A stretch of DNA of 62,844 bases, counting the filler. It is 6 parts of 6 records of this genome, joined end to end, with 100 filler letters (N's around TTAATTAATTAA, not from the genome) between each part and the next. Parts side by side here need not be neighbours in the genome. Positions count along the whole stretch, not along the records: positions 51,429 to 56,744 come from SRR31156797_1787; 5 more parts are not named here. The stretch is one strand, 5' to 3'. How positions within the stretch are numbered: the stretch's first letter is position 1; each line of letters starts with the position of its first letter. Shown piece by piece: positions 1-62,844 of the stretch. The notes beneath the pieces were generated by a model. The model saw only the letters and a list, made by a program, of their open reading frames with translations. It searched no databases and was not told the origin of the DNA. A program made the position numbers and the translations under genes.

Positions 1-1137
1 GAACAGGAAATGGGGGTTGATCTGGGCCTGCAAGCGGCGGATTTCCGCATGGCTCAACATCTGCTCTTTGATTTGGATTTCTTCCAGTTCCAGTTGGGTG
101 GAGCAGAGGTTGGCCAGACCTTTAGCCATTTCAAATGATAGCTGATCGAGTTGGTTCCTGCGGGTTCCGTAAAGCTTGAGTGTGCCGACCACTTGTCCAT
201 TCTTGTGCAGGGGAACTACTGCTGCCGAGGTAAACGGGCAGCCCGGATAGGTGCAGCCGATTTGTGGGCTGGATTCCAGAAAGAGCGGTTCTCCTTCGTT
301 AAGTACTTGTAGGGTTGATTCGGTGCGTATTTTTTTACCCGGAAGATGGTGATCCGCTCCGGCGCCCACGTGAGCCAGCACGTTGACGTTGTCGGTAATG
401 GCAACAGCTGCGGCGCTGAGATGGGCGTGGATTATCTTGGCGGTTTCCTGTGCGGATTCAAGAGTTAGTCCTGAACGCAAATGGCTTACAGTCAGGTTGG
501 CGATATCAAGGATGTGTTGTGCCTTGACCGAGTCCTGCTTTGTTCCATGACGGAAAACAATGTTGATGACCTGCGCAAATAGTGCTGCACCAAAGGTGTT
601 CAGCACAATCATGGGCATGGCAATGAGTTTTACCAATTGCAGAGCTTCTTCGTAAGGATGGGAAAGATAGAGTACCATGATCATGTGTACTATTTCACCG
701 ACAAAGGCCAGTCCGGCTGCGGCCCGCCAGTCCATCTTTTTGCTTAGGTGCAGTGATACAATCCCGGCCGCCAGCCCTTCGATCATGGTCGCCGTACCGC
801 AGGGGACAGCGCTGAACCCGCCAAGGTCTATTAAGATGCGATGCCCCCCGGCGATGAGTCCTGCTCCGAGTCCCACCAGCGGTCCTCCGAAAAGTCCCCC
901 GGTGATAACTGCCATGGCGCGCAGGTTGGCAACTGACTGAAATACAAAGTTACCGCCATAAGTTCCCAAGATTCCGCAAATCCCAAAGATAAGAATCTGC
1001 ATTGCTATATCTGTTCTCGGAGAACTCTGGCGGAATCCGATTTTATGGATCGGGGTAATGGTCAAAAGCAGAAAAGCTCCGGCCACGATAAGGCCGAAAC
1101 GTTCGGCTAAAGTAATGATTAATGTTTCTGGGTTCAT
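1..1137 (-). CDS. LytS/YpdA/BtsS-family 5TM sensor histidine kinase, truncated by the window edge
   Basis: Read manually (absent from the ORF track): ATG at 1137, MNPETLIITLAERFGLIVAG..., hydrophobic 5TM-LYT region (ANLRAMAVITGGLFGGP..GLGAGLIAGGHR), and QAQINPHFLF H-box at the window edge. Confidence 0.9.
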   Translation of the reverse strand, partial: MNPETLIITLAERFGLIVAGAFLLLTITPIHKIGFRQSSPRTDIAMQILIFGICGILGTYGGNFVFQSVANLRAMAVITGGLFGGPLVGLGAGLIAGGHRILIDLGGFSAVPCGTATMIEGLAAGIVSLHLSKKMDWRAAAGLAFVGEIVHMIMVLYLSHPYEEALQLVKLIAMPMIVLNTFGAALFAQVINIVFRHGTKQDSVKAQHILDIANLTVSHLRSGLTLESAQETAKIIHAHLSAAAVAITDNVNVLAHVGAGADHHLPGKKIRTESTLQVLNEGEPLFLESSPQIGCTYPGCPFTSAAVVPLHKNGQVVGTLKLYGTRRNQLDQLSFEMAKGLANLCSTQLELEEIQIKEQMLSHAEIRRLQAQINPHFLF

Positions 1138-1166
1138 ATTTATATTGAGTAAATTTTTAAATAAAT

Positions 1167-1210
1167 GAAGCTGCGAAGCATACTAAAAGTTTTTAAGCCG
1201 CCGGAGGCAT
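1167..1210. repeat. Probable collapsed copy of a Desulfovibrionaceae intergenic REP-like element
   Basis: CTGCGAAGCATACTAAAAGTTTTT joined directly to AAGCCGCCGGAGGCAT between two co-oriented genes; family recognised from memory, single copy in window. Confidence 0.45.
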
Positions 1211-2002
1211 CTATGCTAATCCTAATCTCTGACGAAAATCTTTTACGCGGCCTTTGCTGATAATAATTTCCTGCTCATCAATATGCTTCATTGTTACCAC
1301 ATATTTGCCGTTAAACCATGGCGCAAAGTCACGCACATGGGTCAAGTTGACCATCTCGCCACGGTTGGTGCGGAAAAAAGGTTGTCCTTGCAATCGTTCT
1401 TCCAGTTTATCTAGAGTCTTGTCTCCGTAGCAGGGGAAAATGCCTTTTTGTGTGTAAACCATGATCTTTCGTTCCTCTACCCGGCAGAGGATGACGTCGG
1501 ATGGTTCTAGCAGCAGAATACGTCCGCTAGCTTCTACTGAAATGCGTAGTACTTTGGTCCCCAAGCCCATGGTGTCCAGCAGGGAGTTCATGTCCGGCAT
1601 TTCCACTTTTTCTTCACAATTGGCATAGACGAGGCAGCGAATACGTTGGATGGATTTTTCGAGCCTTTCGCTTGAGAGAGGCTTGAGAATGTAATCCACA
1701 GCATTCTCTTCAAAGGCTTGCAGGGCATATTCATCGTAAGCAGTGGCAAAAACCACCAGCGGTGGTTCTGGAAGCCGCATGATTTCCTGCAAGACATGAA
1801 AACCGTTCTTGCCAGGCATCTGGATATCCAGAAATACGAGATCCGGTTCTTTTTCTTCAATAAGTTTAATGCCTTTAGTGGCGGAGGTGGCTGTTCCTAT
1901 TACATCGATATCGTTGAATTCTGAAAGTAAAAAACTGAGCTCATCAAGGGCTGGGGTTTCATCATCAACGAGGATACAGCGTATATTTTGTTGGCTGGAC
2001 AT
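1211..2002 (-). CDS. LytTR-family response regulator
   Basis: REC domain (ILVDDE, FLDIQMPG, FATAY, DYILKP) plus LytTR domain (FFRTNRGEMVN); likely start ATG 2002 (MSSQQ). Confidence 0.92.
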   Translation of the reverse strand: MSSQQNIRCILVDDETPALDELSFLLSEFNDIDVIGTATSATKGIKLIEEKEPDLVFLDIQMPGKNGFHVLQEIMRLPEPPLVVFATAYDEYALQAFEENAVDYILKPLSSERLEKSIQRIRCLVYANCEEKVEMPDMNSLLDTMGLGTKVLRISVEASGRILLLEPSDVILCRVEERKIMVYTQKGIFPCYGDKTLDKLEERLQGQPFFRTNRGEMVNLTHVRDFAPWFNGKYVVTMKHIDEQEIIISKGRVKDFRQRLGLA

Positions 2003-2082
2003 GAATTCGTCCTTAAAGTGAAAATCGTTGAAAAGCAAATATGAAAAAAGGGTACAAGCTCCAGCCTGTACCCTTATGTTGG

Positions 2083-3783
2083 TTATTCTGCCTTGTGTAC
2101 AACCAATTGGTCAAAGGGAATATTCCATCCGAAATGGGTACAGGCATCTACGCTGTATCGTTGCAGAGCGCGGTTCAATCTTCCATACAATGCGGCGATA
2201 TCACGGTGGAAATCGGCAATGATGACCAGATTGAGCGATGATGCGGCAGCGGATTCGAATTCTACGTTCAGGTTGAGTACGTGTTCGGTGTAACCGTCCT
2301 CTTCAAGCCTGGCGGCGATGAATTCCTTAGCCTGCTTGAGGATGGTGGAAGTGCATTCTCCCTGATGAGCATAGTCAATGCCGAATACGGATTTTAGACG
2401 GAAATTGCGAGACAAGTTTTTGGGGTTGAGGCCTAGAAAGTCTGAGGTTTGGTAGGTTACGTAGGCTCCGCCGCGTTGGATCAGTTCCACCATGTCAGGG
2501 GACTGGCTGATTACTTTGCCGCGGACACCGTCAGAGAGGATAACCCAGTCATCGATCATGCAGGGGAACCATGGTTCGTTTTTGCCTACCGGGCGTGAAA
2601 TGACATTTTCCAGTTCGCCGATGGGCAGCCTGATTTTGCTGGGGCTTAAGGCCGGGTTTTTCAGCTTGGCAAAAAGCGCGAGCCTGTCCACTTGCCAGGG
2701 AACTCCGTTGTAGGTGATGCGTTCGTTTTCGCGGACGGAACCGAGGTTGAGAATTAGTTTTACCTGTTCGTAGTAACGGGTAAAACCTTCTCGGGCGGTC
2801 CAGAGCGCACCTATGATGAAGATGATGGCAATGCTGAGCAGAAACCAGTCACCGGAAATGTAAAGGGTGAAAAGTGAGGCGGAAGTTGCCGCAATGACAG
2901 CAAAGATCAGTAAGAGTACTTCAATAAGCCGAATATAAAATGGGCGTTCTTTATTTTTGAAAGCCGGGTGGGTTTTTTTGAAAACACGATCCACAAAGCG
3001 GAAAAAAAAGAAAACTCCACCAAAGGCCAGCAGGGCGATGAGAATGTTTTTGCCTCTGCTTTTGAAGAATATGGCCATGACTTTCTTAGTTGATTCGTAG
3101 AAAGACTGTTTATCCTTGGTAAGTTCTTTGAGCTCAAAGCGGGCAACATCAAGTTGGTTGTCAATGTTAGTTCGTCTCTTTTCAAAATCTGTTTTGAGTA
3201 TTCCAAGTTCCCATTTGAGGACCGGAGATTTGCTTGCATCAATCAGAACATCAATGTTTCTTACAGCTTCTTCGGCCCTTGGAAGTCTACTTTCAAAGTA
3301 TGCGACCCGACTTTTTAGGCGTTCGATCTGTCGGGGACGCTTGGTCATTTCCTTGAGTTCCTGAAGCAGAGGGCGGACTAAGGTTTCCACTTCTTCCTGC
3401 CAGACGAAATTTTGCTGTGCATCTTCATTGAAAATGGTGAGATCGAGTCCGGTGGCTACTTTTACGAAATTCTGGCGGACATCTTTAAGCTGCTGCTTGA
3501 GGTCGGTCAACTTTATGGACAGGGTCTCCTTGTCCATTTGATGACGGGCTTTTTTGAGTTCTTTTTTGGTATCCGCAATCTGCTTTTCCAGCGTGGTTTT
3601 GTATTGTAGGAGGTTAATGAGTGTTTCGGATTGGGTTGTCTGTTGTTCAGCGAGACTTTCAGCTACTTCTGCTGAACCGTTAGCGGAAGTTGCGGTCTGG
3701 GCTGTTGCATGAATCGGGCTTTGCAACAGAAGAAATACGGATAAAACGGCTATAGCCGGAAAAAAACGGAAAATCTTGGTCAT
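2083..3783 (-). CDS. MscS-like mechanosensitive channel protein with N-terminal periplasmic coiled coil
   Basis: Signal peptide, long coiled coil, 3 TM helices, then MscS-like C-terminus (FGIDY...NIPFDQLVVH). Confidence 0.65.
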   Translation of the reverse strand: MTKIFRFFPAIAVLSVFLLLQSPIHATAQTATSANGSAEVAESLAEQQTTQSETLINLLQYKTTLEKQIADTKKELKKARHQMDKETLSIKLTDLKQQLKDVRQNFVKVATGLDLTIFNEDAQQNFVWQEEVETLVRPLLQELKEMTKRPRQIERLKSRVAYFESRLPRAEEAVRNIDVLIDASKSPVLKWELGILKTDFEKRRTNIDNQLDVARFELKELTKDKQSFYESTKKVMAIFFKSRGKNILIALLAFGGVFFFFRFVDRVFKKTHPAFKNKERPFYIRLIEVLLLIFAVIAATSASLFTLYISGDWFLLSIAIIFIIGALWTAREGFTRYYEQVKLILNLGSVRENERITYNGVPWQVDRLALFAKLKNPALSPSKIRLPIGELENVISRPVGKNEPWFPCMIDDWVILSDGVRGKVISQSPDMVELIQRGGAYVTYQTSDFLGLNPKNLSRNFRLKSVFGIDYAHQGECTSTILKQAKEFIAARLEEDGYTEHVLNLNVEFESAAASSLNLVIIADFHRDIAALYGRLNRALQRYSVDACTHFGWNIPFDQLVVHKAE

Positions 3784-3880
3784 AATGGTCAGTTCCTGAT
3801 TGGATTAAATAATTAAACAGCCTTCTATAAGTACCTAAAATTGTCAGGGGCGATCAAGTTATTTATTGATCGGAGAAATG

Positions 3881-3927
3881 AAAAAGCAGGCACGTGGATA
3901 AAAAAAAGTCCTTCATGCCTGCTCTTG
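3881..3927. terminator. Probable intrinsic terminator after the T1SS operon
   Basis: Imperfect stem AGCAGGCA...TGCCTGCT preceded by an A-run (U-tail on the minus strand). Confidence 0.5.
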
Positions 3928-3954
3928 TAAGCTTTGTTTTTATATGATGGATAG

Positions 3955-5955
3955 TTAAAAATCTACATGGCTTTCTTGCAGGATTGCTTTGCCGGATTGT
4001 GTTTCGATTACTGCACCAAGGGCTTCGATAACAGTACTGTCGTACTTTTTGTCCGCCATGCTTTTCAGGATATCAACGGCCTGATGGGCTGTTTTGGCCT
4101 TCCTGTATGAACGTTTCTGAACCAGCGCGCTAAAGGTGTTGGTTACCCCAAGAATTCTGGCCAGAGTGGATATGCTTTTACCTTCCAGCTGGTTGGGATA
4201 GCCTGTGCCGTCAAGTGTCTCCTGCATCTGCCAGATGGTCTGGGTGATGGGCAGATCGAATTCAACGCCATCAAGGATCTTGCAGGTGTGCTCAATATAT
4301 CTCTGGGTTTCTTTAATCTCTTCCGGGCTGAGCTTGCCTTCTTTTTCCATGATTTCTCTTGGAACAAAGGTTTTACCCACCTGAGAGAGAATTGCCGCAG
4401 CTTCAACTGTTGCACAATCAGCATCACTTAAGAGCAGTGTCTCAGCGATTTCAAGGGCTAGCTTACGCATGAGCGATGTGTGGCCGTCCAGAAACGGGAC
4501 ACTCTCCACTGCCCGGATCAAGGCATTGATGACCTGCTGGCGAACTTCAATTCCTCTTTCAGACGCATTTTTTTCCGAGGTAACATCCCGATATACCGTC
4601 AGGATTGCGTCGCTTTCCTCATCAACGGAACAGGGAACAAAAGTAACCTGAATAGTCGATTTGCTGGAGCCACGGGTCAGGGTCAACTCCTCGCTATAAG
4701 AGCTGTTGGACATGCTGACCATTTGGTCGCCATGGGAAAGGGTTTCGGCTTCAGCGTGGTCAAAGACCTGATTGTCAGTCAGGTTCAGGGCTTCTTTCTG
4801 CTTTAGCCCGGTGAAATTAGTGAAGGATTTATTTACATGGATAAATGCTCCGCCTTTACTCTTTTTCAGGCTTATTGGTTCCGGCAGGGCATTGTTGATG
4901 ATGCGCAACAGGGAAAGCTCATTTTGCAGAGCAGCAATTTTTTCTTCCAGTCTGGAACTTTTGCGGTGGTATTTACGGGTGGAGACGATAAAGCGGACAG
5001 TAAGCACAAAGAAGATCATTGCCGCAAGAAGCAAAGAAGCGAAAATAATGCTTTCCTGTTGGTAGATTGAAATAATTCTGTTCGGCACCGTAGTGGCAGT
5101 TTCAACCATTACCCACCAGTTTACTACAGGAATAAACCGGGCAGTGGAGTAGACTTCTTTTTCCATGGAAAGATCAGTTCTTATTCCGAAAAGAACTTCG
5201 CTGAACCCATCAAAAGATACTTCCATGGTTTGGAGTTTCAGACTGTTGGGATAGCTGAATATGGCTTCTTCGCTGCTCTTGCCGTTCTGCTGGATCAGGT
5301 GGATTGAACTTTCATATTTAAAGGTTAGTTCAGAGCCGAGAAAAGTCTGTAGGGCGGCAGTCATGGGAACTTCAAGCATAAGTACCCGTGATGGCGGTGT
5401 GGATGTGCTGGTGGCATACGCATCGTAAACAGGCAGAAAAAGATCGGCAACCAGACCATTTCCTTTAGTTCGAAGCGGTGTAAACATGGGGGTACGGCTA
5501 TGTAGGGTCTTTTGAACAGCCTGTTTGTGCCCTCGTCCCATAATTTCTTCCGCTACTTCGGTGGATGCGAAAATATTTCCGTCCGGTTCAAAAAGACAGC
5601 CTGCGGAGTATCCGCTGACTTTGACGAAGTTTTCGAAGTCTTCTTGAGCCTTACGAACTTCATTTTTCTTTTGGGATTTTAGGCCGTCCATGGCGAGCCT
5701 GAAAATTCTGGCTCGGGCCAGTTCCTTGCCGCGAATTACGTAGTTAATCAACTGGGAAGAAAGCAGTTCCGATTCATTTTCAAGAACAGCCTTTTGATAA
5801 TTTTTAAGATCAGTGCGGACGGTCTGTTCTTTTTCTTTCCAAAGGTAGCTGAGCGTTTCAAAAGTTCCGCCTGTCAGTGCCAGCACCAGCAGGATCAGCA
5901 GCAGATTTTTGATGGAGAAAATCTGTTTGATAGTTGCAGTAATATTGTTCGCCAT
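3955..5955 (-). CDS. Inner-membrane TM-periplasmic(Cache-like)-TM-PAS protein with degenerate HD-GYP domain; putative c-di-GMP receptor (DvhD-like)
   Basis: Two TM helices, PAS (LPEPISLK..VNKSF), DGTGYP retained, but HD is SQ (LSQVGK), HHE is MQE and the late Asp motif is TNTFSAL; likely start ATG 5955 with CAGGAA upstream. Confidence 0.8.
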   Translation of the reverse strand: MANNITATIKQIFSIKNLLLILLVLALTGGTFETLSYLWKEKEQTVRTDLKNYQKAVLENESELLSSQLINYVIRGKELARARIFRLAMDGLKSQKKNEVRKAQEDFENFVKVSGYSAGCLFEPDGNIFASTEVAEEIMGRGHKQAVQKTLHSRTPMFTPLRTKGNGLVADLFLPVYDAYATSTSTPPSRVLMLEVPMTAALQTFLGSELTFKYESSIHLIQQNGKSSEEAIFSYPNSLKLQTMEVSFDGFSEVLFGIRTDLSMEKEVYSTARFIPVVNWWVMVETATTVPNRIISIYQQESIIFASLLLAAMIFFVLTVRFIVSTRKYHRKSSRLEEKIAALQNELSLLRIINNALPEPISLKKSKGGAFIHVNKSFTNFTGLKQKEALNLTDNQVFDHAEAETLSHGDQMVSMSNSSYSEELTLTRGSSKSTIQVTFVPCSVDEESDAILTVYRDVTSEKNASERGIEVRQQVINALIRAVESVPFLDGHTSLMRKLALEIAETLLLSDADCATVEAAAILSQVGKTFVPREIMEKEGKLSPEEIKETQRYIEHTCKILDGVEFDLPITQTIWQMQETLDGTGYPNQLEGKSISTLARILGVTNTFSALVQKRSYRKAKTAHQAVDILKSMADKKYDSTVIEALGAVIETQSGKAILQESHVDF

Positions 5956-5992
5956 TTTTATTTCCTGTTCATGAACTTGGTGGTCACGATTA

Positions 5993-7285
5993 TCAGCGGG
6001 TTCTGTGTTCGGAAAGGGCACCACGCATTCCCCTTGTGATAGGGGAGAGCAGGTATTCAAGTACACTTTCTTCGCCGGAGAGAATGTTAACTTCTACGAT
6101 CATACCCGGCAGGAATTCTTTAACCTTATCCGCATCTTCCTTAATGGTATTGAAGATTACACGGTAGTACCATGTGCGGGTCAGGTCATCGAAGTATGTC
6201 TTGGCCGAGATGTTGACGATCTTGGCTTTTAGCATGGTCTGATCTGAAAATTCATATGATGAAGGCCTGATTTTGGCCGTCATGCCGTTCCATATTTTGG
6301 TCCGGTCACTGGGCTGAACTTTGCCTTCAATGCGAATGGTGGCATCAAGGGGCACGATTTCAGCCAGTGCTTCTCCGGAACGGACAATGCCGCCCACAGT
6401 GTTTGCACTGAGTTTGTAGATGGTGCCATCAATGGGGGAGCGGATAACGCTTCGCACAATCTGTTCGTTAGCGGCATTCAGTTCTTCGCGGACCCCTTTC
6501 AGCTCAGAGCTGACAAGGTTGATCTCTTCGCGGATATCCCGGTAAAAATCCAGCTCTTCTTGATTAATGCGCTGTTCCAGCTCGCGGATCTCAAGGGAGT
6601 ACTCATCCCGTTTGTTATAAATCTCGGCAATGCTGGTAGTGATTTTAGCCAGCTCGGTTTTGCGTTGTAGCAGAAGCTGACGGGAACCGATTCCTTTTTT
6701 TACCATGGGTTCCAGCATATCGTGCTGTTCTTTGAGTACCTTTTGTTCATCAAGCAGGTTCTTCACATGCTCTTCACTGGCAGAACGGGCTGCCTTAGAT
6801 TGCTGGATCTGGGTTTTAAGGATATTGATTTTTTCTTCAAGTGCATCTCCTCGGATGCGGGCGAATTGAATTTCGCTCCTTTCTTCCGGGGTCGAAGATT
6901 TTTGCGCGAACTTATCTGTATTGTTGTTGCTTTCGGCAATGAGACGGTTCAGCTTGGCTTGTAGCCGTTTCATTTTGATAAGGGATTTATTTCTTTTTTC
7001 AGTGATATTTGTGTTGGCAATGGCGACAATTTCCTGTCCTTTGCGGACCGTATCACCTTCCTCGACAAACACTTTTTCAACCACGCCACCCTCAAAGTGT
7101 CCCACGATTTTATCGGTAAGGTTGGTTTCCACTACACCTTGAGCACGTACTGTCTTTTCTATCTTGCTGGAGTGTGCCCACAGCATGAAAACAGCTGAAA
7201 AGGACAGTATGAGCAGCAGGACAATGCAGTTACCGAGGCTTTTCTCTAAGGACCAGAGCAGATTGCTTTTCCAGTTTTTTCCCAT
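5993..7285 (-). CDS. HlyD-family T1SS membrane fusion protein (SiiD/LapC-like)
   Basis: Single N-terminal TM, EGGVVEKVFVEEGDTVRKGQ, IRSPIDGTI, GGIVRSGEALAEIVP, LPGM, SVLEYLLSP. Confidence 0.93.
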   Translation of the reverse strand: MGKNWKSNLLWSLEKSLGNCIVLLLILSFSAVFMLWAHSSKIEKTVRAQGVVETNLTDKIVGHFEGGVVEKVFVEEGDTVRKGQEIVAIANTNITEKRNKSLIKMKRLQAKLNRLIAESNNNTDKFAQKSSTPEERSEIQFARIRGDALEEKINILKTQIQQSKAARSASEEHVKNLLDEQKVLKEQHDMLEPMVKKGIGSRQLLLQRKTELAKITTSIAEIYNKRDEYSLEIRELEQRINQEELDFYRDIREEINLVSSELKGVREELNAANEQIVRSVIRSPIDGTIYKLSANTVGGIVRSGEALAEIVPLDATIRIEGKVQPSDRTKIWNGMTAKIRPSSYEFSDQTMLKAKIVNISAKTYFDDLTRTWYYRVIFNTIKEDADKVKEFLPGMIVEVNILSGEESVLEYLLSPITRGMRGALSEHRTR

Positions 7286-7287
7286 GA

Positions 7288-9540
7288 TTACCCCTGTCTG
7301 GCCGGAGCCGGGCTGGAAAGTTTCCGGATGATTTCGTCGCGCGGGCCGTCGGCGACAATGCGGCCTTGATCCACAACGAGAATTCTATCCACAACCTCAA
7401 GAATCTGCGGTCTGTGGGTGACTACGAAAATGGACTTATCGGCCATGGTCCCCTTGATCTGATGGATGAGCATACGTTCCTGTGTGGAGTCCATGGAGCT
7501 GGTCGGTTCATCAAGTAGCAGCAGGGGCGGGGAGCTGATCAGTGCTCGGGCAACCGCCACGGCCTGACGCTGTCCTCTTGAAAGGTTCTTTCCTCCTTCG
7601 AGGATGGGCATTTTAAGGCCTAGCGGGTGTTTGGAAACAAATCTTTCAATGCCGGAAATAGCCAGAGCCTGTTGCAGCGATTCCTGAGTGGCTGCGCGTG
7701 AGCCCATGAGTAGGTTAAGTTCAAGAGTGCCGTGAAAAAGCACGGGAGACTGTGGAACTACGCCGACAAATTCACGCACTTTTTCGATGTTCAGGTGGGC
7801 CATATTGTGCCCGTCCAGCATGATCAGTCCTTCACTGGGGTCTGCCAACCCGGCCAGTAGTTTGAGCAGGGTTGATTTACCGCTGCCCATGGGGCCTATG
7901 ATCCCTACTTTTTCCCCCGGTTTTATTTCAAAGGAGATGTTTTCAAGGGCGTATGGTGATTCCGGCTGGTAGCGGAAAGAAACGCTGTCGAAGCGCACTC
8001 CGCCGCTCAGTTGCTGGATTTTGAACTGGCGGGTTTCGCAGCTTTCTTTTTCCAGTTCAATGATTTTACGCAGGTCCTTGTATGAACGGCGTGCAAACAG
8101 GTAAGAGGTTATTAAATTTGACATACTTGCGGAAACCGCAATGCAGCGGCCGGAAAGAACCATAGTCGCCAGCAGGCCACCACTGCTCATGCTTCCGTTT
8201 TTGATCAAGAAGAATGCAACAATGAGCAGTCCTGCGGAGTTGAGTTGACCCAAAAATCCGGTGGTCATGGAACAGCGTGATTGGGCAAGACGGTATTTTG
8301 AGGACATCTCTCCAGACTTTTCAATTTCAGAAGCCCAGCGGGAAACAAAGAGTCTTGCCGCATTGGTTACTTTTATGGATTCAACACCATTGAAAATTTC
8401 ATTTAAAAATGAACTTTTGCGTGATTGCAGTTTGCTTTGGGCTGATACGTTTGTATCAATGAAAAAGCCGTAGACGATAGCTACAATCAGGACCAGAAAA
8501 GAAGTCACAGCCGGAACAGCAAAGAGCATTCCGCTGTTCAGGTAAATGATGAAGAGAAAGAAAAATAGAAAGAAGAAATCAATGGACCCGACCACCAGTT
8601 GGGTCGTGAACAAGGATTTAATGCGTGAGAATTCCTGCACTGCATGAGTCAGATGTCCAGCTGAGATCGGTAGCTTAGAGTAGTTGGTGTCCAGCACAAG
8701 GGATAGTAGTTGCGGTTCTGCGTCCTGCTCCACGCGCAAGGCTGCCTTTTCCACAAGTGAGGTACGCACATTCTTGAGGATATAGTCAAAGGCAAGTACT
8801 ATTATGGCCCCAGTGATCAGCACCTTGAGCGAGTTCTCCGCAAGGTTGGGGAGGATGCGGTCATAGAAGATACCCATCAGCAGGGGGATGACCAGAGTAA
8901 AGCAATGGATCATCACCGTGGCCAGTATGACTTGGGAGTACATGGGCCACATCTTGCTGATCTGTCCCATAAACCAGGTAAGGCTTAAAAAGGGGACTTT
9001 GTCAGTCTCGAAGACAGGCTTAAGCGAACAGGACCAGTCTTTGAATTCCGAGAATTCAGACTCCCGGTTCCTGATGATTTCCTGTCTGCCGTTCCAGAGG
9101 GTCAGTCTTCGGCCTACTTTTTCCTCGATAAGCGCAAAGCTGCCGTCTGAGTATTGCACAATCAGAGGCAGCATTTCATCTTCTATTTTCAGCGGCAGGG
9201 GCTTGATGGATAGGTTCAGCCCCATATTATCCGCCTGTAACCGCAGGTATTCATTAGTAGGTGACGCACTACCCAGTTGCAGGGAACTGCCGGTAACTAC
9301 TATGCCGTATTTATCGGCAATTTTTTTCAGGCAGGAGGTTACCGAGGCCCCTTTTTCATCTTCACCGGGGTTGAATAGGCCTATATTTTCCTGAGGTACA
9401 AAGTCCTTTTTGTCAAAATCGTTGTTATCCTGCTGAGTTGCACTTTTGGTGTCAATAGTATCGCCGGAATCTGAGGCTGATTTTGTTTGTTGCTCAGCCT
9501 CAGGCTCTGGAGCCGGGGTTGGTTTTTTCTGGTTGTCCAA
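7288..9540 (-). CDS. T1SS ABC transporter/permease (SiiF/LapB/LssB-like) with C39-like N-domain
   Basis: FYDRILPN, Walker A GPMGSGKST, signature LSRGQRQ, Walker B LLLLDEPT, H-loop VTHR; TTG start. Confidence 0.93.
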   Translation of the reverse strand: MDNQKKPTPAPEPEAEQQTKSASDSGDTIDTKSATQQDNNDFDKKDFVPQENIGLFNPGEDEKGASVTSCLKKIADKYGIVVTGSSLQLGSASPTNEYLRLQADNMGLNLSIKPLPLKIEDEMLPLIVQYSDGSFALIEEKVGRRLTLWNGRQEIIRNRESEFSEFKDWSCSLKPVFETDKVPFLSLTWFMGQISKMWPMYSQVILATVMIHCFTLVIPLLMGIFYDRILPNLAENSLKVLITGAIIVLAFDYILKNVRTSLVEKAALRVEQDAEPQLLSLVLDTNYSKLPISAGHLTHAVQEFSRIKSLFTTQLVVGSIDFFFLFFFLFIIYLNSGMLFAVPAVTSFLVLIVAIVYGFFIDTNVSAQSKLQSRKSSFLNEIFNGVESIKVTNAARLFVSRWASEIEKSGEMSSKYRLAQSRCSMTTGFLGQLNSAGLLIVAFFLIKNGSMSSGGLLATMVLSGRCIAVSASMSNLITSYLFARRSYKDLRKIIELEKESCETRQFKIQQLSGGVRFDSVSFRYQPESPYALENISFEIKPGEKVGIIGPMGSGKSTLLKLLAGLADPSEGLIMLDGHNMAHLNIEKVREFVGVVPQSPVLFHGTLELNLLMGSRAATQESLQQALAISGIERFVSKHPLGLKMPILEGGKNLSRGQRQAVAVARALISSPPLLLLDEPTSSMDSTQERMLIHQIKGTMADKSIFVVTHRPQILEVVDRILVVDQGRIVADGPRDEIIRKLSSPAPARQG

Positions 9541-9551
9541 GTCCCTGCCCC

Positions 9552-10499
9552 TTATTTCTTAACAGAAACGTTCAAGTCTTTACTTTTATTCGTTTTACCA
9601 AAGCTGCTGCCGATGCTGACCACAACCTGATTGGTGCCAGGTACACCTTCGTTCAGCGCACGGAATTTAATCTTGTTTTTAGGAATGTGTGCTTGGTCGT
9701 TTACGAACTTGATCAGCCCGTAAAGCCTTTTAAAGGATACGGAGTTGGCCATGCTGGATGAGACCGCTTCATGATTGAGCGTCGCAGTAAGCAGTAACCC
9801 TTTTTGCATGATTACAGATTCATTCTGCTTTACCCATGCCAGCAGCTCTGATTCGGTCTTTTCTTCAAGGGTACTGGTCAACTTGTTGTAAAGAATGATG
9901 ACCCGGTTTTTATTGTTCAATCCTTGAACCATCTTGGTAATAAACGGCGGCGGAACGAATTCATCTTCAGTCTGGACCTTTTTCTCAATTGCTCCTTTAG
10001 CTTCAAGACGCTTGATTTTATCAAGGGCGGCCTGAAGTTTTGCAGCAAGTTTGGGGTCCTTTGAGGTCTGTTGCTTTTTGACTTCTTCTTTGAGTCTTTG
10101 GAGTTCCTGATGGGCTGTCCATGCAGCACTTTCCGCAAGGGCCACTCTTTTCTGGAGCATTTTCTTTTCCCGCTCCAATTCTTCAATGTCAATGCGTTGG
10201 GGCTGGGGAGTAGTTACAAGGTCTTCTTTTCCCAGAACAGCACTTTGGGTCATGGCTTCGGTCAGTTTGTCCATAGAAGACGGTTTTTCCATAAAAGAAA
10301 GATCCTGCGCCGCAGCCACCAAGGTTTCCACTTGCTCGGTGGAGTGGGCGGCTCCGGGCTTAACTTCCTTGAGCGCAACAATATATGAGAGCGTTCCGGT
10401 TACCAGCACCATGAGCAGGGTGAAGAACACCATCATCATGAGTACGGTTGAGAGCGCATCAACAAAACCCGGCCACGGAGGGCCGCTATCAGCAGACAT
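9552..10499 (-). CDS. MotB/SiiA-like single-TM protein with C-terminal OmpA-like domain
   Basis: N-terminal PWPGFVDALSTVL with membrane Asp14, coiled-coil stalk, C-terminal ANSVSFKRLYGLIKFVNDQAHIPKNKI resembling the OmpA N..LS..RA..V...L...GI...RI pattern. Confidence 0.75.
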   Translation of the reverse strand: MSADSGPPWPGFVDALSTVLMMMVFFTLLMVLVTGTLSYIVALKEVKPGAAHSTEQVETLVAAAQDLSFMEKPSSMDKLTEAMTQSAVLGKEDLVTTPQPQRIDIEELEREKKMLQKRVALAESAAWTAHQELQRLKEEVKKQQTSKDPKLAAKLQAALDKIKRLEAKGAIEKKVQTEDEFVPPPFITKMVQGLNNKNRVIILYNKLTSTLEEKTESELLAWVKQNESVIMQKGLLLTATLNHEAVSSSMANSVSFKRLYGLIKFVNDQAHIPKNKIKFRALNEGVPGTNQVVVSIGSSFGKTNKSKDLNVSVKK

Positions 10500-10534
10500 T
10501 TATATTTTTCCCCGTAAAATCGTATATCTACAAT

Positions 10535-13500
10535 TTATGAAATGTTAAAATCAATATGGTCGTGATGCACTTCTACATCGACCACTGTGTGGGTTCCGGA
10601 AGTTGTGTCGGTGGTATTGCCGCCAGCCCCTTCCTTGGCCCCATTGAAATCCTGATCACTATTCGTGTTGAATATATCGTCAGTGGTTGTTCCGGTATCC
10701 ATGTCGTCTATGCTGAAACTGAATTCAGTTTTGGACGAGGCGATGGCTGTATCGCCAGAGTCATAGCCCTTGAGCTGAAGTACATAGTTGCCTTCAGTAA
10801 GCGCAGCAAAATTCTTGCTCCAGTTATCGCTAACCGCAACATCCTGAAAACCGTCATAAACAGTGTCACCAGCATCAACTACGCCGTTGTTGTTGGTATC
10901 CACATACAGACTGGCCTTCACAGAAGCAACATCGGAGTCTTTTCCGAGGTCTGCACTGTAATTCAGGTCACTTTTGTCGAGATCAATGTATTGTGATTCC
11001 GATTCGTTACCGGCTTTATCAGTGATTTTTACTTCGGCGTAATCATAGGTGCTGGAGTCGTCTCTGAAAGAGAGTTCAATGTCATCTCCCTCGGTCAGGT
11101 CACCGGAACTAGTCTGAGTGGTATTGCCGTCAGTGTCATGCAGAGTCAGTTCATATTTGTAATGAGTGTCTGTGGTCGAAGGATCATTGTCTCCGGTATA
11201 ATGCGATTGTTCCAGAGATACATATCTTTTGGATCCAACAACATCTGCGGTCATGGTTAACTGGGTTTGGTTGATGTTGTTGTTGTCCAACTGGAAATCA
11301 ACAGTCGAAGCATCCGAAGTGTTACCGGCCTGATCAATTGCCTTGATGCTTACGTTGTAGTTGCCGTCAGCAAGAGGGTGGGCGGAGTCATTGTCCAGAA
11401 AATCGAAATGGTAAGTTCCATCGGCGTTAACAGTGATATTCTGGATGTGGCTATCCTGATTTGCACTGTCCAAGGAATTGTATGTCCATGTTTCTAAACC
11501 ATTGCTGATGACAATGAGGTAGGCCATTTCAGTTGTGTAGTTAATGGACCTGTCCTCAGCAAATTTGCCTTCAAAGGTAAATGATTCACCGCTGGTCAGG
11601 ATTGATCCTACCTCTTCATTAAATCCGCGGTCGGAACTGCTGGACATGTTCATGGTCACAGTGGGGTCAGTTGTATCAACAACGAGGTTAACAGTTACGT
11701 TGTTGGCATCGCGCTGGTTGCCCACTGAATCATAAAATTTAAGGGTGTAAGTATAGCTGCCGTCATCAATGATGTTCAGATCCTGACTGGTCAGATCCAA
11801 TCGGGCGTTCCCGGAGCTGTTGACTGAACCGCTGGCAACCACTTGACCGTCAGACCTGACAAGTTCCACCAGAGACGTTCCTGACGCTGCCTTAACGATC
11901 AGGTCTGTGGTGTTGTCGTTGGTGTTGATGTTTACGACTTTACCAGTCTGTTCAACATAGGTGTTGACGGTTGTAGGGGTACTTCCGGTTTCATCAATCT
12001 GGGTAAAGGTAATGCCTTGTGCTGCTTCTGGCGGAGTCAGGTCCACGTGGATGGTGTAGTCTCTGGATTGGACGTTGCCCGCTTTATCTACTGTGACCAG
12101 CCTGTAGCTGTGGTCACCCTCTGCGAGGGCACTTGCGGACGGAACAGTGTAGTTCTGGTACGCATTTGCAAATGTTCCGCTTTTAACTGCAGTCAAATCC
12201 CCGGTGGTTTTGTCTACATAGTAGAGGACATAAGCCGCTCCGGTATCACCGATAATGTTCAGTTGCGGAGTGGCATCGTTGGTGTAAGTGTCGTCATCAT
12301 TTGCAAGATCGATGTAGGCGGAACGGGTGGGGCTGAGGTCCACCTCAAACGATAATGAGTCACTGGTGGAGGTGTTGCCCGCGGTATCGGTAATTTTAAC
12401 TGAGGCAGTATAATTGCCGTCCAGAAGGTTGCCGGGGGTGCATTCCCATGTACCGTTGGCATCGGCGGTTACAGTGTATTTGGTGATTGTGCCGTTCAAA
12501 GTGATGGAAACAACAACAGTAGCTCCGGCTTCTGCGTCCCCGGTGAGGACCAGATTACGGTCATTGGTGATGTTGTCTTTATCGTAAGCCACACTGGGAT
12601 TACGGAAACCACTGGGCAGGTCTGCATAGGAGCCGACTTTGGTTCCGCTGCTGTTCACAATATCGCCGTCTGCATCAGGGGCAAGGTAGGAATCATCTCC
12701 GGCCTTGATACCGATGGTCGGTTTATCGATGGTTGTGTCCAGATCGAGAATATTCGGGATTACGAGGTTGCTGCTGTTACCTGCAACGTCTGTGGAGTTA
12801 ACGGTAACCCGGTACTGGCCGTCCTTACCGTTCAGGATGGTTGCCAGCTCCCCGGTTTCATAGGAACCGTCGCTCCTGATGTTGTCTGAGTCCACAGTGT
12901 ATGTGTACTTTTCAGTACTTACAAAGTAATCCTTGCCGTCGATGATGGTTTTGTCTGCCGTATTGATTGTGTGACTGGTGCCGGCGCCATCGGTGTAAGA
13001 GTAAGTTCCGTTTCCGTTGTCGGTCAGCTCGTAAACCCTTTCGGCACTTACTTTGACTGTGCTGTCAGCTTCAACATTACCTTCAATGGTCGGATCATTT
13101 GTGATCCAGTCTCCATCGGTTCCGCTATCGTTTTTCAGATCGGCAGTGGGGTCCGGTGTGGAGTTGTCCACGTTGAGGGTAAAATTATCGGACCTTTTAC
13201 CATTAGCAACAACATAGTAAATATTTACGCCTGAAGGATTGGTACCGAAGTCGTAGGTCCAGACCCCGTTCTCTCCAGATTTGGATGTGCCGATCAGATT
13301 GTCACCGTCATCGTAAATTTTGACTTCCTGAAATGCCACCGCTGTACCGGTAAGGGTCAGCTTGGTGTCCGCGGCGAGCAGGGCGGTACTGGTGATGCCG
13401 TCACCGACAATATTGGTGTCGTCATCTGTTGCCAGCTCAACGGTTGGTTTGGCTGCGAGGTCCTGCAGGATTGTGAATTCTTTGGAGTCCTTGCTTACGT

Positions 13501-16500
13501 TTCCGGCCTTATCTGTGCTGGTGATGGTGGCAGTGTATTCTCCGCCTTGCAGATACGGATTATTGCTGCCTTGTCCGTAATGGTATTCCCAGTTACCGCT
13601 GGCATCAGCAATTGTGCTGGCGTCTAATCTCAGTACCTCGGTTCCGCTTTTATCCGTAATGGAAATAATGGTGGTAACATCGTTCTCGGTTGTGGATGTA
13701 CCTGCCAGACGCGGAGTCAAGTCGGTTATGGAATTAAGCGCGGAATCGGGATAAATATCGCCGTCATCCTCGGTCAGGTTGATTGCCGGGGTGGCGGGGC
13801 CATGTGTATCGAGGTTGATGGATATGGACTCAGCCTCAACGTTACCGGCCTTATCTTCAGAGACGATGATAACCTTATAGTATTTATCCCCGTCGCTGAG
13901 GTTGGGGGTAGCCACCCAACTTCCGTCACTGCCGACGGTTACTTCAGTTACCAACGATGCTTTGTTGGTTTCCATGAAAGTACGCAGCTGAGCATCATTC
14001 ATGGAAGTGGGGTCGGCACTGGCATTCAGGGCCGCTTCACTGTCGAAACTTATGACCATCATTCTGGCTTTGCTGCCGACTTCCGCTTTCCCTGAAAGTT
14101 CAGGGGTAGAGTCTTTGGTCAGGATGATCTCTTTAACCCCGATGTCGGTTTCCCCGGTATCGGAACCGGCATCCATTGCCAATGTCAGGTCATCAGAATC
14201 GTATTCTGAGTCGATGACAACGGTTTTGGTAGTTGTGGTGGGGTTACCGTAGGCATCAGTGGTGGTGAAAGTAAAAGTGTAAGTGCCGTCAGCCAGAGAT
14301 GTGGACATATCAATATGGTCCGCGGCAAGCTCTCCGGCATCATCATAGGTACGACTGAATGAAAATGAAGAATCTCCCGCTTTGGAGGCGGTGACTACAA
14401 GTGTGGTACCAACATCTTTCCGGATATTGAAATCCGGGTCTGAATCACGGGTTACCCAGTCCTGATCTGTGTTCGCACCAAAATACTGGGCAGTGGTATC
14501 CTCGGTCATGGAGATGACCGGAGCCGTGGGGTTGGAAGAAATTACAAGTTGGGAATCAAGGCTGATTGTTCCGGTATTGCCCGCAATGTCGGTGATCTTA
14601 GCGGTAACGTCATAGCTGCCGTCGGCTATGCCGCTGTCCGGGGTAATGGTCCAGTTTCCGTTTTTGTCGGCAGTCACGCTTTCGGCGTACTCTACGTCGT
14701 TACCAAATTTATCTGTACCCTTGATGAGCAGTTCCACCAGAGCATAGGCTTCGGTTGTTCCCTGCATGGTCGGGGTATGGTCACTGGTGGCATTATCACC
14801 GCTGACCCCGGTGTCGGAACCAGCTGCCAGTCTGATAGTGCTGGTATCGGTATCGACCTTGTTGTCGAGGACCAAAGTCTTGTGCAGGGTAGTGCTGTTT
14901 CCTGCTGGGTCGGTGGCTTTGATGACAACATCGTTGTTGCCGAGATTCAGCTTGTTGTTATCCAGGCTGAGTGTTGAAAGATCAAAGTTGATTTTACCCG
15001 CAGCAGCTTCAGCATCGGTTACGGTGTGGGTAAAGGTGTGACCGTTCACTGTAACGGTAATGGTAGCACCTTCACTGGCGTCAACGTCAATACTCAGGTT
15101 GTCGTCAATGCTGGTGATCCAGTCATCGGTGTATGAACCACCGCGTCCGGTATCCAGTCCGCTGCCGAGGGCCGCGGAAATAACCGGGTCTGTGCGGTCG
15201 ATATTGATGTCGTAGGTGTCACTGGATGGAACAGTGGTCTGGTTGCCCGCAGCATCTTCGACAATGATTTTGAAATTGTGTTCGCCTTCAGAAATGTATT
15301 TGGCGGAGTCTGTGTCATCGCCAACATTAAAGGACCATTTGTAGCCGCTTCCGGTGTTGGTGATTGTCGCATTTCCGAGATAATGGGGATTGCCTGCACC
15401 ATCCACGCCGTCGTACACGCGTACAACAAGTTTGTCTGAACCTTCCTGAAGTGTTCCGGTCAGGGTCAGTTTGGTGGCATTAGTCTCATTGTCCACGTCG
15501 GAAAGACCGAGAGTGGCTGCATCTTCAACCTCAATATCCCCGACCACTGGAGCTTCATCATCAATGGTTACCGGGTAAATTGCTGAAGTGGCAGTGTTTC
15601 CGGCAGCATCCTCAGCAACTGCAATGAATTGGAGATCTGTCGTATTATTCTCATAGGCGGAAGCATCAAAGGAAACAGTCTGACCGTTTGTGGCTGACCC
15701 GACCAGAGTCGCTTTGTAATCCACGCCGCCCACAGTGATGGTGTGAGTCCCGGCAGCATCTACAACATAGACGCTGATGGTATCATCGTGGTCTCCGGTT
15801 ACCTTGAATTCAATATCAGTATCTTTGGTGCCGGAGCCGTCTTTTACGAATCCGGTGATGTTATCGCCAACTGTTCCCGGACCGCCGATGGTGTTGCTGG
15901 CAGCATCAAGGGCAATGGTCGGAATGGATATCTGCTGATCGGAGGTAAAGGTGAAAGTCTCGGACGCGTCACTCACGTTACCTGCGGCGTCTTCCACAGT
16001 GACGTAATAGGAGTACTTCTGATCATGTACTAGTCCGGTTACATCATAGGACCAGTTTATTGATCCGCCTGATTCGGTAATGGAAAGGAGTCCTCCGCCA
16101 TCAGTCTGGCTGTGCGCAATTTCGGTAACAGTGCCGTCCGCATTCTTGCGGTAGAGGGTGACAATTACATCATCCGCACCTTCGAGAATCTTACCTGTGA
16201 GGGTAAGTCTGTCGCCTTTTACTGTCGCGGAATATCCGTTGGAGTCATGAGAAATTTTATCGTCACCAAGTCCGTCAATGGTGATGGTGGATTTTACCGG
16301 GGCGGTGTTGTCGACGGTCACGGTCAGGTCTGCGCTTTCAATGTTGCCTGCTACGTCTGTGATTTCAGCAACTATTTTAAGTTGCTCTGCGCCTGCTTTA
16401 CCATAAGTAGAAGCATCAAGATTGTATTTCCAGCTACCGTCTGCTTCGGCCTGAATATAACCTGCGGTGTTGATCAGGGTTTTGTTGCCGGCGGCATCTT

Positions 16501-18310
16501 CGAAATAGAGGTTAACCCGGCCTGCTGATCCGGCTCCTGTCCCGCTAATCTTCAGGAGTCCAGCACCGTCTGGATCGCTTGCTTCAGTTCCGTGAGTGTA
16601 GTCGTCTGTTTTGTTGCCAAGCTCAGCGCGGTGGTCTTGTGAATCACTGTCAGCATCAAGATCAATATCTAGACCCTCAGTGGGAGCAGTGCGGTCGATT
16701 TCTACGGGCAGACTGGAAGCAGGTTGGTAAATATTACCTGCCATATCCATGGCTTCGACCATGAAGGTATAGGTTCCGTCAGCTGGGATTTTGCTATTAT
16801 CTACAGTGTAGGTCCACGCAGTCTTAGCCGCGTTGAGGCTAGCTGTTCCAAGTTCGGTTTTGGTACCGTCTGCATTAGCCAGATATACTGTTACCTGACG
16901 CGTATCTGTAACAATATTACTGATGGTCAATTTTAGATCAGTTTCATTGGTTATTTTATCGTTCGCTGCGGCATCAGCATGGGTTCCCATGGAATCAGAC
17001 ACAGTGTCGAGAGCGATGGTCGCACCAGTAGTGAAAGATGTCTTAATTACTACATTTTGAATCTGCTGGGTCGTAGCCAGAGCATTACCCGCATCATCTT
17101 GGCCGGCGATGGTGAAGGTGTAGGTTCCATCAGCAAGTTCACTGCCTTCGGGGAAACGGTAGCTCCAGTTACCACTGCTGTTTACGGTGATATCCTTAAG
17201 GGTTCCTGTAACCGAACCGTCCGTACTGGTGTAAGTGATGGTCAGGATAGTATCGCTTTCGCCAGTACCTTCAATGAGCGGGCGGTTCTGGTTGGTGTAA
17301 ATTTTCCCCGCATCTTCCGCAAAGGTTACCTTGGAAGTTGAGTCTGCTGTAGCATCGTCATTGAGAGTCGGTGCTGTAGTATCTACTTCGACTTCCAATT
17401 TGCTTGATTTAGCTGCACTTTCTCCCGTTCCATCGACTATCTGGGCATAAAATTCGTGATCACCTTCGGCTGCTCCGGTGAGGGTGATATTGTAGTTGCC
17501 GTCTGCGTTGGCAGTTGCTTCCCCTACCTTTGACCCATCCATGAAAATGTTGAGTTTAGTGTTCGGATCAGCAGTGCCTGTAAGCTTCAGGTCCGTTTTG
17601 TTGGTGATTCCGTCTTCTTTGAATTTGGTTTCACTTGTATCACTGTCAGTAATCTTAATACCGGACTCTGATTCCTGAGAAAGGGCAATGGTTACCTTGC
17701 CACTGTTAGGAGTAGGGACGGGGATTGGGTCCGGTATAACGGGGTCTATGGGGTCTGTTTTATCCTTTTCCGGATCATCTGGGTCGTCTGATGGGTCATC
17801 GTGCTTATTTTCTTCAGTATCAATTTTATCAATTGTGTCAGGAGTACTGGAAAGACTCTCCTGCTGCGCAAACTTGTTGATATCATCGAACATGCGCTGC
17901 TGGGTCTTGAGGATGTCGTCGGTGGGGTCGGTGACGAGTGCTGCCTGAGCGTTCAGAAGTTGGCCTTCGCCGAGGTTGCCCTCGTCGGAGTTGCCTTCTT
18001 CGTCTTCTGAGGGGGTGGAATCATCGGTTACAGCTTCCCATTCAGGGGCTTCTTCGTCCTGCTTATCCATGTCAGGCATTTCCGAACGGTGAAACAGGCT
18101 CGGGGAATCAAGGGACTGGCCGTCGGAGAATTCCATGTTGACCTGTCCGTCAAGACTCATGATGTTACCTACAAAGAGGAATACCTGCTCTTCATTGGTC
18201 TGCTTATTGACCAGAATAAGGTCAGCACCTTTGAGGACGTAGTTATAGTCGTCAGGGGAGCCTTGGACATTATATGCTGTTGACGGAGAAACTTTCTGTG
18301 TGTCAGCCAT
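10535..18310 (-). CDS. Giant (2591 aa) T1SS-secreted Ig-like repeat adhesin (SiiE/BapA-like)
   Basis: Asp/Thr/Gly-rich, more than 15 D-x-A-G-N motifs at roughly 100-aa spacing, SD(T/S)G..GD.IT motifs, no Sec signal, embedded among T1SS genes. Confidence 0.9.
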   Translation of the reverse strand: MADTQKVSPSTAYNVQGSPDDYNYVLKGADLILVNKQTNEEQVFLFVGNIMSLDGQVNMEFSDGQSLDSPSLFHRSEMPDMDKQDEEAPEWEAVTDDSTPSEDEEGNSDEGNLGEGQLLNAQAALVTDPTDDILKTQQRMFDDINKFAQQESLSSTPDTIDKIDTEENKHDDPSDDPDDPEKDKTDPIDPVIPDPIPVPTPNSGKVTIALSQESESGIKITDSDTSETKFKEDGITNKTDLKLTGTADPNTKLNIFMDGSKVGEATANADGNYNITLTGAAEGDHEFYAQIVDGTGESAAKSSKLEVEVDTTAPTLNDDATADSTSKVTFAEDAGKIYTNQNRPLIEGTGESDTILTITYTSTDGSVTGTLKDITVNSSGNWSYRFPEGSELADGTYTFTIAGQDDAGNALATTQQIQNVVIKTSFTTGATIALDTVSDSMGTHADAAANDKITNETDLKLTISNIVTDTRQVTVYLANADGTKTELGTASLNAAKTAWTYTVDNSKIPADGTYTFMVEAMDMAGNIYQPASSLPVEIDRTAPTEGLDIDLDADSDSQDHRAELGNKTDDYTHGTEASDPDGAGLLKISGTGAGSAGRVNLYFEDAAGNKTLINTAGYIQAEADGSWKYNLDASTYGKAGAEQLKIVAEITDVAGNIESADLTVTVDNTAPVKSTITIDGLGDDKISHDSNGYSATVKGDRLTLTGKILEGADDVIVTLYRKNADGTVTEIAHSQTDGGGLLSITESGGSINWSYDVTGLVHDQKYSYYVTVEDAAGNVSDASETFTFTSDQQISIPTIALDAASNTIGGPGTVGDNITGFVKDGSGTKDTDIEFKVTGDHDDTISVYVVDAAGTHTITVGGVDYKATLVGSATNGQTVSFDASAYENNTTDLQFIAVAEDAAGNTATSAIYPVTIDDEAPVVGDIEVEDAATLGLSDVDNETNATKLTLTGTLQEGSDKLVVRVYDGVDGAGNPHYLGNATITNTGSGYKWSFNVGDDTDSAKYISEGEHNFKIIVEDAAGNQTTVPSSDTYDINIDRTDPVISAALGSGLDTGRGGSYTDDWITSIDDNLSIDVDASEGATITVTVNGHTFTHTVTDAEAAAGKINFDLSTLSLDNNKLNLGNNDVVIKATDPAGNSTTLHKTLVLDNKVDTDTSTIRLAAGSDTGVSGDNATSDHTPTMQGTTEAYALVELLIKGTDKFGNDVEYAESVTADKNGNWTITPDSGIADGSYDVTAKITDIAGNTGTISLDSQLVISSNPTAPVISMTEDTTAQYFGANTDQDWVTRDSDPDFNIRKDVGTTLVVTASKAGDSSFSFSRTYDDAGELAADHIDMSTSLADGTYTFTFTTTDAYGNPTTTTKTVVIDSEYDSDDLTLAMDAGSDTGETDIGVKEIILTKDSTPELSGKAEVGSKARMMVISFDSEAALNASADPTSMNDAQLRTFMETNKASLVTEVTVGSDGSWVATPNLSDGDKYYKVIIVSEDKAGNVEAESISINLDTHGPATPAINLTEDDGDIYPDSALNSITDLTPRLAGTSTTENDVTTIISITDKSGTEVLRLDASTIADASGNWEYHYGQGSNNPYLQGGEYTATITSTDKAGNVSKDSKEFTILQDLAAKPTVELATDDDTNIVGDGITSTALLAADTKLTLTGTAVAFQEVKIYDDGDNLIGTSKSGENGVWTYDFGTNPSGVNIYYVVANGKRSDNFTLNVDNSTPDPTADLKNDSGTDGDWITNDPTIEGNVEADSTVKVSAERVYELTDNGNGTYSYTDGAGTSHTINTADKTIIDGKDYFVSTEKYTYTVDSDNIRSDGSYETGELATILNGKDGQYRVTVNSTDVAGNSSNLVIPNILDLDTTIDKPTIGIKAGDDSYLAPDADGDIVNSSGTKVGSYADLPSGFRNPSVAYDKDNITNDRNLVLTGDAEAGATVVVSITLNGTITKYTVTADANGTWECTPGNLLDGNYTASVKITDTAGNTSTSDSLSFEVDLSPTRSAYIDLANDDDTYTNDATPQLNIIGDTGAAYVLYYVDKTTGDLTAVKSGTFANAYQNYTVPSASALAEGDHSYRLVTVDKAGNVQSRDYTIHVDLTPPEAAQGITFTQIDETGSTPTTVNTYVEQTGKVVNINTNDNTTDLIVKAASGTSLVELVRSDGQVVASGSVNSSGNARLDLTSQDLNIIDDGSYTYTLKFYDSVGNQRDANNVTVNLVVDTTDPTVTMNMSSSSDRGFNEEVGSILTSGESFTFEGKFAEDRSINYTTEMAYLIVISNGLETWTYNSLDSANQDSHIQNITVNADGTYHFDFLDNDSAHPLADGNYNVSIKAIDQAGNTSDASTVDFQLDNNNINQTQLTMTADVVGSKRYVSLEQSHYTGDNDPSTTDTHYKYELTLHDTDGNTTQTSSGDLTEGDDIELSFRDDSSTYDYAEVKITDKAGNESESQYIDLDKSDLNYSADLGKDSDVASVKASLYVDTNNNGVVDAGDTVYDGFQDVAVSDNWSKNFAALTEGNYVLQLKGYDSGDTAIASSKTEFSFSIDDMDTGTTTDDIFNTNSDQDFNGAKEGAGGNTTDTTSGTHTVVDVEVHHDHIDFNIS

Positions 18311-18312
18311 GA

Positions 18313-19866
18313 CTATTCACCTATAGCAGAGTAGAGGGAGTTGCTGTTTTCAAATGGAACTTCTTCCACTGATAGCCCCAGAATTTCGGGGAGTCTGCCT
18401 TGTTCGAGAAAAATATTGAGTGCCGCGCGGATTCTAGAATAGCGGGCGTTCACTTCGCGCACAGCTGCGCTTGTTTGCCCTTCGCGGGCAGTAATGAGAT
18501 CGAGCAGGGTTCGGATACCGAGATCAAATTCACTCAAGTAGAGGCTCATGAGGTTGATACTTGCATCATAGGCGTCCCGGGCAAGCTCGAATTCCTTTTT
18601 AGACGACTTGTGAGCATTGAAGGCATCGGAAAGGATATTCTGAACTTCAAGCTCGGTGGCTTCCTTGGTTGCCTGCAATCTTTTTAGTACGGCTTCTTCC
18701 CTTTTTACGCCTTCGTCTGTGGCATAGCCGTTGAACAGGTTCCAGTTGACGGTGACCTGAGCGTCCAGAGCATTTTCATAGCCATCGTATTTTTTGAATT
18801 CACTCTTGGCCTGCAACCTGTACCCGAATGAGGGGTAGTAGTTTGCTTCTACTGTGGAGACTGCTTTTTTCTGTGATTCAATTTCAGCATCATAAGCCCT
18901 GAGGTTTACGTTGTTGGCCTTGGCAATTTCGTAGGCTCCTTCGAGGGTCTCTGAAATTTTCATTTTAGCCATGGCAATGTCAGTTTCGACTTCATTGACA
19001 GGCTGCTTGATGATGTTTTCGAGAAGCAGTCTGGCTGTTTTGAGCTGCTGCTTCTGTACAGTGACTTGGGATTCAGTGGACCGCAGCGAGACTTCAACCT
19101 TGCGGGCATCAGCCTTTGAGGAGATACCGGCATTGTAGCGTTCCCAGAAAGTCTTCAGCAGTTTGTTGTAAAATTCCAAGCTGTTGTTGTATACCTGCAG
19201 GGTCTCCTGCGCCTGCATCACGCTCAGGTATGAGTTGATGGCAAGAGCTGCAATGTCTTCCTGTGTACGGGCCAGACGGTATTTCGCGCCTACAGCCTTC
19301 ATCTTGGCACTGTCCACACTGTCGTCCAGACCGCCGAAGTTGAAGAATGTCTGGGTCATGGCAACGGAGGACTGCCCGTAACTGGTGGTCTCTGTATCGA
19401 GGTTATGCGAAGGACCGGCCTGTGCTGTAAAGTCGATCCGTGGCATGTATACCTGACGGGCCATGCCGTACTCTGCATTCTTTTCAAGTAAAGAGTAGCG
19501 GGATGATGCCACCAGCGGATGGTTGCCTACAGCCAGTTCACAGGCATGCTGTAGGGTCAGGGGCGTCGCATTCGCTGCATTGGGACTGTTTTCCTGTAAG
19601 GAAGAGCCCTTCTCGCCGGGGTCTTCAATCTTGATGACTCCCTGTTTAAAGGATTCAATGTCCTCAGCGTTTTTGTACTCTTGGTTCTTATTTTCCAACC
19701 CCGAAAGGTTGACTGTTTCTACTGAGTTTTCCATTATAGGCTGGGGAGGAGTGCCTTGTGTGGAATTTTCTGCAAAAGAAACATTGCTCTGGAAAGTAAG
19801 GAGCGCACAGAGAATGCAAGCTGTTCCGAATTTCTTAATCATCATCCCTGACATATATTCACCCAA
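18313..19866 (-). CDS. TolC-family outer-membrane protein of the T1SS (SiiC/LapE-like)
   Basis: Signal peptide, two OEP repeats, WNLFNG, EFDLGIRTLLDLI. Confidence 0.93.
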   Translation of the reverse strand: MGEYMSGMMIKKFGTACILCALLTFQSNVSFAENSTQGTPPQPIMENSVETVNLSGLENKNQEYKNAEDIESFKQGVIKIEDPGEKGSSLQENSPNAANATPLTLQHACELAVGNHPLVASSRYSLLEKNAEYGMARQVYMPRIDFTAQAGPSHNLDTETTSYGQSSVAMTQTFFNFGGLDDSVDSAKMKAVGAKYRLARTQEDIAALAINSYLSVMQAQETLQVYNNSLEFYNKLLKTFWERYNAGISSKADARKVEVSLRSTESQVTVQKQQLKTARLLLENIIKQPVNEVETDIAMAKMKISETLEGAYEIAKANNVNLRAYDAEIESQKKAVSTVEANYYPSFGYRLQAKSEFKKYDGYENALDAQVTVNWNLFNGYATDEGVKREEAVLKRLQATKEATELEVQNILSDAFNAHKSSKKEFELARDAYDASINLMSLYLSEFDLGIRTLLDLITAREGQTSAAVREVNARYSRIRAALNIFLEQGRLPEILGLSVEEVPFENSNSLYSAIGE

Positions 19867-19883
19867 AATATTTAATAACTGGC

Positions 19884-20966
19884 TTAATTTTTAAGCTGTT
19901 TTTCATTCACTGTGTGCATGGTCTCAATGCTTTTTTCCAAAGCTGTGACCATCTGGCGCGATTCTTTGATCAGTCTTCCGGTTAGTTCGTTGCCGAGACC
20001 GATTTCTTTGGTTGTTTCCATAGACTGATCCTGAACAGTATTGATTGCTTCAGCTGAGCGCTGTTGGAGCAGGGTCAGTTTCAGCAGAAACTTGTTTGTG
20101 TTTTCAAGGGATTCAAGCAGGGCTTCGTTGTTCTTTTCCAGCTGGGTGGAAATTGCGGCCATCTGGCTGCCCAGATCCAAATCCGGGGAGATTGTACCTG
20201 CTGTGCCGGATTTGCTTGCAGCATATTCGGTCTTTTCATTGAGCCAGTTTTCAAGGCGCTGTTTGAGCTGGTCATGCATGCGGCCCAGAAGGATCGAGAG
20301 AACACCTACAACAGCACTGCCCGCAAGACCGAACAGGGAGGTTGAAAAAGCGGTCCCCATTCCGGCCATGGGGTTTTTCAGCTCAACAATAAGCTGAATC
20401 ATGACTTGCATTATGGATGTATCGCTGGAGTCGGTCAGTCCTCCAGCAAGGGTGGAAAGGATGTCCCCCATGGATTGCAGGGTCAGGGTAAGACCGAGAA
20501 ATGTTCCCATAAGGCCAAGCAGAACAAGGAATCCGCTTAGAAATGAGATCAAAGAAGAGCGAGAAGAAATATTTTGTTCAAGGCTCTCTATAATGGAACG
20601 GCTGTCACTGGACGATCTAACGATCAGGACGCCATTTTCTTTGATGGAACAGCCGATTGAAACAAGCACATTTCCGAGCAAACCTTTGTTCAGGTCATCC
20701 AATTCAAATGTACTGTCTTCAGGTTTTTCACACCACTCTGTAAAAGCGGCGAAAAGCTTCATATCTCTGCGCACTGAAAAGATATAACGGAAGGCAGTGA
20801 TCACACTTCCGGCAAATACGGCAAGGATAATGGAGTTGATTATTTCCGATGTGGCAAAAAGAGTTTTCAAAAAGGCGAAACTAACCACTACGCTGCCGAT
20901 AACTGCAAGTAGTACAAAAATTGATAAAGTTAAATATAATCTATATTTATTGCTGTTGTAAGCCAT
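19884..20966 (-). CDS. MotA/TolQ/ExbB-family protein with cytoplasmic coiled-coil tail (SiiB-like)
   Basis: LVLLGLMGTFLGL and GMGTAFSTSLFGL helices typical of the MotA/ExbB channel domain; about 130-aa helical C-tail; first gene of the operon. Confidence 0.85.
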   Translation of the reverse strand: MAYNSNKYRLYLTLSIFVLLAVIGSVVVSFAFLKTLFATSEIINSIILAVFAGSVITAFRYIFSVRRDMKLFAAFTEWCEKPEDSTFELDDLNKGLLGNVLVSIGCSIKENGVLIVRSSSDSRSIIESLEQNISSRSSLISFLSGFLVLLGLMGTFLGLTLTLQSMGDILSTLAGGLTDSSDTSIMQVMIQLIVELKNPMAGMGTAFSTSLFGLAGSAVVGVLSILLGRMHDQLKQRLENWLNEKTEYAASKSGTAGTISPDLDLGSQMAAISTQLEKNNEALLESLENTNKFLLKLTLLQQRSAEAINTVQDQSMETTKEIGLGNELTGRLIKESRQMVTALEKSIETMHTVNEKQLKN

Positions 20967-21066
20967 TATTGTTTAATTCCTTCTGTTCTTAGCTAGAAAA
21001 TAATGTCAGATCGACACTATACCGCTATATAAGAATAATATTTAAATGAAAAGTTCTAAAGAAAGT

Positions 21067-21237
21067 TTATAATACGATTTTAAGAAAGGTATGCCGATTA
21101 AACTTCTTACAGGAGTTCTGTTGGCAGGATGTGCTGGTATGATGTCTGAAAGGTGTTGAATACTGTTCAGGCGTGTACGAGAATAGGCGGTGTGCCGGAC
21201 ATACTATGTCCGGAAAAGCAATATAAATATTTTCCAC
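21067..21237 (-). CDS. Possible 56-aa leader ORF upstream of the T1SS operon
   Basis: GGGAGGGAG Shine-Dalgarno, then GTG: MENIYIAFPDIVCPAHRLFSYTPEQYSTPFRHHTSTSCQQNSCKKFNRHTFLKIVL*; no recognised homology. Confidence 0.3.
   Translation of the reverse strand: MENIYIAFPDIVCPAHRLFSYTPEQYSTPFRHHTSTSCQQNSCKKFNRHTFLKIVL
21195..21213. promoter_or_regulatory. Perfect 9-bp inverted repeat, candidate operator or hairpin
   Basis: CCGGACATA-C-TATGTCCGG. Confidence 0.4.
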
Positions 21238-21430
21238 AGACTCCCTCCCCGGATCAGTGAAATTTAATTGGTAATCTTTTGGGCGTGTTTTGAAGAATAA
21301 TTATGTCGCCCAAGACACGTATTTTTATATTATTCTTATATAAATGTGAAGACTTTCCCTATTATATATTGATGATTGTAACAAGGGAATAATCCATTAA
21401 TGAATGTATGTGTTTAAGGCTTTGAAAAAT

Positions 21431-21464
21431 AAAAGGATTGCATGAAAAATCATGCAATCCTTTT
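21431..21464. terminator. Intrinsic terminator after psd
   Basis: AAAAGGATTGCATG-AAAAAT-CATGCAATCCTTTT perfect hairpin. Confidence 0.85.
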
Positions 21465-21489
21465 AAACTGATGCTAGTTAAAATTAAGC

Positions 21490-22380
21490 TCAGATGGTCG
21501 CGATGTGTTCACCTATTTTAACACTGGTCTCGAAACCGTCACGTGTGTTGCCGATAATATCTGCATCTATTTGCGCTTTTCCTTTTTCCAGAAGCATAAT
21601 CACAGTTGACCCGCCGAATTTGAACCATCCTTTTTCCTGACCTTTTTTAACGTCACTGTCAGGTGTGTAGGTCTGCTCAATGGAGCCGACCATGGTTGCG
21701 CCTACTTCGCAAAGCAGGATGTCGCCAGCGGTCTGGGTTTTGAGGATGCTGTATTCCCTTTTGTTCTCCCAGTATACGCTAAGCATATTTTTTACTGCAT
21801 AGGGTGAAACAGAGAAGTATTCCCCATTGATAAGGGTGGATGAGGATATTTTACCATCAGCAGGGAAGTGGAAGCGGTGGTAATCCACCGGAGCAAGACG
21901 GATGATCAGCAGGGTCCCGTCTTCGTATTTTTTGCTAAGCATGCTGTTCTGGAGGAATTTTTCAAGGGAAAACTCTTGTCCTTTCACAAAAAAAGTATCA
22001 AGGCCGCGGATGTTTTCGAAAGCCAGAATTTTGCCGTCTGCCGGGGAGACTATTGAGTCTGACGCAGCATCTATCGGGCGTGCTTCCGGATTGAGCTCAC
22101 GAATGAAGAAGTCATTGAATGACTCATAAGCTTCCACCGGACGGGTGGCCTCGTTCATATCGATCCCCAAGTCCTTTACAAAACTAGGGATTTTGCCTTT
22201 TGAGTCTGCTGTGTCCATCTTGCTGCCATACCATTGGGAAATAAGTTTCCTTTTAACTATCCCATGCAGGGCTATTTTCCCCAAGGGATTGTGGTATAGC
22301 CATTTTAACCACCCCTCACCCGGAACGGTTTCCTTGCGCAGTTCTCCTGATTTTCGATCAATATATTCTATATAATCCAT
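21490..22380 (-). CDS. psd: Phosphatidylserine decarboxylase proenzyme
   Basis: FNDFFIREL, SPADG, RLAPVDYHRFHFP, FKFGGSTVI self-cleavage motif. Confidence 0.95.
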   Translation of the reverse strand: MDYIEYIDRKSGELRKETVPGEGWLKWLYHNPLGKIALHGIVKRKLISQWYGSKMDTADSKGKIPSFVKDLGIDMNEATRPVEAYESFNDFFIRELNPEARPIDAASDSIVSPADGKILAFENIRGLDTFFVKGQEFSLEKFLQNSMLSKKYEDGTLLIIRLAPVDYHRFHFPADGKISSSTLINGEYFSVSPYAVKNMLSVYWENKREYSILKTQTAGDILLCEVGATMVGSIEQTYTPDSDVKKGQEKGWFKFGGSTVIMLLEKGKAQIDADIIGNTRDGFETSVKIGEHIATI

Positions 22381-22450
22381 GTTCTGCCTCGTGTTTGTTC
22401 ATCTAGCTTGAGGCGTGTGATAGCACTTGAATGATGGTGCGGCAATAAGG

Positions 22451-22484
22451 AAAAACGAAGGACTCACATGAGCCCTTCGTTTTT
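22451..22484. terminator. Intrinsic terminator after the nitroreductase gene
   Basis: AAAAACGAAGGACTC...GAGCCCTTCGTTTTT. Confidence 0.8.
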
Positions 22485-22489
22485 ATTTA

Positions 22490-23326
22490 CTAGAATTTGC
22501 TGACGAGATTTAGGGGCGGTGGGGTGCGCTGCACGGTTCGCTGGTATTGCACTGCGGGGCGGCCAAAGATCATTGTGTAGCCGATAGCATGATCTTCTGG
22601 CACTCCGAGTTTACCAGCCAGTTCGGGAAAGAAGTCATCTACGCACCATTTGAGCATTCCGTCCCAAAGGGTTCCCACTCCCATGGATTGGGCCAGTAAG
22701 TCGAAGGTTGTCAGTGCAATGATACAGTCTTCCTTGGGTAAGGGGACATTCTTTGATGCACTGGCAATGAGGATATGGGGTGCGCCGCGAAGAATTATAT
22801 CTACATCATGTTTAGTATACGCTCCGTAAGCCATTTTCAGGTATTGGAAGCGCATATCGTTTTCGTCGAAATCTGAATTGCTCAGTAGTTTGCCTACTTT
22901 AGTGTAGATTTCCTTACGCAGTTCCGCTGTGGCCTCAACTGTGGTTGTGGCGGTGAAGAACACACCCTGTGCATTGACCCCGGTAGGTGCGTGAAAAGAA
23001 GTTTCGAGCAGTTTTGCAATGGTTCTTTCATCAAGGGCTTCTTTTTTGTATTTGCGAATGGAACGGCGGCCTTTGATAAGGGTTTCCATGGAGTGTGCGG
23101 TGGGTAGTTCATATTGCAGCTCAATGCTGTTGTCCGGGACTACGTCCATGATCGAGATTGCGGCTGTGGGGCAGATTGCTAGGCAGTGCTGGCAGCGCAA
23201 GCATTTGTTCTCGTCCTGAATTACCGGGAAGTCACCTTCCTGCATGGAGATACACATGGGCGGACAGTCGGTTATGCATTTGCCGCACCTGATGCAGCGT
23301 TCCTCGTTTACTTTGAAATTGAGCAT
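22490..23326 (-). CDS. Nitroreductase-family protein with N-terminal 2x[4Fe-4S] domain
   Basis: CIRCGKCITDCP / CLRCQHCLAICP, RRSIRKY, APTGVNAQ; likely start ATG 23326. Confidence 0.92.
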   Translation of the reverse strand: MLNFKVNEERCIRCGKCITDCPPMCISMQEGDFPVIQDENKCLRCQHCLAICPTAAISIMDVVPDNSIELQYELPTAHSMETLIKGRRSIRKYKKEALDERTIAKLLETSFHAPTGVNAQGVFFTATTTVEATAELRKEIYTKVGKLLSNSDFDENDMRFQYLKMAYGAYTKHDVDIILRGAPHILIASASKNVPLPKEDCIIALTTFDLLAQSMGVGTLWDGMLKWCVDDFFPELAGKLGVPEDHAIGYTMIFGRPAVQYQRTVQRTPPPLNLVSKF

Positions 23327-23430
23327 AATTATTCCCTTATCAATGGTTGAATTTATGGAAGTCCGAGTGCAAATTTCATCATACACTATAAAGAAGAATT
23401 TTCACGTGTCATCAGATAAATGTCAGAAGA

Positions 23431-23757
23431 TTAAAGTTTAAAGTGCTTTTTTCCCCAGTCGCGCATCATCATGATTAAGGGACGTAGGGTTTCCCCGTAT
23501 TCCGTTACGGAATATTCTACCTTCGGAGGGACTTGAGCATAGACCTTGCGATGCACGATGCCTTCCTTTTCAAGTTCACGAAGTTGCTTGGTCAGCATAT
23601 GCTGGGTGATGTTTTGCATAGTCCGTTTCAGTTCGCCGAAACGGTAGGGTCGATGCAGCAGATGGTAGAGGATAGCCCCTTTCCATTTGCCGCCGATCAC
23701 TTCCAATGTTGCTTCTACGGGGCAGCCTTTGTTGCAATCGTATCGTTCGTGAGCCAT
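23431..23757 (-). CDS. HxlR-family winged-helix regulator
   Basis: CPVEATLEVIGGKWK, RFGELKR, LTKQLRELE, VPPKVEYS. Confidence 0.93.
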   Translation of the reverse strand: MAHERYDCNKGCPVEATLEVIGGKWKGAILYHLLHRPYRFGELKRTMQNITQHMLTKQLRELEKEGIVHRKVYAQVPPKVEYSVTEYGETLRPLIMMMRDWGKKHFKL

Positions 23758-23912
23758 TGATTATCCTTAAATATCTAGTTTTTGGCACTACCTGAAAATA
23801 ATAAGTTACTAACGTAAATTATATGTACATGTAAATTGTTTGGTGTGAGGGCAGGGGCAATAAAATGTATGTAGTGAAATGAGTATAGTTATCACTATTT
23901 GACTGTGTTTTA

Positions 23913-23948
23913 TTGACATTCTTTTTTATTTGGTTAATTTGCCAAATA
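23913..23948 (+). promoter_or_regulatory. -35 TTGACA followed by an inverted repeat (ArsR-type operator candidate)
   Basis: TTGACA at 23913; TATTTGG-TTAATTTG-CCAAATA at 23927-23948 covering the expected -10 region. Confidence 0.55.
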
Positions 23949-23970
23949 TAAACATAACAAGGAGTAAGCA

Positions 23971-24201
23971 GTGAAAATTCAAGTTCTCGGACCCGGTTGT
24001 TCCAAGTGTGCCAAGGCGGAAAAAATTGTACAGGAAGCTGTAGCGGAAAGTGGCATTCAGGCCGAAGTCATCAAGGTCAGTGATTTTCAAGAAATTGCAA
24101 TGATGGGTGTATTTTCCACTCCTGCAGTTGCAATTGATGGAGATGTTAAGGTTGTGGGCAAGGTTCCAAGCAAAAAAGACGTGCTCAAGTGGCTGAAGTA
24201 A
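23971..24201 (+). CDS. Small redox-active disulfide protein (MTH895/thioredoxin-like)
   Basis: MKIQVLGPGCSKC...GVFSTPAVAIDG..GKVP; AAGGAG RBS. Confidence 0.9.
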   Translation: MKIQVLGPGCSKCAKAEKIVQEAVAESGIQAEVIKVSDFQEIAMMGVFSTPAVAIDGDVKVVGKVPSKKDVLKWLK

Positions 24202-24220
24202 TCAGGTCTGTGGAGTAAAT

Positions 24221-24646
24221 ATGTCAAAACAAAATATTGCTTTGATAGGCTGTTTGCTGGCTATGTGGTTGTGCCTTTCTGCTTGTTCAGCTGACGCAGA
24301 AGAGTCAGAAACATCCTCTGTTGCGGCTCCTGAACTTATTTCAGGAAAACCGCACAAGCTTCCCATTGCCGGCATGGTGACTATGGTTGATATAGGTGCC
24401 CATGCCTGCATTCCTTGTAAAATGATGACTCCGGTGATTGAGGAACTGTCCAAAGAATATGATGGACGGGCCGCGATCGCTTTTATTGATGTCTGGGAAT
24501 ACCGTGAGGAGGCTGCCAAATATAATATCCGCTCCATTCCAACTCAAATATTTTACGATGCGCAGGGTAAGGAACAGTATCGGCATGTCGGCTTTCTGGA
24601 TAAAAAAAGTATCGTGGCAAAATTGAAAGAACTGGGTGTCCGGTAA
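24221..24646 (+). CDS. Exported thioredoxin-family protein
   Basis: Signal or lipoprotein N-terminus, CIPC, IRSIPT. Confidence 0.9.
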   Translation: MSKQNIALIGCLLAMWLCLSACSADAEESETSSVAAPELISGKPHKLPIAGMVTMVDIGAHACIPCKMMTPVIEELSKEYDGRAAIAFIDVWEYREEAAKYNIRSIPTQIFYDAQGKEQYRHVGFLDKKSIVAKLKELGVR

Positions 24647-24650
24647 AAGT

Positions 24651-25349
24651 ATGGATCAGTTTTTGATTGCCATCAACAACTGGATTGTTAGCGGCACAGC
24701 ATGGGCGGGACTTGGCTGCCTGCTTTGGGGCATGGTGAGTGTTTTATTCTCACCATGTCATCTTGCTTCAATCCCGCTTATTGTCGGTTATGTGGGCGGG
24801 CAAAATGAACTTGTCGAGGGCCGCAGGGCCTCGGCCTATGCCGGACTGTTCACCCTTGGTCTGTTTATTACTATCGCACTGATCGGTACTGGCTGTGCCA
24901 TATTGGGGCGGATGATGGGTGATGTCAGCCCATGGTGGACGGTGCTGGTCGGTGGGATTCTGCTCTGGGTGGCTATGGATATGCTTGGTATAGCTAATTG
25001 TTCTATGTCCGGCAGTCTGATGGGGCGCCTTAAGCTAAAAGGATACAGGGGTGCTTTTGTGCTTGGGTTGGCTTATGGCATTCTGTCCGGTTCATGCACT
25101 TTCGGCTTTATTGCTCCTATTTTGGCGATTATTACCGTGCAGGGCGAGATTGCATCCGGAATGCTGTTGATCATCTTTTTTGGTATAGGTCATTGTTTGC
25201 CTATTGCTGTGGCTGGAAGTTCAACGGCAGTGGTTCGACGTCTGCTGGAAAGCAGTAGCTGGCAGCAGGGTGGCATAATTTTTCGTAAGCTGGCTGGAGG
25301 TACTATCGGTCTTATTGGGCTATATTTTGTGATTCGTCCTATCTTGTGA
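24651..25349 (+). CDS. ccdA: CcdA/DsbD-type transmembrane electron transporter
   Basis: FSPCHLASIP and GSCTFGFIAP cysteine motifs, 6 TM helices. Confidence 0.88.
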   Translation: MDQFLIAINNWIVSGTAWAGLGCLLWGMVSVLFSPCHLASIPLIVGYVGGQNELVEGRRASAYAGLFTLGLFITIALIGTGCAILGRMMGDVSPWWTVLVGGILLWVAMDMLGIANCSMSGSLMGRLKLKGYRGAFVLGLAYGILSGSCTFGFIAPILAIITVQGEIASGMLLIIFFGIGHCLPIAVAGSSTAVVRRLLESSSWQQGGIIFRKLAGGTIGLIGLYFVIRPIL

Positions 25350-25403
25350 TCCTCAAAGATTTCCCTCTTTGAGCCGCACAGAAGGTTGTATGCTGTGATT
25401 AGC

Positions 25404-25447
25404 AAACAAGCCGCTACCCGTAATATACGGGTAGCGGCTTGTTTTTT
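25404..25447. terminator. Intrinsic terminator after ccdA
   Basis: AAACAAGCCGCTACCCGTA-A-TATACGGGTAGCGGCTTGTTTTTT. Confidence 0.85.
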
Positions 25448-25621
25448 AGAGAATTGTAGTTGGTGATGGTTGAGTAGGATTTTGGGCCAAGCGTAATTCT
25501 GAACTTGAACTTAGTCTACTTGCTGTGTAGCTTTTGGCTTTTCGAATATAAGCGAGGGAAAATCTTATTATGGACTTTTATTATCTTTCATCTCAAGTGT
25601 GGGGAATACAAAATCCAAAAG

Positions 25622-25656
25622 AAAAAGGGTTACAAGTTTTCACTTGTAACCCTTTG
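25622..25656 (-). terminator. Terminator downstream of the tRNA
   Basis: AAAAAGGGTTACAAGT-TTTC-ACTTGTAACCCTTT. Confidence 0.8.
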
Positions 25657-25664
25657 TATTTACA

Positions 25665-25692
25665 TGGCGGGGCAGGAAGGATTCGAACCCTC
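25665..25692 (-). tRNA. 3' end of a tRNA (possibly Trp; anticodon lost at the contig break)
   Basis: Reverse complement GAGGG-TTCGAAT-CCTTC-CTGCCCC-G-CCA gives T-arm, acceptor strand, G discriminator and CCA. Confidence 0.85.
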
Positions 25693-25792
25693 NNNNNNNN
25701 NNNNNNNNNNNNNNNNNNNNNNNNNNNNNNNNNNNNTTAATTAATTAANNNNNNNNNNNNNNNNNNNNNNNNNNNNNNNNNNNNNNNNNNNN
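25693..25792. other. Artificial contig spacer
   Basis: N44-TTAATTAATTAA-N44, with stops in all six frames. Confidence 0.99.
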
Positions 25793-25793
25793 A

Positions 25794-26117
25794 CCAATAG
25801 AGGAGCTCAGCCCGAAACTTGGAGCCTCCCTTGATGACGGTGCATTCCATTTCGACGATTTCAGCAAAGGCCGCGGATCGAGTAAAGGCCGCAATTCTGA
25901 ACGGGCTGTTGGTACCTTGCGGGCGACCAGCCAAGCATTTGCGGCTTTCCTTGAGTTCGAAACCACACCCGAACAGGGTGTCGGTTCTGATATCAGCGGT
26001 GGCAGATCGGGTTTTGCCGCAGTGATTGCCCGTGCCATTGGCACTTACGAAACCAACGCACGCGTCATCAGCGGCGGAATAATCCCACTAGGAAGTTCAT
26101 TGAGTTTAAACCTCTAG
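25794..26117 (+). CDS. Hypothetical protein, C-terminal part
   Basis: Open frame from the contig edge ending ...ARAIGTYETNARVISGGIIPLGSSLSLNL*. Confidence 0.55.
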   Translation, partial: PIEELSPKLGASLDDGAFHFDDFSKGRGSSKGRNSERAVGTLRATSQAFAAFLEFETTPEQGVGSDISGGRSGFAAVIARAIGTYETNARVISGGIIPLGSSLSLNL

Positions 26118-26279
26118 CCCCTCGACCTGTTCGATTGAAGGCGGCCTTAGGCCGTTTTTTTTTGGCCAACTGGTGTGATGTCAGTCACCACACAGGCAAT
26201 GGCCATGGAATATATTGTCGAAAGAGCTGCTTCCCGTCCGCTGCATACGGACCTGTGAAAACTTGCGAGGGATCTTGTC

Positions 26280-26639
26280 TTGGGCGTTGAAAGAGCTATA
26301 TCAATCGCCATGTCGGGCATGGCTGCAAATAGCCGATCGGTTGCGACGATCGCCAACAATATTGCGAACGTCAACACGAAAGGTTTCGTCGCAGGGCAAC
26401 CGGTAACCACGAGTGTGGTTTCTCCTGCACAGCGGGGAAGTGCTTCGACCATCGGCGGTGTCAAATTTCACGTTAAACCATCCGTCACCTTTTCCGCTAC
26501 GTCTTTGGAAATGACATCCGTCGACCTGGTTGGCGAGTTTTCGCGCTTGGCCCAGGCTCGTACCGCCTACGGATTTGGGGCAGATTTGGTCCGCACGGGA
26601 TCGGAGATGATCCGCGAAGCCTTCACAGACGAAGCCTAA
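26280..26639 (+). CDS. Small flagellar basal-body rod/hook-family protein (terminal helices only)
   Basis: SGMAAN..IANNIANVNTKGF N-motif and VDLVGEF...Q..TAY C-motif in 119 aa. Confidence 0.8.
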   Translation: MGVERAISIAMSGMAANSRSVATIANNIANVNTKGFVAGQPVTTSVVSPAQRGSASTIGGVKFHVKPSVTFSATSLEMTSVDLVGEFSRLAQARTAYGFGADLVRTGSEMIREAFTDEA

Positions 26640-26799
26640 TCCCGGCCATCAAGCAATGGCGGGAACAATACACTGCCAGCGAAACCGTGCATTTTCACTT
26701 GATTCATTCTATATTTCCAATTTGGGACGCAGGTTGGTTTCTCCTGCTTTTTTGGTAGTGTTTGCGGTGCCGCGTGCCCGCCAAGTTCGGGAATAAACT

Positions 26800-27342
26800 A
26801 TGCCATCAGCCGTTGATTCGGCCTTCGATGTGGCGTTCTGGTTCGCCGACACGGCCCTGAATAGCAATGAATACCTGCAGCCGCAAAAGCTGCATCGGTT
26901 GATGTTTCTCGCTCAGGCTTATTACGCTGTTATCAACAAGGGCAAAAAGTTGATGCCGTCGGTTTTCGTCGCATCCGAGATGGGACCGATCGAACCCAAT
27001 GTATATGCCGCTTTCTCCAAGGGACGTCCCGACATCGAAATTAACCTTTTCATGGCCGAAGGTGTCGAGGAATTCCTCGATACGATCTGGCGCCGGTTTG
27101 GCCATCATTCGGCCGATCGCCTGACTAAAATGACGAAAGCGACTACGGCCTACAAAACAGCTCGGAAAAAGGGGAAACGGGCGGAAATAACCATCGAAAA
27201 TATGGTCGTAGCCTTTGCACGGGCCGAAGAAACACCTGGCGTCAACCAGATCTTCCGACCGAAGGTCATGCGTTCTCACACAGGTAAACCGGTAACCGTC
27301 AAGGCCTGGGTTCCCGGCAAACCCGCCAAACCCGGCTCATAG
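26800..27342 (+). CDS. Panacea/SocA (DUF4065)-like protein
   Basis: AFDVAFWF, LQPQKLHRLMFLAQA, GPIEP, followed by IW..FG..SA..L..MT. Confidence 0.75.
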   Translation: MPSAVDSAFDVAFWFADTALNSNEYLQPQKLHRLMFLAQAYYAVINKGKKLMPSVFVASEMGPIEPNVYAAFSKGRPDIEINLFMAEGVEEFLDTIWRRFGHHSADRLTKMTKATTAYKTARKKGKRAEITIENMVVAFARAEETPGVNQIFRPKVMRSHTGKPVTVKAWVPGKPAKPGS

Positions 27343-27417
27343 GTCCCTTGCCAAGGAAATCAAAAAAACCGCCCGCAGTGAATACCGGCGATCAATTCCT
27401 TGTTTGACGGGCCACAC

Positions 27418-29112
27418 CTATCCGAAGAAATAGAGCAATAGGAAGGCCGCCAAAACGGCGATCACCCAAAGCACCATGCTGCCGGCCGGCAACGTTGCCG
27501 CCAGCACGCCTTCCGGTCCGTGATGGCGGAAAATCCACGTAACCAGTCGATTGACGCCGTTGATGGTCGTACCACGCACGGCCTGGTCAAGCGGGCCGAA
27601 ACTTGCGATGAAGCGCCTTACCGCCCGCGGCAGTAACCACCGGTACGGCCACTCGGCATCAACGTTAATTCCCACCATTTCCGGCGGATACAGACCCGAC
27701 AATTTAAGGTAGGTGAACGCCAGGGCCGAGAAGAACAGCAACTGCGCCTGGCTAAGCACATGGCTAACCGTATAGGGCTCGAAAGCCACGGTATACGGAA
27801 GCAGCCCATAAAGTGGCCAGGGGTAGATGCCGATCGCGATGCACAGGAACGCAGCCAGGAACATAGCCGCCAGCATGTTGACCGGCGCTTCCTTGCAACG
27901 GATACCGGAATCATGGGCGAAGAAGGCAAAGAAGGGGATCTTGATACCCGAATGGTGGAATACACCGGCCGAGGCGAACAGCAGAGTCAGCCATACGACG
28001 ATATGACCTTCCTCAAGCGCCGCGGCCAACACCATGGACTTTGCGACAAATCCTGAGAATAGCGGAAATGCGGAGATCGACGCCGCACCGATGATGCAGA
28101 AGACCGTGGTGAAGGGCATCGACTTGTACAATCCGCCCAGATCGGTGCCGTTAATCTTTCCGGTGCGAAACAGTACCGCGCCCATCGACATGAACAGGAG
28201 CGCTTTGTAGATGATGTGCACGAAGGCATGTGAAACAACGCCGTTAAGCGCCAGCGTGGTGCCGATCCCGATGCCCGTCACCATGAACCCGACCTGGTTG
28301 ATCAGGCTGTAGGACAGCACCTTCCGCAGATCATTCTCAATGACCGCATAGAAAATCGGAAACGCGGTCATCGTCGCGCCGATGTAGATAAGAATCTCGG
28401 TTCCGGCGTATCCACGCGCCAGGGTGTAAACCGCCAGTTTGGTGGTGAATGCGCTGAGGAAGATGGTGCCGGTGGGCGTCGCTTCGGGATAAGCGTCGGT
28501 CAACCAAGTGTGCAAGAAGGGGAACGCCGCCTTGATACCGAAAGCCAGAAGGATCAAGAGCCCGCCTGCGCCGTCGAGGCCAATATGCGTGAAGTCCAAA
28601 GATCCGGTCGCCCGGTAGCGCAACAGCACACCGGCCAGCAGAATGACGCCAGATAGAACCTGAATGATCAGGTAGCGCATCGCAACGGCCTGCGAATTTT
28701 CGGTCCTACGGGCCAAAATCAGGAAAACGGACGTGATCGCGGTCATTTCCCAGAACAGGAAGAGGATGATCAGATCGCCGGCGAATACGGCCCCTATGGA
28801 ACTTCCGGCATAAAGAATACCGGCGACGTGCTGGGTGGTGTCCTTGACATGAAGGGCGAAACAAAGGCCGATGAAGGCGGCTATGTGGAAGACGATCGAA
28901 AATAGCAGGCTTAGCCCGTCAACCCGCAACATGACCAATTCGTAATCGAAAAGCCCAAAGGTAACGAGATCGCCACGCCCCAGCAGGATCAGATTGGCGC
29001 CGCCAACAAGAGGAATAGCCAGCATGACCATCTGGCGAAGCGTCCCGCGCGTCACCGCGACAACCGCCGCACCGATATAGAAGATAAGGAAAGGCGCCAG
29101 GCTACTTGTCAT
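27418..29112 (-). CDS. Mrp Na+/H+ antiporter MrpD/MrpA-like subunit
   Basis: FLFWEMT, KAAFPFLHTWLTDAYPEAT, LSYSLINQVG. Confidence 0.9.
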   Translation of the reverse strand: MTSSLAPFLIFYIGAAVVAVTRGTLRQMVMLAIPLVGGANLILLGRGDLVTFGLFDYELVMLRVDGLSLLFSIVFHIAAFIGLCFALHVKDTTQHVAGILYAGSSIGAVFAGDLIILFLFWEMTAITSVFLILARRTENSQAVAMRYLIIQVLSGVILLAGVLLRYRATGSLDFTHIGLDGAGGLLILLAFGIKAAFPFLHTWLTDAYPEATPTGTIFLSAFTTKLAVYTLARGYAGTEILIYIGATMTAFPIFYAVIENDLRKVLSYSLINQVGFMVTGIGIGTTLALNGVVSHAFVHIIYKALLFMSMGAVLFRTGKINGTDLGGLYKSMPFTTVFCIIGAASISAFPLFSGFVAKSMVLAAALEEGHIVVWLTLLFASAGVFHHSGIKIPFFAFFAHDSGIRCKEAPVNMLAAMFLAAFLCIAIGIYPWPLYGLLPYTVAFEPYTVSHVLSQAQLLFFSALAFTYLKLSGLYPPEMVGINVDAEWPYRWLLPRAVRRFIASFGPLDQAVRGTTINGVNRLVTWIFRHHGPEGVLAATLPAGSMVLWVIAVLAAFLLLYFFG

Positions 29113-29356
29113 CGTAGTAGTCCTCCCGGCGCATCACGAGCTTGCGCATTTCCTTGGCCAACAAAACCAGAGCGACACAGCCGACAAATCCGTAGATGGC
29201 GTAAAATCCGTACCAGCCTTCCCACGACACCTCGGTGTGGCGATGGACCACGAAGTCGAGCCCGAACAGCACGGCGCACACAATGTACAGCCCGTAGATC
29301 AGGATGCGCACATTGCGTGGATTGTCGAACAAGTAGCTCTTTTCCTTGTCGTTCAT
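29102..29356 (-). CDS. Small 2-TM protein within the mrp operon
   Basis: 84 aa, GFYAIYGFVGCVALVLLAK..R..VMRREDYYD; overlaps the next gene. Confidence 0.8.
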   Translation of the reverse strand: MNDKEKSYLFDNPRNVRILIYGLYIVCAVLFGLDFVVHRHTEVSWEGWYGFYAIYGFVGCVALVLLAKEMRKLVMRREDYYDDK

Positions 29357-29366
29357 GGGGCCTGCC

Positions 29367-30836
29367 TCAGGAAACGAACATTTTGCTTAGGAGCTCAAAA
29401 ACCGGCTCCGGATAGAAGAACAGCACCATACATCCCACGGCTGTTATTGATATCGCCAGCACACAGGGCAGGGGGGCCTCTCGAATGCCGTCATGGCCGT
29501 GTCCGGGATTGTCGTCCGGTTCAGAGAAGAAGCCACGAATCGGTATCGGCAACAGATAGGCGATATTGAGCAGCGAGCTGATCATCAATACCGCCACCAT
29601 GATCATTTTATCGGCCTCCAGCGCGCCCATCGCCAGGTACCACTTGCTCCAAAGGCCGCCGAAAGGCGGCAACCCGATGATGCTGAGGCTGCCGATGAAG
29701 AAAGCAAACGTGGTGATCGGCATGGTCCGGCCGATGCCGCGCAATTGGCTGACTTCGGTCTTATGGGCAGCCACCAAGTAGGCGCCGGCGCAGAAAAACA
29801 GGGTGATCTTGCCGAAGGCGTGCATGGCGATGTGCATACCGCCGCCGAGGACACTGAGTTCCGTCGCCAGCATGGCACCGAGCACGATGTAAGACAGCTG
29901 GCTGACCGTCGAATAGGCCAGCCGGGCCTTCAGGTTGTCCTTGGTCATGGCAACCAGCGAAGCCAACAGGATGGTCGCCGCGGCCATGTATTGTAGCCAT
30001 TCGCTGCTACCAAGTTCGTACAAGAAATCGATGCCGAAGATGTAGATGGTCACCTTAAGTACCGAAAAGACGCCGGCCTTGACCACGGCAACAGCGTGTA
30101 GAAGTGCACTGACCGGCGTCGGCGCCACCATGGCGGCCGGGAGCCACCGGTGGAAGGGCATGACGGCGGCTTTGCCGATGCCGAAAACATAAAGCCCCAG
30201 CAGCACGGCCACTGCTACTCCGGAAACATGGCCGTCCAGGATGCCGCCGTCGGTGAAGTCGAGAGTGCCCGTCGCCAGCCATGTCCAGACGATGGCGAAA
30301 AGCTGGAATGCGATCGATGTCGACAGCAGAATACCGAGATAGATGCGGCCGCCGCGCTTCGCCTCTTCGGTTCGATGATGGGTGACCAGCGGGTATGTGC
30401 AAACGCTCAACACCTCGTAAAAGATAAACAGCGTCAGCATGTTGCCGGCGAAAGCGACCCCGACGGCACTGAACAGCGCAACCGCGAAAAACGCGTAGAA
30501 ACGCGTCTGGTTCTCTTCGTGATGGCCCCGCATGTAGCCGATCGAATAGATCGACGTAATGATCCAGAGGAAACTGGCAATCAACGCGAACACCATGCCC
30601 AAGGGTTCGAGCTTGAGCATGATCTCGAGGCCAGGAAGCATTTCGCCGAAAACGACCTCGGGCTGCTGGCCGGACATTACCAAGGGTGTCAGTGATGCCA
30701 CCAACAGGAACATGGTAATCGCAGTTACCAACGTGACGGTTTCACGCAGATTCGGGCGGTGTCCGGTAAGTACGATAAACAGCGTGCCGATCAGAGGCAC
30801 GGCGAGAATCAACTGCATGGTGGTCGACGGGCTCAT
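29367..30836 (-). CDS. Mrp antiporter MrpD-family subunit
   Basis: FIFYEVL, PFHRWLPAAMVAPTPVSALLHAVAVVKAG, LAYSTVSQL. Confidence 0.92.
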   Translation of the reverse strand: MSPSTTMQLILAVPLIGTLFIVLTGHRPNLRETVTLVTAITMFLLVASLTPLVMSGQQPEVVFGEMLPGLEIMLKLEPLGMVFALIASFLWIITSIYSIGYMRGHHEENQTRFYAFFAVALFSAVGVAFAGNMLTLFIFYEVLSVCTYPLVTHHRTEEAKRGGRIYLGILLSTSIAFQLFAIVWTWLATGTLDFTDGGILDGHVSGVAVAVLLGLYVFGIGKAAVMPFHRWLPAAMVAPTPVSALLHAVAVVKAGVFSVLKVTIYIFGIDFLYELGSSEWLQYMAAATILLASLVAMTKDNLKARLAYSTVSQLSYIVLGAMLATELSVLGGGMHIAMHAFGKITLFFCAGAYLVAAHKTEVSQLRGIGRTMPITTFAFFIGSLSIIGLPPFGGLWSKWYLAMGALEADKMIMVAVLMISSLLNIAYLLPIPIRGFFSEPDDNPGHGHDGIREAPLPCVLAISITAVGCMVLFFYPEPVFELLSKMFVS

Positions 30837-32317
30837 GATCCGCCTCCCAGCAACATTTCCGCCGCCGAACGGGCAACATCGACAGTCCGCGTCGCATCGA
30901 TCCCGAAATAGACGCTCGCCAGAGCCATGATCCAGGTCGGCACCAACAGAACCATCGGCGCTTCTTGCACTTCCGGCGCGCCTTCCGGCGGCGGCCGGAA
31001 ATAAGCGGCCTCAATGACTCGCCAGACATAGATGACGGCAAGAAGGGAACTGGCAACGATCAGGGCGGCAATCACCCACCAGCCTTTCTCGATCGCTGCC
31101 TGGATCAGGTACCACTTGCTGATGAAACCAACCGTCAAGGGAACACCGATCAGGCTTAGGCCGGCGACGACAAACGCCGCCATGGTCAACGGCATGCGCC
31201 GACCGAGCCCCGCGAAATCGGATATATTGACCGAGTGGATGCGGTAGAAAACGCAGCCCATGACCAGGAAGAGGGCGCATTTCATCAGAGCGTGATTGAA
31301 CAGATGAATGATGCCGCCGGTCAAACCGGCGACTGACGCGATACCAATGCCCAACACCATGTAACCGACCTGCGCGACACTGGAATAGGCCAGCAGGCGT
31401 TTGACGTTCTCTTGGAAGATGGCAACGAACGAAGCCGCGAACATACCGACGATGGCCAAACCAATCAGCACTTCGCGAACCGGCAGTGTCTCGAAAACGC
31501 CTGTGTTGCCGAAGACGGTGAAATAGATGCGGATCAACGCATAAACCGCAACTTTCGTCGCGGTCGCCGCGAGGAACGCGGTTACCGCCGACGGGGCATA
31601 GCTGTAGGCGTTCGGAAGCCAAGTATGCAACGGGAACATGGCCAGCTTCAGGCCGACGCCGACGGTCAGGAAGGCCAGCGCCGCATGGATCGTCCGGGTA
31701 TCGGCCATGGCAGGCAGTTTCAAGGCGAGGTCGGCCATGTTCAGCGTGCCGGTCATCATATACATGAGGCCGACGCCGATGACGTAGAATGTCGCGCCAA
31801 CCGTCCCCATGACGAGATAGCGATAGGAAGCGGTAAGCGCCCGGCGATCGCGGCCAATGCTGATCAATGCGTAGCCGGAGAGCGAGGAAATCTCTAGGAA
31901 AACGAAAAGATTGAACGCGTCACCTGTGATCGCGATGCCCAGAAGTCCGGCCAAGCACAGATTGAACATCGTGAAGAACAGGTAAACGCGGCGGGGGGAA
32001 ACTTCGCGAGCCACGCTTGCCTTCGCATACGGCGTAACGACGGCAGCAACGGCGGCGACGATCACCAGGACAAAGGCATTGGCGTAGTCGATGCGGTATT
32101 CGATACCCCACGGTGCGGCCCAGTTGCCGATTTCGTAAACGATCGTTCCTGTATCCAACACCTGTGTCAGCAAGGAAACGGCAACCGCCAGACAAAACCA
32201 GCTAACACCGACGGCAATCGCCCAGGTCGCCGTTGGCATCCTGCGGAAAAGCAAGCAAAGGGGCGCTGACATCAGGGGGACGATGACCTGAAGCGCAGGA
32301 AGATGGGCCGATATCAC
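30833..32317 (-). CDS. mrpD: Mrp antiporter subunit D
   Basis: DAFNLFVFLEI, KLAMFPLHTWLPNAY, LLAYSSVAQVG. Confidence 0.92.
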   Translation of the reverse strand: MISAHLPALQVIVPLMSAPLCLLFRRMPTATWAIAVGVSWFCLAVAVSLLTQVLDTGTIVYEIGNWAAPWGIEYRIDYANAFVLVIVAAVAAVVTPYAKASVAREVSPRRVYLFFTMFNLCLAGLLGIAITGDAFNLFVFLEISSLSGYALISIGRDRRALTASYRYLVMGTVGATFYVIGVGLMYMMTGTLNMADLALKLPAMADTRTIHAALAFLTVGVGLKLAMFPLHTWLPNAYSYAPSAVTAFLAATATKVAVYALIRIYFTVFGNTGVFETLPVREVLIGLAIVGMFAASFVAIFQENVKRLLAYSSVAQVGYMVLGIGIASVAGLTGGIIHLFNHALMKCALFLVMGCVFYRIHSVNISDFAGLGRRMPLTMAAFVVAGLSLIGVPLTVGFISKWYLIQAAIEKGWWVIAALIVASSLLAVIYVWRVIEAAYFRPPPEGAPEVQEAPMVLLVPTWIMALASVYFGIDATRTVDVARSAAEMLLGGGS

Positions 32318-32667
32318 GAGTCGTCCTCCTGCGCGTGGATTTCGTCATCCTCAATGGTTCCGTAAGCGTCTCGAATACGGACGACAAGGGCCAACGCGAG
32401 CGCCGTCGTTGCGACGCCGACGACAATTGCAGTCAGAATCAGAACGTGGGGCAGGGGATTGCTGAAAAGTTCTATCCCCTCTTCCAAAATCGGGGCGGTT
32501 CCGCCCTCGACCTTTCCCATAGAGATGTAGAAGACGAAAACCGAAACCTGGAAGACATTCAGGCCGACAATCTTTTTCACTAGGTTGCTGTGTGCGATGA
32601 CCATGTAAAAACCACACATCATCAAAATGATGACGATCCAATAATTGAAAAGACCAGGTATCTGCAT
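32314..32667 (-). CDS. mrpC: Mrp antiporter subunit C
   Basis: NLVKKIVGL, NPLPHVLILTAIVVG; likely start ATG 32667. Confidence 0.92.
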   Translation of the reverse strand: MQIPGLFNYWIVIILMMCGFYMVIAHSNLVKKIVGLNVFQVSVFVFYISMGKVEGGTAPILEEGIELFSNPLPHVLILTAIVVGVATTALALALVVRIRDAYGTIEDDEIHAQEDDS

Positions 32668-32671
32668 GGCG

Positions 32672-33661
32672 TTAGCGGTCCTGGCCCGCAAAAATCAGGA
32701 AGATCGTAATCATTGCACCGGCAACGGTGGTACCGACACCGAATTCAATGAGGGTAATACCCAGATGCTGCCCATGCGTTGCTTCGTGGGCGAGCACCGA
32801 GTAGTTCAGGTAGTTTCCGCCGAGAAACAAAGCGGCCGCGCCTACGCCGGCGTACAAAAGAACGCCGCTAGAAAGCATGGCCCGGCGTACCCAGCCGCGA
32901 ATGACGACCCTGGTGTTGTCGATACCGAAGATAAGTGCATAGAGAATAAAGGCACTGCCAAAGATGACGCCGGCCTGAAATCCGCCACCCGGCCCGAAAT
33001 CGCCGTGAAACTGTACATAGAGCGCAAACAGAAAAATCAGCGGCATCAGCAACTTGGACGTTACCCGCAGTACCGAGTGAGGCTGCATAGCGGGACGCCC
33101 GAGCCGACCCGTTCCTTCTGGAAGGGTGTGTTTGCGGCGGCGCCGGCCGCGGCCAATCAGCACCATCACGCCAACAGCAGCCGTGAAAATAACCGTGACT
33201 TCGCCGAGAGTATCGTATCCGCGGTAACTGGCGAGGACCGAAGTAACGATGTTCGGCACGCCGACCTCGGTTCCGGAATCCAAAATATACCTGGGCACCA
33301 CGTGGTGATGGATCGGTGCGCTGGGATCGCCGTAAAACGGCATATCAAGCGTGCCATAGACCAGAATTGCCCCGGTCACGACCACAACCAGAACCGCACC
33401 GATATTGCGATGCCCCTTGACGGCCTCCTCGGTCGTCGTCAATGCCAAGGTCCCCAGCATCAGGACTGTCGAAATACCGGCGCCTACCGCCGCCTCGGTG
33501 AAGGCGACATCGACGGCATCGAGAACCACATACAGGGCCGCTGCGGACAGGCTGAAAATTCCCGACAGCATGACCACCGCGAAAAGGTTGCGCAGACGGA
33601 TCATGGCAACTGCCGAAGCAGCCATCAGCGAAAGCAGAACGATGTTGATTAAGTGTTCGAT
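32672..33661 (-). CDS. mrpB: DUF4040 + MnhB fusion (Mrp subunit B); probable ATC start at 33661
   Basis: DAVDVAFTEAAVGAG, NIVTSVLASYRGYDTLGE, GPGGGFQAG; first ATG is at 33625 but the frame is open to ATC 33661 behind a purine-rich SD. Confidence 0.88.
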   Translation of the reverse strand: MEHLINIVLLSLMAASAVAMIRLRNLFAVVMLSGIFSLSAAALYVVLDAVDVAFTEAAVGAGISTVLMLGTLALTTTEEAVKGHRNIGAVLVVVVTGAILVYGTLDMPFYGDPSAPIHHHVVPRYILDSGTEVGVPNIVTSVLASYRGYDTLGEVTVIFTAAVGVMVLIGRGRRRRKHTLPEGTGRLGRPAMQPHSVLRVTSKLLMPLIFLFALYVQFHGDFGPGGGFQAGVIFGSAFILYALIFGIDNTRVVIRGWVRRAMLSSGVLLYAGVGAAALFLGGNYLNYSVLAHEATHGQHLGITLIEFGVGTTVAGAMITIFLIFAGQDR

Positions 33662-34002
33662 GGCTCGCTTTCCCCCGGTTTTTCTTCTTTGCCGCCCTCA
33701 GCGAGTTGCGGATTTAATCCGGTACTCAATGCCGACTGAGCCAATGCATGGGTCGACACAGGGCTGGTATAAAGAATGAACACCACGATAAGGAACAACT
33801 TGACCGTGACGAGCGTTAGCCCGGCTTGAAACATCAGGCCGACCAAAATCAGGCCGGCTCCGACGGAATCGATGATCCCGGCGGCATGCATGCGCGTAAA
33901 TACGTCGGGGAGACGCAACATCCCGACCCCACCGATCAGGCAGAACGCACCACCGGCGATAATGAAAATCCAACTCAGGGCATCGACAACAAGCGCCATC
34001 AC
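33649..34002 (-). CDS. mrpG: Mrp antiporter subunit G
   Basis: GMLRLPDVFTRMHAA, TSPVSTHALA. Confidence 0.93.
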   Translation of the reverse strand: MMALVVDALSWIFIIAGGAFCLIGGVGMLRLPDVFTRMHAAGIIDSVGAGLILVGLMFQAGLTLVTVKLFLIVVFILYTSPVSTHALAQSALSTGLNPQLAEGGKEEKPGESEPSNT

Positions 34003-34289
34003 ATTCCCCCAAGATCCTCGCCCGAGCGATGGCCGAGGCGCTCATACTTGAAAAACTTCATGATGGCGATGGTGGTAATAAAATTGATCAGCGCATAGAC
34101 AAGCGCGATATCGAGGAAAGCCGGACGTCCCATGAGAAATCCGAGAACTGCGATCAACAGGACCGTCAATGTGCCGAACGAATTGACTGCGAGAATGCGG
34201 TCATAGACAGTCGGCCCCTTGATCGCCAGGGCTAGAGCCATGGCCATTGTAACAAGCACTGCAATACCGGCGGCGGCAAACATTGTCAT
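33999..34289 (-). CDS. mrpF: Mrp antiporter subunit F
   Basis: GPTVYDRILA, FLDIALVYALINF. Confidence 0.93.
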   Translation of the reverse strand: MTMFAAAGIAVLVTMAMALALAIKGPTVYDRILAVNSFGTLTVLLIAVLGFLMGRPAFLDIALVYALINFITTIAIMKFFKYERLGHRSGEDLGGM

Positions 34290-34813
34290 TCCGCTTTGTC
34301 CCCGTCGCCGTTGCGCGCTGCCATGAAGCGGTCCAACTCGCTGGTTCCCTCGATCGCCGTAACGCGCGCATCCATCTCGCCGGTCAGAAGACCGTTTGCG
34401 GAATCCTCAGTCAGCGAATGAACAGCCAACCTATCGCCGTCGAGCGCGACGGTGACCGTTCCGGGGGTCAGGGTGATAGAGTTGGCAAAGATAACATGGC
34501 CAATTTCGCTTTTCTGGGTCGCCTTGATGTCAAGCATGGCCGGACGGATGGGCATATTGCCGCGCAGAATGGTTCCGGCGACGTGAATCGCCGACATGAC
34601 GATTTCCTTCAACAGCCAGACCCAATAAAAAATGATCCGCCAACTGAGATGCAGTGGCTGGCTTTCATGGTCAACGACATCCATGCGGCGCGCGATGAGA
34701 ACGACGAGAATGATTGATGCCACACCCAGTCCAAGAATGAGCGGAACAAAATATCCCGACAGCAGTAACCAGAGGATCGCGAGGACCAAGCCCAGACTAA
34801 GCGCGTGCAGCAC
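34286..34813 (-). CDS. mrpE: Mrp antiporter subunit E
   Basis: ANSITLTPGTVT, LAVHSL. Confidence 0.93.
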   Translation of the reverse strand: MLHALSLGLVLAILWLLLSGYFVPLILGLGVASIILVVLIARRMDVVDHESQPLHLSWRIIFYWVWLLKEIVMSAIHVAGTILRGNMPIRPAMLDIKATQKSEIGHVIFANSITLTPGTVTVALDGDRLAVHSLTEDSANGLLTGEMDARVTAIEGTSELDRFMAARNGDGDKAE

Positions 34814-35168
34814 GTTTTCCCTTCCGGTGCGACTTATTTCGCCGCTTTCAGTCTCGTTTCATCTTTTTGGCGCCAACGAACGCGATGCACTTTCTGGCGT
34901 CCCAAACCGCGTTCGTCAAGTGCCGCCTGTATTTGTCGGATGAGAATCAAAGGCCGGGAGCAACCAATATTCTCATGGTTTCTGCCGCATTTATGACGAC
35001 TTCATACGGAACCGAAGGCACCGTTTTTCGCAAAGCGGAAAAACAAGTGCGCCCCGCCGCTCCGTCATTTCCGCCGTGAAAAGCGCCTCCGATTGATTTC
35101 TCGTCACAACAAAATAGGGGGATCCGGCAATTTGAAACAAATCTCGCCTTGCCGGATTCGCCTCGGAT

Positions 35169-36119
35169 CTATCGAATTTCCACAGCGTATTCGGAGACCG
35201 CCGGAATCTTCCTTATCAAACCCAACCCCTTTAAAAATTCCGCGAATCGGGCGTAACGAACCGTATCAAGTGCCGCCGGCCGAAGTGCAAAACGGGGCAG
35301 GGTGTCGCGCCAGGCCCTGCGGTTCAGTTCATTGTCCAGGTCCGGATGGGCAGCCGTGAAGGCAGCCCAACTGTCTTCAGGATGGTTGATCAGGTACTGT
35401 ACGCCACGCCCCAAACCATCCAAAAACGCCCGAAGACGGCTATCGTCCAGATTGCTTTTGTTGGCGATGAAAATCAGTTCATCATAACCGGGAACGCCTT
35501 CGTCTTCCGGAAATATGGCACGCCCCGCTTCGCCGGCAATGTCCATTTGGTTGAGCTCAAAATTCCTGAATGCCCCAATCGTCGCTTCAACCCGGCCACT
35601 AAGGAGTGCTTGTGACAAGGCGAAATTGAGGGAAACCGATTCAACATCGTCGAGAGCCAAGCCGTGGCGGGCAAGCATCGCCGGAAGAAGCGTATCCCGG
35701 TAGAATCCAACCGAGAATCCAACTCGTTTACCTTTCAAGTCAGCAATGGTTTTAACGGGACCATTCGGCAGCACCATCATCGTAACCAGCGGTGTGGCGA
35801 CCAATGTTCCAACACGAACGACAGGCAATCCTTCGTCCACCTGGAGATGCAGTTGAGGCTGATAGGAAATCCCGAGATCCGCATTTCCGGCCGCAACCAA
35901 TTTTGGTGGATCGTTCGGATCTGCCGGTGCGACAAGTTCCACATCCAACCCGGCTTCCTTGAAAAATCCTTTCTCCTTGGCGACGATCAGGGGAGCGTGA
36001 TCCGGGTTGACAAACCACTCAAGAATGACCGTAAATTTTTCATTCGCCATTGAGGTGTTTTGCATTGATAACAATATACTGGACGCAATTGCTAATGTGA
36101 AACTAAAGATTTTACCCAT
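35169..36119 (-). CDS. NMT1/THI5-like ABC substrate-binding protein (hydroxymethylpyrimidine uptake, ThiY-like)
   Basis: LEWFVNPDHAP, GISYQPQL, GAFRNFE, GVPGYDELI. Confidence 0.88.
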   Translation of the reverse strand: MGKIFSFTLAIASSILLSMQNTSMANEKFTVILEWFVNPDHAPLIVAKEKGFFKEAGLDVELVAPADPNDPPKLVAAGNADLGISYQPQLHLQVDEGLPVVRVGTLVATPLVTMMVLPNGPVKTIADLKGKRVGFSVGFYRDTLLPAMLARHGLALDDVESVSLNFALSQALLSGRVEATIGAFRNFELNQMDIAGEAGRAIFPEDEGVPGYDELIFIANKSNLDDSRLRAFLDGLGRGVQYLINHPEDSWAAFTAAHPDLDNELNRRAWRDTLPRFALRPAALDTVRYARFAEFLKGLGLIRKIPAVSEYAVEIR

Positions 36120-36127
36120 GGTCGTCC

Positions 36128-36340
36128 TCAGTCATTGACAGGAGAAGAATCTGGTTGCCACGGCAGTGCCTTTCGCAAGACGGCATCGACGATAAAAAAT
36201 ATGATCACAGCCAGAGCCGCCAACGTGACAAGTGCGGCAAACATAACGTCGACCTGCATACGTGCATTGGCATGTATCATCAGAAAACCAAGTCCGGCGC
36301 TCGATCCTACCCATTCACCGACGATTGCACCGATTGGCGC
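36128..36340 (-). CDS. ABC permease (ThiX-like), C-terminal fragment
   Basis: Read manually: APIGAIVGEWVGSSAGLGFLMIHANARMQVDVMFAAL...PWQPDSSPVND*. Confidence 0.85.
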   Translation of the reverse strand, partial: APIGAIVGEWVGSSAGLGFLMIHANARMQVDVMFAALVTLAALAVIIFFIVDAVLRKALPWQPDSSPVND

Positions 36341-36440
36341 NNNNNNNNNNNNNNNNNNNNNNNNNNNNNNNNNNNNNNNNNNNNTTAATTAATTAANNNN
36401 NNNNNNNNNNNNNNNNNNNNNNNNNNNNNNNNNNNNNNNN
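36341..36440. other. Artificial contig spacer
   Basis: N-TTAATTAATTAA-N. Confidence 0.99.
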
Positions 36441-36441
36441 G

Positions 36442-36684
36442 CTTCCGGCAGTTACCATGCCTAAAGAATATCGTTCTTGTGTGCAACAAGTGACTAACGT
36501 TTCAGGATGTTTTTCTTTTGCCTTGGGGAAAACCGGATGCGATGTTTCTCTCGACAACGGAATGAACTGGAATTTTATAAATACTGAGAGTTATTACACT
36601 TTTCGGGCAATACCCGGTAAGCTGGAAGGATTTGCTGCAGGAAGTGATGGCCGGATTGCAAAGGTGTTTTTTGATTGGGAGTAA
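36442..36684 (+). CDS. C-terminus of a BNR/YCF48-like beta-propeller protein
   Basis: YRSCVQ, SLDNGMNW Asp-box, AAGSDGRIAK. Confidence 0.65.
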   Translation, partial: LPAVTMPKEYRSCVQQVTNVSGCFSFALGKTGCDVSLDNGMNWNFINTESYYTFRAIPGKLEGFAAGSDGRIAKVFFDWE

Positions 36685-36827
36685 ATTAAATAGGTAACTG
36701 TAGATTATTCAACGTCTTACAGGTATGTAATTATTGGTTGTTAGATTTTAACGAATAAACAGTTAAATAAGATGAAACGAGCATGATAAAACTGTACCAC
36801 ATAAGCGTATAATTATCGTGCGAGTTA

Positions 36828-36849
36828 CCTGCCTACCGTAACAGGCAGG
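36828..36849. repeat. Short palindromic element
   Basis: CCTGCCT-ACCGTAAC-AGGCAGG. Confidence 0.5.
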
Positions 36850-36883
36850 CATGAGTCACCTTTAAATAAACAAATATAGACGA

Positions 36884-37879
36884 ATGAAAAGGGTAGCAGT
36901 AATTGGATTTGGTTTTATGGGTTTTGTTCACAGCCAGCAAATTCTTCGAAGTGAAAAGCTACAACTGGCTGCAATTGTTGAAAAAGACAAAGAACAAGTT
37001 GCGCAAAAAGTAAACGATCCGGATGGAAATTTTTCAACCGGAGAGATTGATGTTGCGGCTTTTTTGAAAATTCCGGTTTATGAAACGTTTGAAGAATGTC
37101 TCGGGAATGAGGAACTTGATGCCGTTCATATTTGCTTGCATACCGATTTACACTACATGTATGTAAAAATGGCCTTAAATGCCGGACTTCATGTGCTGGT
37201 AGAAAAACCGTTTGTTTTAGACATAGAACAAGGCAGGGAACTTATTAATTTGGCCAATAATAAGGGATTAATTCTGATGGTGGCACATGTTGTTCGTTTT
37301 ATGTCGCCATACAAAAAGCTAAACAAGATTATTGATTCTTGCGAATTCGGAGAATTGCGGTTTCTTTCATTAAAACGTTTTTCTGGTTTGCCAGTCTGGG
37401 GGCAATGGAAAGAGAAGCAAAAGGATTTTGGAAGTTCGGGAGGAGCACTTTTCGACCTGGTGATTCACGACATTGATTTTGCTGCTTTTGTTTTAGGCCA
37501 ACCTGATACGCTGCAAAGTAAAACATTATCAGGAAGATTAAGTGAGCACGATTACCTGAACACAACCTGGAAGTATACAAAGCAGGATATAACCGTTAGT
37601 ATTGAAGGAGGCAACATTTTTCATAGCAATTTTCCGTTTCGGGCAGAGTATGTAGCGGTTTTTGAAAAAGCTACTGTTCGGTTTTCAACCAACCATCCTG
37701 AATTTATTTATGTTGATAAAGATGATAGCTGCATAACCCTGGATGCAAATGATTTTGGGGATGGTTATTTTAGTGAGATACAATTGTTTGCCGAAAGCAT
37801 AACCAGCGGACAACTTCCGGAAAAGTATAGCCCAGAATCAGCACTGGATACCATATCCTTATGTTATCGTCACCGATAA
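36884..37879 (+). CDS. Gfo/Idh/MocA-family oxidoreductase
   Basis: VAVIGFGFMG, HVLVEKP, GGALFDLVIHDID. Confidence 0.93.
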   Translation: MKRVAVIGFGFMGFVHSQQILRSEKLQLAAIVEKDKEQVAQKVNDPDGNFSTGEIDVAAFLKIPVYETFEECLGNEELDAVHICLHTDLHYMYVKMALNAGLHVLVEKPFVLDIEQGRELINLANNKGLILMVAHVVRFMSPYKKLNKIIDSCEFGELRFLSLKRFSGLPVWGQWKEKQKDFGSSGGALFDLVIHDIDFAAFVLGQPDTLQSKTLSGRLSEHDYLNTTWKYTKQDITVSIEGGNIFHSNFPFRAEYVAVFEKATVRFSTNHPEFIYVDKDDSCITLDANDFGDGYFSEIQLFAESITSGQLPEKYSPESALDTISLCYRHR

Positions 37880-37880
37880 A

Positions 37881-38351
37881 TTAGCGGTTATCAATGTTTT
37901 CCGGATTTAAATCGTGGTTTTGCATGCGAAGCCAGGCCATTTCTTCATACTTTGTACCCGGCTTTCCATAATTGCTATACGGATCGATACTTAGACCACC
38001 ACGTGGTAAGAATTTTCCCCAAATCTCAATGTATTTCGGTTCCATCAATTTAATCAGGTCTTTCAGCATAATATTAATGCAATCTTCATGGAAAGCACCG
38101 TGATTCCGGAAACTAAAAAAGTATAACTTCAAACTTTTACTTTCAACCAGTTTCTTGTCCGGAATATAGCTCAGGTAAATGGTGGCAAAATCGGGTTGGT
38201 TGGTTATGGGGCACAAACTTGTAAACTCGGGACAATTAAATTTTACCCAATAGTCGTTTTCAGGATGTTTATTGTCGAATGCCTCCAAAACATCAGGTTG
38301 ATAATCAAAAAGATAATTGGTTTCTTGGCCCAGGTTTTTAAGCTCGCTCAT
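37881..38351 (-). CDS. queF: preQ0 reductase (unimodular QueF)
   Basis: [33 protein letters not shown]. Confidence 0.96.
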
Positions 38352-38395
38352 TACTCTCGTTTTTTAATGGTCTAACAATATTCTTTCTGAACTTT

Positions 38396-38431
38396 CAAAG
38401 GTAAAGTATTATTCGGGTTTTTAACTCAAAA
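38396..38431 (-). promoter_or_regulatory. Bacteroidota sigmaA-type promoter for queF
   Basis: Minus strand TTTG...TACCTTTG matches the -33/-7 TAnnTTTG consensus. Confidence 0.6.
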
Positions 38432-38501
38432 AAAAACATACGATGCCTTATGATTGCAAGTATCCGGTATAAATCAAAGAATTTCCCTTTCCACTGGTGC
38501 T

Positions 38502-39365
38502 CTATTTTTCAATTGGCTCGGGGTGTATGGTGGTTATAAAACCAAATTCGTTTTTGATAACCTGTTCAATTTTAGAGCAAATTTCGTGGGTCTCGTAAAG
38601 CGACATTTCGGGCGGTAGTTTAATGTGGCAACTCATTTCGGTATGATTACCATAGTGGTGCAAATGAATATGATGAAGGTTAAGCTGATATTTACACTTG
38701 GATTGTACTGTTTCGTGAATGGAGTTTAAGAGTTCTTCTGAGGGGCTTTCGCCAAGTAAGGACTTTATTTCCTTGGAAAGAATTTCGAAACTTGCCCACC
38801 CAATCATTATTGCCACTATAAAACCAAGTACAGCATCGGTCCACCAGAAGTATTTGCCAATGGCCAAACCAATTAAAATAATTACCGATGATAATGCATC
38901 GGTACGGTGGTGCCATCCATCTGCTTTCAGAATTGAAGATTCTGTTTTTCGGTAACCCCACATGGCATATTGAGCCAGTAATTCTTTAACAACAATGGAA
39001 ACAATTGTAACCACCCAGGCAATGGTACCGAAATTGGTTTGTTCGCGCGAACTAAATTTTTGAACAGATTCGGAAATAAAATCGAAAGCTACAATAGCCA
39101 GCAAAACACCAATAATAATCGCAGTTATATGTTCTATTCGTCCGTGCCCAAAGGGGTGGTCGTTGTCGGCCGGTTTATTTGATATTCTTGCTCCAACAAG
39201 TACAATTATCGAAGAAACAGAGTCGGTTAAGGTATGCCAGGCATCGGCAATTAATGCCACTGATCCGGTTACGATACCTGCCCAGTATTTTAGACCAAAT
39301 AACAGGGTATTGGCAATTATCGAAAGCCAACCTTCACGAATAATGTAGTTGTTTTTGTTTTTCAT
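38502..39365 (-). CDS. Cation diffusion facilitator (FieF-like) transporter
   Basis: SVALIADAWHTLTD, HPFGHGRIE, ADGWHHRTD, IHPEP. Confidence 0.93.
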   Translation of the reverse strand: MKNKNNYIIREGWLSIIANTLLFGLKYWAGIVTGSVALIADAWHTLTDSVSSIIVLVGARISNKPADNDHPFGHGRIEHITAIIIGVLLAIVAFDFISESVQKFSSREQTNFGTIAWVVTIVSIVVKELLAQYAMWGYRKTESSILKADGWHHRTDALSSVIILIGLAIGKYFWWTDAVLGFIVAIMIGWASFEILSKEIKSLLGESPSEELLNSIHETVQSKCKYQLNLHHIHLHHYGNHTEMSCHIKLPPEMSLYETHEICSKIEQVIKNEFGFITTIHPEPIEK

Positions 39366-39448
39366 TAAGATGGGTACTAAAATCAAAAATATCAAAAACA
39401 GATTAGAAAAGGAAAGGTTTATGTCTGGATTAACTTTAAGTAATTGTT

Positions 39449-40159
39449 TTAATTGTTTTGAAGCAGATTATTTAAATGTGGCTTATAGTTTCTTCCAACA
39501 GGTAGTTTCTTTTTATTGATTTCTACAAAACCCGGCCCAACGGATTCAATCTTTGAGATAGAAATAATATAACTTCGATGAATCTGAATAAATTCTTTTG
39601 ATGAAAGAATGTTGGCCAGATTACTGATTCTTTCTTTTGTAACAATCTTATTTTTGGAAGTTAAAGCAATAACATAATCTCCAAGGCTTTCAAAGTACAG
39701 AATGTCGCATAAATTGACTTTGTAATGTTTTTTGTCGGCCTTCAAAAAAATAAATTCCTGATTTTTGTTTTCTTCTTCTGTAGTGGATGGTTGGGGAGTT
39801 TTTGGAGTTTTCAACTCTAAAAAATGGTTGATAGCTTTAGTAAACCTCTCAAATGAAATGGGTTTTAGTAAGTAATCCACCACATTTAACTCAAAGGCAT
39901 CAACCGCGTAATCGCGGTAAGCTGTTGTAAAAATTACCTTTGGTGGATGGGACAATGAGCGAATGAAATCAACACCGGTAATCTGTGGCATCTGGATGTC
40001 GCAAAATATTAAATCGATGTTTTCTTTTTGCAGGAGGGGTATGGCCTCAATTGCATTGTTGCATTCGGCCACTACCTTAAAATCTGTAAAAGCTGAAAGG
40101 TGATTTCGGATTACACGAACAGCAATAGGTTCGTCGTCGATGATTATGCAGTAGTACAT
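39449..40159 (-). CDS. LytTR-family response regulator
   Basis: IIDDEP, CDIQMP, DYLLKP, FIQIHRSYII. Confidence 0.94.
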   Translation of the reverse strand: MYYCIIIDDEPIAVRVIRNHLSAFTDFKVVAECNNAIEAIPLLQKENIDLIFCDIQMPQITGVDFIRSLSHPPKVIFTTAYRDYAVDAFELNVVDYLLKPISFERFTKAINHFLELKTPKTPQPSTTEEENKNQEFIFLKADKKHYKVNLCDILYFESLGDYVIALTSKNKIVTKERISNLANILSSKEFIQIHRSYIISISKIESVGPGFVEINKKKLPVGRNYKPHLNNLLQNN

Positions 40160-40162
40160 GTA

Positions 40163-41248
40163 TTATTCCTCCAATTGCAAAGTTAAATTTACAGAATAAA
40201 AATCTTCTTTATCTTCGATTTGCAGGATGTATTTTTCAGGATAAAGTAATTCTAAACGTTTTCGGGCGTTGTGCAAACCTATTCCTTTCGAATAGCCATT
40301 CCCCGATTTTGATTCCCGATTTTTCGAATTCTCTATTTTAAAGATTAATGTTGTATCAATTAGTTTAATGTTTGTGTTTACAAAAGCGGTTCCGGGAAAC
40401 TGGCTTACCCCATGTTTAAAGGCATTCTCGATAAAGGGCAGTACGATTAACGGAGCAATTTGCAGTTTACCTGTTTCACCCGGAAAATCAACCTTCATTT
40501 TAAGTTTGGTCGAATACCTGATCTTTTCAATCTCAATATAGTTGTTTAGGTTTTTCAATTCCTCTGAGAGCCTCACCTTTTTAGCATTGCAACGGTATAA
40601 AATATAATCCAGAATCTCTGAAAGCCGCAACACCAAATCTGGAGCATCATCAGATTTTTCGAGGGTAAGTCCGTATAAATTATTTAATGTGTTAAAGAGA
40701 AAATGAGGATGGATTTGTGCTTTAAGCAACTTTAGTTCAGCTTCTTTAAGTTTAAGCTGGGTGCTTAATTGAGTCCTCTCCATTTCGTTTTTTTCCTGCT
40801 GAATAAATAAGGCTCGTTTTATTTGTCTCACTGCAATTGTAAAAAACACAATAAAATTGAGAGTCATTACTTGAAGTTCCGGATGTAAAACAGATGGATC
40901 TATGGCATCTTTGTAATTCAAAATGTAGATTAAGGCGTAAAAAACAATAAGAAATGAAAGCCAAACACCAACTAGAAGGGTGAAGAAACTGTAAAGGAAA
41001 AATTTTGCATATTGTTTTTTCCATAAATAGCGCGGTACCAATATGTAATTGAAAAAATAACTAATTGCAATTGCAACAGGTAGCAAACCAGTTGAAAAAA
41101 TGATGGAAGCTTCTCGAAAGTCACTATTCCAGCTAAAAAGAAAGAAATAGAAAAACGCGACTACTATCCAGAATAGAAAGTGGTATACAATTCTTGTCAT
41201 TTTTGATTGATTGACCAACTGGATTGTATTTTGAATTCTTTTAATCAT
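40163..41248 (-). CDS. LytS-type sensor histidine kinase
   Basis: 4 TM helices, LKAQIHPHFLFNTLNN, FIENAFKHG, GIGLHN. Confidence 0.94.
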   Translation of the reverse strand: MIKRIQNTIQLVNQSKMTRIVYHFLFWIVVAFFYFFLFSWNSDFREASIIFSTGLLPVAIAISYFFNYILVPRYLWKKQYAKFFLYSFFTLLVGVWLSFLIVFYALIYILNYKDAIDPSVLHPELQVMTLNFIVFFTIAVRQIKRALFIQQEKNEMERTQLSTQLKLKEAELKLLKAQIHPHFLFNTLNNLYGLTLEKSDDAPDLVLRLSEILDYILYRCNAKKVRLSEELKNLNNYIEIEKIRYSTKLKMKVDFPGETGKLQIAPLIVLPFIENAFKHGVSQFPGTAFVNTNIKLIDTTLIFKIENSKNRESKSGNGYSKGIGLHNARKRLELLYPEKYILQIEDKEDFYSVNLTLQLEE

Positions 41249-41300
41249 AGACTAATTAAAATTAGCAATTTATTGCAGCTTTCTATAATCATGCAAATTT

Positions 41301-41401
41301 GTTGTTGAAAGGCATTAAAGTGGAGTTGAACTACAGAAATGCACTTAGTTTCGTAGCTTTATAGAAAAAAAGTTGTTTAAGCCGCAAATTGCGTCGTTCG
41401 G
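41301..41401 (+). promoter_or_regulatory. Two pairs of LytTR-type direct repeats
   Basis: GTTGAA at 41304 and 41325; GTTTAA at 41375 and GTTCGG at 41396; both pairs 21 bp apart. Confidence 0.55.
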
Positions 41402-41467
41402 CAACTAAATTCCTCTCTGGTAAGAAAGTAAGGTTAGATTGCAGCCATAAACTTAAAACGAACGATT

Positions 41468-41839
41468 ATGAGATTATTTGAAATGTACAAATGGGGTGGC
41501 TCATACATGAATATTATTTCGGTATTGGCATTTGTTATGTTGGTTGTGGCTGCTGTTAAGATTTATAGAATAGTGGCACTAAAAGAATATAATTTTAAAC
41601 TTCTCGGATTGATTCGCATGGCAGGTTCGTTTGCTGCTGCTTTTGGAATTCTTGCCCAGATTATAGGGATTATACAAGCGTTGGAATGTATAAGGGAGGC
41701 TGCCGATATTTCTCCTCAAATTGTGATGGGAGGAGCAATCGTAAGTTTTTATACTACAATCTGGGGGTTAGTGGTGTTACTGATTTCTTTGCTTTTTTAT
41801 TACATACTAAACGAAATAGTAAAGCATAAGCAAGCTTAA
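41468..41839 (+). CDS. Minimal 3-TM MotA/TolQ/ExbB-like protein
   Basis: GILAQIIGIIQAL..I....DISPQIVMGG..VSFYTTIWGL. Confidence 0.7.
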   Translation: MRLFEMYKWGGSYMNIISVLAFVMLVVAAVKIYRIVALKEYNFKLLGLIRMAGSFAAAFGILAQIIGIIQALECIREAADISPQIVMGGAIVSFYTTIWGLVVLLISLLFYYILNEIVKHKQA

Positions 41840-41877
41840 GGTATAAGTTTTTCCTACGTAATCAAACCATCTTTATT

Positions 41878-43389
41878 ATGAATTATCGTATTTGGCTAAT
41901 GTTAATGGTTGCTTACAGTATGCTCAGTACTGGAATAATCAGTTTTGGTCAGGAACCAAGCTCAAACCTTCAAAACAATTATGTTTCGGTTGCTGGTTTA
42001 TGGAGATGTACACCGGAAACAGCATTAGAGCTTGAATCCATTACGCTTAAGGCAACCATTTTAATTCGGCAATACGTGTTTTCAGGTTGGAGTGTGCAGG
42101 GGTGCTTTATGTGGGAAGAGGGATTCTGTGACTATTGGGATGTTTCTAATTTTCAGTTTAATGATACTACCAAACAGGTGACTTTTAGTGATAGTGACGG
42201 TAGCTTATTTATCGGAGTATATGATGAATCTAAACAGCAAATTCGCGGAATGGTGTATTCTTCCCAGGGTGATACTTTGGTTCCTGAAGATAAACTTGAT
42301 TTCCAAAGAATAAATGATGTTAGTCCTGAACGTTTATTTACGCCAAGAAGCCCCCTAAAGGATGGTAGTATAAGATATGTTTATAAAACTCCGAAAGATA
42401 TAGTCGGAATACCCGGAGAATCTATCGGGAAATTTGTTAATGATTCACTTGCCTTTACTCATTTTATTGCGGATGTTATTAACCAAAAGTATGGACGCCT
42501 GGAATCATTATTAATCGCAAAAGATGGGAAGTTAGTTTTAGAAGAGTATTTTTTTGATTATAAATCCAACCAGTTACACAATGTTTTTTCGTGTACAAAA
42601 AGTATTGTTTCACTACTAACAGGGATTGCATTAGGAGAAAACAATATCAACGATATGGATATTACTCTTTTGGAGCTCTTTCCGCAGTTTGAACAATTAA
42701 AAATGAATAAGAAAGAAAAGATTACTTTAAAACATGTGTTAACAATGTCTACAGGGTTAAAGCGAGTTGATATCCATAAATTTAAAAATACCAGTGTTTT
42801 ACTGGATTCTATCTTCTCTCAACCATTGGAATCGGAACCTGGAACTGAATTTAAGTACCATTGGAACAGTCCAAATATTTTGGGAGGTCTTATATTTCTA
42901 CTTACCGGACAATGCGTTAACACATATGCCAAAGAAAATTTTTTTGATCCCCTTGGTATTAAGTGTTACAAATGGGGTGACGATTTTGGTGTTCCGGACT
43001 GTCATAGTAATCTTCACTTATTACCCAGAGATATGGTGAAAATTGGAATGTTAATACTGAATAGGGGCAAGTGGCAAGAGAAACAAATTGTACCAGAAAG
43101 TTGGATTCTTCAATCAACATTGCCTCAGATTAGAGAAAGTAAATTTTTTGATTATGGATATCTGTGGTGGCTTCGATCTTCAAAAAACAACTCATGGTGG
43201 GAGAATACTAGTAAGGAGGTGGAGAAAGACATGATAGTTGCATTGGGTTTTGGAGGACAATACATTTTTATCATCAACGATCTCAATCTTGTTATAGTGA
43301 TCACATCTTCAGATTACAACGAAAGTAATGGTCGATCTTTTGAGAAAATTCCAATGGTGAAAGAAAAGGTAGTTCCTCTTTTTGAATAG
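41878..43389 (+). CDS. Exported serine hydrolase (class C beta-lactamase/NylB-like) with N-terminal extra domain
   Basis: FSCTKS (SxxK), LTMSTG, PGTEFKY, YGYLWW, ALGFGGQ. Confidence 0.88.
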   Translation: MNYRIWLMLMVAYSMLSTGIISFGQEPSSNLQNNYVSVAGLWRCTPETALELESITLKATILIRQYVFSGWSVQGCFMWEEGFCDYWDVSNFQFNDTTKQVTFSDSDGSLFIGVYDESKQQIRGMVYSSQGDTLVPEDKLDFQRINDVSPERLFTPRSPLKDGSIRYVYKTPKDIVGIPGESIGKFVNDSLAFTHFIADVINQKYGRLESLLIAKDGKLVLEEYFFDYKSNQLHNVFSCTKSIVSLLTGIALGENNINDMDITLLELFPQFEQLKMNKKEKITLKHVLTMSTGLKRVDIHKFKNTSVLLDSIFSQPLESEPGTEFKYHWNSPNILGGLIFLLTGQCVNTYAKENFFDPLGIKCYKWGDDFGVPDCHSNLHLLPRDMVKIGMLILNRGKWQEKQIVPESWILQSTLPQIRESKFFDYGYLWWLRSSKNNSWWENTSKEVEKDMIVALGFGGQYIFIINDLNLVIVITSSDYNESNGRSFEKIPMVKEKVVPLFE

Positions 43390-43393
43390 ATGT

Positions 43394-44080
43394 TTATTCA
43401 ATTTTATCCGATACCTTACCAATAATCTTATTCAAAACAGGTATGTTCTGAAACCGGCTGAATAAACTTCCTTTGCCGTAATGAAGCAAAATATTTCGAA
43501 CATAAATAAACAGCCCTAAACTGTGTGCTGCAAAAAGAACCGGATCGAGTCGTATGATGGAGTAGGTAAAAATCATCATCGAACCACAGGTGCTGATAAT
43601 CCAGAAGCCAAGTGGCAACAACGACTCTTTTCTGTTTTCAGAATAAATCCACTGGTAAAAAAATCGTGAGATAAAAACGATCTGTGCCAGAGTTCCCCAA
43701 ACCATCCAAAACAAGGAAACATCTTTGTTATTCATGATCGAATTAAAACTCCCCGATGTGATTAACCATATCCAGTAACTTATTGGGATAACAATAGCTA
43801 GCACACGCGATATAATATGCATTTGGTTCCAGGCTTTTTTTAGCTGCAGATTACGAATATAAATGCTGTACACCAACGATTGTCCGATTACAATGGCAAA
43901 GTCGTTACGTAAAATTCCATAGCTTAGCATTAAAATGCTGGCGATAAGGCTAATTTGCCAATATATGATGGGGGAGATCACTTCTCCTTCTTGTTCCGAT
44001 TTAAACCATTGTGTAATGGTTCGGATGAAGAACAATCCCTGGGCTAAAAAACCTAACGCTATTATTAAAATGCTGTCCAT
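43394..44080 (-). CDS. Lipid-A-disaccharide synthase N-terminal (LAB_N) domain membrane protein
   Basis: Two repeats G.LAQ..F..R...QW..SE...E...P..(Y/F)W.IS. Confidence 0.88.
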   Translation of the reverse strand: MDSILIIALGFLAQGLFFIRTITQWFKSEQEGEVISPIIYWQISLIASILMLSYGILRNDFAIVIGQSLVYSIYIRNLQLKKAWNQMHIISRVLAIVIPISYWIWLITSGSFNSIMNNKDVSLFWMVWGTLAQIVFISRFFYQWIYSENRKESLLPLGFWIISTCGSMMIFTYSIIRLDPVLFAAHSLGLFIYVRNILLHYGKGSLFSRFQNIPVLNKIIGKVSDKIE

Positions 44081-44144
44081 TGTAATTGTTTGCGTAGCAA
44101 AAGTAGAGATTCGGGTGAGATATGCCTCCTGATTAACGGATGAT

Positions 44145-44864
44145 TTATAATTCTTCCAATTTTTTTAAGGTTTCGCGAGCAGCATTCTGGTGTGCTTCCT
44201 TTTTCGAGGTACCGATACCCTGGCCAACTTCTTTATCGTCAATTTTTACAGTAGCCTTAAATTTTGGTTGCTTTTGTTTCTCATCAGTTTCCTCAGTGGT
44301 TTCAAACTCTATTTCACGTTTGTTTTTTTGGCTCCACTCAATAAGTTGACTTTTAAAATTCGAATCTTCTTGTTCAATCTCGTTCAGGTTGACAAACTGC
44401 GAAAGTATTTTTTTTGTCACAAAGAATTTTGCGGTCTGGTAGTCCTTATCAAGGTAGATAGCTCCAATTAAAGCTTCAAGTGCATCTCCGTAAATGTGGC
44501 TTTTGTCAATGTTTTTTGTCGTATTCGAATCAATAAAAACATGCAGGCCCATTTCGTGTGTAAGCTTGGTAAGAAAAGCACGATTTACCAGTTTCGATCG
44601 GGTTTTGGTAAGAAAACCTTCGTCTTCCTGGGGAAAACGGTTATAAAGAAAATCAGCGATGATTGCACCAAGTATGGCATCTCCAAGGTATTCTAAACGT
44701 TCGTTGTTTACAAAATTACCCTGCGAATCAACCGTTGAGGCCGATTTGTGAATAAATGCCAAATCGTATAGGCGTAGGTTTTGAGGATAAAACCCGAGTA
44801 GTTCTTTTAAAAACAAATAAAACTCTTTTCGATCAGACGAAAAGAGTTTTACTCGTTGTACTAT
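44145..44864 (-). CDS. rnc: Ribonuclease III (start lost at the contig edge)
   Basis: NERLEYLGDAIL, DALEALIGAIYLD, C-terminal dsRBD (SKKEAHQNAA). Confidence 0.97.
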   Translation of the reverse strand: MVQRVKLFSSDRKEFYLFLKELLGFYPQNLRLYDLAFIHKSASTVDSQGNFVNNERLEYLGDAILGAIIADFLYNRFPQEDEGFLTKTRSKLVNRAFLTKLTHEMGLHVFIDSNTTKNIDKSHIYGDALEALIGAIYLDKDYQTAKFFVTKKILSQFVNLNEIEQEDSNFKSQLIEWSQKNKREIEFETTEETDEKQKQPKFKATVKIDDKEVGQGIGTSKKEAHQNAARETLKKLEEL

Positions 44865-44964
44865 NNNNNNNNNNNNNNNNNNNNNNNNNNNNNNNNNNNN
44901 NNNNNNNNTTAATTAATTAANNNNNNNNNNNNNNNNNNNNNNNNNNNNNNNNNNNNNNNNNNNN
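44865..44964. other. Artificial contig spacer
   Basis: N-TTAATTAATTAA-N. Confidence 0.99.
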
Positions 44965-45052
44965 ATTCCGCGACCTCGCCCACGGCCTGGTGAAACTCCT
45001 TTTCCCCGGGATCCCTGTTTTTTACGAGCTCAAGAATGTCCGTCATTGTCAT
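44965..45052 (-). CDS. gdhA: NADP-glutamate dehydrogenase, N-terminal fragment
   Basis: GGGAGG RBS, then MTMTDILELVKNRDPGEKEFHQAVGEVAE (EFxQAVxEV motif). Confidence 0.85.
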
Positions 45053-45109
45053 TTCCTCCCTGACATATCTATATAGATGGTATTATTCCCTTTATAGTAT
45101 GCTGCACGG

Positions 45110-48100
45110 TTACATATGATCGGATTCGTCGCTGTATTCGCCCTCGGGGTCGTAAATCATGACCCCCTGGGACTCCCGGCCGTCCAGTTTCAAAACAAAC
45201 GGTTTGTCCAGTCGGACATGCGCCAGAAATTCGGTATCGCGCTCCGCGGGCAAACCGGTCAACCAGTCCCAATCAATAAAATCGGGCTGCTTGTCGGTTA
45301 CGGTTACATAGCTGATTCCCAACGTGGTGACGTTGTGAAAAAAATGAGATCCCTGGGACGGCTCGGGCTTGAGTTCGGGAACGTAAGTTTCCACCATGGC
45401 GCCCACGCCGGAAATGTCGGCCCATTCCACCGGGATGCCCAGCCAGCGATCGGAAGAACCCCACCTGCCGGGGCCGATCAGCAAATACGGCCGCCCTTCC
45501 TTTAGAAGCTCCGCGTTAATCTTGCCTATTTCCCGGGCAATTTCCGGAGTCCGGCCGGAATCGAAGGTGTCGGGCCTGACGTAAACAATGTCGGTAATGT
45601 CCTGGCTCTGGCCGTTGCCCAGGGCCTGGGTTGAATAGCAGAATGATCTCTTTACATCATCTTCGGAAATTTCAACTTCGACCAGCTCGGCCCTGGCCGT
45701 CATGGGCCTTAGCTGGAGAAAGGCAAAAACAGGCTTGGATTTCTTTTCCGCGGCCAAATCCACGGAAAACTCCAATTCAACCGGGCAGCCCATGCCATCC
45801 TGGGCCAGGGCCAGGGCGTCCATCAATATTTCCGCCAGGGGAAAAGTCTTGTATTTCAAAATTTGATTGAATGTTATAACCGGATGGCCGTTATTCATGA
45901 ACGAATCTTTGATTCTGTGCTCGGCCGGAACATATGCGCTGGCCAACCTGCGCACGGGATCTTCTCCGGACGCTTCGCCGATTTCCCTCTTGGTCAGGGT
46001 CAGTTCTTCGTTCACTCCCAGTTTTATCTCGTCGCCGCCCATGCCCAGTGCGTAAAAAGTGCTCTGACAGTTGCTCATGATATCGTCGACGCTGCTGAAT
46101 TGGGGCTGTATCTGAGGATACTTGGGTGAAAAGCGGACGGCCTTGCCGCCCTCCACCACGGTTCGGCCCAGCCCCAAAGCCATGGTGGCAATCCCTTCCT
46201 CGGGCTTCATCCTGTCGAACGGGTAGTAGTTATGAGACTGGGCCACTCCGGAAATCGCAGGATAATAATAGCCGCTATACTGTTCGCCGATCAGTTCCTG
46301 TACTATCACGGCCATCTTTTCGTCCTGAGTCCGCTGGCCGACCCTGCGGGCGAACGCCTTGGGGCCTTTGAAATAGGTTGAGGCGTAAACAAGCTTTATA
46401 GCCGTTACAAGTTGGTCTAGCCTTTTCTCCAGATCGGCGTTATCGTTGGGGATCATATAAGTTTTGTATAATCCCGCGTACGCCCTGAACTGTGCGTCCT
46501 CCAGCAAGCCTGAAGAGCGTACGGCCAATGGATAATTAACTTCAGACAAAAACGCTCTTAAATCAGCGGTTAAATCGTCCGGCAGGCGGGCTTCAACAAA
46601 ATATGAGGCAATCTCATCGTCTTCCATGTCCGCCTTGGCCAGCCAAACCAGATTGTTGGCCTCTACAAAATTGTCGAATTTTTCCGTGGTCAGGACCAGG
46701 GTGTGAGGTATTAGCAAATCGGCTTTTTCAAATTTTTCCTGTAGTTTGGGGTTGCGCTGCAACAACGTGGACACAAACGCCAATCCCCTGGCCTTGCCGC
46801 CCAACGATCCTTTACCGATTTTCAGGAAATCAGTATCCGGGTCGAACAAAGCTGCGTCAAAGTCGGCGACCACGCCTTTCTGACGCCATTTACGCCTGGC
46901 GGACAGGTTTGAAATCAGGTAATTGCGCATCTCATCAACATTGCCGGAAAAATCTTCCGCCGTGACCGGTCTGAGCCTCGAAGCCAAAAGAAATTCACAC
47001 CGGGCGAATAGCCAACGGGAAAAATCGTTGTGACTCCAATGATAGATAAAGGATTCATCCGGAACCGAAGGCAGCAATTTTTCCAGGGACCGCCGGTTGG
47101 CCGCACGTCCGACCTCGATGCCGTCTGGTTTGCGGAAAACAAAATCCCCAAAACCCAAACTGTTAAGAAAATAAGACTGGATTTCACTCAGCAGCGTCGG
47201 AGAATTCTTGTCGATAAACGAAGCCGGAATGCCGGCGGCTCTTACCTTGTTTTTGGGCTCCGAGCTTGTCAGCAGTAAGGGCAAATCCGGGATTTCAGCT
47301 TTGAACTTTGTCAAAAGGTCAATGCCGGCGTTATCGTCCAACTCGCAGTTTCTGGGAAAAGAAACATCCGATATGACGCCCAGAAGATAAGGCTTGAATT
47401 GCTCATACAGGCAAACGGCTTCCTCATAATTCTGAGCCACGATTATTTTCGCCCTGGCCCGCATGGTCAGCAAGCGGTGTTCTTCATTAAGCCCTTCTTC
47501 CAACACCGCCTGGGTCTGCCCGACCACCGATCTATATAATAATGGTAAAAAGGCGGAAAAAAATATGGGGGAATCTTCTATAAAAAGGATGACCCTGACG
47601 CCGGCCAGTTCCGTATCGTGGCTGACGTTCATACTGTCTTCCACGTTTTTTATCAAGGCCAGTAAAAAGTCGGCATTGCCGGACCAGACTACAAACCGGT
47701 CTATACCCGGGGCGATTTCGGCGCCGGGACGGCATTCCGGGGCCATGGAACTATGCGAAAGCAGTACGATGGAAATGCCCGGACGGATTTTTTTAGCGTT
47801 TTCGCCCAGGTCGTGGGCGTCCATGTCGGCCAGCCTCGGCATGGTGATAATCAGGTCGAAATGCTTTTGTTCCAGGGATTCAAGAGCTTGTTCAGCGGAA
47901 GAAACCCAGGTGAGCCTGGGGGGTTGGCTCAGGTTTAATCCCCTGTATTCATTTATTATTCTCTCTGCCAGCCGGCAGTCTTCTTCCATTATGCAGGCGT
48001 CGTATAAACTGGACACCAGGAGAATATCCCTGACCTTGTATCGCATCAGTTCGTGAAAGACCTTGAAACGAGGGTCGAAATCATCAGCAAAGTGGTTGAT

Positions 48101-48112
48101 TTCCAAGGCCAA
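45110..48112 (-). CDS. Receiver-like domains + PPDK_N (ATP-grasp) protein
   Basis: ILFIEDS/VISDV receiver motifs; GGKARGL, LAVRSS.LLED, AGLYKT, VQELIG, SGVAQS, GLGRTVVEG, LQLRP; C-terminal SQGSHFF. Confidence 0.85.
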   Translation of the reverse strand: MALEINHFADDFDPRFKVFHELMRYKVRDILLVSSLYDACIMEEDCRLAERIINEYRGLNLSQPPRLTWVSSAEQALESLEQKHFDLIITMPRLADMDAHDLGENAKKIRPGISIVLLSHSSMAPECRPGAEIAPGIDRFVVWSGNADFLLALIKNVEDSMNVSHDTELAGVRVILFIEDSPIFFSAFLPLLYRSVVGQTQAVLEEGLNEEHRLLTMRARAKIIVAQNYEEAVCLYEQFKPYLLGVISDVSFPRNCELDDNAGIDLLTKFKAEIPDLPLLLTSSEPKNKVRAAGIPASFIDKNSPTLLSEIQSYFLNSLGFGDFVFRKPDGIEVGRAANRRSLEKLLPSVPDESFIYHWSHNDFSRWLFARCEFLLASRLRPVTAEDFSGNVDEMRNYLISNLSARRKWRQKGVVADFDAALFDPDTDFLKIGKGSLGGKARGLAFVSTLLQRNPKLQEKFEKADLLIPHTLVLTTEKFDNFVEANNLVWLAKADMEDDEIASYFVEARLPDDLTADLRAFLSEVNYPLAVRSSGLLEDAQFRAYAGLYKTYMIPNDNADLEKRLDQLVTAIKLVYASTYFKGPKAFARRVGQRTQDEKMAVIVQELIGEQYSGYYYPAISGVAQSHNYYPFDRMKPEEGIATMALGLGRTVVEGGKAVRFSPKYPQIQPQFSSVDDIMSNCQSTFYALGMGGDEIKLGVNEELTLTKREIGEASGEDPVRRLASAYVPAEHRIKDSFMNNGHPVITFNQILKYKTFPLAEILMDALALAQDGMGCPVELEFSVDLAAEKKSKPVFAFLQLRPMTARAELVEVEISEDDVKRSFCYSTQALGNGQSQDITDIVYVRPDTFDSGRTPEIAREIGKINAELLKEGRPYLLIGPGRWGSSDRWLGIPVEWADISGVGAMVETYVPELKPEPSQGSHFFHNVTTLGISYVTVTDKQPDFIDWDWLTGLPAERDTEFLAHVRLDKPFVLKLDGRESQGVMIYDPEGEYSDESDHM

Positions 48113-48495
48113 AGCGTCCCCTTCCTTCCTATGGTTTCCAATAATCTTTCAGTAAATACGCCTACTCTTTTGGAGTCATCTCCACCTTCTTGATATATGA
48201 TACATCAGATTTCAGAAAATGTGTCAACATTTTTTACTTCAATGTCAAATTATTTTTTTCACATTCTCCCTGCGGCATAACATACTATTATCACAAGATA
48301 ATTATTAAGATAGCGTGATCAAAGCATGCAGAATCATCATGGGGTGCGGTAAAAAATTCAGAATTCGGAAAGACAAAATCAAAGTGCAAAAAGAACTGGT
48401 ATCAAATACATCTACTTAATACGCCAATGTTACGTTTTTTAAGAATTTACTTGACAGTTCCTATCACTGCCTCTAACTATAATTTAAAATTTCTG

Positions 48496-48605
48496 CCTGT
48501 CGGGAGCCCGGATGCACCGGGCTGAGAGGGACCTTGCTGGAAAGCGGTGGGTCCGACCGTTGAACCTGACCCGGATAATGCCGGTGGAGGAAAGAATGGC
48601 ACAGG
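48496..48605 (+). ncRNA. TPP riboswitch
   Basis: GGGAGC..GCTGAGAG..GACCGTTGAACCTGACCCGGATAATGCCGG.GGAGGAAAG directly upstream of thiB. Confidence 0.92.
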
Positions 48606-48607
48606 TC

Positions 48608-48641
48608 AAGCCGCCCTCCGCATGGTCGGCTTTTTTGTTTT
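48608..48641 (+). terminator. Riboswitch expression-platform terminator
   Basis: AAGCCG...CGGCTTTTTTGTTTT. Confidence 0.65.
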
Positions 48642-48701
48642 ACTATCATTATTGTCTAGCGGCGGTATGTATTCAAGACCGTCAAGCCAAAGGAGACTTT
48701 T

Positions 48702-49745
48702 ATGAAGCTGAAATCTCTCTTTTTTATATTATTAATATTTCTTTTTTTAACCGGATGCGGCGATTCCACGTCCGAGCCCGCGATAGTGACGGTCATGACC
48801 CACGACAGCTTCAACATCAGCAAGGACCTGGTCTCATCCTTTGAAAAGGAAAACAAGATCACGGTCAAGTTCCTTAAAAGCGGAGACGCCGGCGCCGCCC
48901 TCAACCAGGCTATTCTTTCCAAGGAAAATCCCCTGGCCGACGTTTTTTTCGGTGTGGACAACACCTTTCTCAGCCGGGCGCTCAAAGCCGATATCTTTGA
49001 GAAATACGATTCCCCACAGCTGCCCAAGTTGAGAGACGACTTAAAACTCGATCCTGAAAACAGATTGCTTCCGGTCGATTTCGGCGATGTTTGCCTCAAT
49101 TACCACAAGCAGTGGTTTACGGAAAAAGGCCTGGCCCCGCCCGCAAGCCTGGAAGATCTGATAAAACCCGAATACAAGGGCTTGACTGTTGTGGAAAACC
49201 CGGCCACATCTTCTCCGGGCCTGGCCTTTCTCCTGGCCACCATAGGGCATTTTGGAGAAGACGGGTATCTTGACTACTGGAAAAAGCTGCGTGAAAACGA
49301 CGTTCTGGTGGCGGCCGGTTGGGAAGACGCATACTACGGTCATTTTACCAGCGCTTCCAAGGGCGACAGGCCAATAGTCGTCAGCTACGCCAGCAGCCCG
49401 CCGGCTGAAGTTCATTTTGCCGAACAAAAGCCCAAGGAAGCTCCGACCGCCGCGGTTCTGAGCGAAGGGGCCGCTTTTCGCCAGGTTGAATTCGTCGGCG
49501 TTCTTAAAGGAACCAAAAATCCTGAAGCCGCCCGGAAAATAGTGGATTGGATGTTAGGAACCAGGTTCCAGGAAGACATCCCGTTACAGATGTTTGTCTT
49601 TCCGGCCAACAAGGACGCGGCCCTGCCCAAAGTTTTTGTCGAACACGCCAAAATCGCCGAAAATCCGGCCAGTGTACCGGCTGAAGATATATCCGCCAAC
49701 CGTGAAAAGTGGATAGAAGCCTGGACCGAAACAGTTTTGAGGTGA
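48702..49745 (+). CDS. thiB: Thiamine ABC transporter substrate-binding lipoprotein
   Basis: Lipobox LTGC, THDSF, ENPATSSPGLAFL, VVSYASSP, FRQVEF; downstream of TPP riboswitch. Confidence 0.93.
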   Translation: MKLKSLFFILLIFLFLTGCGDSTSEPAIVTVMTHDSFNISKDLVSSFEKENKITVKFLKSGDAGAALNQAILSKENPLADVFFGVDNTFLSRALKADIFEKYDSPQLPKLRDDLKLDPENRLLPVDFGDVCLNYHKQWFTEKGLAPPASLEDLIKPEYKGLTVVENPATSSPGLAFLLATIGHFGEDGYLDYWKKLRENDVLVAAGWEDAYYGHFTSASKGDRPIVVSYASSPPAEVHFAEQKPKEAPTAAVLSEGAAFRQVEFVGVLKGTKNPEAARKIVDWMLGTRFQEDIPLQMFVFPANKDAALPKVFVEHAKIAENPASVPAEDISANREKWIEAWTETVLR

Positions 49746-51328
49746 AAACCGACTTTAAAAATATCCGGTTCTTAATTGCCGCGCCTCCCCTGGTTTTTCT
49801 GGCCGTCTTCTACTTCTACCCATTGGCCGTAATATTCGTGCAGAGTTTTCTGCCCGAAGGCCGATGGAACCCGGGGAGCCTCGGCAAGCTGGTATCAACC
49901 GGCTTTTATATCCGCACGCTCTGGTTTACATTCTGGCAGGCCGCCGTTTCAACCATCCTGACCTTAATACTGGCCTTGCCCGCGGCATATGTTTTTGCAA
50001 AATACCGCTTTCCCGGAAAAAAGCTGCTCCAGTCCATGACGACAGTGCCGTTTGTACTACCCACGGTCGTAGTGGCCGCCGCCTTCCGAGCCCTCCTGGG
50101 ACATCACGGGCTCGTCAACACCTGGCTTTCCGAAAAATGGGGGTTGATTCCGCCGATAGAAATTGATCAGACCGTATGGTTTTTCCTCCTGGCCCATGTT
50201 TTTTACAACTACACTCTCGTGCTTCGCATAGTGGGCGGCTTCTGGAGCAACATGTCCCCCGGCCTGGCCGAAGCCGCCCGGATGCTCGGCGCTTCCGGCT
50301 ATAAAGCATTCCGCAAAATTACGCTGCCCCTGCTCTTGCCGGCCATTCTGGCGGCGTCGCTCCTTGTGTTTATATTCTGCTTTACCAGTTTCGGCGTCAT
50401 CCTGATTTTAGGCGGACAAAAATTCGCCACAATTGAAGTGGAAATCTACCGCCAGGCAGTCAACCTTTTTAATTTGCCCATGGCCGCGGCCCTGTCCATG
50501 GTTCAAATACTGTTCACTTTCGCGCTCATGTGGGTGTACACCTGGCTGGGCCGGAAAACTTCGGTGACGCTTTATCCCGAAGCCGCGTCATTGACCCAGA
50601 AAGAACCTGTTTCGTTAAGCGACAAAGCAGTTGTCGGAGGGAACATATTATTAATGACCGTTCTACTGGGCCTGCCGCTTTTCGCCCTCATTGTCAGGTC
50701 TTTTTCAACAGAGGGAGGTATGTCGCTTCTCTATTACCAGGCTCTTTTCGAAAACGCGGCCCAATCATTCTTCTTTGTCCCTCCGATCAAGGCAATCGCC
50801 AATTCTCTCGGCATTGCCGGAGCAACAACACTCATGGCCCTTTTACTTGGATTATGCGCGTCAGTATTCCTGGCTTCGCCCAAGGCGCGCTTTTCATCCC
50901 TTCTGGATCCTATTTTCATGCTGCCGCTTTCAACTTCCGCCGTAACCCTGGGCTTCGGTTTCATCCTGGCCCTGGACGAACCGCCCCTTAACCTGAGAAC
51001 TTCCCTGGCCCTGGTCCCTCTGGCCCACACGCTCGTGGCTTTTCCGTTCGTTGTCCGCAGCATATTGCCAGCCCTCCGGGGCGTCCCCTCAAGCCTGCGG
51101 GAAGCAGCCGCCATGTTGGGGGCCGATCCCTGGCAGGTCTGGCGGAACGTGGATCTGCCCATAATCGGCAGGGCCGTGTTGGTCGGCGCTGTTTTCGCTT
51201 TTTCCATCAGCATGGGGGAATTCGGCGCCACGGCTTTTGTGGCCAGGCCCCAAACTCCGACTATTCCGGTAGCCATTTTCCGTTTTCTCGGACAGCCCGG
51301 CGCCATGAATTACGGCCAGGCCATGGCC
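49742..51328 (+). CDS. thiP: Thiamine ABC permease, truncated by the contig end
   Basis: FTFWQA, two EAA loops (EAARMLGA, EAAAMLGA), SMGEFGA; GTGA overlap with thiB. Confidence 0.9.
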
Positions 51329-51428
51329 NNNNNNNNNNNNNNNNNNNNNNNNNNNNNNNNNNNNNNNNNNNNTTAATTAATTAANNNNNNNNNNNNNNNN
51401 NNNNNNNNNNNNNNNNNNNNNNNNNNNN
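51329..51428. other. Artificial contig spacer
   Basis: N-TTAATTAATTAA-N. Confidence 0.99.
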
Positions 51429-51882
51429 ATAAGGCGGAAGAAAACAATGTCGGGGTCCCCCTGCCCCCTTTATGAACCGGAATGCAGATTTCCTTGTCCG
51501 AGTCAGCCCAGGCGTCAATAAGGCGGTTTATTATTTCAGGAAAAATGAAAGGTTGGTCGCCAAGCAGGAACATAGCCGCACTGCAGTCACTTTTTACCAC
51601 GTTTAGTCCCTTTTTCAGAGAAGATGACTGGCCTTCCTTGTATTCACGGTTTATCACTATTTCCAGGCGAGTTTTTTCTTTGTATTCCAGGCCGGCCGCC
51701 GCTTTTTCAGCTTCATAACCAAGAACCAATACTACGCGATCCAGCCTGGACTCAAGAGCGGACTGAACAACCATATCCAACATAGTTCGGCCGTTAATAC
51801 GCATAAGCTGCTTGGGCGACCCCATACGGCTGGATGCGCCCGCAGCCAGGATAATCCCGGCTACAGAAGGATTCCCGGTCAC
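51429..51882 (-). CDS. MocA/YgfJ-like molybdenum cofactor cytidylyltransferase, truncated
   Basis: IILAAGASSRMGSPKQL, GQSSSL, LGDQP. Confidence 0.88.
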
Positions 51883-52694
51883 CTTTCGCCCCTGAATGAA
51901 TGAATTTCCAATGGGCGTTTTGGATTTTTCAATGCGCCGAGAATCGCCATGTCCAATTTATTCGACTCGCCCCCGGCAAGTATTCCGCATATACGCCGCC
52001 CCTTTTCAGTTAATTCCTGGTTGTCGGCCTGGTTGAGGAAAACGATTCGCCGGGCCGACTGCGGTGCACCCTTGAATAAGCCTTTCTCATGCATCAATAT
52101 AGCTGCGATCGCTTCTTCAGTGACCGGCGATCCGATTTCCAAGCCGGTGATGCCGGAAAACAATTGAGAGCGAAAAACATGTTCTTCATCAAGCGGCCGG
52201 TCGACAGCCGTAAGGCCGACGACCGCCACAACAACCGTGCTGCAGTCAGGTATGACCGGTTCATGATCCGCCGGCGCCTTTAAAGGCATCATCCTGGCGC
52301 CGTCCGCTTCCACAAGCAGCCAGTCAAATTCATTGGCCTGCCGAATAAGCTCTATAGTTTCAGGATTATAGCCCACAAGCTTGCCTTTTTCCTCATCGTA
52401 CAATGCCGCAGCGGTCATATGACGGCATGCGGGTTCGTAACGTCTAAAGACGGCGCCGATTTCCTCAATATCGGGCGACACGTGGACTACCGAGGATTGT
52501 TCGGGAGTCGGCCAAAATATTTTGGTTGTGGTCGTGCTAAGAACCTTGCAACCATCCTGAGCCAGCTCACGGGCCAGTCGAAACATTAAGGAGGTCTTCC
52601 CTCCCCCGCCCACCAGACTTAATACGCCTCGGGATTCCAGCCCCAGGGCCTGCGCCGGACTTTTCTTTTCTTCAACTTTTTCCGTATTTGACAT
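51879..52694 (-). CDS. yqeC: Selenium-dependent molybdenum hydroxylase accessory protein YqeC
   Basis: LVGGGGKTSLM, STTTTKI, LVEADGA..MPLKAPADHEPVIP, GLFKGAP, FLNQAD. Confidence 0.9.
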   Translation of the reverse strand: MSNTEKVEEKKSPAQALGLESRGVLSLVGGGGKTSLMFRLARELAQDGCKVLSTTTTKIFWPTPEQSSVVHVSPDIEEIGAVFRRYEPACRHMTAAALYDEEKGKLVGYNPETIELIRQANEFDWLLVEADGARMMPLKAPADHEPVIPDCSTVVVAVVGLTAVDRPLDEEHVFRSQLFSGITGLEIGSPVTEEAIAAILMHEKGLFKGAPQSARRIVFLNQADNQELTEKGRRICGILAGGESNKLDMAILGALKNPKRPLEIHSFRGER

Positions 52695-52859
52695 GTCATC
52701 GCTTCCATTCGAACAATCGGCTTGATTGCAATTCGGCTATTATAGCTCTGGCCGGCAGGGTTTGTAAAACTTTTAGCCAGTCGAACGCCTGGAAACCCGT
52801 CGTAGTTTACTTAACGCCATTCGGTCAGCCAGGCAATCGAGGGCCTTACGAAAAAAAAC

Positions 52860-52887
52860 TTGACACTAAAAACCTGAGGTATAAAAT
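52860..52887 (+). promoter_or_regulatory. sigma70 promoter candidate for the tetR-OYE operon
   Basis: TTGACA-N16-TAAAAT, about 280 nt upstream of tetR. Confidence 0.55.
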
Positions 52888-53168
52888 AGTATTAAGCAAA
52901 TCACTGAAATTCAATCTCTCAAATATTAATATTGTCGTATTTTCAAATTGTTATTGATCCTATTGTCATTAGGGGCTTCTTGATCGATTAATATCGGGCT
53001 TTTGGAAAAATCCATTTGAATCCTTTTGTCCCGGCCGCTTTTCGACTCGTGTTTAGTCCATTTTTAGATCGATTAGGCAATGATTGTGCAACGATCACAT
53101 TTCCAATTTGGAATCAGACAAATTATTACATAAACATTTCAACATGTTGATTCAGGAGATATCGCTCA

Positions 53169-53801
53169 TTGGGCAGTAATAAAAAAAATGGAAACACCAG
53201 GGAACGGATAATTGATTCTGCCAGGCAGCTCTTTGCCGAAAACGGTTACCAAAAAACCACGATAGTGGATATTTCAAGGCTGGCCGGAGTATCCGAGGCG
53301 GCCTTGTATGAATATTTTAAGGGCAAGGAGGACTTGCTTCAAACCATCCCGCAGTTGTGGGCTCTGGAATTGTTGAACGACCTTGAAGACCAGCTGTTCG
53401 GCATTAAAGGCGCTTTTAACAAGTTGAGAAAATACCTGTGGTGGAACCTTCGCCGCATCGAAGAATCGCCTCTCAACGCCAAGATCGTTTATTTGCATTT
53501 GAAAACCAATGCCGGTTTCATGGAAACGGACGTGTTTCAAACCGTAAAAAAGCTCTACGCCTACCTGGTTGATATTATAGAAGAAGGCAAGGCTTCCGGT
53601 GAAATAAAGCCGGACCTGGATGTATATGTCGCCCGGAATATTTTTATCGGGGCCATGGATTACATTGTCACCCGCTGGCTTTTGCGGGACATGTCCTACA
53701 GTTTGTTTGACAAACTTGAAGAAACGTTTGATCTGTTGGTGGACGCCTTTGCCAATCGAAGCGAATCAAATGGACGGGGGACGGTCGAACCTGGATCGTA
53801 G
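53169..53801 (+). CDS. TetR/AcrR-family regulator
   Basis: RIIDSARQLFAENGY..TT..DI...AGVSEAALYEYFKGKEDL; CAGGAG RBS with TTG start. Confidence 0.93.
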   Translation: MGSNKKNGNTRERIIDSARQLFAENGYQKTTIVDISRLAGVSEAALYEYFKGKEDLLQTIPQLWALELLNDLEDQLFGIKGAFNKLRKYLWWNLRRIEESPLNAKIVYLHLKTNAGFMETDVFQTVKKLYAYLVDIIEEGKASGEIKPDLDVYVARNIFIGAMDYIVTRWLLRDMSYSLFDKLEETFDLLVDAFANRSESNGRGTVEPGS

Positions 53802-53940
53802 ACATAACCGAATCGCCCTGCCCCGTCCCACGTTGGCAGCTCCATCGACCGCCCCGGCCGCTGAAAGCGGTGCGGATCAATTGCGGACCCAATGCTTATT
53901 AACATTGAAGGCAATATTGATATCAGGGGAGGTAGATTAA

Positions 53941-55932
53941 ATGGCCAAAGTTCTTTTCGAATGGGATTACTCTTCCTACCCGGGAGCCCAAAAGTATCCC
54001 AACCTGTTTAAACCCATTCAAATCGGAAACATTCTCGTACCCAACCGAATCAAGTATGCCGCCACTGAAGAAAACCTTAACGACCTTAACGGCTTTATCA
54101 CGGACGCGGGCACGGCGTATATGAGATCCAGGGCCGAAGGCGTGGTCGGCGGCCTGTGTTTCATGCAAGGCGTTTACATGGACGAAACCGGGAAGGGCCA
54201 GGGTTATGTCGGGCAGGCCGCGGCCTGGGATGACAAATTCATTCCCGGCCTTAAGCGGATAGCCGACGCCATTCACGAGGAAAGGGCCGTGGCCGGCTTT
54301 CAGCTCATGGACTGCGGCCGGGTCGGGGCCGTGGAAGCGCCTTACGGGCACGGCCCGTCCACTGTGCCCCAGCGGCTCAGGATATTTAAGCCCATGTATG
54401 AAATGAGCGTGGCTGAAATCGAGGAAATGGTCCGGCAGCATGCGGATGCGGCCAGGCGCGGGGCTGAAGCCGGGTTCGATGTTATGGAAATATCCGGCAT
54501 TGTAGGCTATTTAATATCCAATTTTATATCCAGCTACACCAACAGGCGCACGGATAAGTACGGCGGAGACATCCGTGGACGCATGCAGGCGGTGGTGGAA
54601 ATTATCCAGGCAGTCAATGAGGCGGTCGGACCTGACATCCCGGTGGGCATCCGCCTTTGCGCCGAAGAGCTTCTGGACGACGTGCGGGGCAATACGCCGG
54701 AAGAATCCATGCAGTCCTATGTAATATCCGAGGAGGCCGGCGTTGATTACATCAGCGTCACAGCCGGGTGGCAGGAATCCATTGTTCCTGTTATCAGCCG
54801 CGACGTGCCCATGGGGTCGTGGCTGCACCTGGCCAAGCGGGCCAAGGAGCACGTCAAGGTCCCCATCCAGATGGCCTATCGCCTGTTTGTCCCCGAGTTG
54901 CCCGACAAGGCTATTGCGGACAACGAACTGGATATTTGGGAAATTTGCCGTTCCATGATCGCCGACCCGCTCATGCCCAAAAAGGTGCTGGAAGACCGCC
55001 AGGAGGAAGTCCGCCACTGCGTGGCCTGTAACCTGTGCCTGGCCCGTCTTTTCCGGGACGCTCCCATGACCTGTTACATCAATCCCTTGTGCGCTCACGA
55101 ACACGACGAAAGGTTCTATCCCCATCCTGTATCCGAAGACGACAGGAAGGAAGTTATGATTGTCGGCGCCGGACCGGCCGGCATGGAATGCGCTTACACA
55201 GCCGCCCAAAGGGGGCACGAAGTCCATGTTTATGACAAGAATGAAGAATTGGGGGGCTCGCTTCTTGAAGCTTCCAAGGCGCCGTACGGGGACGATGAAC
55301 TGATGACCTGCGTGGCCTATCAGAAAACCATGTGCGAGAAATACGGCGTTGAATTTCACCTGGGCGAGGAAGTAACCGGTGAAATGATCGAGGACGCCAT
55401 GCCCGATACGGTTGTATTGGCCACTGGACCTGCCTACCCCGCCATACCCTGTTCCGATCCTGACGACAAAAGGATTGTCAACGTGCTGGACGTTCTGGGC
55501 GGCCGGGCCGAAGTCGGCGAAAAGATAGTCATCTGGGGCAATCGGAAGCCCGGCATCGGCGCGGCCCTTCATCTGGCCAAGCAGGGAAAGAAAGTCACGA
55601 TTGTGGGCAAGGAAAAATCGGCCGGTTTTGACGTAAATCCGTCCTTCAAATGGCGTTACATGATTTACCTTCGCCAAAACAAGGTCAATGCATACAACGG
55701 ATGCGACATAGTGGAAATAAACGATGACGGGGTCCTGGTCAGAACTTATGACGGTTATCACTTCCCTGTAGCATGCGACACCATTATTCTTACCGACCGC
55801 GCAGCCAATGAAAATCTCAAGAACGTGGTGCAGGGCGAAGGCATAGAGTTGTTCGTGGTCGGCGATGCATTGGTTCCGCGCAACCTTTCCAGCGCGGTTC
55901 ATGACGGTTACAGAATTGGAATAAGGATATAA
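53941..55932 (+). CDS. Old-yellow-enzyme family FMN/FAD/[4Fe-4S] oxidoreductase (FadH/NCR-like)
   Basis: LFKPIQIG..VPNRI, EISGIVGYLISNF, NRRTDKYGG, CVACNLC..C cluster motif, GAGPAG. Confidence 0.92.
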   Translation: MAKVLFEWDYSSYPGAQKYPNLFKPIQIGNILVPNRIKYAATEENLNDLNGFITDAGTAYMRSRAEGVVGGLCFMQGVYMDETGKGQGYVGQAAAWDDKFIPGLKRIADAIHEERAVAGFQLMDCGRVGAVEAPYGHGPSTVPQRLRIFKPMYEMSVAEIEEMVRQHADAARRGAEAGFDVMEISGIVGYLISNFISSYTNRRTDKYGGDIRGRMQAVVEIIQAVNEAVGPDIPVGIRLCAEELLDDVRGNTPEESMQSYVISEEAGVDYISVTAGWQESIVPVISRDVPMGSWLHLAKRAKEHVKVPIQMAYRLFVPELPDKAIADNELDIWEICRSMIADPLMPKKVLEDRQEEVRHCVACNLCLARLFRDAPMTCYINPLCAHEHDERFYPHPVSEDDRKEVMIVGAGPAGMECAYTAAQRGHEVHVYDKNEELGGSLLEASKAPYGDDELMTCVAYQKTMCEKYGVEFHLGEEVTGEMIEDAMPDTVVLATGPAYPAIPCSDPDDKRIVNVLDVLGGRAEVGEKIVIWGNRKPGIGAALHLAKQGKKVTIVGKEKSAGFDVNPSFKWRYMIYLRQNKVNAYNGCDIVEINDDGVLVRTYDGYHFPVACDTIILTDRAANENLKNVVQGEGIELFVVGDALVPRNLSSAVHDGYRIGIRI

Positions 55933-55950
55933 GGTCCGGGAGGTTTAGAC

Positions 55951-56478
55951 ATGCCTTTTGATGCGGAAAAAGAAATCAACAGGATGTGGAGACATCTTCA
56001 GGGCGCCCAGGCCGAAATAGGCAAGGCGTACATGAGATGGCGTCAGGCCGCCCTGGAAATTGCCGGAGACGGCGCCGACCCTCTCGAAGTCAGTTTAAAA
56101 GCGGCCGAAGTCGCGGGCCTCGAGATAGGCAAAAATATGCTCCCCCGGCTCAACTGGTTGAAAGGTGAAGAAGTCTGGCTGAAGACAATGGCCGGACAGC
56201 TGGCCGGCATCTGGACCACTCAGGGTGCTGTCGTCACGGTGGAAAAAGGGGAATCCCCTCTGGAGATATTTATAAAATGGGAAAGATGCCCATGGCCCAC
56301 GTACGCCAAGGAATACGACGTTTCCATGGAAGAAGACGTGCTGTGCTGCGACTGTATCCTTAAATCGGCCCTCACTGACGTCAACGCCTTTTTCAACGTC
56401 AATTACGAAATAGAAACGTTGAAAGCCATTCCCCGCGGCCAGGGCGTTTGCCTTAGAAGACTTTACAAAGCTGAATAA
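55951..56478 (+). CDS. V4R/ATC-hydrolase-like small ligand-binding protein
   Basis: Helical N-half, then RCPW...LCCDC...G.GVC pattern; GGGAGG RBS. Confidence 0.6.
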   Translation: MPFDAEKEINRMWRHLQGAQAEIGKAYMRWRQAALEIAGDGADPLEVSLKAAEVAGLEIGKNMLPRLNWLKGEEVWLKTMAGQLAGIWTTQGAVVTVEKGESPLEIFIKWERCPWPTYAKEYDVSMEEDVLCCDCILKSALTDVNAFFNVNYEIETLKAIPRGQGVCLRRLYKAE

Positions 56479-56493
56479 CGGGAGGTTTTAAAA

Positions 56494-56700
56494 ATGGCGG
56501 CTCAGATTGACTATGAAAAGTGCAATATGTGCGGCGGAACCTCTCAGCCTTTGTGCATAGAGGTCTGCCCCGACCAGGCCATAAGGGTTCAGGACGGCCG
56601 TGTCGTGGTTACGGAATTTATTTGCGAGGACTGCAACGAATGCGGCTGCGTCTGCCCTGACGAGGCCATAACCGTGCCACTGGAGAAAGTAACATTTTAA
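56494..56700 (+). CDS. 2x[4Fe-4S] ferredoxin
   Basis: CNMC.......CIEVCP and CEDCNECGCVCP; GGGAGG RBS. Confidence 0.92.
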   Translation: MAAQIDYEKCNMCGGTSQPLCIEVCPDQAIRVQDGRVVVTEFICEDCNECGCVCPDEAITVPLEKVTF

Positions 56701-56744
56701 CTAGTGTCTGCCCGGAAATGGTTATTTTTCCCAATCTCTTTGTC

Positions 56745-56844
56745 NNNNNNNNNNNNNNNNNNNNNNNNNNNNNNNNNNNNNNNNNNNNTTAATTAATTAA
56801 NNNNNNNNNNNNNNNNNNNNNNNNNNNNNNNNNNNNNNNNNNNN
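56745..56844. other. Artificial contig spacer
   Basis: N-TTAATTAATTAA-N. Confidence 0.99.
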
Positions 56845-58751
56845 ATAGAAACCTTGTTTGAAGACACCCGCGTTCCGTCATGTGGAGACAAAATGGTCAC
56901 GACCGGGGGCAGAATCTTTGTTAAATCCTGTTCCCGCTTTCTCGTCCTGGATTCCGCATCCGCCAGCTTAACGGCCCTGGATTCGTCCAAAGTTTCCAAA
57001 ACCCTGGCAACCACGTCCGGCCGGTACCGGGCCTTGCGAAACCTGGAGGATGGAAAAAAGTCGGCCTCATGATTTTCCCCACGGTTCACATGCCAGCCCA
57101 CCAGTTCATCCCCGCCGGGCGAAGCATCGTAATACCCCGAAGGCGTCCACAGCACCCAGCGCTTTTTGTCCCGGTGTGGAAAAAAGGCCAGCAGTTCCCG
57201 GCCGTCAGACATGCGATACCAACGGATTGTCCCGTCGCCAAACGCGGCCGCAGCGACTTTACCGTTAGCCGCAATGTTCACAGCCCAGGCTGCTCCTGGC
57301 GCATCAGCATTCCACTTCTCCCGGCCCTGGCGGTCAAAGAACCTTAGATACCACTCCGTACCCAACAGGAATCCCTTGCCGTCCGGCGAAAAAGCCAGGC
57401 TTCGTGACCTTTCATATTTTTCCAGGTTAAGTTTTTTACCGTTCAGCTTGGGATTGTAAGAGTCCTCCCATTCCGTGACCTGAAGCCCCTGTGCGGAAAG
57501 CAGTGGGGCTTTCAGGTTTTTGTCTCGAGAATTCAAAGTCAGGCTTCGATCTTCAATGGAGAAAACGGCCGGGGATTTGCTCTCATAATCAAAGCCAAAG
57601 CTAACCCGGTTTCCGTCGGATGAGAGCTTTAATTTACCCAGCAGCCCCCTGTAATCAGAAGTTGAAGGTTTCTTAAAATGATTCATTTCTCCATTGGATG
57701 CGACCACCCCCCAGGCCGGATCGCCGCTCCCAAAGACCAATTTCTGGTTCTTAAGAGGCCGCAGGTCCATGACTGTATTATTGGGTCCAGGGAGTTGGAC
57801 TCTCGCCCCCTGTCCCGCATTGGCCCATTTGATAATTGGACAAACACTGTTTTTAATATATCTACCGGCTGCATAAAGATATCGACCGTCTTTGGACCAG
57901 CATACACTGCTTATATAGCCGTTATTCAAACCGAATGTGTCGGGGCTGTATAGCAGGGACAGATCACTGGCAGAAAGCACGTTCACCTTCACGGAATTAT
58001 AAAAACCAACCGCGATCCTGGTTCCGTCAGGCGAAAAAACCGCGGAATAGGGATGGCTGCCGCCGGGCGTTTTTTTTTGAGCGATTTTCCTGAATCCTTT
58101 TTCATATAGCCGGATATAACCATCATAACAGGTTGTCGCCATACGGCCGCGCTGGTCGAAATCAACCCAATAGCTTCTGCTTCCGTAATCAGTATCCTTA
58201 AAAACAAGCTTATAGTCGGGCATACTAAAGACCCGAATACCTCCGGAACCAAATGTTGCTGCCAAGTATCGTCCATCAGAAGACCAGGCCAAGTGTGAAA
58301 TCACATCGGGCAAACCGGTCAAACGGCGCAACAGGCGGCCTGTTCCACGATCAAATATGTAAATGGTGGCATGACCGCTGCTTGCCCCCAGTGTAGTATA
58401 CCCGCCGCAGGCAATGGTGCTGCCGTCAGGAGAAATAGCAACACTATAAACCTTTCCTTCATCACCCGTTCCCATTGGCGGACGCAGAACCTTGAGCAAC
58501 CGGCCGGAAGCCAAGTCCCAGACCCGCACGGTCTTGTCCAGGGAGGCGGTGACCAGATATTTTCCCGCTGCATCCACGCCAATACTCCTGATAGAGGCCG
58601 TGTGCATTCCCGTTTCCAGGCGGAGCGTGGGATCGGATGGGGCGCTTGCCGCCCATACAGCCGGTTTGCCGGCGGCTGCAAATCCAATAAGAATAACGGC
58701 CAGAAAGATGTATTTGAGGTTCATTACCAGTTTCAATTTACGACCAGACAT
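56845..58751 (-). CDS. Exported WD40 beta-propeller protein, truncated (C-terminal domain unseen)
   Basis: Signal peptide, TASLDKTVRVWD, AISPDG, AFSPDG, DGTIRWY, W.LWTPSGYYDAS, PPVVTILSP; start uncertain (58802, 58751 or 58724). Confidence 0.88.
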
Positions 58752-58830
58752 TATGAGGCCCCCTGGAATTTGTCTTTGCATATAAACACCATTACTTCCC
58801 ACTGTATCAACTCACTTCCCCTCGCGATCG

Positions 58831-58856
58831 TGGATTCCTGCTTTCGCAGGAATTAC
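58831..58856. repeat. REP-like palindrome
   Basis: TGG-ATTCCTGC-TTTC-GCAGGAAT-TAC. Confidence 0.6.
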
Positions 58857-58928
58857 GTTTTGGACGCTGTATGTAAAGAGGAGGCGACGCAGACTGCATT
58901 TCGGCGCCGACAGCATCGCCTTCCCCCA

Positions 58929-60764
58929 CTATTTCCCCATACTACCCGGCGAGAAGTCCAATTCCCGCAAACGCTTATCGTCCCTGACGATCAGGCGCCA
59001 TTTTTCATCCGTCAACCGATCATTCATGGGATGCTTAAATTCAAATCGGCTGAAAAGAGCGCCCCTGGCTTTTTCACCTTCCAGTTCCTTGTAAACCATG
59101 CAAGGCAAACCAATAGCTTCTTCCAGAACCTGCCCGCCGGTCGGTTCGGTGTGCACGTCTACCACAATTGGCTTGTCACGGGTAATGACCAGAGGCAGCA
59201 ATTCCTTATCGAGCCGGTTAAGAAAAGCAACTTCATTTTCCTTTAACGGTTCCCCGTTTTTTTCTTTTTCGGAAATAATAGTGCATTGATTAAGAATCCC
59301 GGCCAGCCGGGCCAGCCTGTCGCTTTTAAAGCGCTTATTCATTTTAATGACCTGGTTTTCCAGGGCCCGATACAGATTCGGCGCCGGCTCAATCCAGGCC
59401 CTGGTTCTTTCCGGGCTTATGGCCAGGCCCTTGCCGGCCAGGGTATACGACTGTTTGTCGTAGAGAGTATTTATATATCGGAGGTAAGTCCAGAAAGCCA
59501 AACAGGTGTTGAGGCGGCGCCCCTCATCAGGATGGTTGTCGTTTCCCTTGATCAGCCAATCGCTCAAAAGCGCCAGGTGGTCGGAAGAAGCTCCCGCAGG
59601 CAGGTTGAGCATTTCTCCTGCCCTGGCAAAAGCCCGTTCATAACCCTGATAATTTCTTTCGTCATTGGCGTCCAGGCTATTGGCGGCCCTTTTCGACCCC
59701 AAAAGAGCCATTAATTCAAGGGCCATGGGGAAGCCTTTAACCGGCTGCCCTTCAATCACGGCCAGGGTGAATGGAATCTTTTTACCTTTGTAATTTTTGA
59801 CGCTGTCATAAACCAGTTTCTGAAAGGCTGCGCTGTCCGGGGAAAACCGCTGGGGAATGAATCTCCATCCGGTCAGGACGTCTTTGGGCGCCAGGCCGTT
59901 TTCGAGAAAGGACCGGTTGACGACAGCCGATATAATCCTTGGCTGCCGGTTTTCCTTTGCAGCCAGCTTTAACAGGGCGGCGCGAAAATCCTTTATGGGC
60001 GCATCCTTTAATTCCCGGGAAACTTTTATGTAGTCTGCAATGGTCAGATCCTCGGCCGGGCCGAAAATCCAGTTAAGGTCGTCTTCAAATTTATTATAGG
60101 TCTCGAGCAGGTTTTCATCCTTGGTTATAAGCCGGGCCAGGGCCAGGGCCTGCCTTGTCAATCGATCCGCCTGCGGGGCGGTAATGCCGGTTGATTTGCT
60201 GTCCCGTACCGGGAAAAGAACTGTTCCCGCGTATTTCACGGCCTTAAAATAACGCCCCAGAGCATCGCTCCTGGTGTATTTTCCCCGGATTTTGAATTGG
60301 CTGTAATCGATCTTTTGCAGCATAAGACCGGAAACAGAAAGGCCGGCGGCCTTTCGAACCCTGTTCAATTCATCCGCCGCCATTTCCATATTCAAAGCTT
60401 TTGACGGTTTGTCTTCCCCATTGAGCAGGGCGTGTAAAACAGCCAGAAAATCAATATTGGCCCGGGCCGCGTCATCCTGGTCGACGCCGGCTTTGATTTT
60501 GGCCATAATTTTTTCAACCAGTAATTGAAACTCGGGCAGCAGGCTTCGCTCCTCTAATTCAGTGACAAATTCGCTATAGACCATGCAATAGGCCAGGATG
60601 ATAAAATCCTCGGTTATATAGTTTGGCACGCCCAAGTCCCTGTTATTTTCATACAGGTCGAACATTCCTTCCGGTTTCTCAACCATTGCCCGGGCAGTCC
60701 CGCAGCCCAAAAGAATAAGGCAAAACAGGACCAGGGCGCCGGTATTTATTATTCTTCGGCTCAT
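58929..60764 (-). CDS. DUF3160-family lipoprotein
   Basis: LLGC lipobox; YITED, RGKYT...LGRYF, WTYLR...LYDKQSY, DVHTEP..QVLE, RLTDEKW; likely start ATG 60764. Confidence 0.8.
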   Translation of the reverse strand: MSRRIINTGALVLFCLILLGCGTARAMVEKPEGMFDLYENNRDLGVPNYITEDFIILAYCMVYSEFVTELEERSLLPEFQLLVEKIMAKIKAGVDQDDAARANIDFLAVLHALLNGEDKPSKALNMEMAADELNRVRKAAGLSVSGLMLQKIDYSQFKIRGKYTRSDALGRYFKAVKYAGTVLFPVRDSKSTGITAPQADRLTRQALALARLITKDENLLETYNKFEDDLNWIFGPAEDLTIADYIKVSRELKDAPIKDFRAALLKLAAKENRQPRIISAVVNRSFLENGLAPKDVLTGWRFIPQRFSPDSAAFQKLVYDSVKNYKGKKIPFTLAVIEGQPVKGFPMALELMALLGSKRAANSLDANDERNYQGYERAFARAGEMLNLPAGASSDHLALLSDWLIKGNDNHPDEGRRLNTCLAFWTYLRYINTLYDKQSYTLAGKGLAISPERTRAWIEPAPNLYRALENQVIKMNKRFKSDRLARLAGILNQCTIISEKEKNGEPLKENEVAFLNRLDKELLPLVITRDKPIVVDVHTEPTGGQVLEEAIGLPCMVYKELEGEKARGALFSRFEFKHPMNDRLTDEKWRLIVRDDKRLRELDFSPGSMGK

Positions 60765-60840
60765 ATTCAAGCCTTGCCTTTCTGATTTACAATCATTTTT
60801 CCGCCCCCGCGAGAGATCTGAATTTATTATAAATTTCCGC

Positions 60841-62268
60841 TTATTCAATAACAGTCGTAATACTTCCCGCCCCATATGGAAGTTGATTGGATTGTTTGGT
60901 CTCCACTTTAAAGCCTCTCATGCCTTTGTAAGAAAACAGGGACTTATCGGAAAAGATTTTGAACAGGTTATTATTGCCGTCGTAACCGTCTCTGTAAGCA
61001 TTAATTTCGCGCGTTGTGTGCAAAACAACCACCATGTTTTTTCCACGGGGCGGATTGGCCCTCAGAAGAAAACTGTCGCTAAGGGCGGGAATATTAATTT
61101 CAGCTCCGGCCGCGACCCGGTTATCCGGATGATGTTTATTGGGGAAGAGCACTGTCACATCCTTTTCTCCCTCGCTTACGGTCAAAACATTGATGTATCC
61201 GGCCATGGGAGACTTACAGGTTATGGTCAATCTGTCGCCCACTTTGTACCGATCCTGATTGGATGAAACTTCAACTTTATATTTCGCGCCCGATGTAATG
61301 TTTTCCAATTCCGCCCATGAATCCTTTTGCTCTACAGGCATTGGAGTGCGTTTATCCCCTCCCGGTGTTTTAAAAAGATTCATATCTGCATACTTTTTTA
61401 CATTTCCATATAATTGCGGGTGGTGCATTTTACTGGGACTGGAAACAGTGCTGCCGATAAACTTTTCCGATTCGGCGAGCAGGCCGTTCATGGTCAATTT
61501 TCTTCCGGCGGCGCCCGCTCTTTTTACGGAATCCAGAATAGCCCTGGTGAACAGGCTCCCCTGCTTTGTGGCGATTGCTTTTTCATCATCACGGGCCGCA
61601 CTAAGGGATATAAAATTCAGTTCAGCCCCGGCTTTCTTTTCCACGGCAAACGTTCCCTCGGTCATTTTCAGCGGCATTCCGGGATAATAGAAAAATTTAT
61701 GAAAAAGATCCGGCTGCCCGGTTGTTTCTTCCAGGGTCATCCCCTTGAATAAAAGCCCCTTTGTCGCCGTGCCGCTGTGACAGGCGTCAATGAACACCAT
61801 CACGACGCGGGCTTTTATTTGAGAGAGCAGTCTGCTGAAATCATCATCCAAAAGCACCCCCGTCAAACCGCCGCCGGACACCTTGGCGTCGTGCGCCAAA
61901 AGCACTTCATCCACGTGGTCTTGCGTCTCATCCTTGTTTTTATCCGGGACAAATGATCCGTGTCCGCTAAAATAAAAAAGAACCCGGTCATTGCTTGTCG
62001 CGTCATTTACAAGCCATTGTTTCATGGACTTCTTTATATTTTCCGCTCCGGCCTGCCCGTCCATCAAAACCTTGACCTTCTTGAAACCAAGCAGGGAGGC
62101 GACTTTTTTCATGGAGCTTATGTCTTTTTCTATGCCCGGCAGGTTTGCATTGGCTTTTTGATATTTTCCCACGCCGATCAGCAGGGCCCGATCTTCAGCC
62201 CCTGCCATATGGGGCGACATAGCCCAAAACACGATCCAGATAATGAGAAAGAAAACAGACAGCCTCAT
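60841..62268 (-). CDS. Secreted caspase-family (C14) peptidase with C-terminal DUF4384
   Basis: Signal peptide, RALLIGV, FSGHGS, FIDACHSG, GSLFT; YKVGD.L......GY...VLFPN; AAGGAGG RBS. Confidence 0.9.
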   Translation of the reverse strand: MRLSVFFLIIWIVFWAMSPHMAGAEDRALLIGVGKYQKANANLPGIEKDISSMKKVASLLGFKKVKVLMDGQAGAENIKKSMKQWLVNDATSNDRVLFYFSGHGSFVPDKNKDETQDHVDEVLLAHDAKVSGGGLTGVLLDDDFSRLLSQIKARVVMVFIDACHSGTATKGLLFKGMTLEETTGQPDLFHKFFYYPGMPLKMTEGTFAVEKKAGAELNFISLSAARDDEKAIATKQGSLFTRAILDSVKRAGAAGRKLTMNGLLAESEKFIGSTVSSPSKMHHPQLYGNVKKYADMNLFKTPGGDKRTPMPVEQKDSWAELENITSGAKYKVEVSSNQDRYKVGDRLTITCKSPMAGYINVLTVSEGEKDVTVLFPNKHHPDNRVAAGAEINIPALSDSFLLRANPPRGKNMVVVLHTTREINAYRDGYDGNNNLFKIFSDKSLFSYKGMRGFKVETKQSNQLPYGAGSITTVIE

Positions 62269-62584
62269 CAGGCCCTCCTTTTTAATAAATATTCCGCCAA
62301 GCCGAATAAGGGCGTATTTAATTCATCGATAGCCTCTTGCCAGGAACGCTCAGGGCAAGGTCAAAAATAAAAACAAAGCGATCCATGGAACAGAATAAGT
62401 AAAATCGCTTTTTCCACATTGGCGTTCTCCTCTGCTTTGAAAATTGCCCGATATTCAAATGCTATTATTGTTAGACGGACGCCGCTCCCTTTTCGGCGCC
62501 GTTTTGGAGCAAATTTTGTTTTATTAAACGGAATTGCTAAATCTTAATAAGATTATATGACCTTAAATTTGCCCCCCGTATATT

Positions 62585-62844
62585 TCAGACGCTTTCGTTC
62601 TCCAGCCATGATGCCGGCCTCGCACCACTTCTGCGCGCTTGTCTTTCCAGTAGACGCAAAATGGATCCAATGCAAAATTTAGTAATCAGCAGCGAGGCGG
62701 AAGCCCAACCGATCTTTATCCAGGAACGGAGCCCATTCGTCGCGACTTGCCGAACGGCACTTACTCGCACGGCTGAACCAGTGTCCCCCGCGAATAACCC
62801 GATCCTCACCAGATAAAGGGCCGGAAGGATCGACAACAGGCCCC
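62585..62844 (-). CDS. Hypothetical protein, C-terminal fragment
   Basis: Open frame to the window edge only; no recognised motif. Confidence 0.3.
   Translation of the reverse strand, partial: GLLSILPALYLVRIGLFAGDTGSAVRVSAVRQVATNGLRSWIKIGWASASLLITKFCIGSILRLLERQARRSGARPASWLENESV

Follow-up and report, generated by a model that had tools for sequence, protein, structure and literature searches.

A giant-adhesin operon of a marine sulfate reducer, best described as Dvh-type with a stator-like gene pair in place of the protease

In Desulfovibrio vulgaris, the receptor DvhD binds c-di-GMP and controls the protease DvhG. The ligand sits on a dead HD-GYP domain, and the signal travels outward to a dCache domain in the periplasm (Font et al. 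2026, PMC13090378). The operon described here comes from a marine sulfate reducer of the same bacterial family. It encodes a receptor of this type next to a giant adhesin and its exporter, but the protease gene is missing and a MotA/MotB-like pair is found instead. A literature search found no published description of this gene combination.

The operon consists of seven co-oriented ORFs on the minus strand, between 3955 and 20966, as established by ORF listing and family searches (Table 1). The original prediction had named seven packed genes, and all seven were recovered. The close packing it described also stands, with other values than the 2 to 37 nt it gave: with the receptor starting at Met37, the gaps are 17, 2, 35, 11, 2 and 34 nt. 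The full receptor ORF spans 3955-6066 (703 aa), and because orthologues align from its Met37, the shorter gene in Table 1 is most likely the true one. The terminator-like hairpin probably closes the upstream psd gene, which would put the upstream edge of the operon there. Promoter-like hexamers follow it on the minus strand, at 21350-21321 and 21097-21069 (consensus scan).

Table 1 Features of the operon and its upstream edge.
Feature	Position	Strand	Size and assignment
MotA/TolQ/ExbB/ZorA-like inner-membrane motor subunit	19884..20966	-	360 aa
TolC-family outer-membrane channel	18313..19866	-	517 aa; OEP
Giant non-RTX Ig-repeat adhesin	10535..18310	-	2591 aa; Big_13
MotB/SiiA-like subunit	9552..10499	-	315 aa; NF006543 (N-terminal half) and model fold
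T1SS ABC exporter, LssB type	7288..9540	-	750 aa; ABC_tran, ABC_membrane, TIGR03375
HlyD-family T1SS membrane-fusion protein	5993..7285	-	430 aa; TIGR01843
DvhD-family c-di-GMP receptor (by sequence)	3955..5958	-	667 aa from Met37; HD_5, PAS_4, PDB DvhD matches
Terminator-like hairpin	21430..21465	-	16 pairs and a T run; consensus scan only

A synteny survey, proposed in the original prediction, found the gene set kept together. The order MotA-like, TolC, adhesin is found in 9/9 Desulfovibrionaceae loci. The order MotB-like, ABC, HlyD, receptor is found in all eight loci from genomes of this family with long enough contigs, at protein identities of 43-98%.

The receptor has a transmembrane helix, a periplasmic dCache domain, a second transmembrane helix, a PAS domain and a degenerate HD-GYP domain. 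Pfam reports HD_5 (E 6.7e-49) and PAS_4. All three solved DvhD fragments are matched significantly: the PAS/HD-GYP structure 9rc0 over residues 346-662 (E 3.3e-51), 9rbz (E 5.5e-40) and the dCache fragment 9rc2 over residues 110-288 (E 4.2e-13). In the translated metal site HD has become SQ and the double His MQ, while GYP is kept; the motifs concerned, LSQVGK and WQMQE, are invariant in 9/9 orthologues. By its motifs the receptor is catalytically degenerate. DvhD itself does not hydrolyse c-di-GMP, and has SQ for HD and MN for the double His (PMC13090378). The dead HD-GYP receptor noted earlier is confirmed in all nine orthologues and can be placed more precisely: homology puts it among the c-di-GMP receptors of the DvhD family, so that it is more than an unassigned dead HD-GYP protein.

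PMC13090378 lists eight canonical c-di-GMP contacts of DvhD: Y523, L577, K582, Y621, M646, R650, Y652 and E668. These were mapped by counting along the alignment of the receptor with the PDB DvhD sequence. Four of the eight are identical (L577, Y621, R650, Y652). Of the four that are altered, M646 to L and Y523 to F are conservative; K582 to I and E668 to M are not. Because of this mixture, binding of c-di-GMP by the motor-linked receptors is likely but unproven. These receptors form a long-branched clade of their own. In a quick tree, nine of them split from 18 protease-linked receptors on one branch (SH-aLRT 100), and tblastn identity to the classic DvhDs is about 26-30%. Two genomes (G006 and G009) hold both kinds.

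The protease gene is missing from its usual place. Classic Dvh loci have the order ABC-HlyD-BTLCP-DvhD in 13 of 14 cases, and none of the 14 has MotA or MotB. Here the 3’ end of the operon has the same ABC, HlyD and receptor order, but the 34 nt between hlyD and the receptor gene hold no protease gene. The original prediction saw no LapG-like gene on 25.7 kb. The same is true of the whole stretch of DNA analysed, the 62.8-kb window: a profile built from 12 BTLCP sequences of Desulfovibrionaceae, compared with the six-frame translation, returned no BTLCP/LapG homologue at E<=10, while tblastn reached 0.098 as its lowest E value.

It is conceivable that this is a protease-controlled Dvh/Lap system after all, where the receptor regulates a distant BTLCP or a protease of another family, and the MotAB-like pair has nothing to do with c-di-GMP. 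Several Lap systems do control a second adhesin that is encoded away from lapDG, according to PMC13090378. The genome-wide search for LapG that was also proposed earlier, run here on related genomes, gave a divided answer. There is no PF06035 match in any of the genomes of the five closest relatives, two of which are complete chromosomes with MotA-like proteins 87-97% identical. The sensitivity of this model is adequate, since it matches 160 of 301 sampled Desulfovibrionaceae genomes. Of the 17 genomes that carry the motor gene, 12 gave no BTLCP match; four encode an intact BTLCP away from the motor locus, and in one the match is split. Because of these last five, protease cross-talk has to be allowed for in the BTLCP-bearing motor genomes. 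In the four of them that were examined, however, the BTLCP gene belongs to a separate ABC-HlyD-BTLCP-DvhD module that includes a receptor paralogue. The adhesin also speaks against cleavage, as the LapG-type site [TAP]AA[GV] does not occur in the first 300 residues of 10 orthologues (regular expression; the N-terminus of L006 is partly recovered). A distant protease is therefore improbable.

The adhesin has a conserved N-terminal module of about 90 residues, followed by an acidic linker, 14 or more Big_13 domains (14 stretches, E 1.2e-137) and a C-terminal secretion-signal region. HemolysinCabind does not match at E<=0.01. Across nine sequences, 39 columns of the N-terminal module do not vary, and the module is conserved as strongly as the machinery. 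By analogy with LapA, DvhA and MpIBP, it is most likely a periplasmic retention plug.

The export machinery is of a known kind. The TolC protein matches OEP (E 3.7e-44) and TIGR01844 (E 3.5e-50, under the cut-off of that model). For the ABC exporter, which has an N-terminal extension of about 190 residues, the best NCBIfam match is TIGR03375 LssB, with 589.8 bits against a cut-off of 693. HlyD matches TIGR01843 with 279.5 bits, above the cut-off of 208.65. Homology shows that this T1SS, with its LssB-type ABC, HlyD and TolC, would export the giant Ig-repeat adhesin.

The two remaining genes had been called MotA-like and MotB-like. Both labels hold up, on weaker grounds than was implied. The MotA-like protein has four predicted transmembrane helices and a 95-residue C-terminal helix (265-359). 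Its match to PF01618 is 21.1 bits, under the 22.9-bit cut-off, and NCBIfam models do not match at E<=0.1. ZorA profiles do match (E 7.6e-12 to 1.5e-8). For the AF2 monomer model (mean pLDDT 73.9) the best PDB folds are TolQ (E 3e-4), ExbB and ZorA, with E values from 3e-4 to 1e-2 and TM scores of 0.4-0.59. Orthologues are 46-97% identical. A SiiB-like partner role for this protein would draw on these monomer folds, the ZorA profiles and the sub-cut-off PF01618 match.

For the MotB-like protein, Pfam gives no match, and NF006543 (NCBIfam) matches only the N-terminal half (E 7.6e-11). The label stands because of a WPGFVDAL transmembrane motif with Asp14, invariant in MotB-like proteins, and because of the fold of the C-terminal domain, which is OmpA/SiiA-like. 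Asp14 is invariant in 19/19 aligned sequences. The model shows an N-terminal transmembrane helix, a disordered linker with helices (105-168), and a C-terminal OmpA-like domain (187-298). The pLDDT of this domain is about 70-87 and the mean for the whole model 63.6; the alignment behind the model includes canonical OmpA-bearing relatives.

Modelling of both proteins had been suggested at the outset. The top Foldseek match of the predicted C-terminal domain is the Salmonella domain SiiA-PD (6qvp, E 2.8e-7, TMt 0.82). In VIA, the same model aligns with SiiA-PD with Z 14.1 and an rmsd of 1.8 A over 100 of 101 residues, where the runner-up, at Z 13.4, is tied within 1 Z. The modelled domain is OmpA-like, and matches the SiiA domain best. 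At the sequence level phmmer gave no SiiA match at E<=10 among all PDB sequences, 6qvp included, and hhalign did not align the domain to canonical OmpA domains. Arg258 does align with a conserved Arg of the OmpA family. Because the protein lacks the canonical ‘GHTD’ Asp and the ‘NRRIE’ motif, it is uncertain if the domain binds peptidoglycan.

In this operon the tolC and adhesin genes stand between the two motor genes. They are nevertheless a pair, as far as comparative evidence goes, because their relatives are adjacent: in 64 of 71 loci outside the Desulfovibrionaceae, mostly alphaproteobacterial (48 by tblastn), a MotA-like gene is directly followed by a gene with the WPGFVD motif. In addition, when profiles of the two sets of MotB-like proteins are compared, the transmembrane segments match with 97% probability. 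By sequence and model, these two proteins fall in the 5:2 ion-driven motor superfamily, and would conduct ions.

The lost OmpA Asp and NRRIE motif, the PF01618 score and the modest monomer fold matches would also suit a degenerate structural remnant, which merely tethers the T1SS through an OmpA-like domain that no longer binds peptidoglycan. The pattern of conservation makes this hard to believe. The strongest constraint within the MotB-like protein is on its channel segment: among orthologues that are 50-96% identical, P7-V33, with Asp14, is invariant save for positions 24 and 34. Likewise, the TM3/TM4 motifs LLGLxGTFxGL and GMGTAFSTSLFGL of the MotA-like protein are invariant, even in relatives with 22-27% identity.

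The locus is best described as a Dvh-type operon in which a stator-like pair has replaced the protease. From this we infer that c-di-GMP may act through the motor. The proposal is a Dvh/Lap-type adhesin system with its output module exchanged, where c-di-GMP switches a motor that holds or releases the adhesin; it is about as likely to be right as wrong. At high c-di-GMP, the dCache domain of the receptor would engage or let go of the MotB-like subunit through its periplasmic domain, and the motor would thereby change between two states, one plugged and one active and anchored to the wall. The motor, as has been proposed for SiiAB, might then determine if TolC keeps hold of the adhesin or releases it. 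If true, this would be a protease-free and potentially reversible retention switch.

Residues 176-300 of the MotB-like protein were predicted together with the dCache domain and the adhesin N-terminus. This complex lends the proposal weak support, with a median ipSAE of 0.60 (runs 0.60, 0.76 and 0.45). At least 62% of contacts agree between runs, and partner pLDDT is at least 76. In calibration, 51 of 78 solved complexes passed the mark, against 2 of 108 mismatched pairs. At values up to 0.60, only 5 of the 78 solved complexes reach it, as do all 4 passing mismatches (of 180). By this calibration, such a score misleads more often than not, save where the guess was already a likely one. The prediction was made without alignments and on three chains, unlike the calibration set-up.

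The receptor and the motor could also be independent accessories, with the secretion apparatus or the adhesin as the direct target of the receptor. The dCache domain might, for example, hold the N-terminal module of the adhesin, or the receptor might gate ABC/HlyD. The MotAB-like pair, as SiiAB may, would then anchor the T1SS to the wall or energise a late step. Three T1SS loci do have a MotA-like gene without a DvhD-like tblastn match. L025 has an RTX protein, ABC and HlyD beside MotA-like and OmpA/MotB-like genes, and L127 and L128 read HlyD, MotA-like, RTX protein, ABC. To our knowledge, Salmonella SPI-4 also has SiiAB and no receptor encoded in its operon. The available part of PMC12607715 describes SiiABCDEF only.

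The strong conservation of the adhesin module would fit direct contact as well, and since the adhesin N-terminus was included in every complex run, a three-way arrangement is possible. Against this, replacing the dCache domain lowered the score of the MotB-like domain from 0.60 to 0.20, the best control, with the adhesin N-terminus retained. The output of the DvhD dCache domain is a protein of the same layout as the MotB-like subunit: DvhG of D. vulgaris is periplasmic, and an N-terminal transmembrane helix with a long linker ties it to the inner membrane (PMC13090378). A long-branched clade of motor-linked receptors is also what one expects if their partner changed. Overall, two unconnected accessories are rather unlikely, though less so than a distant protease or a remnant pair.

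The operon has points in common with several known systems. As the original prediction held, the architecture is like that of siiABCDEF from Salmonella enterica SPI-4, where one operon likewise encodes a T1SS triad, a giant adhesin with non-RTX Ig repeats, and a pair of MotB-like and MotA-like proteins. SiiA too has an N-terminal transmembrane helix with an Asp (Asp13, here Asp14), a disordered linker and a compact periplasmic domain. For the Sii pair, proton conduction and peptidoglycan binding were assayed with pH reporters and peptidoglycan pull-downs (both from bioRxiv 10.1101/641415). CheM is a reported precedent for a membrane receptor that modulates retention there. Unlike in SPI-4, similarity to SiiA is undetectable by phmmer, the gene order is another one with the motor pair split, and the MotA-like protein is nearer to ZorA and alphaproteobacterial proteins. 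The operon-encoded receptor is by homology a DvhD-type c-di-GMP sensor and not a chemoreceptor, and the host, a marine sulfate reducer, is free-living.

With Dvh the operon shares the receptor architecture, including SQ, but its adhesin has no [T/A/P]AAG site. LapABCDEG of Pseudomonas fluorescens has similar inside-out c-di-GMP logic, and its giant adhesin, which is anchored in the T1SS, has a retention module at the N-terminus (PMC13090378). LapD differs in being HAMP-GGDEF-EAL, its periplasmic domain is of the LapD/MoxY kind, and it acts on the protease LapG; the system as summarised in that paper has no motor pair. The arrangement found here suggests a protease-free way to hold or release a giant adhesin, in which a stator-like motor stands beside a type of c-di-GMP receptor.

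ZorA provides the best profile matches of the MotA-like protein, ZorA chains are among its fold matches, and its long C-terminal helix resembles a very short ZorA tail. This tail is about 95 residues, whereas ZorA tails are several hundred (profiles of 683-1063 positions), and the partner here is SiiA-like. A Zorya defence system was rejected given this tail, the lack of ZorC/D/E neighbours, and the other five genes being of T1SS, adhesin and DvhD families.

The closest relatives outside the Desulfovibrionaceae are the alphaproteobacterial pairs of a MotA-like protein and a PRK09039 ‘peptidoglycan-binding protein’, at about 25-34% identity. Most of these do not have a T1SS or adhesin alongside, and their B subunit differs in that its coiled coil is longer and its OmpA domain canonical. 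The WPGFVDAL transmembrane motif is common to both.

All parts of the operon at 3955-20966 are known ones. Taken together, a DvhD-family receptor, a SiiAB-like motor pair and the lack of a protease make a combination that appears new, in that full-text literature searches did not find it. The seven co-oriented minus-strand ORFs read from the sequence at first were borne out by the ORF listing, with small corrections. The packing is as tight as described, with the six gaps measuring 2-35 nt rather than the 2-37 nt initially given. The start listed for the receptor gene is the probable one, since orthologues align from Met37. No RTX repeats were found in the 2591-aa adhesin at E<=0.01.

Features of the operon and its upstream boundary, in 5' to 3' order of the genes
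Feature	Position	Strand	Place	Remarks
MotA-like membrane protein, 360 aa	19884-20966	minus	first in operon	
TolC		minus	second in operon	OEP, E 3.7e-44
Adhesin, 2591 aa		minus	third in operon	14 Big_13 Ig-like stretches, E 1.2e-137
MotB-like protein, 315 aa		minus	fourth in operon	without Pfam match
ABC exporter		minus	fifth in operon	best NCBIfam model is LssB type T1SS ATPase, 589.8 bits
HlyD-type adaptor		minus	sixth in operon	TIGR01843, above cut-off
Receptor with PAS and HD_5 (HD-GYP) domains	probably 3955-5958	minus	last in operon	
Terminator-like hairpin, 16 pairs	21465-21430		sets operon apart from upstream psd gene	consensus match only

The gene set is kept together, as the original prediction would have it: synteny across the Desulfovibrionaceae shows one order. 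All 9 loci have the MotA-like gene, TolC and the adhesin in succession, and all 8 extended loci have the MotB-like gene, ABC, HlyD and the receptor in that order. The MotB-like gene is on the same contig in 8 of the 9 genomes; the remaining contig is only 4.4 kb long. Beyond the seven genes, the flanks are conserved in the three nearest relatives only. The body of the adhesin goes down to about 30% identity between relatives. Its first 90 or so residues are strongly conserved, with 39 invariant columns over 9 sequences.

Directly downstream of the receptor gene there is a gene for a 566-aa protein (2083-3783, minus strand), then one for a LytTR response regulator (1211-2038, minus strand). Both are conserved in the three nearest relatives only. 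The 566-aa protein belongs to no Pfam or NCBIfam family and gave weak coiled-coil-like matches only. An Rfam scan of the window returned no family at gathering score, and therefore no c-di-GMP riboswitch is called in it.

The last gene had been described as a dead HD-GYP receptor. The degenerate motifs are indeed present; the idea of an anonymous dead protein did not survive, as by sequence this is a DvhD-type c-di-GMP receptor instead. Structures are solved for three fragments of Desulfovibrio vulgaris DvhD, and the receptor matches each of them, namely the PAS/HD-GYP fragment (9rc0, E 3.3e-51), the HD-GYP fragment (9rbz, E 5.5e-40) and the dCache fragment (9rc2, E 4.2e-13). Passages of Font et al. 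2026 (PMC13090378) describe DvhD as having SQ for HD and MN for the double His, as binding c-di-GMP without hydrolysing it, and as changing conformation on binding. In the same passages DvhD regulates DvhG, a protease of the BTLCP family (PF06035) that cuts adhesins at a [T/A/P]AAG site. The receptor motifs LSQVGK and WQMQE...GTGYP are invariant in 9 of 9 orthologues. The DvhD matches and the shared degenerate motifs together make the 'dead HD-GYP' a known kind of c-di-GMP receptor.

DvhD has eight canonical c-di-GMP contacts, named in part of PMC13090378, which were mapped by counting along the receptor-DvhD alignment. Four are identical in the receptor, two are conservative and two are changed. 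With four of eight identical, the receptor likely binds c-di-GMP, which is short of certain. In a quick, unrooted maximum-likelihood tree, a long branch (SH-aLRT 100) splits 9 motor-linked from 18 protease-linked receptors. Two of the surveyed genomes, G006 and G009, carry both kinds.

The nearest homologues of the MotA-like protein are from Maridesulfovibrio, at 87-97% identity. Pseudodesulfovibrio and other Desulfovibrionaceae follow at 46-74%, after which identity drops to about 22-34% in Alphaproteobacteria. The TM3 and TM4 motifs are invariant down to relatives that are 22-27% identical. Pfam MotA_ExbB scores 21.1 bits, just under its cut-off of 22.9 bits, and five ZorA profiles match at E 7.6e-12 to 1.5e-8. 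A single-sequence PDB search gave nothing significant (best was flagellar MotA, E 0.049), and a profile search of the PDB gave, besides matches to the tail, only ZorA, at E 0.053, which was left unused. The Zorya defence system was considered as the identity of the locus, and rejected.

The AF2 model of this protein (mean pLDDT 73.9, pTM 0.53) shows four long helices in the membrane and a C-terminal helix of 95 residues. The folds that it matches in the PDB belong to A subunits of 5:2 ion-driven motors. At E<=0.001 the matches are TolQ chains only (best E 3e-4); lesser ones are ExbB (TMt up to 0.59) and ZorA (TMt 0.53-0.55). The C-terminal helix, residues 265-359, is strongly conserved, with N291, F293-L295, N326, G330-L332 and R337 invariant. 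A likeness of this tail to chemoreceptor signalling helices was left unused, being non-significant at E 0.17-0.44. One database names a MotA-like orthologue 'methyl-accepting chemotaxis protein'.

The N-terminal TM segment of the MotB-like protein, PPWPGFVDALSTVLMMM-FFTLLMVLV, is invariant in 9 orthologues of 50-96% identity. Trp9, Pro10, Val13 and Asp14 are invariant in 19 sequences, alphaproteobacterial ones included. A single-sequence PDB search with this protein gave noise only, and SiiA, of the Salmonella SPI-4 motor pair SiiA/SiiB, is undetectable from the MotB-like sequence. When the Desulfovibrionaceae and alphaproteobacterial sets were compared with hhalign, only the TM segment aligned (97% probability), and the C-terminal domains did not. 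The OmpA-family Asp and NRRIE motif are missing, and the Arg (R258) is kept. An ESM Atlas search with the C-terminal part gave sub-threshold leads only (0.88), among them one cluster in which 24% of the members have OmpA.

The MotB-like model runs from a TM helix through a disordered stretch and helices at 105-168 to an alpha/beta domain at 187-298. Its mean pLDDT is 63.6, with C-terminal blocks at about 70-87, and the alignment behind it included relatives with canonical OmpA domains. In Foldseek, five chains of the SiiA periplasmic domain (6qvp) come out on top (E 2.8e-7 to 6.8e-6, TMt 0.76-0.83), with OmpA, Pal, TagL, YfiB and MotB domains ranking below. A second aligner gives SiiA a Z of 14.1, with an rmsd of 1.8 A over 100 of 101 aligned residues; its runner-up, at 13.4, counts as tied under the criterion of that tool. 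The suggested check against SiiA thus puts the SiiA domain first for the model, tied in one of the two aligners.

In 64 of the 71 loci outside the Desulfovibrionaceae, the gene directly after the MotA-like one has a WPGFVD-type motif like that of the MotB-like gene; tblastn detects 48 of these as well. This adjacency argues that the MotA-like and MotB-like proteins are partners. In the window the two genes are separated by tolC and the adhesin gene. The surveyed loci L010-L080, mostly alphaproteobacterial, show a widespread adjacent pair. One member is a MotA-like protein of about 380 aa that ends in a helical tail, and the other is a PRK09039-type 'peptidoglycan-binding protein'. The latter combines a WPGFVDAL TM motif with a long coiled coil and an OmpA domain of the canonical kind. 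Most of these pairs have no T1SS beside them.

That no LapG-like gene lies on the first 25.7 kb was confirmed with a profile of 12 Desulfovibrionaceae BTLCPs, which found none in a six-frame translation of the whole window. PF06035 had no match in the five nearest genomes. The same search is sensitive in this family, as it matched in 160 of 301 sampled Desulfovibrionaceae genomes. The genome-wide LapG search called for earlier was run on relatives. Seventeen genomes have a close MotA-like gene, 9 of them with inspected loci and 8 counted on the MotA-like match alone. Twelve are without BTLCP. Of the other five, four carry it intact and one gives a split match. In the four examined of these five, the BTLCP belongs to a classic module that lies apart and has a receptor to itself.

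The split match (L118, G305:C1:3450702-3451086) comes in two adjacent pieces of 30.1 and 21.8 bits. Read from the sequence, it suggests a protease gene that is frameshifted or broken inside an otherwise classic ABC-HlyD-BTLCP-DvhD module.

Around BTLCP matches, this classic order is found in 13 of 14 loci, and none of the 14 has a MotA/MotB-like tblastn match within about 10 kb. Motor genes might also have been hidden in the classic Dvh operon, among 'DVU1013-1018'. This was rejected: upstream of ABC, the four classic loci inspected have unrelated genes, for an alcohol dehydrogenase, for CofD and for a sigma-54 activator. The motif [TAP]AA[GV] is absent from the first 300 residues of all 10 adhesin N-termini searched, one of which is incomplete. 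By these absences, the protease route is probably not used in the motor-type operon.

The operon resembles SPI-4 in its parts list, and the Dvh/Lap systems in its signalling logic. The motor pair is not a siiAB orthologue, because there is no sequence similarity. Unlike DvhDG systems, the operon lacks their defining partner protease. The original prediction knew of no description of this combination, and none turned up in full-text searches of the literature: among the hits listed, no paper joins a DvhD/HD-GYP receptor with a MotAB/SiiAB-type T1SS accessory, and in the one search where 12 of 93 hits were listed, none of the 12 contains 'DvhD'. Supplementary tables, which lie outside such a search, may list DvhD homologues without DvhG. 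Nor was it brought up by term searches of three papers (PMC13090378, PMC10690286, PMC12505986), two of them on Dvh and one a 2025 survey of MotAB homologues.

By homology, the T1SS is expected to secrete the adhesin, and the DvhD-type inside-out receptor to sense c-di-GMP. The motor pair may then stand in the protease's place as the periplasmic target of the receptor. The layouts of protease and MotB-like protein are alike. In D. vulgaris DvhG, as described in part of PMC13090378, about 180 residues of linker join the N-terminal TM helix to a globular domain. In the MotB-like model, a predicted linker of about 150 residues lies between the TM helix and the globular domain.

In flagellar stators, the state of the periplasmic domain of the B subunit sets whether the channel is plugged or active. 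The same control is proposed for SiiAB in a section of bioRxiv 10.1101/641415. A receptor that binds or frees this domain would therefore switch the motor. The motor in turn might serve as an anchor for the T1SS, exert a pull on the adhesin's N-terminal plug, or work via the HlyD or ABC protein.

Contact was predicted for three chains (MotB-like domain, dCache domain and adhesin N-terminus) without alignments, a set-up unlike that of the calibration. The MotB-like domain reaches a median ipSAE of 0.60 (runs 0.60, 0.76 and 0.45), and the best control, with dCache replaced, reaches 0.20. The runs share at least 62% of contacts, with partner pLDDT at least 76. In calibration, 51 of 78 solved complexes got to the mark, as did 2 of 108 mismatched pairs; scores no higher than 0.60 account for only 5 of those 78, and for all 4 mismatches that passed out of 180. 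The prediction points weakly to a contact between the MotB-like and dCache domains, making it slightly more probable and no more.

Taken to its end, the c-di-GMP-bound receptor would capture or free the SiiA-like domain and so directly gate a non-flagellar 5:2 ion-driven rotary motor, which would mechanically hold or expel the N-terminal plug of the adhesin in TolC. This would be a reversible, protease-free switch, evolved by a motor-for-protease swap in a Dvh system, and would give SiiAB-type T1SS accessories a defined regulatory logic. As a whole, this scheme is tentative, and less likely true than not.

The operon is a conserved, independently assembled example of a motor-type T1SS, in environmental sulfate reducers. 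To our knowledge, the case for SiiAB-type motors rested on Salmonella alone until now. Part of a 2025 review (PMC12607715) calls the role of such proteins in adhesin-secreting T1SSs unclear. Likewise, how DvhD acts on its partner is 'hitherto unknown' in the words of a passage of PMC13090378. A natural variant in which the receptor is kept and a motor subunit of similar membrane-tethered layout stands in for the protease offers a direct comparison for learning what is recognised by the output surface of dCache. Should the coupling be real, it would mean protease-free, potentially reversible control of biofilm attachment in corrosion-relevant bacteria.

There are other T1SS loci with MotA-like genes. 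In a contig of a Pseudomonas fluorescens MAG (QFOU01000001.1, L025:2048-12150), one strand encodes a 1407-aa RTX protein with 13 HemolysinCabind stretches, together with an ABC exporter and HlyD. The divergent genes next to these encode a MotA-like protein of 504 aa and a MotB-like protein of 249 aa, the latter with a Pfam OmpA domain. Here a T1SS and a motor are paired independently, in a gammaproteobacterium. In the Desulfobacterota, L127:5839-19548 (genome G334) has a TolC-like protein, a 258-aa protein, HlyD, a MotA-like protein (459 aa, PF01618 19.8 bits), a 2049-aa RTX protein and ABC, and in L128:3195-9146 (G391) HlyD adjoins a 575-aa MotA-like protein. Neither locus has a DvhD-like match. 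A 2.2 Mb Desulfovibrionaceae genome (G278, L130:147-11336) has ABC and HlyD at 48% and 40% identity to those of the window, followed by a permease, a GGDEF protein, TolC, a 300-aa MotA-like and a 192-aa MotB-like protein; it also has BTLCP matches. Taken together, these loci suggest that motor-assisted T1SSs are a broader, little-described class.

Elsewhere in the window, 36000-44000 is low in GC (35-39%, versus 45-58% around it) and may be an acquired island. Its genes include a GFO/IDH/MocA oxidoreductase, a His_kinase (PF06580) sensor and a beta-lactamase-family protein. At 27418-32317 on the minus strand, in a high-GC stretch, there are three consecutive Proton_antipo_M genes (Mrp/Nuo-type antiporter subunits).

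Follow-up and report, generated by a model that had tools for sequence, protein, structure and literature searches.

A conserved gene set for an NCR-lineage OYE, a V4R-fold protein and a ferredoxin: a candidate ferredoxin-fed CoA-ester reductase

The window, meaning the whole stretch of 62,844 nucleotides that was analysed, consists of contigs chained by N44-TTAATTAATTAA-N44 spacers, and the contig considered here spans only positions 51429–56744. Its final unit lies on the plus strand and begins with a TetR gene (53169–53801). This is followed by a gene for a three-domain FadH-type OYE of the NCR lineage (53941–55932; 663 aa), a gene for a protein of V4R/Bet3/H-NOX fold, here called P175 (55951–56478; 175 aa), and a gene for an acidic 2[4Fe-4S] ferredoxin (56494–56700; 68 aa). 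The OYE gene is preceded by GGGGAGG. An earlier note on this DNA had read strong Shine-Dalgarno sequences and gaps of under 20 nt for the P175 and ferredoxin genes, and the window sequence agrees, with GGGAGG ahead of each gene and spacings of 18 nt (OYE to P175) and 15 nt (P175 to ferredoxin). A sequence scan of the unit found no terminators or promoters above shuffled controls. The contig continues for 44 bases past the ferredoxin gene (56701–56744) and is followed directly by a spacer (56745–56844). Because the contig stops at 56744, the region downstream of the ferredoxin gene is unreadable in the window's own genome.

The TetR gene product matches the Pfam models TetR_N (1.4e-16) and the YsiA-like TetR_C_4 (2.1e-15), and scores 106.6 bits against the NCBIfam model for Bacillus-type FadR, under the cut-off of 200. 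The presence of a TetR gene at the locus, also remarked on earlier, extends to related loci: an orthologue lies upstream of OYE in 47 of 55 metagenome loci and 5 of 12 genome loci, often at a distance of only 20–60 nt. No inverted-repeat operator was found, and the TetR-OYE spacers have no k-mers in common besides the Shine-Dalgarno sequence. The sequence GATCGATTA occurs twice upstream of TetR, and its window-wide count is reached by 3 of 100 shuffles.

The OYE comprises an FMN-binding TIM barrel, a [4Fe-4S] linker, an FAD domain and one further alpha/beta domain (Pfam Oxidored_FMN 1.9e-54; Pyr_redox_2 1.2e-16). Its FAD motif GAGPAG (residues 409–414) and cluster motif CVACNLC...C (360–378) are intact, as previously described, and are kept in 68–69 of the 69 unique orthologues on which the conservation counts for this protein are based; the first cluster Cys is found in 68 and the remaining three in all 69. 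The unusual motifs that had been pointed out are likewise present in the translation and invariant or nearly so across the orthologues. EISGIVGY (183–190) and GWQE (276–279) are found in 69/69, as are G533, N534, K536, P537 and G538 of the motif IWGNRKPG (531–538) and the nearby G540. At position 532, 57 orthologues carry W and 12 carry Y; at position 535, 65 carry R, 3 carry K and 1 carries L. When aligned with FadH, G-C-G-G-I-G pairs with G-N-R-K-P-G, replacing the central Gly of GxGxxG with Arg, and NCR reads G-G-N-E-I-S at the same position. The second dinucleotide loop has therefore been rebuilt as the earlier note held, and the central Gly is gone in NCR also. The replacement, (W/Y)GN(R/K)KPG, is itself conserved among OYE orthologues. 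Judged from the alignment, the alteration of the loop is both new and conserved, and chance or decay is rejected since it is invariant or nearly so in all 69 orthologues. The motif by itself suggests that OYE may have lost the use of NAD(P)H.

A PDB search returned NCR (6qkg_A) as the best solved match to OYE (447.7 bits, 37% identity), with FadH at 262.5 bits and histamine dehydrogenase at 200 bits. Foldseek comparison of the AF2 model (pLDDT 81.5) gave TM 0.81 for NCR at 37% identity, 0.82 for FadH at 26% identity, and 0.77 for histamine dehydrogenase. In a quick IQ-TREE phylogeny (LG+G4) of 56 rows, namely the window protein, 10 loci and 45 full-length representatives, with fragments and lower-ranked representatives excluded, the OYE clade is monophyletic (SH-aLRT 100) and forms a separate long branch within the NCR lineage. 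It groups (SH-aLRT 99) with P0125, P0126 and P0129, three representatives that are possibly of DHNCR or Apr type, and with the NCR-cluster representative P0124 (726 bits against 6qkg). Identity between the OYE clade and the nearest NCR-cluster representative is only 42%. The original FadH/NCR-like assignment is thus upheld both by the best solved match and by the placement in the tree.

Trimethylamine and histamine dehydrogenases share the architecture of OYE, as the histamine dehydrogenase values above illustrate, and the NCBIfam models for BaiCD and long bilirubin reductase reach 341.5 and 291.2 bits. It is nevertheless very improbable that OYE exchanges electrons with ferredoxin as an oxidising enzyme akin to the amine dehydrogenases, or as a reductase of the bile-acid or bilirubin type. 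The two NCBIfam scores fall far under their cut-offs of 825 and 750, and the score for mycofactocin OYE_2 is also below its curated cut-off (406.5 versus 793 bits). Two representatives with a His-rich insert in place of the dinucleotide loop, P0150 and P0155, which we guess from that loop to be amine-dehydrogenase-like, are placed far from the OYE clade in the tree. Moreover, the FAD motif is intact in OYE, whereas the amine dehydrogenases bind ADP according to PMC6502838, in part.

The reference residues of NCR are those named in the same text, and were mapped onto OYE via pairwise alignment. Y197, Y320 and E341 are kept as Y190, Y313 and E334, and T280, G282, R245, I194/V195, G81-Y82 and F379 are also kept; the OYE positions examined among these vary little or not at all across the 69 sequences. 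Six of the seven residues in the catalytic and thioester-binding set (Y197, Y320, T280, G282, R245, E341 and H284) are therefore shared. The seventh is H284, whose role in NCR is to activate the proton-donating Tyr (PMC6502838, in part); Gln278 takes its place in 69/69 orthologues. The Trp459 of NCR, said to block the NADPH site, pairs with Leu454 when the multiple alignment is used and with Glu453 when the pairwise alignment is, and the acidic surroundings of the NCR FAD (both PMC6502838, in part) are reversed or lost (E541 to K536, E446 to S440, Q545 to G540). OYE therefore does not reproduce the tuning that has been described in NCR. Overall, OYE resembles NCR (6QKG), DHNCR and AprB-E in its three-domain build, its FMN, [4Fe-4S] and FAD cofactors and its lineage, and NCR further shares with it the proton-donor Tyr, the thioester contacts, E341, the GYVGQ and IVGY loops and the loss of the central Gly; it differs from NCR in the Gln, Leu and Glu that replace H284, W459 and V38, and in having a basic NRKPG loop instead of an acidic FAD pocket. 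FadH of E. coli (1PS9) shares with OYE the fold, the active-site E-x-x-G-x-x-G-Y loop with its catalytic Tyr and, putatively, a CoA-ester substrate, and some OYE loci lie near beta-oxidation genes. In contrast to OYE, however, FadH has an intact GCGGIG NADPH loop, His252 (in GWHE, which reads GWQE in OYE) and His26, and lacks both E341 and Y320.

In strains N47 and NaphS2, an OYE-type oxidoreductase gene and a ferredoxin gene adjoin the genes of class I tetrahydronaphthoyl-CoA reductase, and a role as NAD(P)H:ferredoxin oxidoreductase has been proposed for this pair (PMC12016498, in part). The OYE described here could similarly work without an organic substrate, or could still bind NAD(P)H despite its changed loop. 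G533 and G538 are kept, an acidic residue, Glu558, lies past the next strand (E in 45, D in 21 and N in 3 orthologues), and loss of the central Gly may be tolerated because it is scattered among the FadH-family representatives in the multiple alignment. We nonetheless consider such a role improbable. The substrate-side residues of NCR (the proton-donor Tyr, the Y320/T280/G282 thioester contacts and the hydrophobic pocket) are invariant in OYE, and an organic CoA-ester substrate is thus expected. Further, in 18 of 20 loci the operon also encodes a distinct GltD-like enzyme for NAD(P)H, beside which another NAD(P)H site would be superfluous.

The third gene encodes a ferredoxin, as had been suggested, with the motifs CxxCx7CxxxCP and CxxCxxCxxxCP, matches to Fer4, Fer4_10 and related Pfam models, and eight Cys residues (C10, C13, C21, C25, C44, C47, C50 and C54) that are invariant in 63/63 unique orthologues. 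The protein is acidic (pI 4.05) and stands opposite the invariant Lys536 of OYE and the Arg or Lys present at position 535 in nearly all orthologues. The phenanthrene cluster likewise includes a ferredoxin gene, aprA (PMC13101529, in part).

P175 has no Pfam or NCBIfam match at E<=0.01, and the named entries among the best 120 of its 212 homologues are all labelled 'hypothetical'. One homologue, P0001, is 99% identical to P175 and sits on a 10.4-kb contig. The AF2 model of P175 (pLDDT 92.9) matched Bet3, PoxR and H-NOX in Foldseek with a probability of 1.0 (7.9e-5 for Bet3 and 5.8e-4 for PoxR). By VIA, Bet3 scored Z 9.3, PoxR 8.8 and the V4R protein MJ1460 8.0; ten of the top 12 structures (Z 9.3 to 6.5) were Bet3/TRAPP, V4R (PoxR, DmpR, MJ1460) or H-NOX proteins and two were BcsD, although Z values of 7–8 can arise without kinship. 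At sequence level, P175 scored 15.1 bits against ATC_hydrolase (PF14196), below the gathering score of 28.1. Weak matches to this model (E<=10; best 3.3e-4) were obtained for 26 of 32 family members, none of the 32 matched V4R (PF02830) in the Pfam search, and atlas clusters named ATC hydrolase family scored 0.94–0.97 against P175. We confidently assign P175 the V4R/Bet3/H-NOX fold on the strength of the predicted model, and regard it as a probable divergent member of the ATC-hydrolase family. It shares its fold (Z 8.0–9.3) with the V4R/ATC-hydrolase/MetOD1/H-NOX/Bet3 superfold, which includes MJ1460 and the phenol sensor domains of PoxR, MopR and DmpR, but differs in being a stand-alone protein, in falling under the Pfam threshold for every family, and in always being encoded beside OYE.

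A three-Cys cluster is common to V4R, ATC hydrolase and MetOD1 (PMC5847659, in part). The corresponding triad, Cys113/Cys133/Cys167, occurs in the window protein and in one third of the orthologues (20 of 60). In the remaining 40, position 133 is R and position 167 is Y, T or W, and 26 of these 40 have D113; two thirds of the orthologues swap the Cys triad for Arg, Glu and an aromatic residue. Of the V4R-like, ligand- or metal-binding accessory protein envisaged earlier, the V4R-type fold and the three-Cys cluster stand, while metal binding is not the core function of the family, given that the triad is absent from 40/60 orthologues. Metal binding by all P175 members is rejected on the same count. 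A search among longer proteins found no OYE-P175 or P175-ferredoxin fusions. Its only match to P175 was an unusual protein of 381 aa, annotated as MBOAT, that spans half of it, and hence there is no Rosetta-stone evidence for P175.

Linkage was assessed in 75 metagenome loci picked by OYE, with counts taken from loci with room for the gene; many of these loci are close relatives, and the counts are not independent events. P175 is the next gene in 61/61 and the ferredoxin is present in 50/50, followed by VOC (46/46), HdrA-N (30/30), HdrA-MvhD (23/23) and GltD-like (18/20) genes, the last being absent from L056 and L063. In genome loci selected by P175, the order OYE-P175-ferredoxin is found in 15/15. 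Conserved linkage of the three genes, on which the first proposal had been staked, is accordingly seen in every locus that could be judged. The Hdr module is absent from 2 of 12 genome loci with room for it (L011 and L015). No homologues of the VOC, HdrA-N, HdrA-MvhD or GltD-like genes occur on the other contigs of the window, and by analogy with related loci the window's own genome would be expected to carry an Hdr-type module.

The VOC protein of the related loci is methylmalonyl-CoA-epimerase-like (73 bits, cut-off 115). Two HdrA-type flavoproteins are encoded, one fused to MvhD and the other shorter, with HdrA2 model matches of 621 and 446 bits; HdrA scores 388 bits against 5odc_A, and MvhD 122.7 bits against 5odc_D. 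The higher HdrA2 score belongs to the 690-aa HdrA-MvhD fusion, which in this respect resembles HdrA2 of Methanosarcina acetivorans HdrA2B2C2. Unlike that complex, the related loci have no HdrB, the HdrC-like domain forms the N-terminus of a protein with a GltD-like body, and there is the second, shorter HdrA-type protein. By their sequence matches, these proteins fit a low-potential electron supply. The class II benzoyl-CoA reductase BamBCDEFGHI offers a comparison in subunit make-up. Like the OYE loci, it combines a reductase, a small Fe-S carrier, HdrA- and MvhD-type proteins and an NAD(P)-linked subunit, and uses no ATP (PMC12016498, for part of this description). The OYE loci differ in encoding a flavoenzyme in place of a tungsten AOR, a GltD/NfnB-like instead of a NuoEFG-like protein, and no HdrD-like protein.

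The explanation that we favour, if by a modest degree, is that OYE is a ferredoxin-fed CoA-ester reductase of the NCR lineage, wired to an Hdr-type bifurcating module. OYE would reduce a CoA thioester carrying a conjugated ring or diene, with FMN giving a hydride to the substrate and Tyr190 a proton. Because the dinucleotide loop of its third domain is rebuilt to the basic (W/Y)GN(R/K)KPG, it is proposed to take no electrons from NAD(P)H directly. The co-encoded ferredoxin would instead pass single electrons to the FAD, from which they would travel via the [4Fe-4S] cluster to FMN, the path worked out for NCR. The HdrA, MvhD and GltD-like proteins would form a flavin-based electron-bifurcating module coupling NAD(P)(H) to ferredoxin and thence to the reductase, serving OYE much as BamC-I serve BamB. 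P175 could be a V4R-type partner that binds hydrophobic ligands, either handing over the substrate or stabilising the complex, and the FadR/YsiA-type TetR regulator probably frees the operon upon acyl-CoA binding. The best solved match, the tree, the kept NCR residues, the loop loss, the linkage, the identities of the module proteins, the acidic ferredoxin with its invariant Cys and the published donor requirement of NCR and the Apr reductases count for this explanation. Counted against it are the loss of Trp459, H284 and the acidic FAD surroundings, the lack of aromatic genes in the scanned flanks, the flank genes of beta-oxidation or amino-acid type, the lack of fused proteins, and an Hdr module that has gaps in some loci and is not visible in the window.

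Flank genes in the related loci encode a FadB-like enzyme (3HCDH+ECH; 10 loci), thiolases (6), CoA ligase (3), an aminotransferase (11, between VOC and HdrA-N) and an ABC transporter binding protein (6). This set agrees with ordinary beta-oxidation or the catabolism of amino acids, in which the potential of the acceptor is high. A Pfam search of 114 ORFs from related loci found neither a UbiD-type carboxylase nor a class I reductase, PAH-degradation genes are absent from the window, and the CoA ligases are confined to the 3 related loci. The aromatic-ring substrate favoured by the earlier note is accordingly no more than a candidate. Compared with NCR, the OYE loci have obligate P175, VOC and Hdr-type neighbours and lack the PAH carboxylase, ligase and class I reductase context.

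The energetics could also run the other way, with OYE acting on an ordinary high-potential enoyl-CoA or 2,4-dienoyl-CoA that arises when fatty acids or amino acids are broken down; its reduction would be the exergonic, downhill branch of a bifurcation. NAD(P)H would then enter via the GltD-like protein, one electron passing via MvhD or ferredoxin to OYE and the other reducing ferredoxin to conserve energy, a scheme akin to Bcd/EtfAB or caffeyl-CoA reductase but built from other proteins. The FadR/YsiA-like regulator, the FadB-like, thiolase, CoA ligase and aminotransferase genes beside the core, the likeness of VOC to methylmalonyl-CoA epimerase, the absence of aromatic-pathway genes from the scanned flanks of related loci and the fold shared with FadH would all suit this scheme. 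We still rate it as rather unlikely, since OYE sits with NCR and not with FadH by both sequence and tree. It also keeps the equivalent of E341, which lowers the FMN potential of NCR and is absent from FadH (PMC6502838, in part), and the residue that corresponds to His26 of FadH and Val38 of NCR is an invariant Glu43; these two residues therefore point to a low-potential FMN.

Returning to the ferredoxin-fed reductase, a bolder version of it is possible but doubtful: the system may be a hybrid of two ATP-independent ways of ring reduction, in which HdrA, MvhD and GltD-like proteins drive electrons to very low potential and a dedicated ferredoxin carries them to an NCR-type flavin hydride enzyme, with delivery of the hydrophobic substrate by a V4R-type protein. 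If true, type III-like reductases would for the first time have a natural chain of electron supply, and the finding would point to a route, widespread but so far overlooked, by which anoxic sediments process a common ring or polyene CoA ester. A donor of low potential is required by NCR and the Apr reductases (PMC6502838, PMC12093976, PMC13365417; each in part), and in the accessible 2019–2026 literature the donor of NCR and the phenanthroyl-CoA reductases is called unknown, probably a ferredoxin. No OYE gene cluster with Hdr-type genes is described in the titles and abstract openings surveyed, most of them from outside the subscription journals. A sister clade of NCR with its own ferredoxin may show the electron source of such enzymes. 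With a specific ferredoxin in every judgeable locus and an Hdr-type NAD(P)-linked module in most, the donor question is narrowed to a short list of proteins, and the unannotated 175-aa P175 family gains its first context. The OYE clade is common, with 324 relatives in metagenome contigs, and the compound that it reduces is likely frequent in anoxic sediments. The genome matches come from MAGs labelled Desulfomonile, Syntrophaceae, Desulfobacteraceae, Deltaproteobacteria, Proteobacteria and Dehalococcoidia.

Five spacers of the form N44-TTAATTAATTAA-N44 (25693–25792, 36341–36440, 44865–44964, 51329–51428, and 56745–56844) make the window a chain of six separate contigs, so that genes flanking a spacer are not implied to be adjacent in the genome. 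The old yellow enzyme (OYE) cluster lies on a 5.3 kb contig (51429–56744). A truncated gene for a MocA-like molybdenum cofactor cytidylyltransferase and a gene for the selenium-cofactor biosynthesis protein YqeC (212.8 bits, over the cut-off) lie on its minus strand within 51373–52694, and are separated by a spacer of 475 nt from a plus-strand TetR gene (53169–53801). The same strand then carries the genes for the 663-aa OYE (53941–55932), a 175-aa protein (P175; 55951–56478), and a 68-aa ferredoxin (56494–56700), the last of which ends only 44 bases before the contig does. The motifs quoted in an earlier note were all found in the window's translation, and the tight spacing and strong Shine–Dalgarno sequences described there were recovered as gaps of 18 nt (OYE to P175) and 15 nt (P175 to ferredoxin), with GGGAGG preceding both start codons. 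A search of the other contigs in the window found no relatives of the OYE-cluster genes. Ahead of the TetR gene, the spacer contains GATCGATTA twice (52982–52990 and 53067–53075, 85 nt apart). The whole window has three copies, a count reached by 3 of 100 shuffles, which makes this repeat signal weak.

The OYE consists of an Oxidored_FMN domain followed by a Pyr_redox_2 domain (Pfam). It reached no NCBIfam equivalog, scoring 406.5 of 793 bits for mycofactocin OYE_2, 341.5 of 825 bits for BaiCD, and 291.2 of 750 bits for the long bilirubin reductase. Its best match among solved structures is clearly 2-naphthoyl-CoA reductase (NCR, 6qkg; HMMER 447.7 bits, E 6.6e-133), followed by the E. coli 2,4-dienoyl-CoA reductase FadH (1ps9; 262.5 bits) and histamine dehydrogenase (3k30; 200.4 bits). 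Foldseek returned TM scores of 0.81 (37% identity), 0.82 (26% identity), and 0.77, respectively, for an AF2 model built with 60 orthologues (pLDDT 81.5), whose weak parts are the cofactor and substrate loops. When the OYE was scored against 1.84 billion representatives, its clade held one full-length representative, P0121 (75% identity), after which identity fell sharply to 42% (P0124), 40% (P0125), and 36% (P0126). These last three score 726, 431, and 396 bits against NCR, and at 726 bits P0124 therefore stands for, or adjoins, the NCR cluster. The 56 rows of a quick IQ-TREE tree (LG+G4) were the OYE of the window, those of 10 loci, and the 45 highest-ranked full-length representatives, with fragments and lower-ranked representatives left out. 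The OYE clade came out as a monophyletic group (SH-aLRT 100) with a long stem; its sister group is P0125/P0126/P0129 (99), and the two together are sister to P0124 (99). This placement makes the OYE a distinct family within the NCR lineage; it is not an NCR orthologue.

Residues named in the accessible text of Willistein et al. (2019; PMC6502838) were mapped through a pairwise OYE–6qkg alignment. The NCR chain numbering reproduced V38, G81, Y82, I194, V195, Y197, R245, N247, T280, G282, H284, Y320, E341, F375, V378, F379, W459, N540–I542, Q545, D569, F573, D649, V653, K655, and L656, with mismatches at the H84 and Y166 of that text. Y197 of NCR is the proton donor, Y320, T280, and G282 make the thioester/enolate contacts, and E341, absent in FadH, counterbalances R245 and brings down the FMN potential (PMC6502838, as far as its accessible text goes). 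The OYE keeps Y197 (as Y190), Y320, T280, G282, R245, E341 (as E334), F379, and the GYVGQ and IVGY loops. Changed are H284 (Q278), N247 (C240), F375 and V378 (both Leu), F573 (Ser), W459 (Leu454 by multiple or Glu453 by pairwise alignment), and V38, which is H26 in FadH and E43 in the OYE. Around the FAD, E541, N540, I542, Q545, and E446 of NCR are replaced by K536, R535, P537, G540, and S440.

The positions checked are invariant or nearly so across 69 unique orthologues, taken from 74 full-length sequences after one containing a stop or X was dropped; E43, Y190, Q278, Y313, K536, P537, G538, and G540 are identical in all 69, and E334 is kept in 67. The second dinucleotide loop, (W/Y)GN(R/K)KPGIG, is by this conservation a new motif. 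Decay of the loop is ruled out on the same ground. Most other representatives keep GGGxxG in the multiple alignment, and those without the central Gly include P0124 (GGKEIG), P0133 (GGDETG), and several more at scattered places. The loss of the second dinucleotide loop agrees with NCR. NCR's mode of NADPH exclusion and FAD tuning is not copied.

The ferredoxin has eight Cys, arranged as CxxCx7CxxxCP and CxxCxxCxxxCP, that are invariant in 63 of 63 unique orthologues, and its pI is 4.05. On the OYE, the invariant Lys536 and Arg/Lys535 face the presumed donor-docking place of NCR and may form a docking site for this acidic protein.

Related loci extend the cluster beyond the contig end. With P175 as query, species-representative genomes yielded at least 15 loci; in all 15 listed, OYE, P175, and ferredoxin genes stand on one strand in the same order, with a VOC gene next. 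In the reverse test, a scan of metagenome contigs with the OYE gave 324 relatives. From these, 75 loci were kept (72–82% identity), and linkage was counted only where the sequence ran far enough past the OYE on its downstream side. Near the OYE were P175 (61/61), the ferredoxin (50/50), VOC (46/46), a 448-aa HdrA-type protein (HdrA-N; 30/30), a ~690-aa HdrA–MvhD fusion (23/23), and a ~590-aa GltD-like protein (18/20; absent in L056 and L063), with TetR upstream at 47 of 55 loci; these counts overstate independence because of near-duplicate loci (L024/L025, L080/L081, L005/L062). Among the genome loci, HdrA-N occurs in 10 of 12, the exceptions being L011 and L015, and TetR in 5 of 12. Of the earlier note's reading, the FadH/NCR-like nature of the OYE and the linkage of the three genes are upheld.

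The VOC protein is similar to methylmalonyl-CoA epimerase (73 bits, cut-off 115). HdrA-N matches positions 141–558 of the HdrA2 model (446 bits), while the fusion scores 621 bits for HdrA2, 388 bits for HdrA (5odc_A), and 122.7 bits for MvhD (5odc_D). The ~590-aa protein joins an HdrC-like 2[4Fe-4S] N-terminus to a GltD/NfnB-like body. No HdrB was found in the core order of the related loci or among the Pfam matches of the scanned ORFs.

On balance, and with moderate confidence, we favour a ferredoxin-fed CoA-ester reductase of the NCR lineage, whose own ferredoxin would couple it to a bifurcating module of the HdrA type that is linked to NAD(P), with P175 as a putative partner binding a hydrophobic ligand and TetR as a candidate switch responding to acyl-CoA. 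The HdrC clusters of solved Mvh–Hdr complexes lead to the high-potential branch. By analogy, the presence of an HdrC-like domain on the NAD(P) protein would put NAD(P)+ on the high-potential side, and the ferredoxin and the OYE on the low-potential one, an arrangement used by class II benzoyl-CoA reductase. A low-potential flavin would fit the retention of E341 and the additional Glu43 at the FMN.

In the main alternative, which we consider less likely, the same parts would operate with the OYE reaction as the exergonic branch, acting on an ordinary enoyl- or dienoyl-CoA; the β-oxidation and amino-acid genes near related clusters favour this arrangement. Flanks outside the core are variable. 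A class I/II aminotransferase lies between VOC and HdrA-N in one subclade (11 loci; L029:12302–13483 and 10 further), and a FadB-like 3-hydroxyacyl-CoA dehydrogenase/enoyl-CoA hydratase fusion lies beside the core at 10 loci (L024:4243–6264 and nine further); both are hints to the OYE substrate. Thiolases (six loci), AMP-forming ligases (three), and branched-chain-type ABC binding proteins (six) also occur, and neither a UbiD-type carboxylase nor an aryl-CoA reductase of class I was seen in the flanks of the related loci examined. Together, the flank genes point to a CoA-ester pathway and do not indicate a polycyclic aromatic substrate. At L011:9641–13285, the HdrA genes after VOC give way to a Mo enzyme of the xanthine dehydrogenase family with FAD, 2Fe-2S, and MoCo subunits; it scores 595 bits against the 4-hydroxybenzoyl-CoA reductase alpha model (cut-off 994). 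With the MocA-like and YqeC genes by the OYE cluster, it forms a possible second link to Mo hydroxylases.

The accessible parts of the literature on NCR and the phenanthrene-cluster reductases AprB–E describe activity with artificial low-potential donors, a natural donor that is unidentified and probably ferredoxin, a ferredoxin gene (aprA) in the phenanthrene cluster, and 2-oxoglutarate:ferredoxin oxidoreductase as a suggested source of reduced ferredoxin (PMC6502838, PMC12093976, PMC13101529, PMC13365417, PMC12016498, PMC6849830). An Hdr-type module or V4R-type partner for an NCR-type OYE was not found described in the accessible text of the literature covered, which lies mostly outside subscription journals. 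The cluster is of interest for research on anaerobic ring reduction and electron bifurcation.

P175 has no match in Pfam, NCBIfam, or PDB sequences. A homologue search returned 212 relatives at E ≤ 0.001, the best 120 of which share 57–99% identity, and the named ones among these are all "hypothetical". Its AF2 model is confident (pLDDT 92.9, pTM 0.85). Foldseek matched it to Bet3/TRAPPC3 (E 7.9e-5, TM 0.5–0.57) and the PoxR phenol-sensor domain (E 5.8e-4, TM 0.54), with DmpR, MopR, and H-NOX among the matches listed. VIA-align against all chains gave Z 9.3 for Bet3 (2cfh_A; 145 residues, 4.2 Å), 8.8 for PoxR, 8.0 for both the V4R-family protein MJ1460 and DmpR, and 6.9 for H-NOX, on a scale where Z 7–8 can arise without kinship; ten of the top 12 rows were Bet3/TRAPP, V4R, or H-NOX chains and two were BcsD. 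Sub-threshold ATC_hydrolase matches occur in 26 of 32 P175 relatives (best 3.3e-4; 15.1 of 28.1 bits for P175 of the window), with DUF6144 in six and MetOD1 in four, and in the protein atlas P175 adjoins clusters named ATC hydrolase family (scores 0.94–0.97). MetOD1, V4R, HNOB, and ATC hydrolase are mutually related, and a three-Cys cluster is common to V4R (PoxR, MopR), ATC hydrolase, and MetOD1, according to the accessible text of Galperin et al. (2018; PMC5847659). As regards fold and superfamily, the description of P175 as V4R-like is borne out.

P175 of the window has such a triad (C113, C133, C167). Sixty orthologues, each paired with a unique OYE, fall into two subtypes: W110/C113/D129/C133/D134/C167 (20/60, including the window's) and C110/V129/R133/E134 with Y, T, or W at 167 (40/60, of which 26 have D113). 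These correlated changes suggest that charged and aromatic contacts took the place of the triad. Since only 20 of 60 carry it, it looks like a swappable structural site, and with 40 lacking it the triad is ruled out as the basis of the family's function. P0271, a single 381-aa protein with an MBOAT Pfam label, is 60% identical to P175 over half of the latter and probably reflects an error of gene calling or assembly on a 1.7-kb contig.

Elsewhere in the window, a 2591-aa protein with Big_13 and other bacterial Ig-like repeats, probably a giant secreted adhesin, is encoded within a minus-strand type I secretion set (5993–19866; HlyD-like protein, ABC exporter, and outer-membrane OEP protein). 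On a separate contig, three consecutive minus-strand genes (56845–62268) encode a WD40 β-propeller protein truncated at the contig end, a DUF3160 protein, and a protein that combines a caspase domain (Peptidase_C14) with DUF4384.
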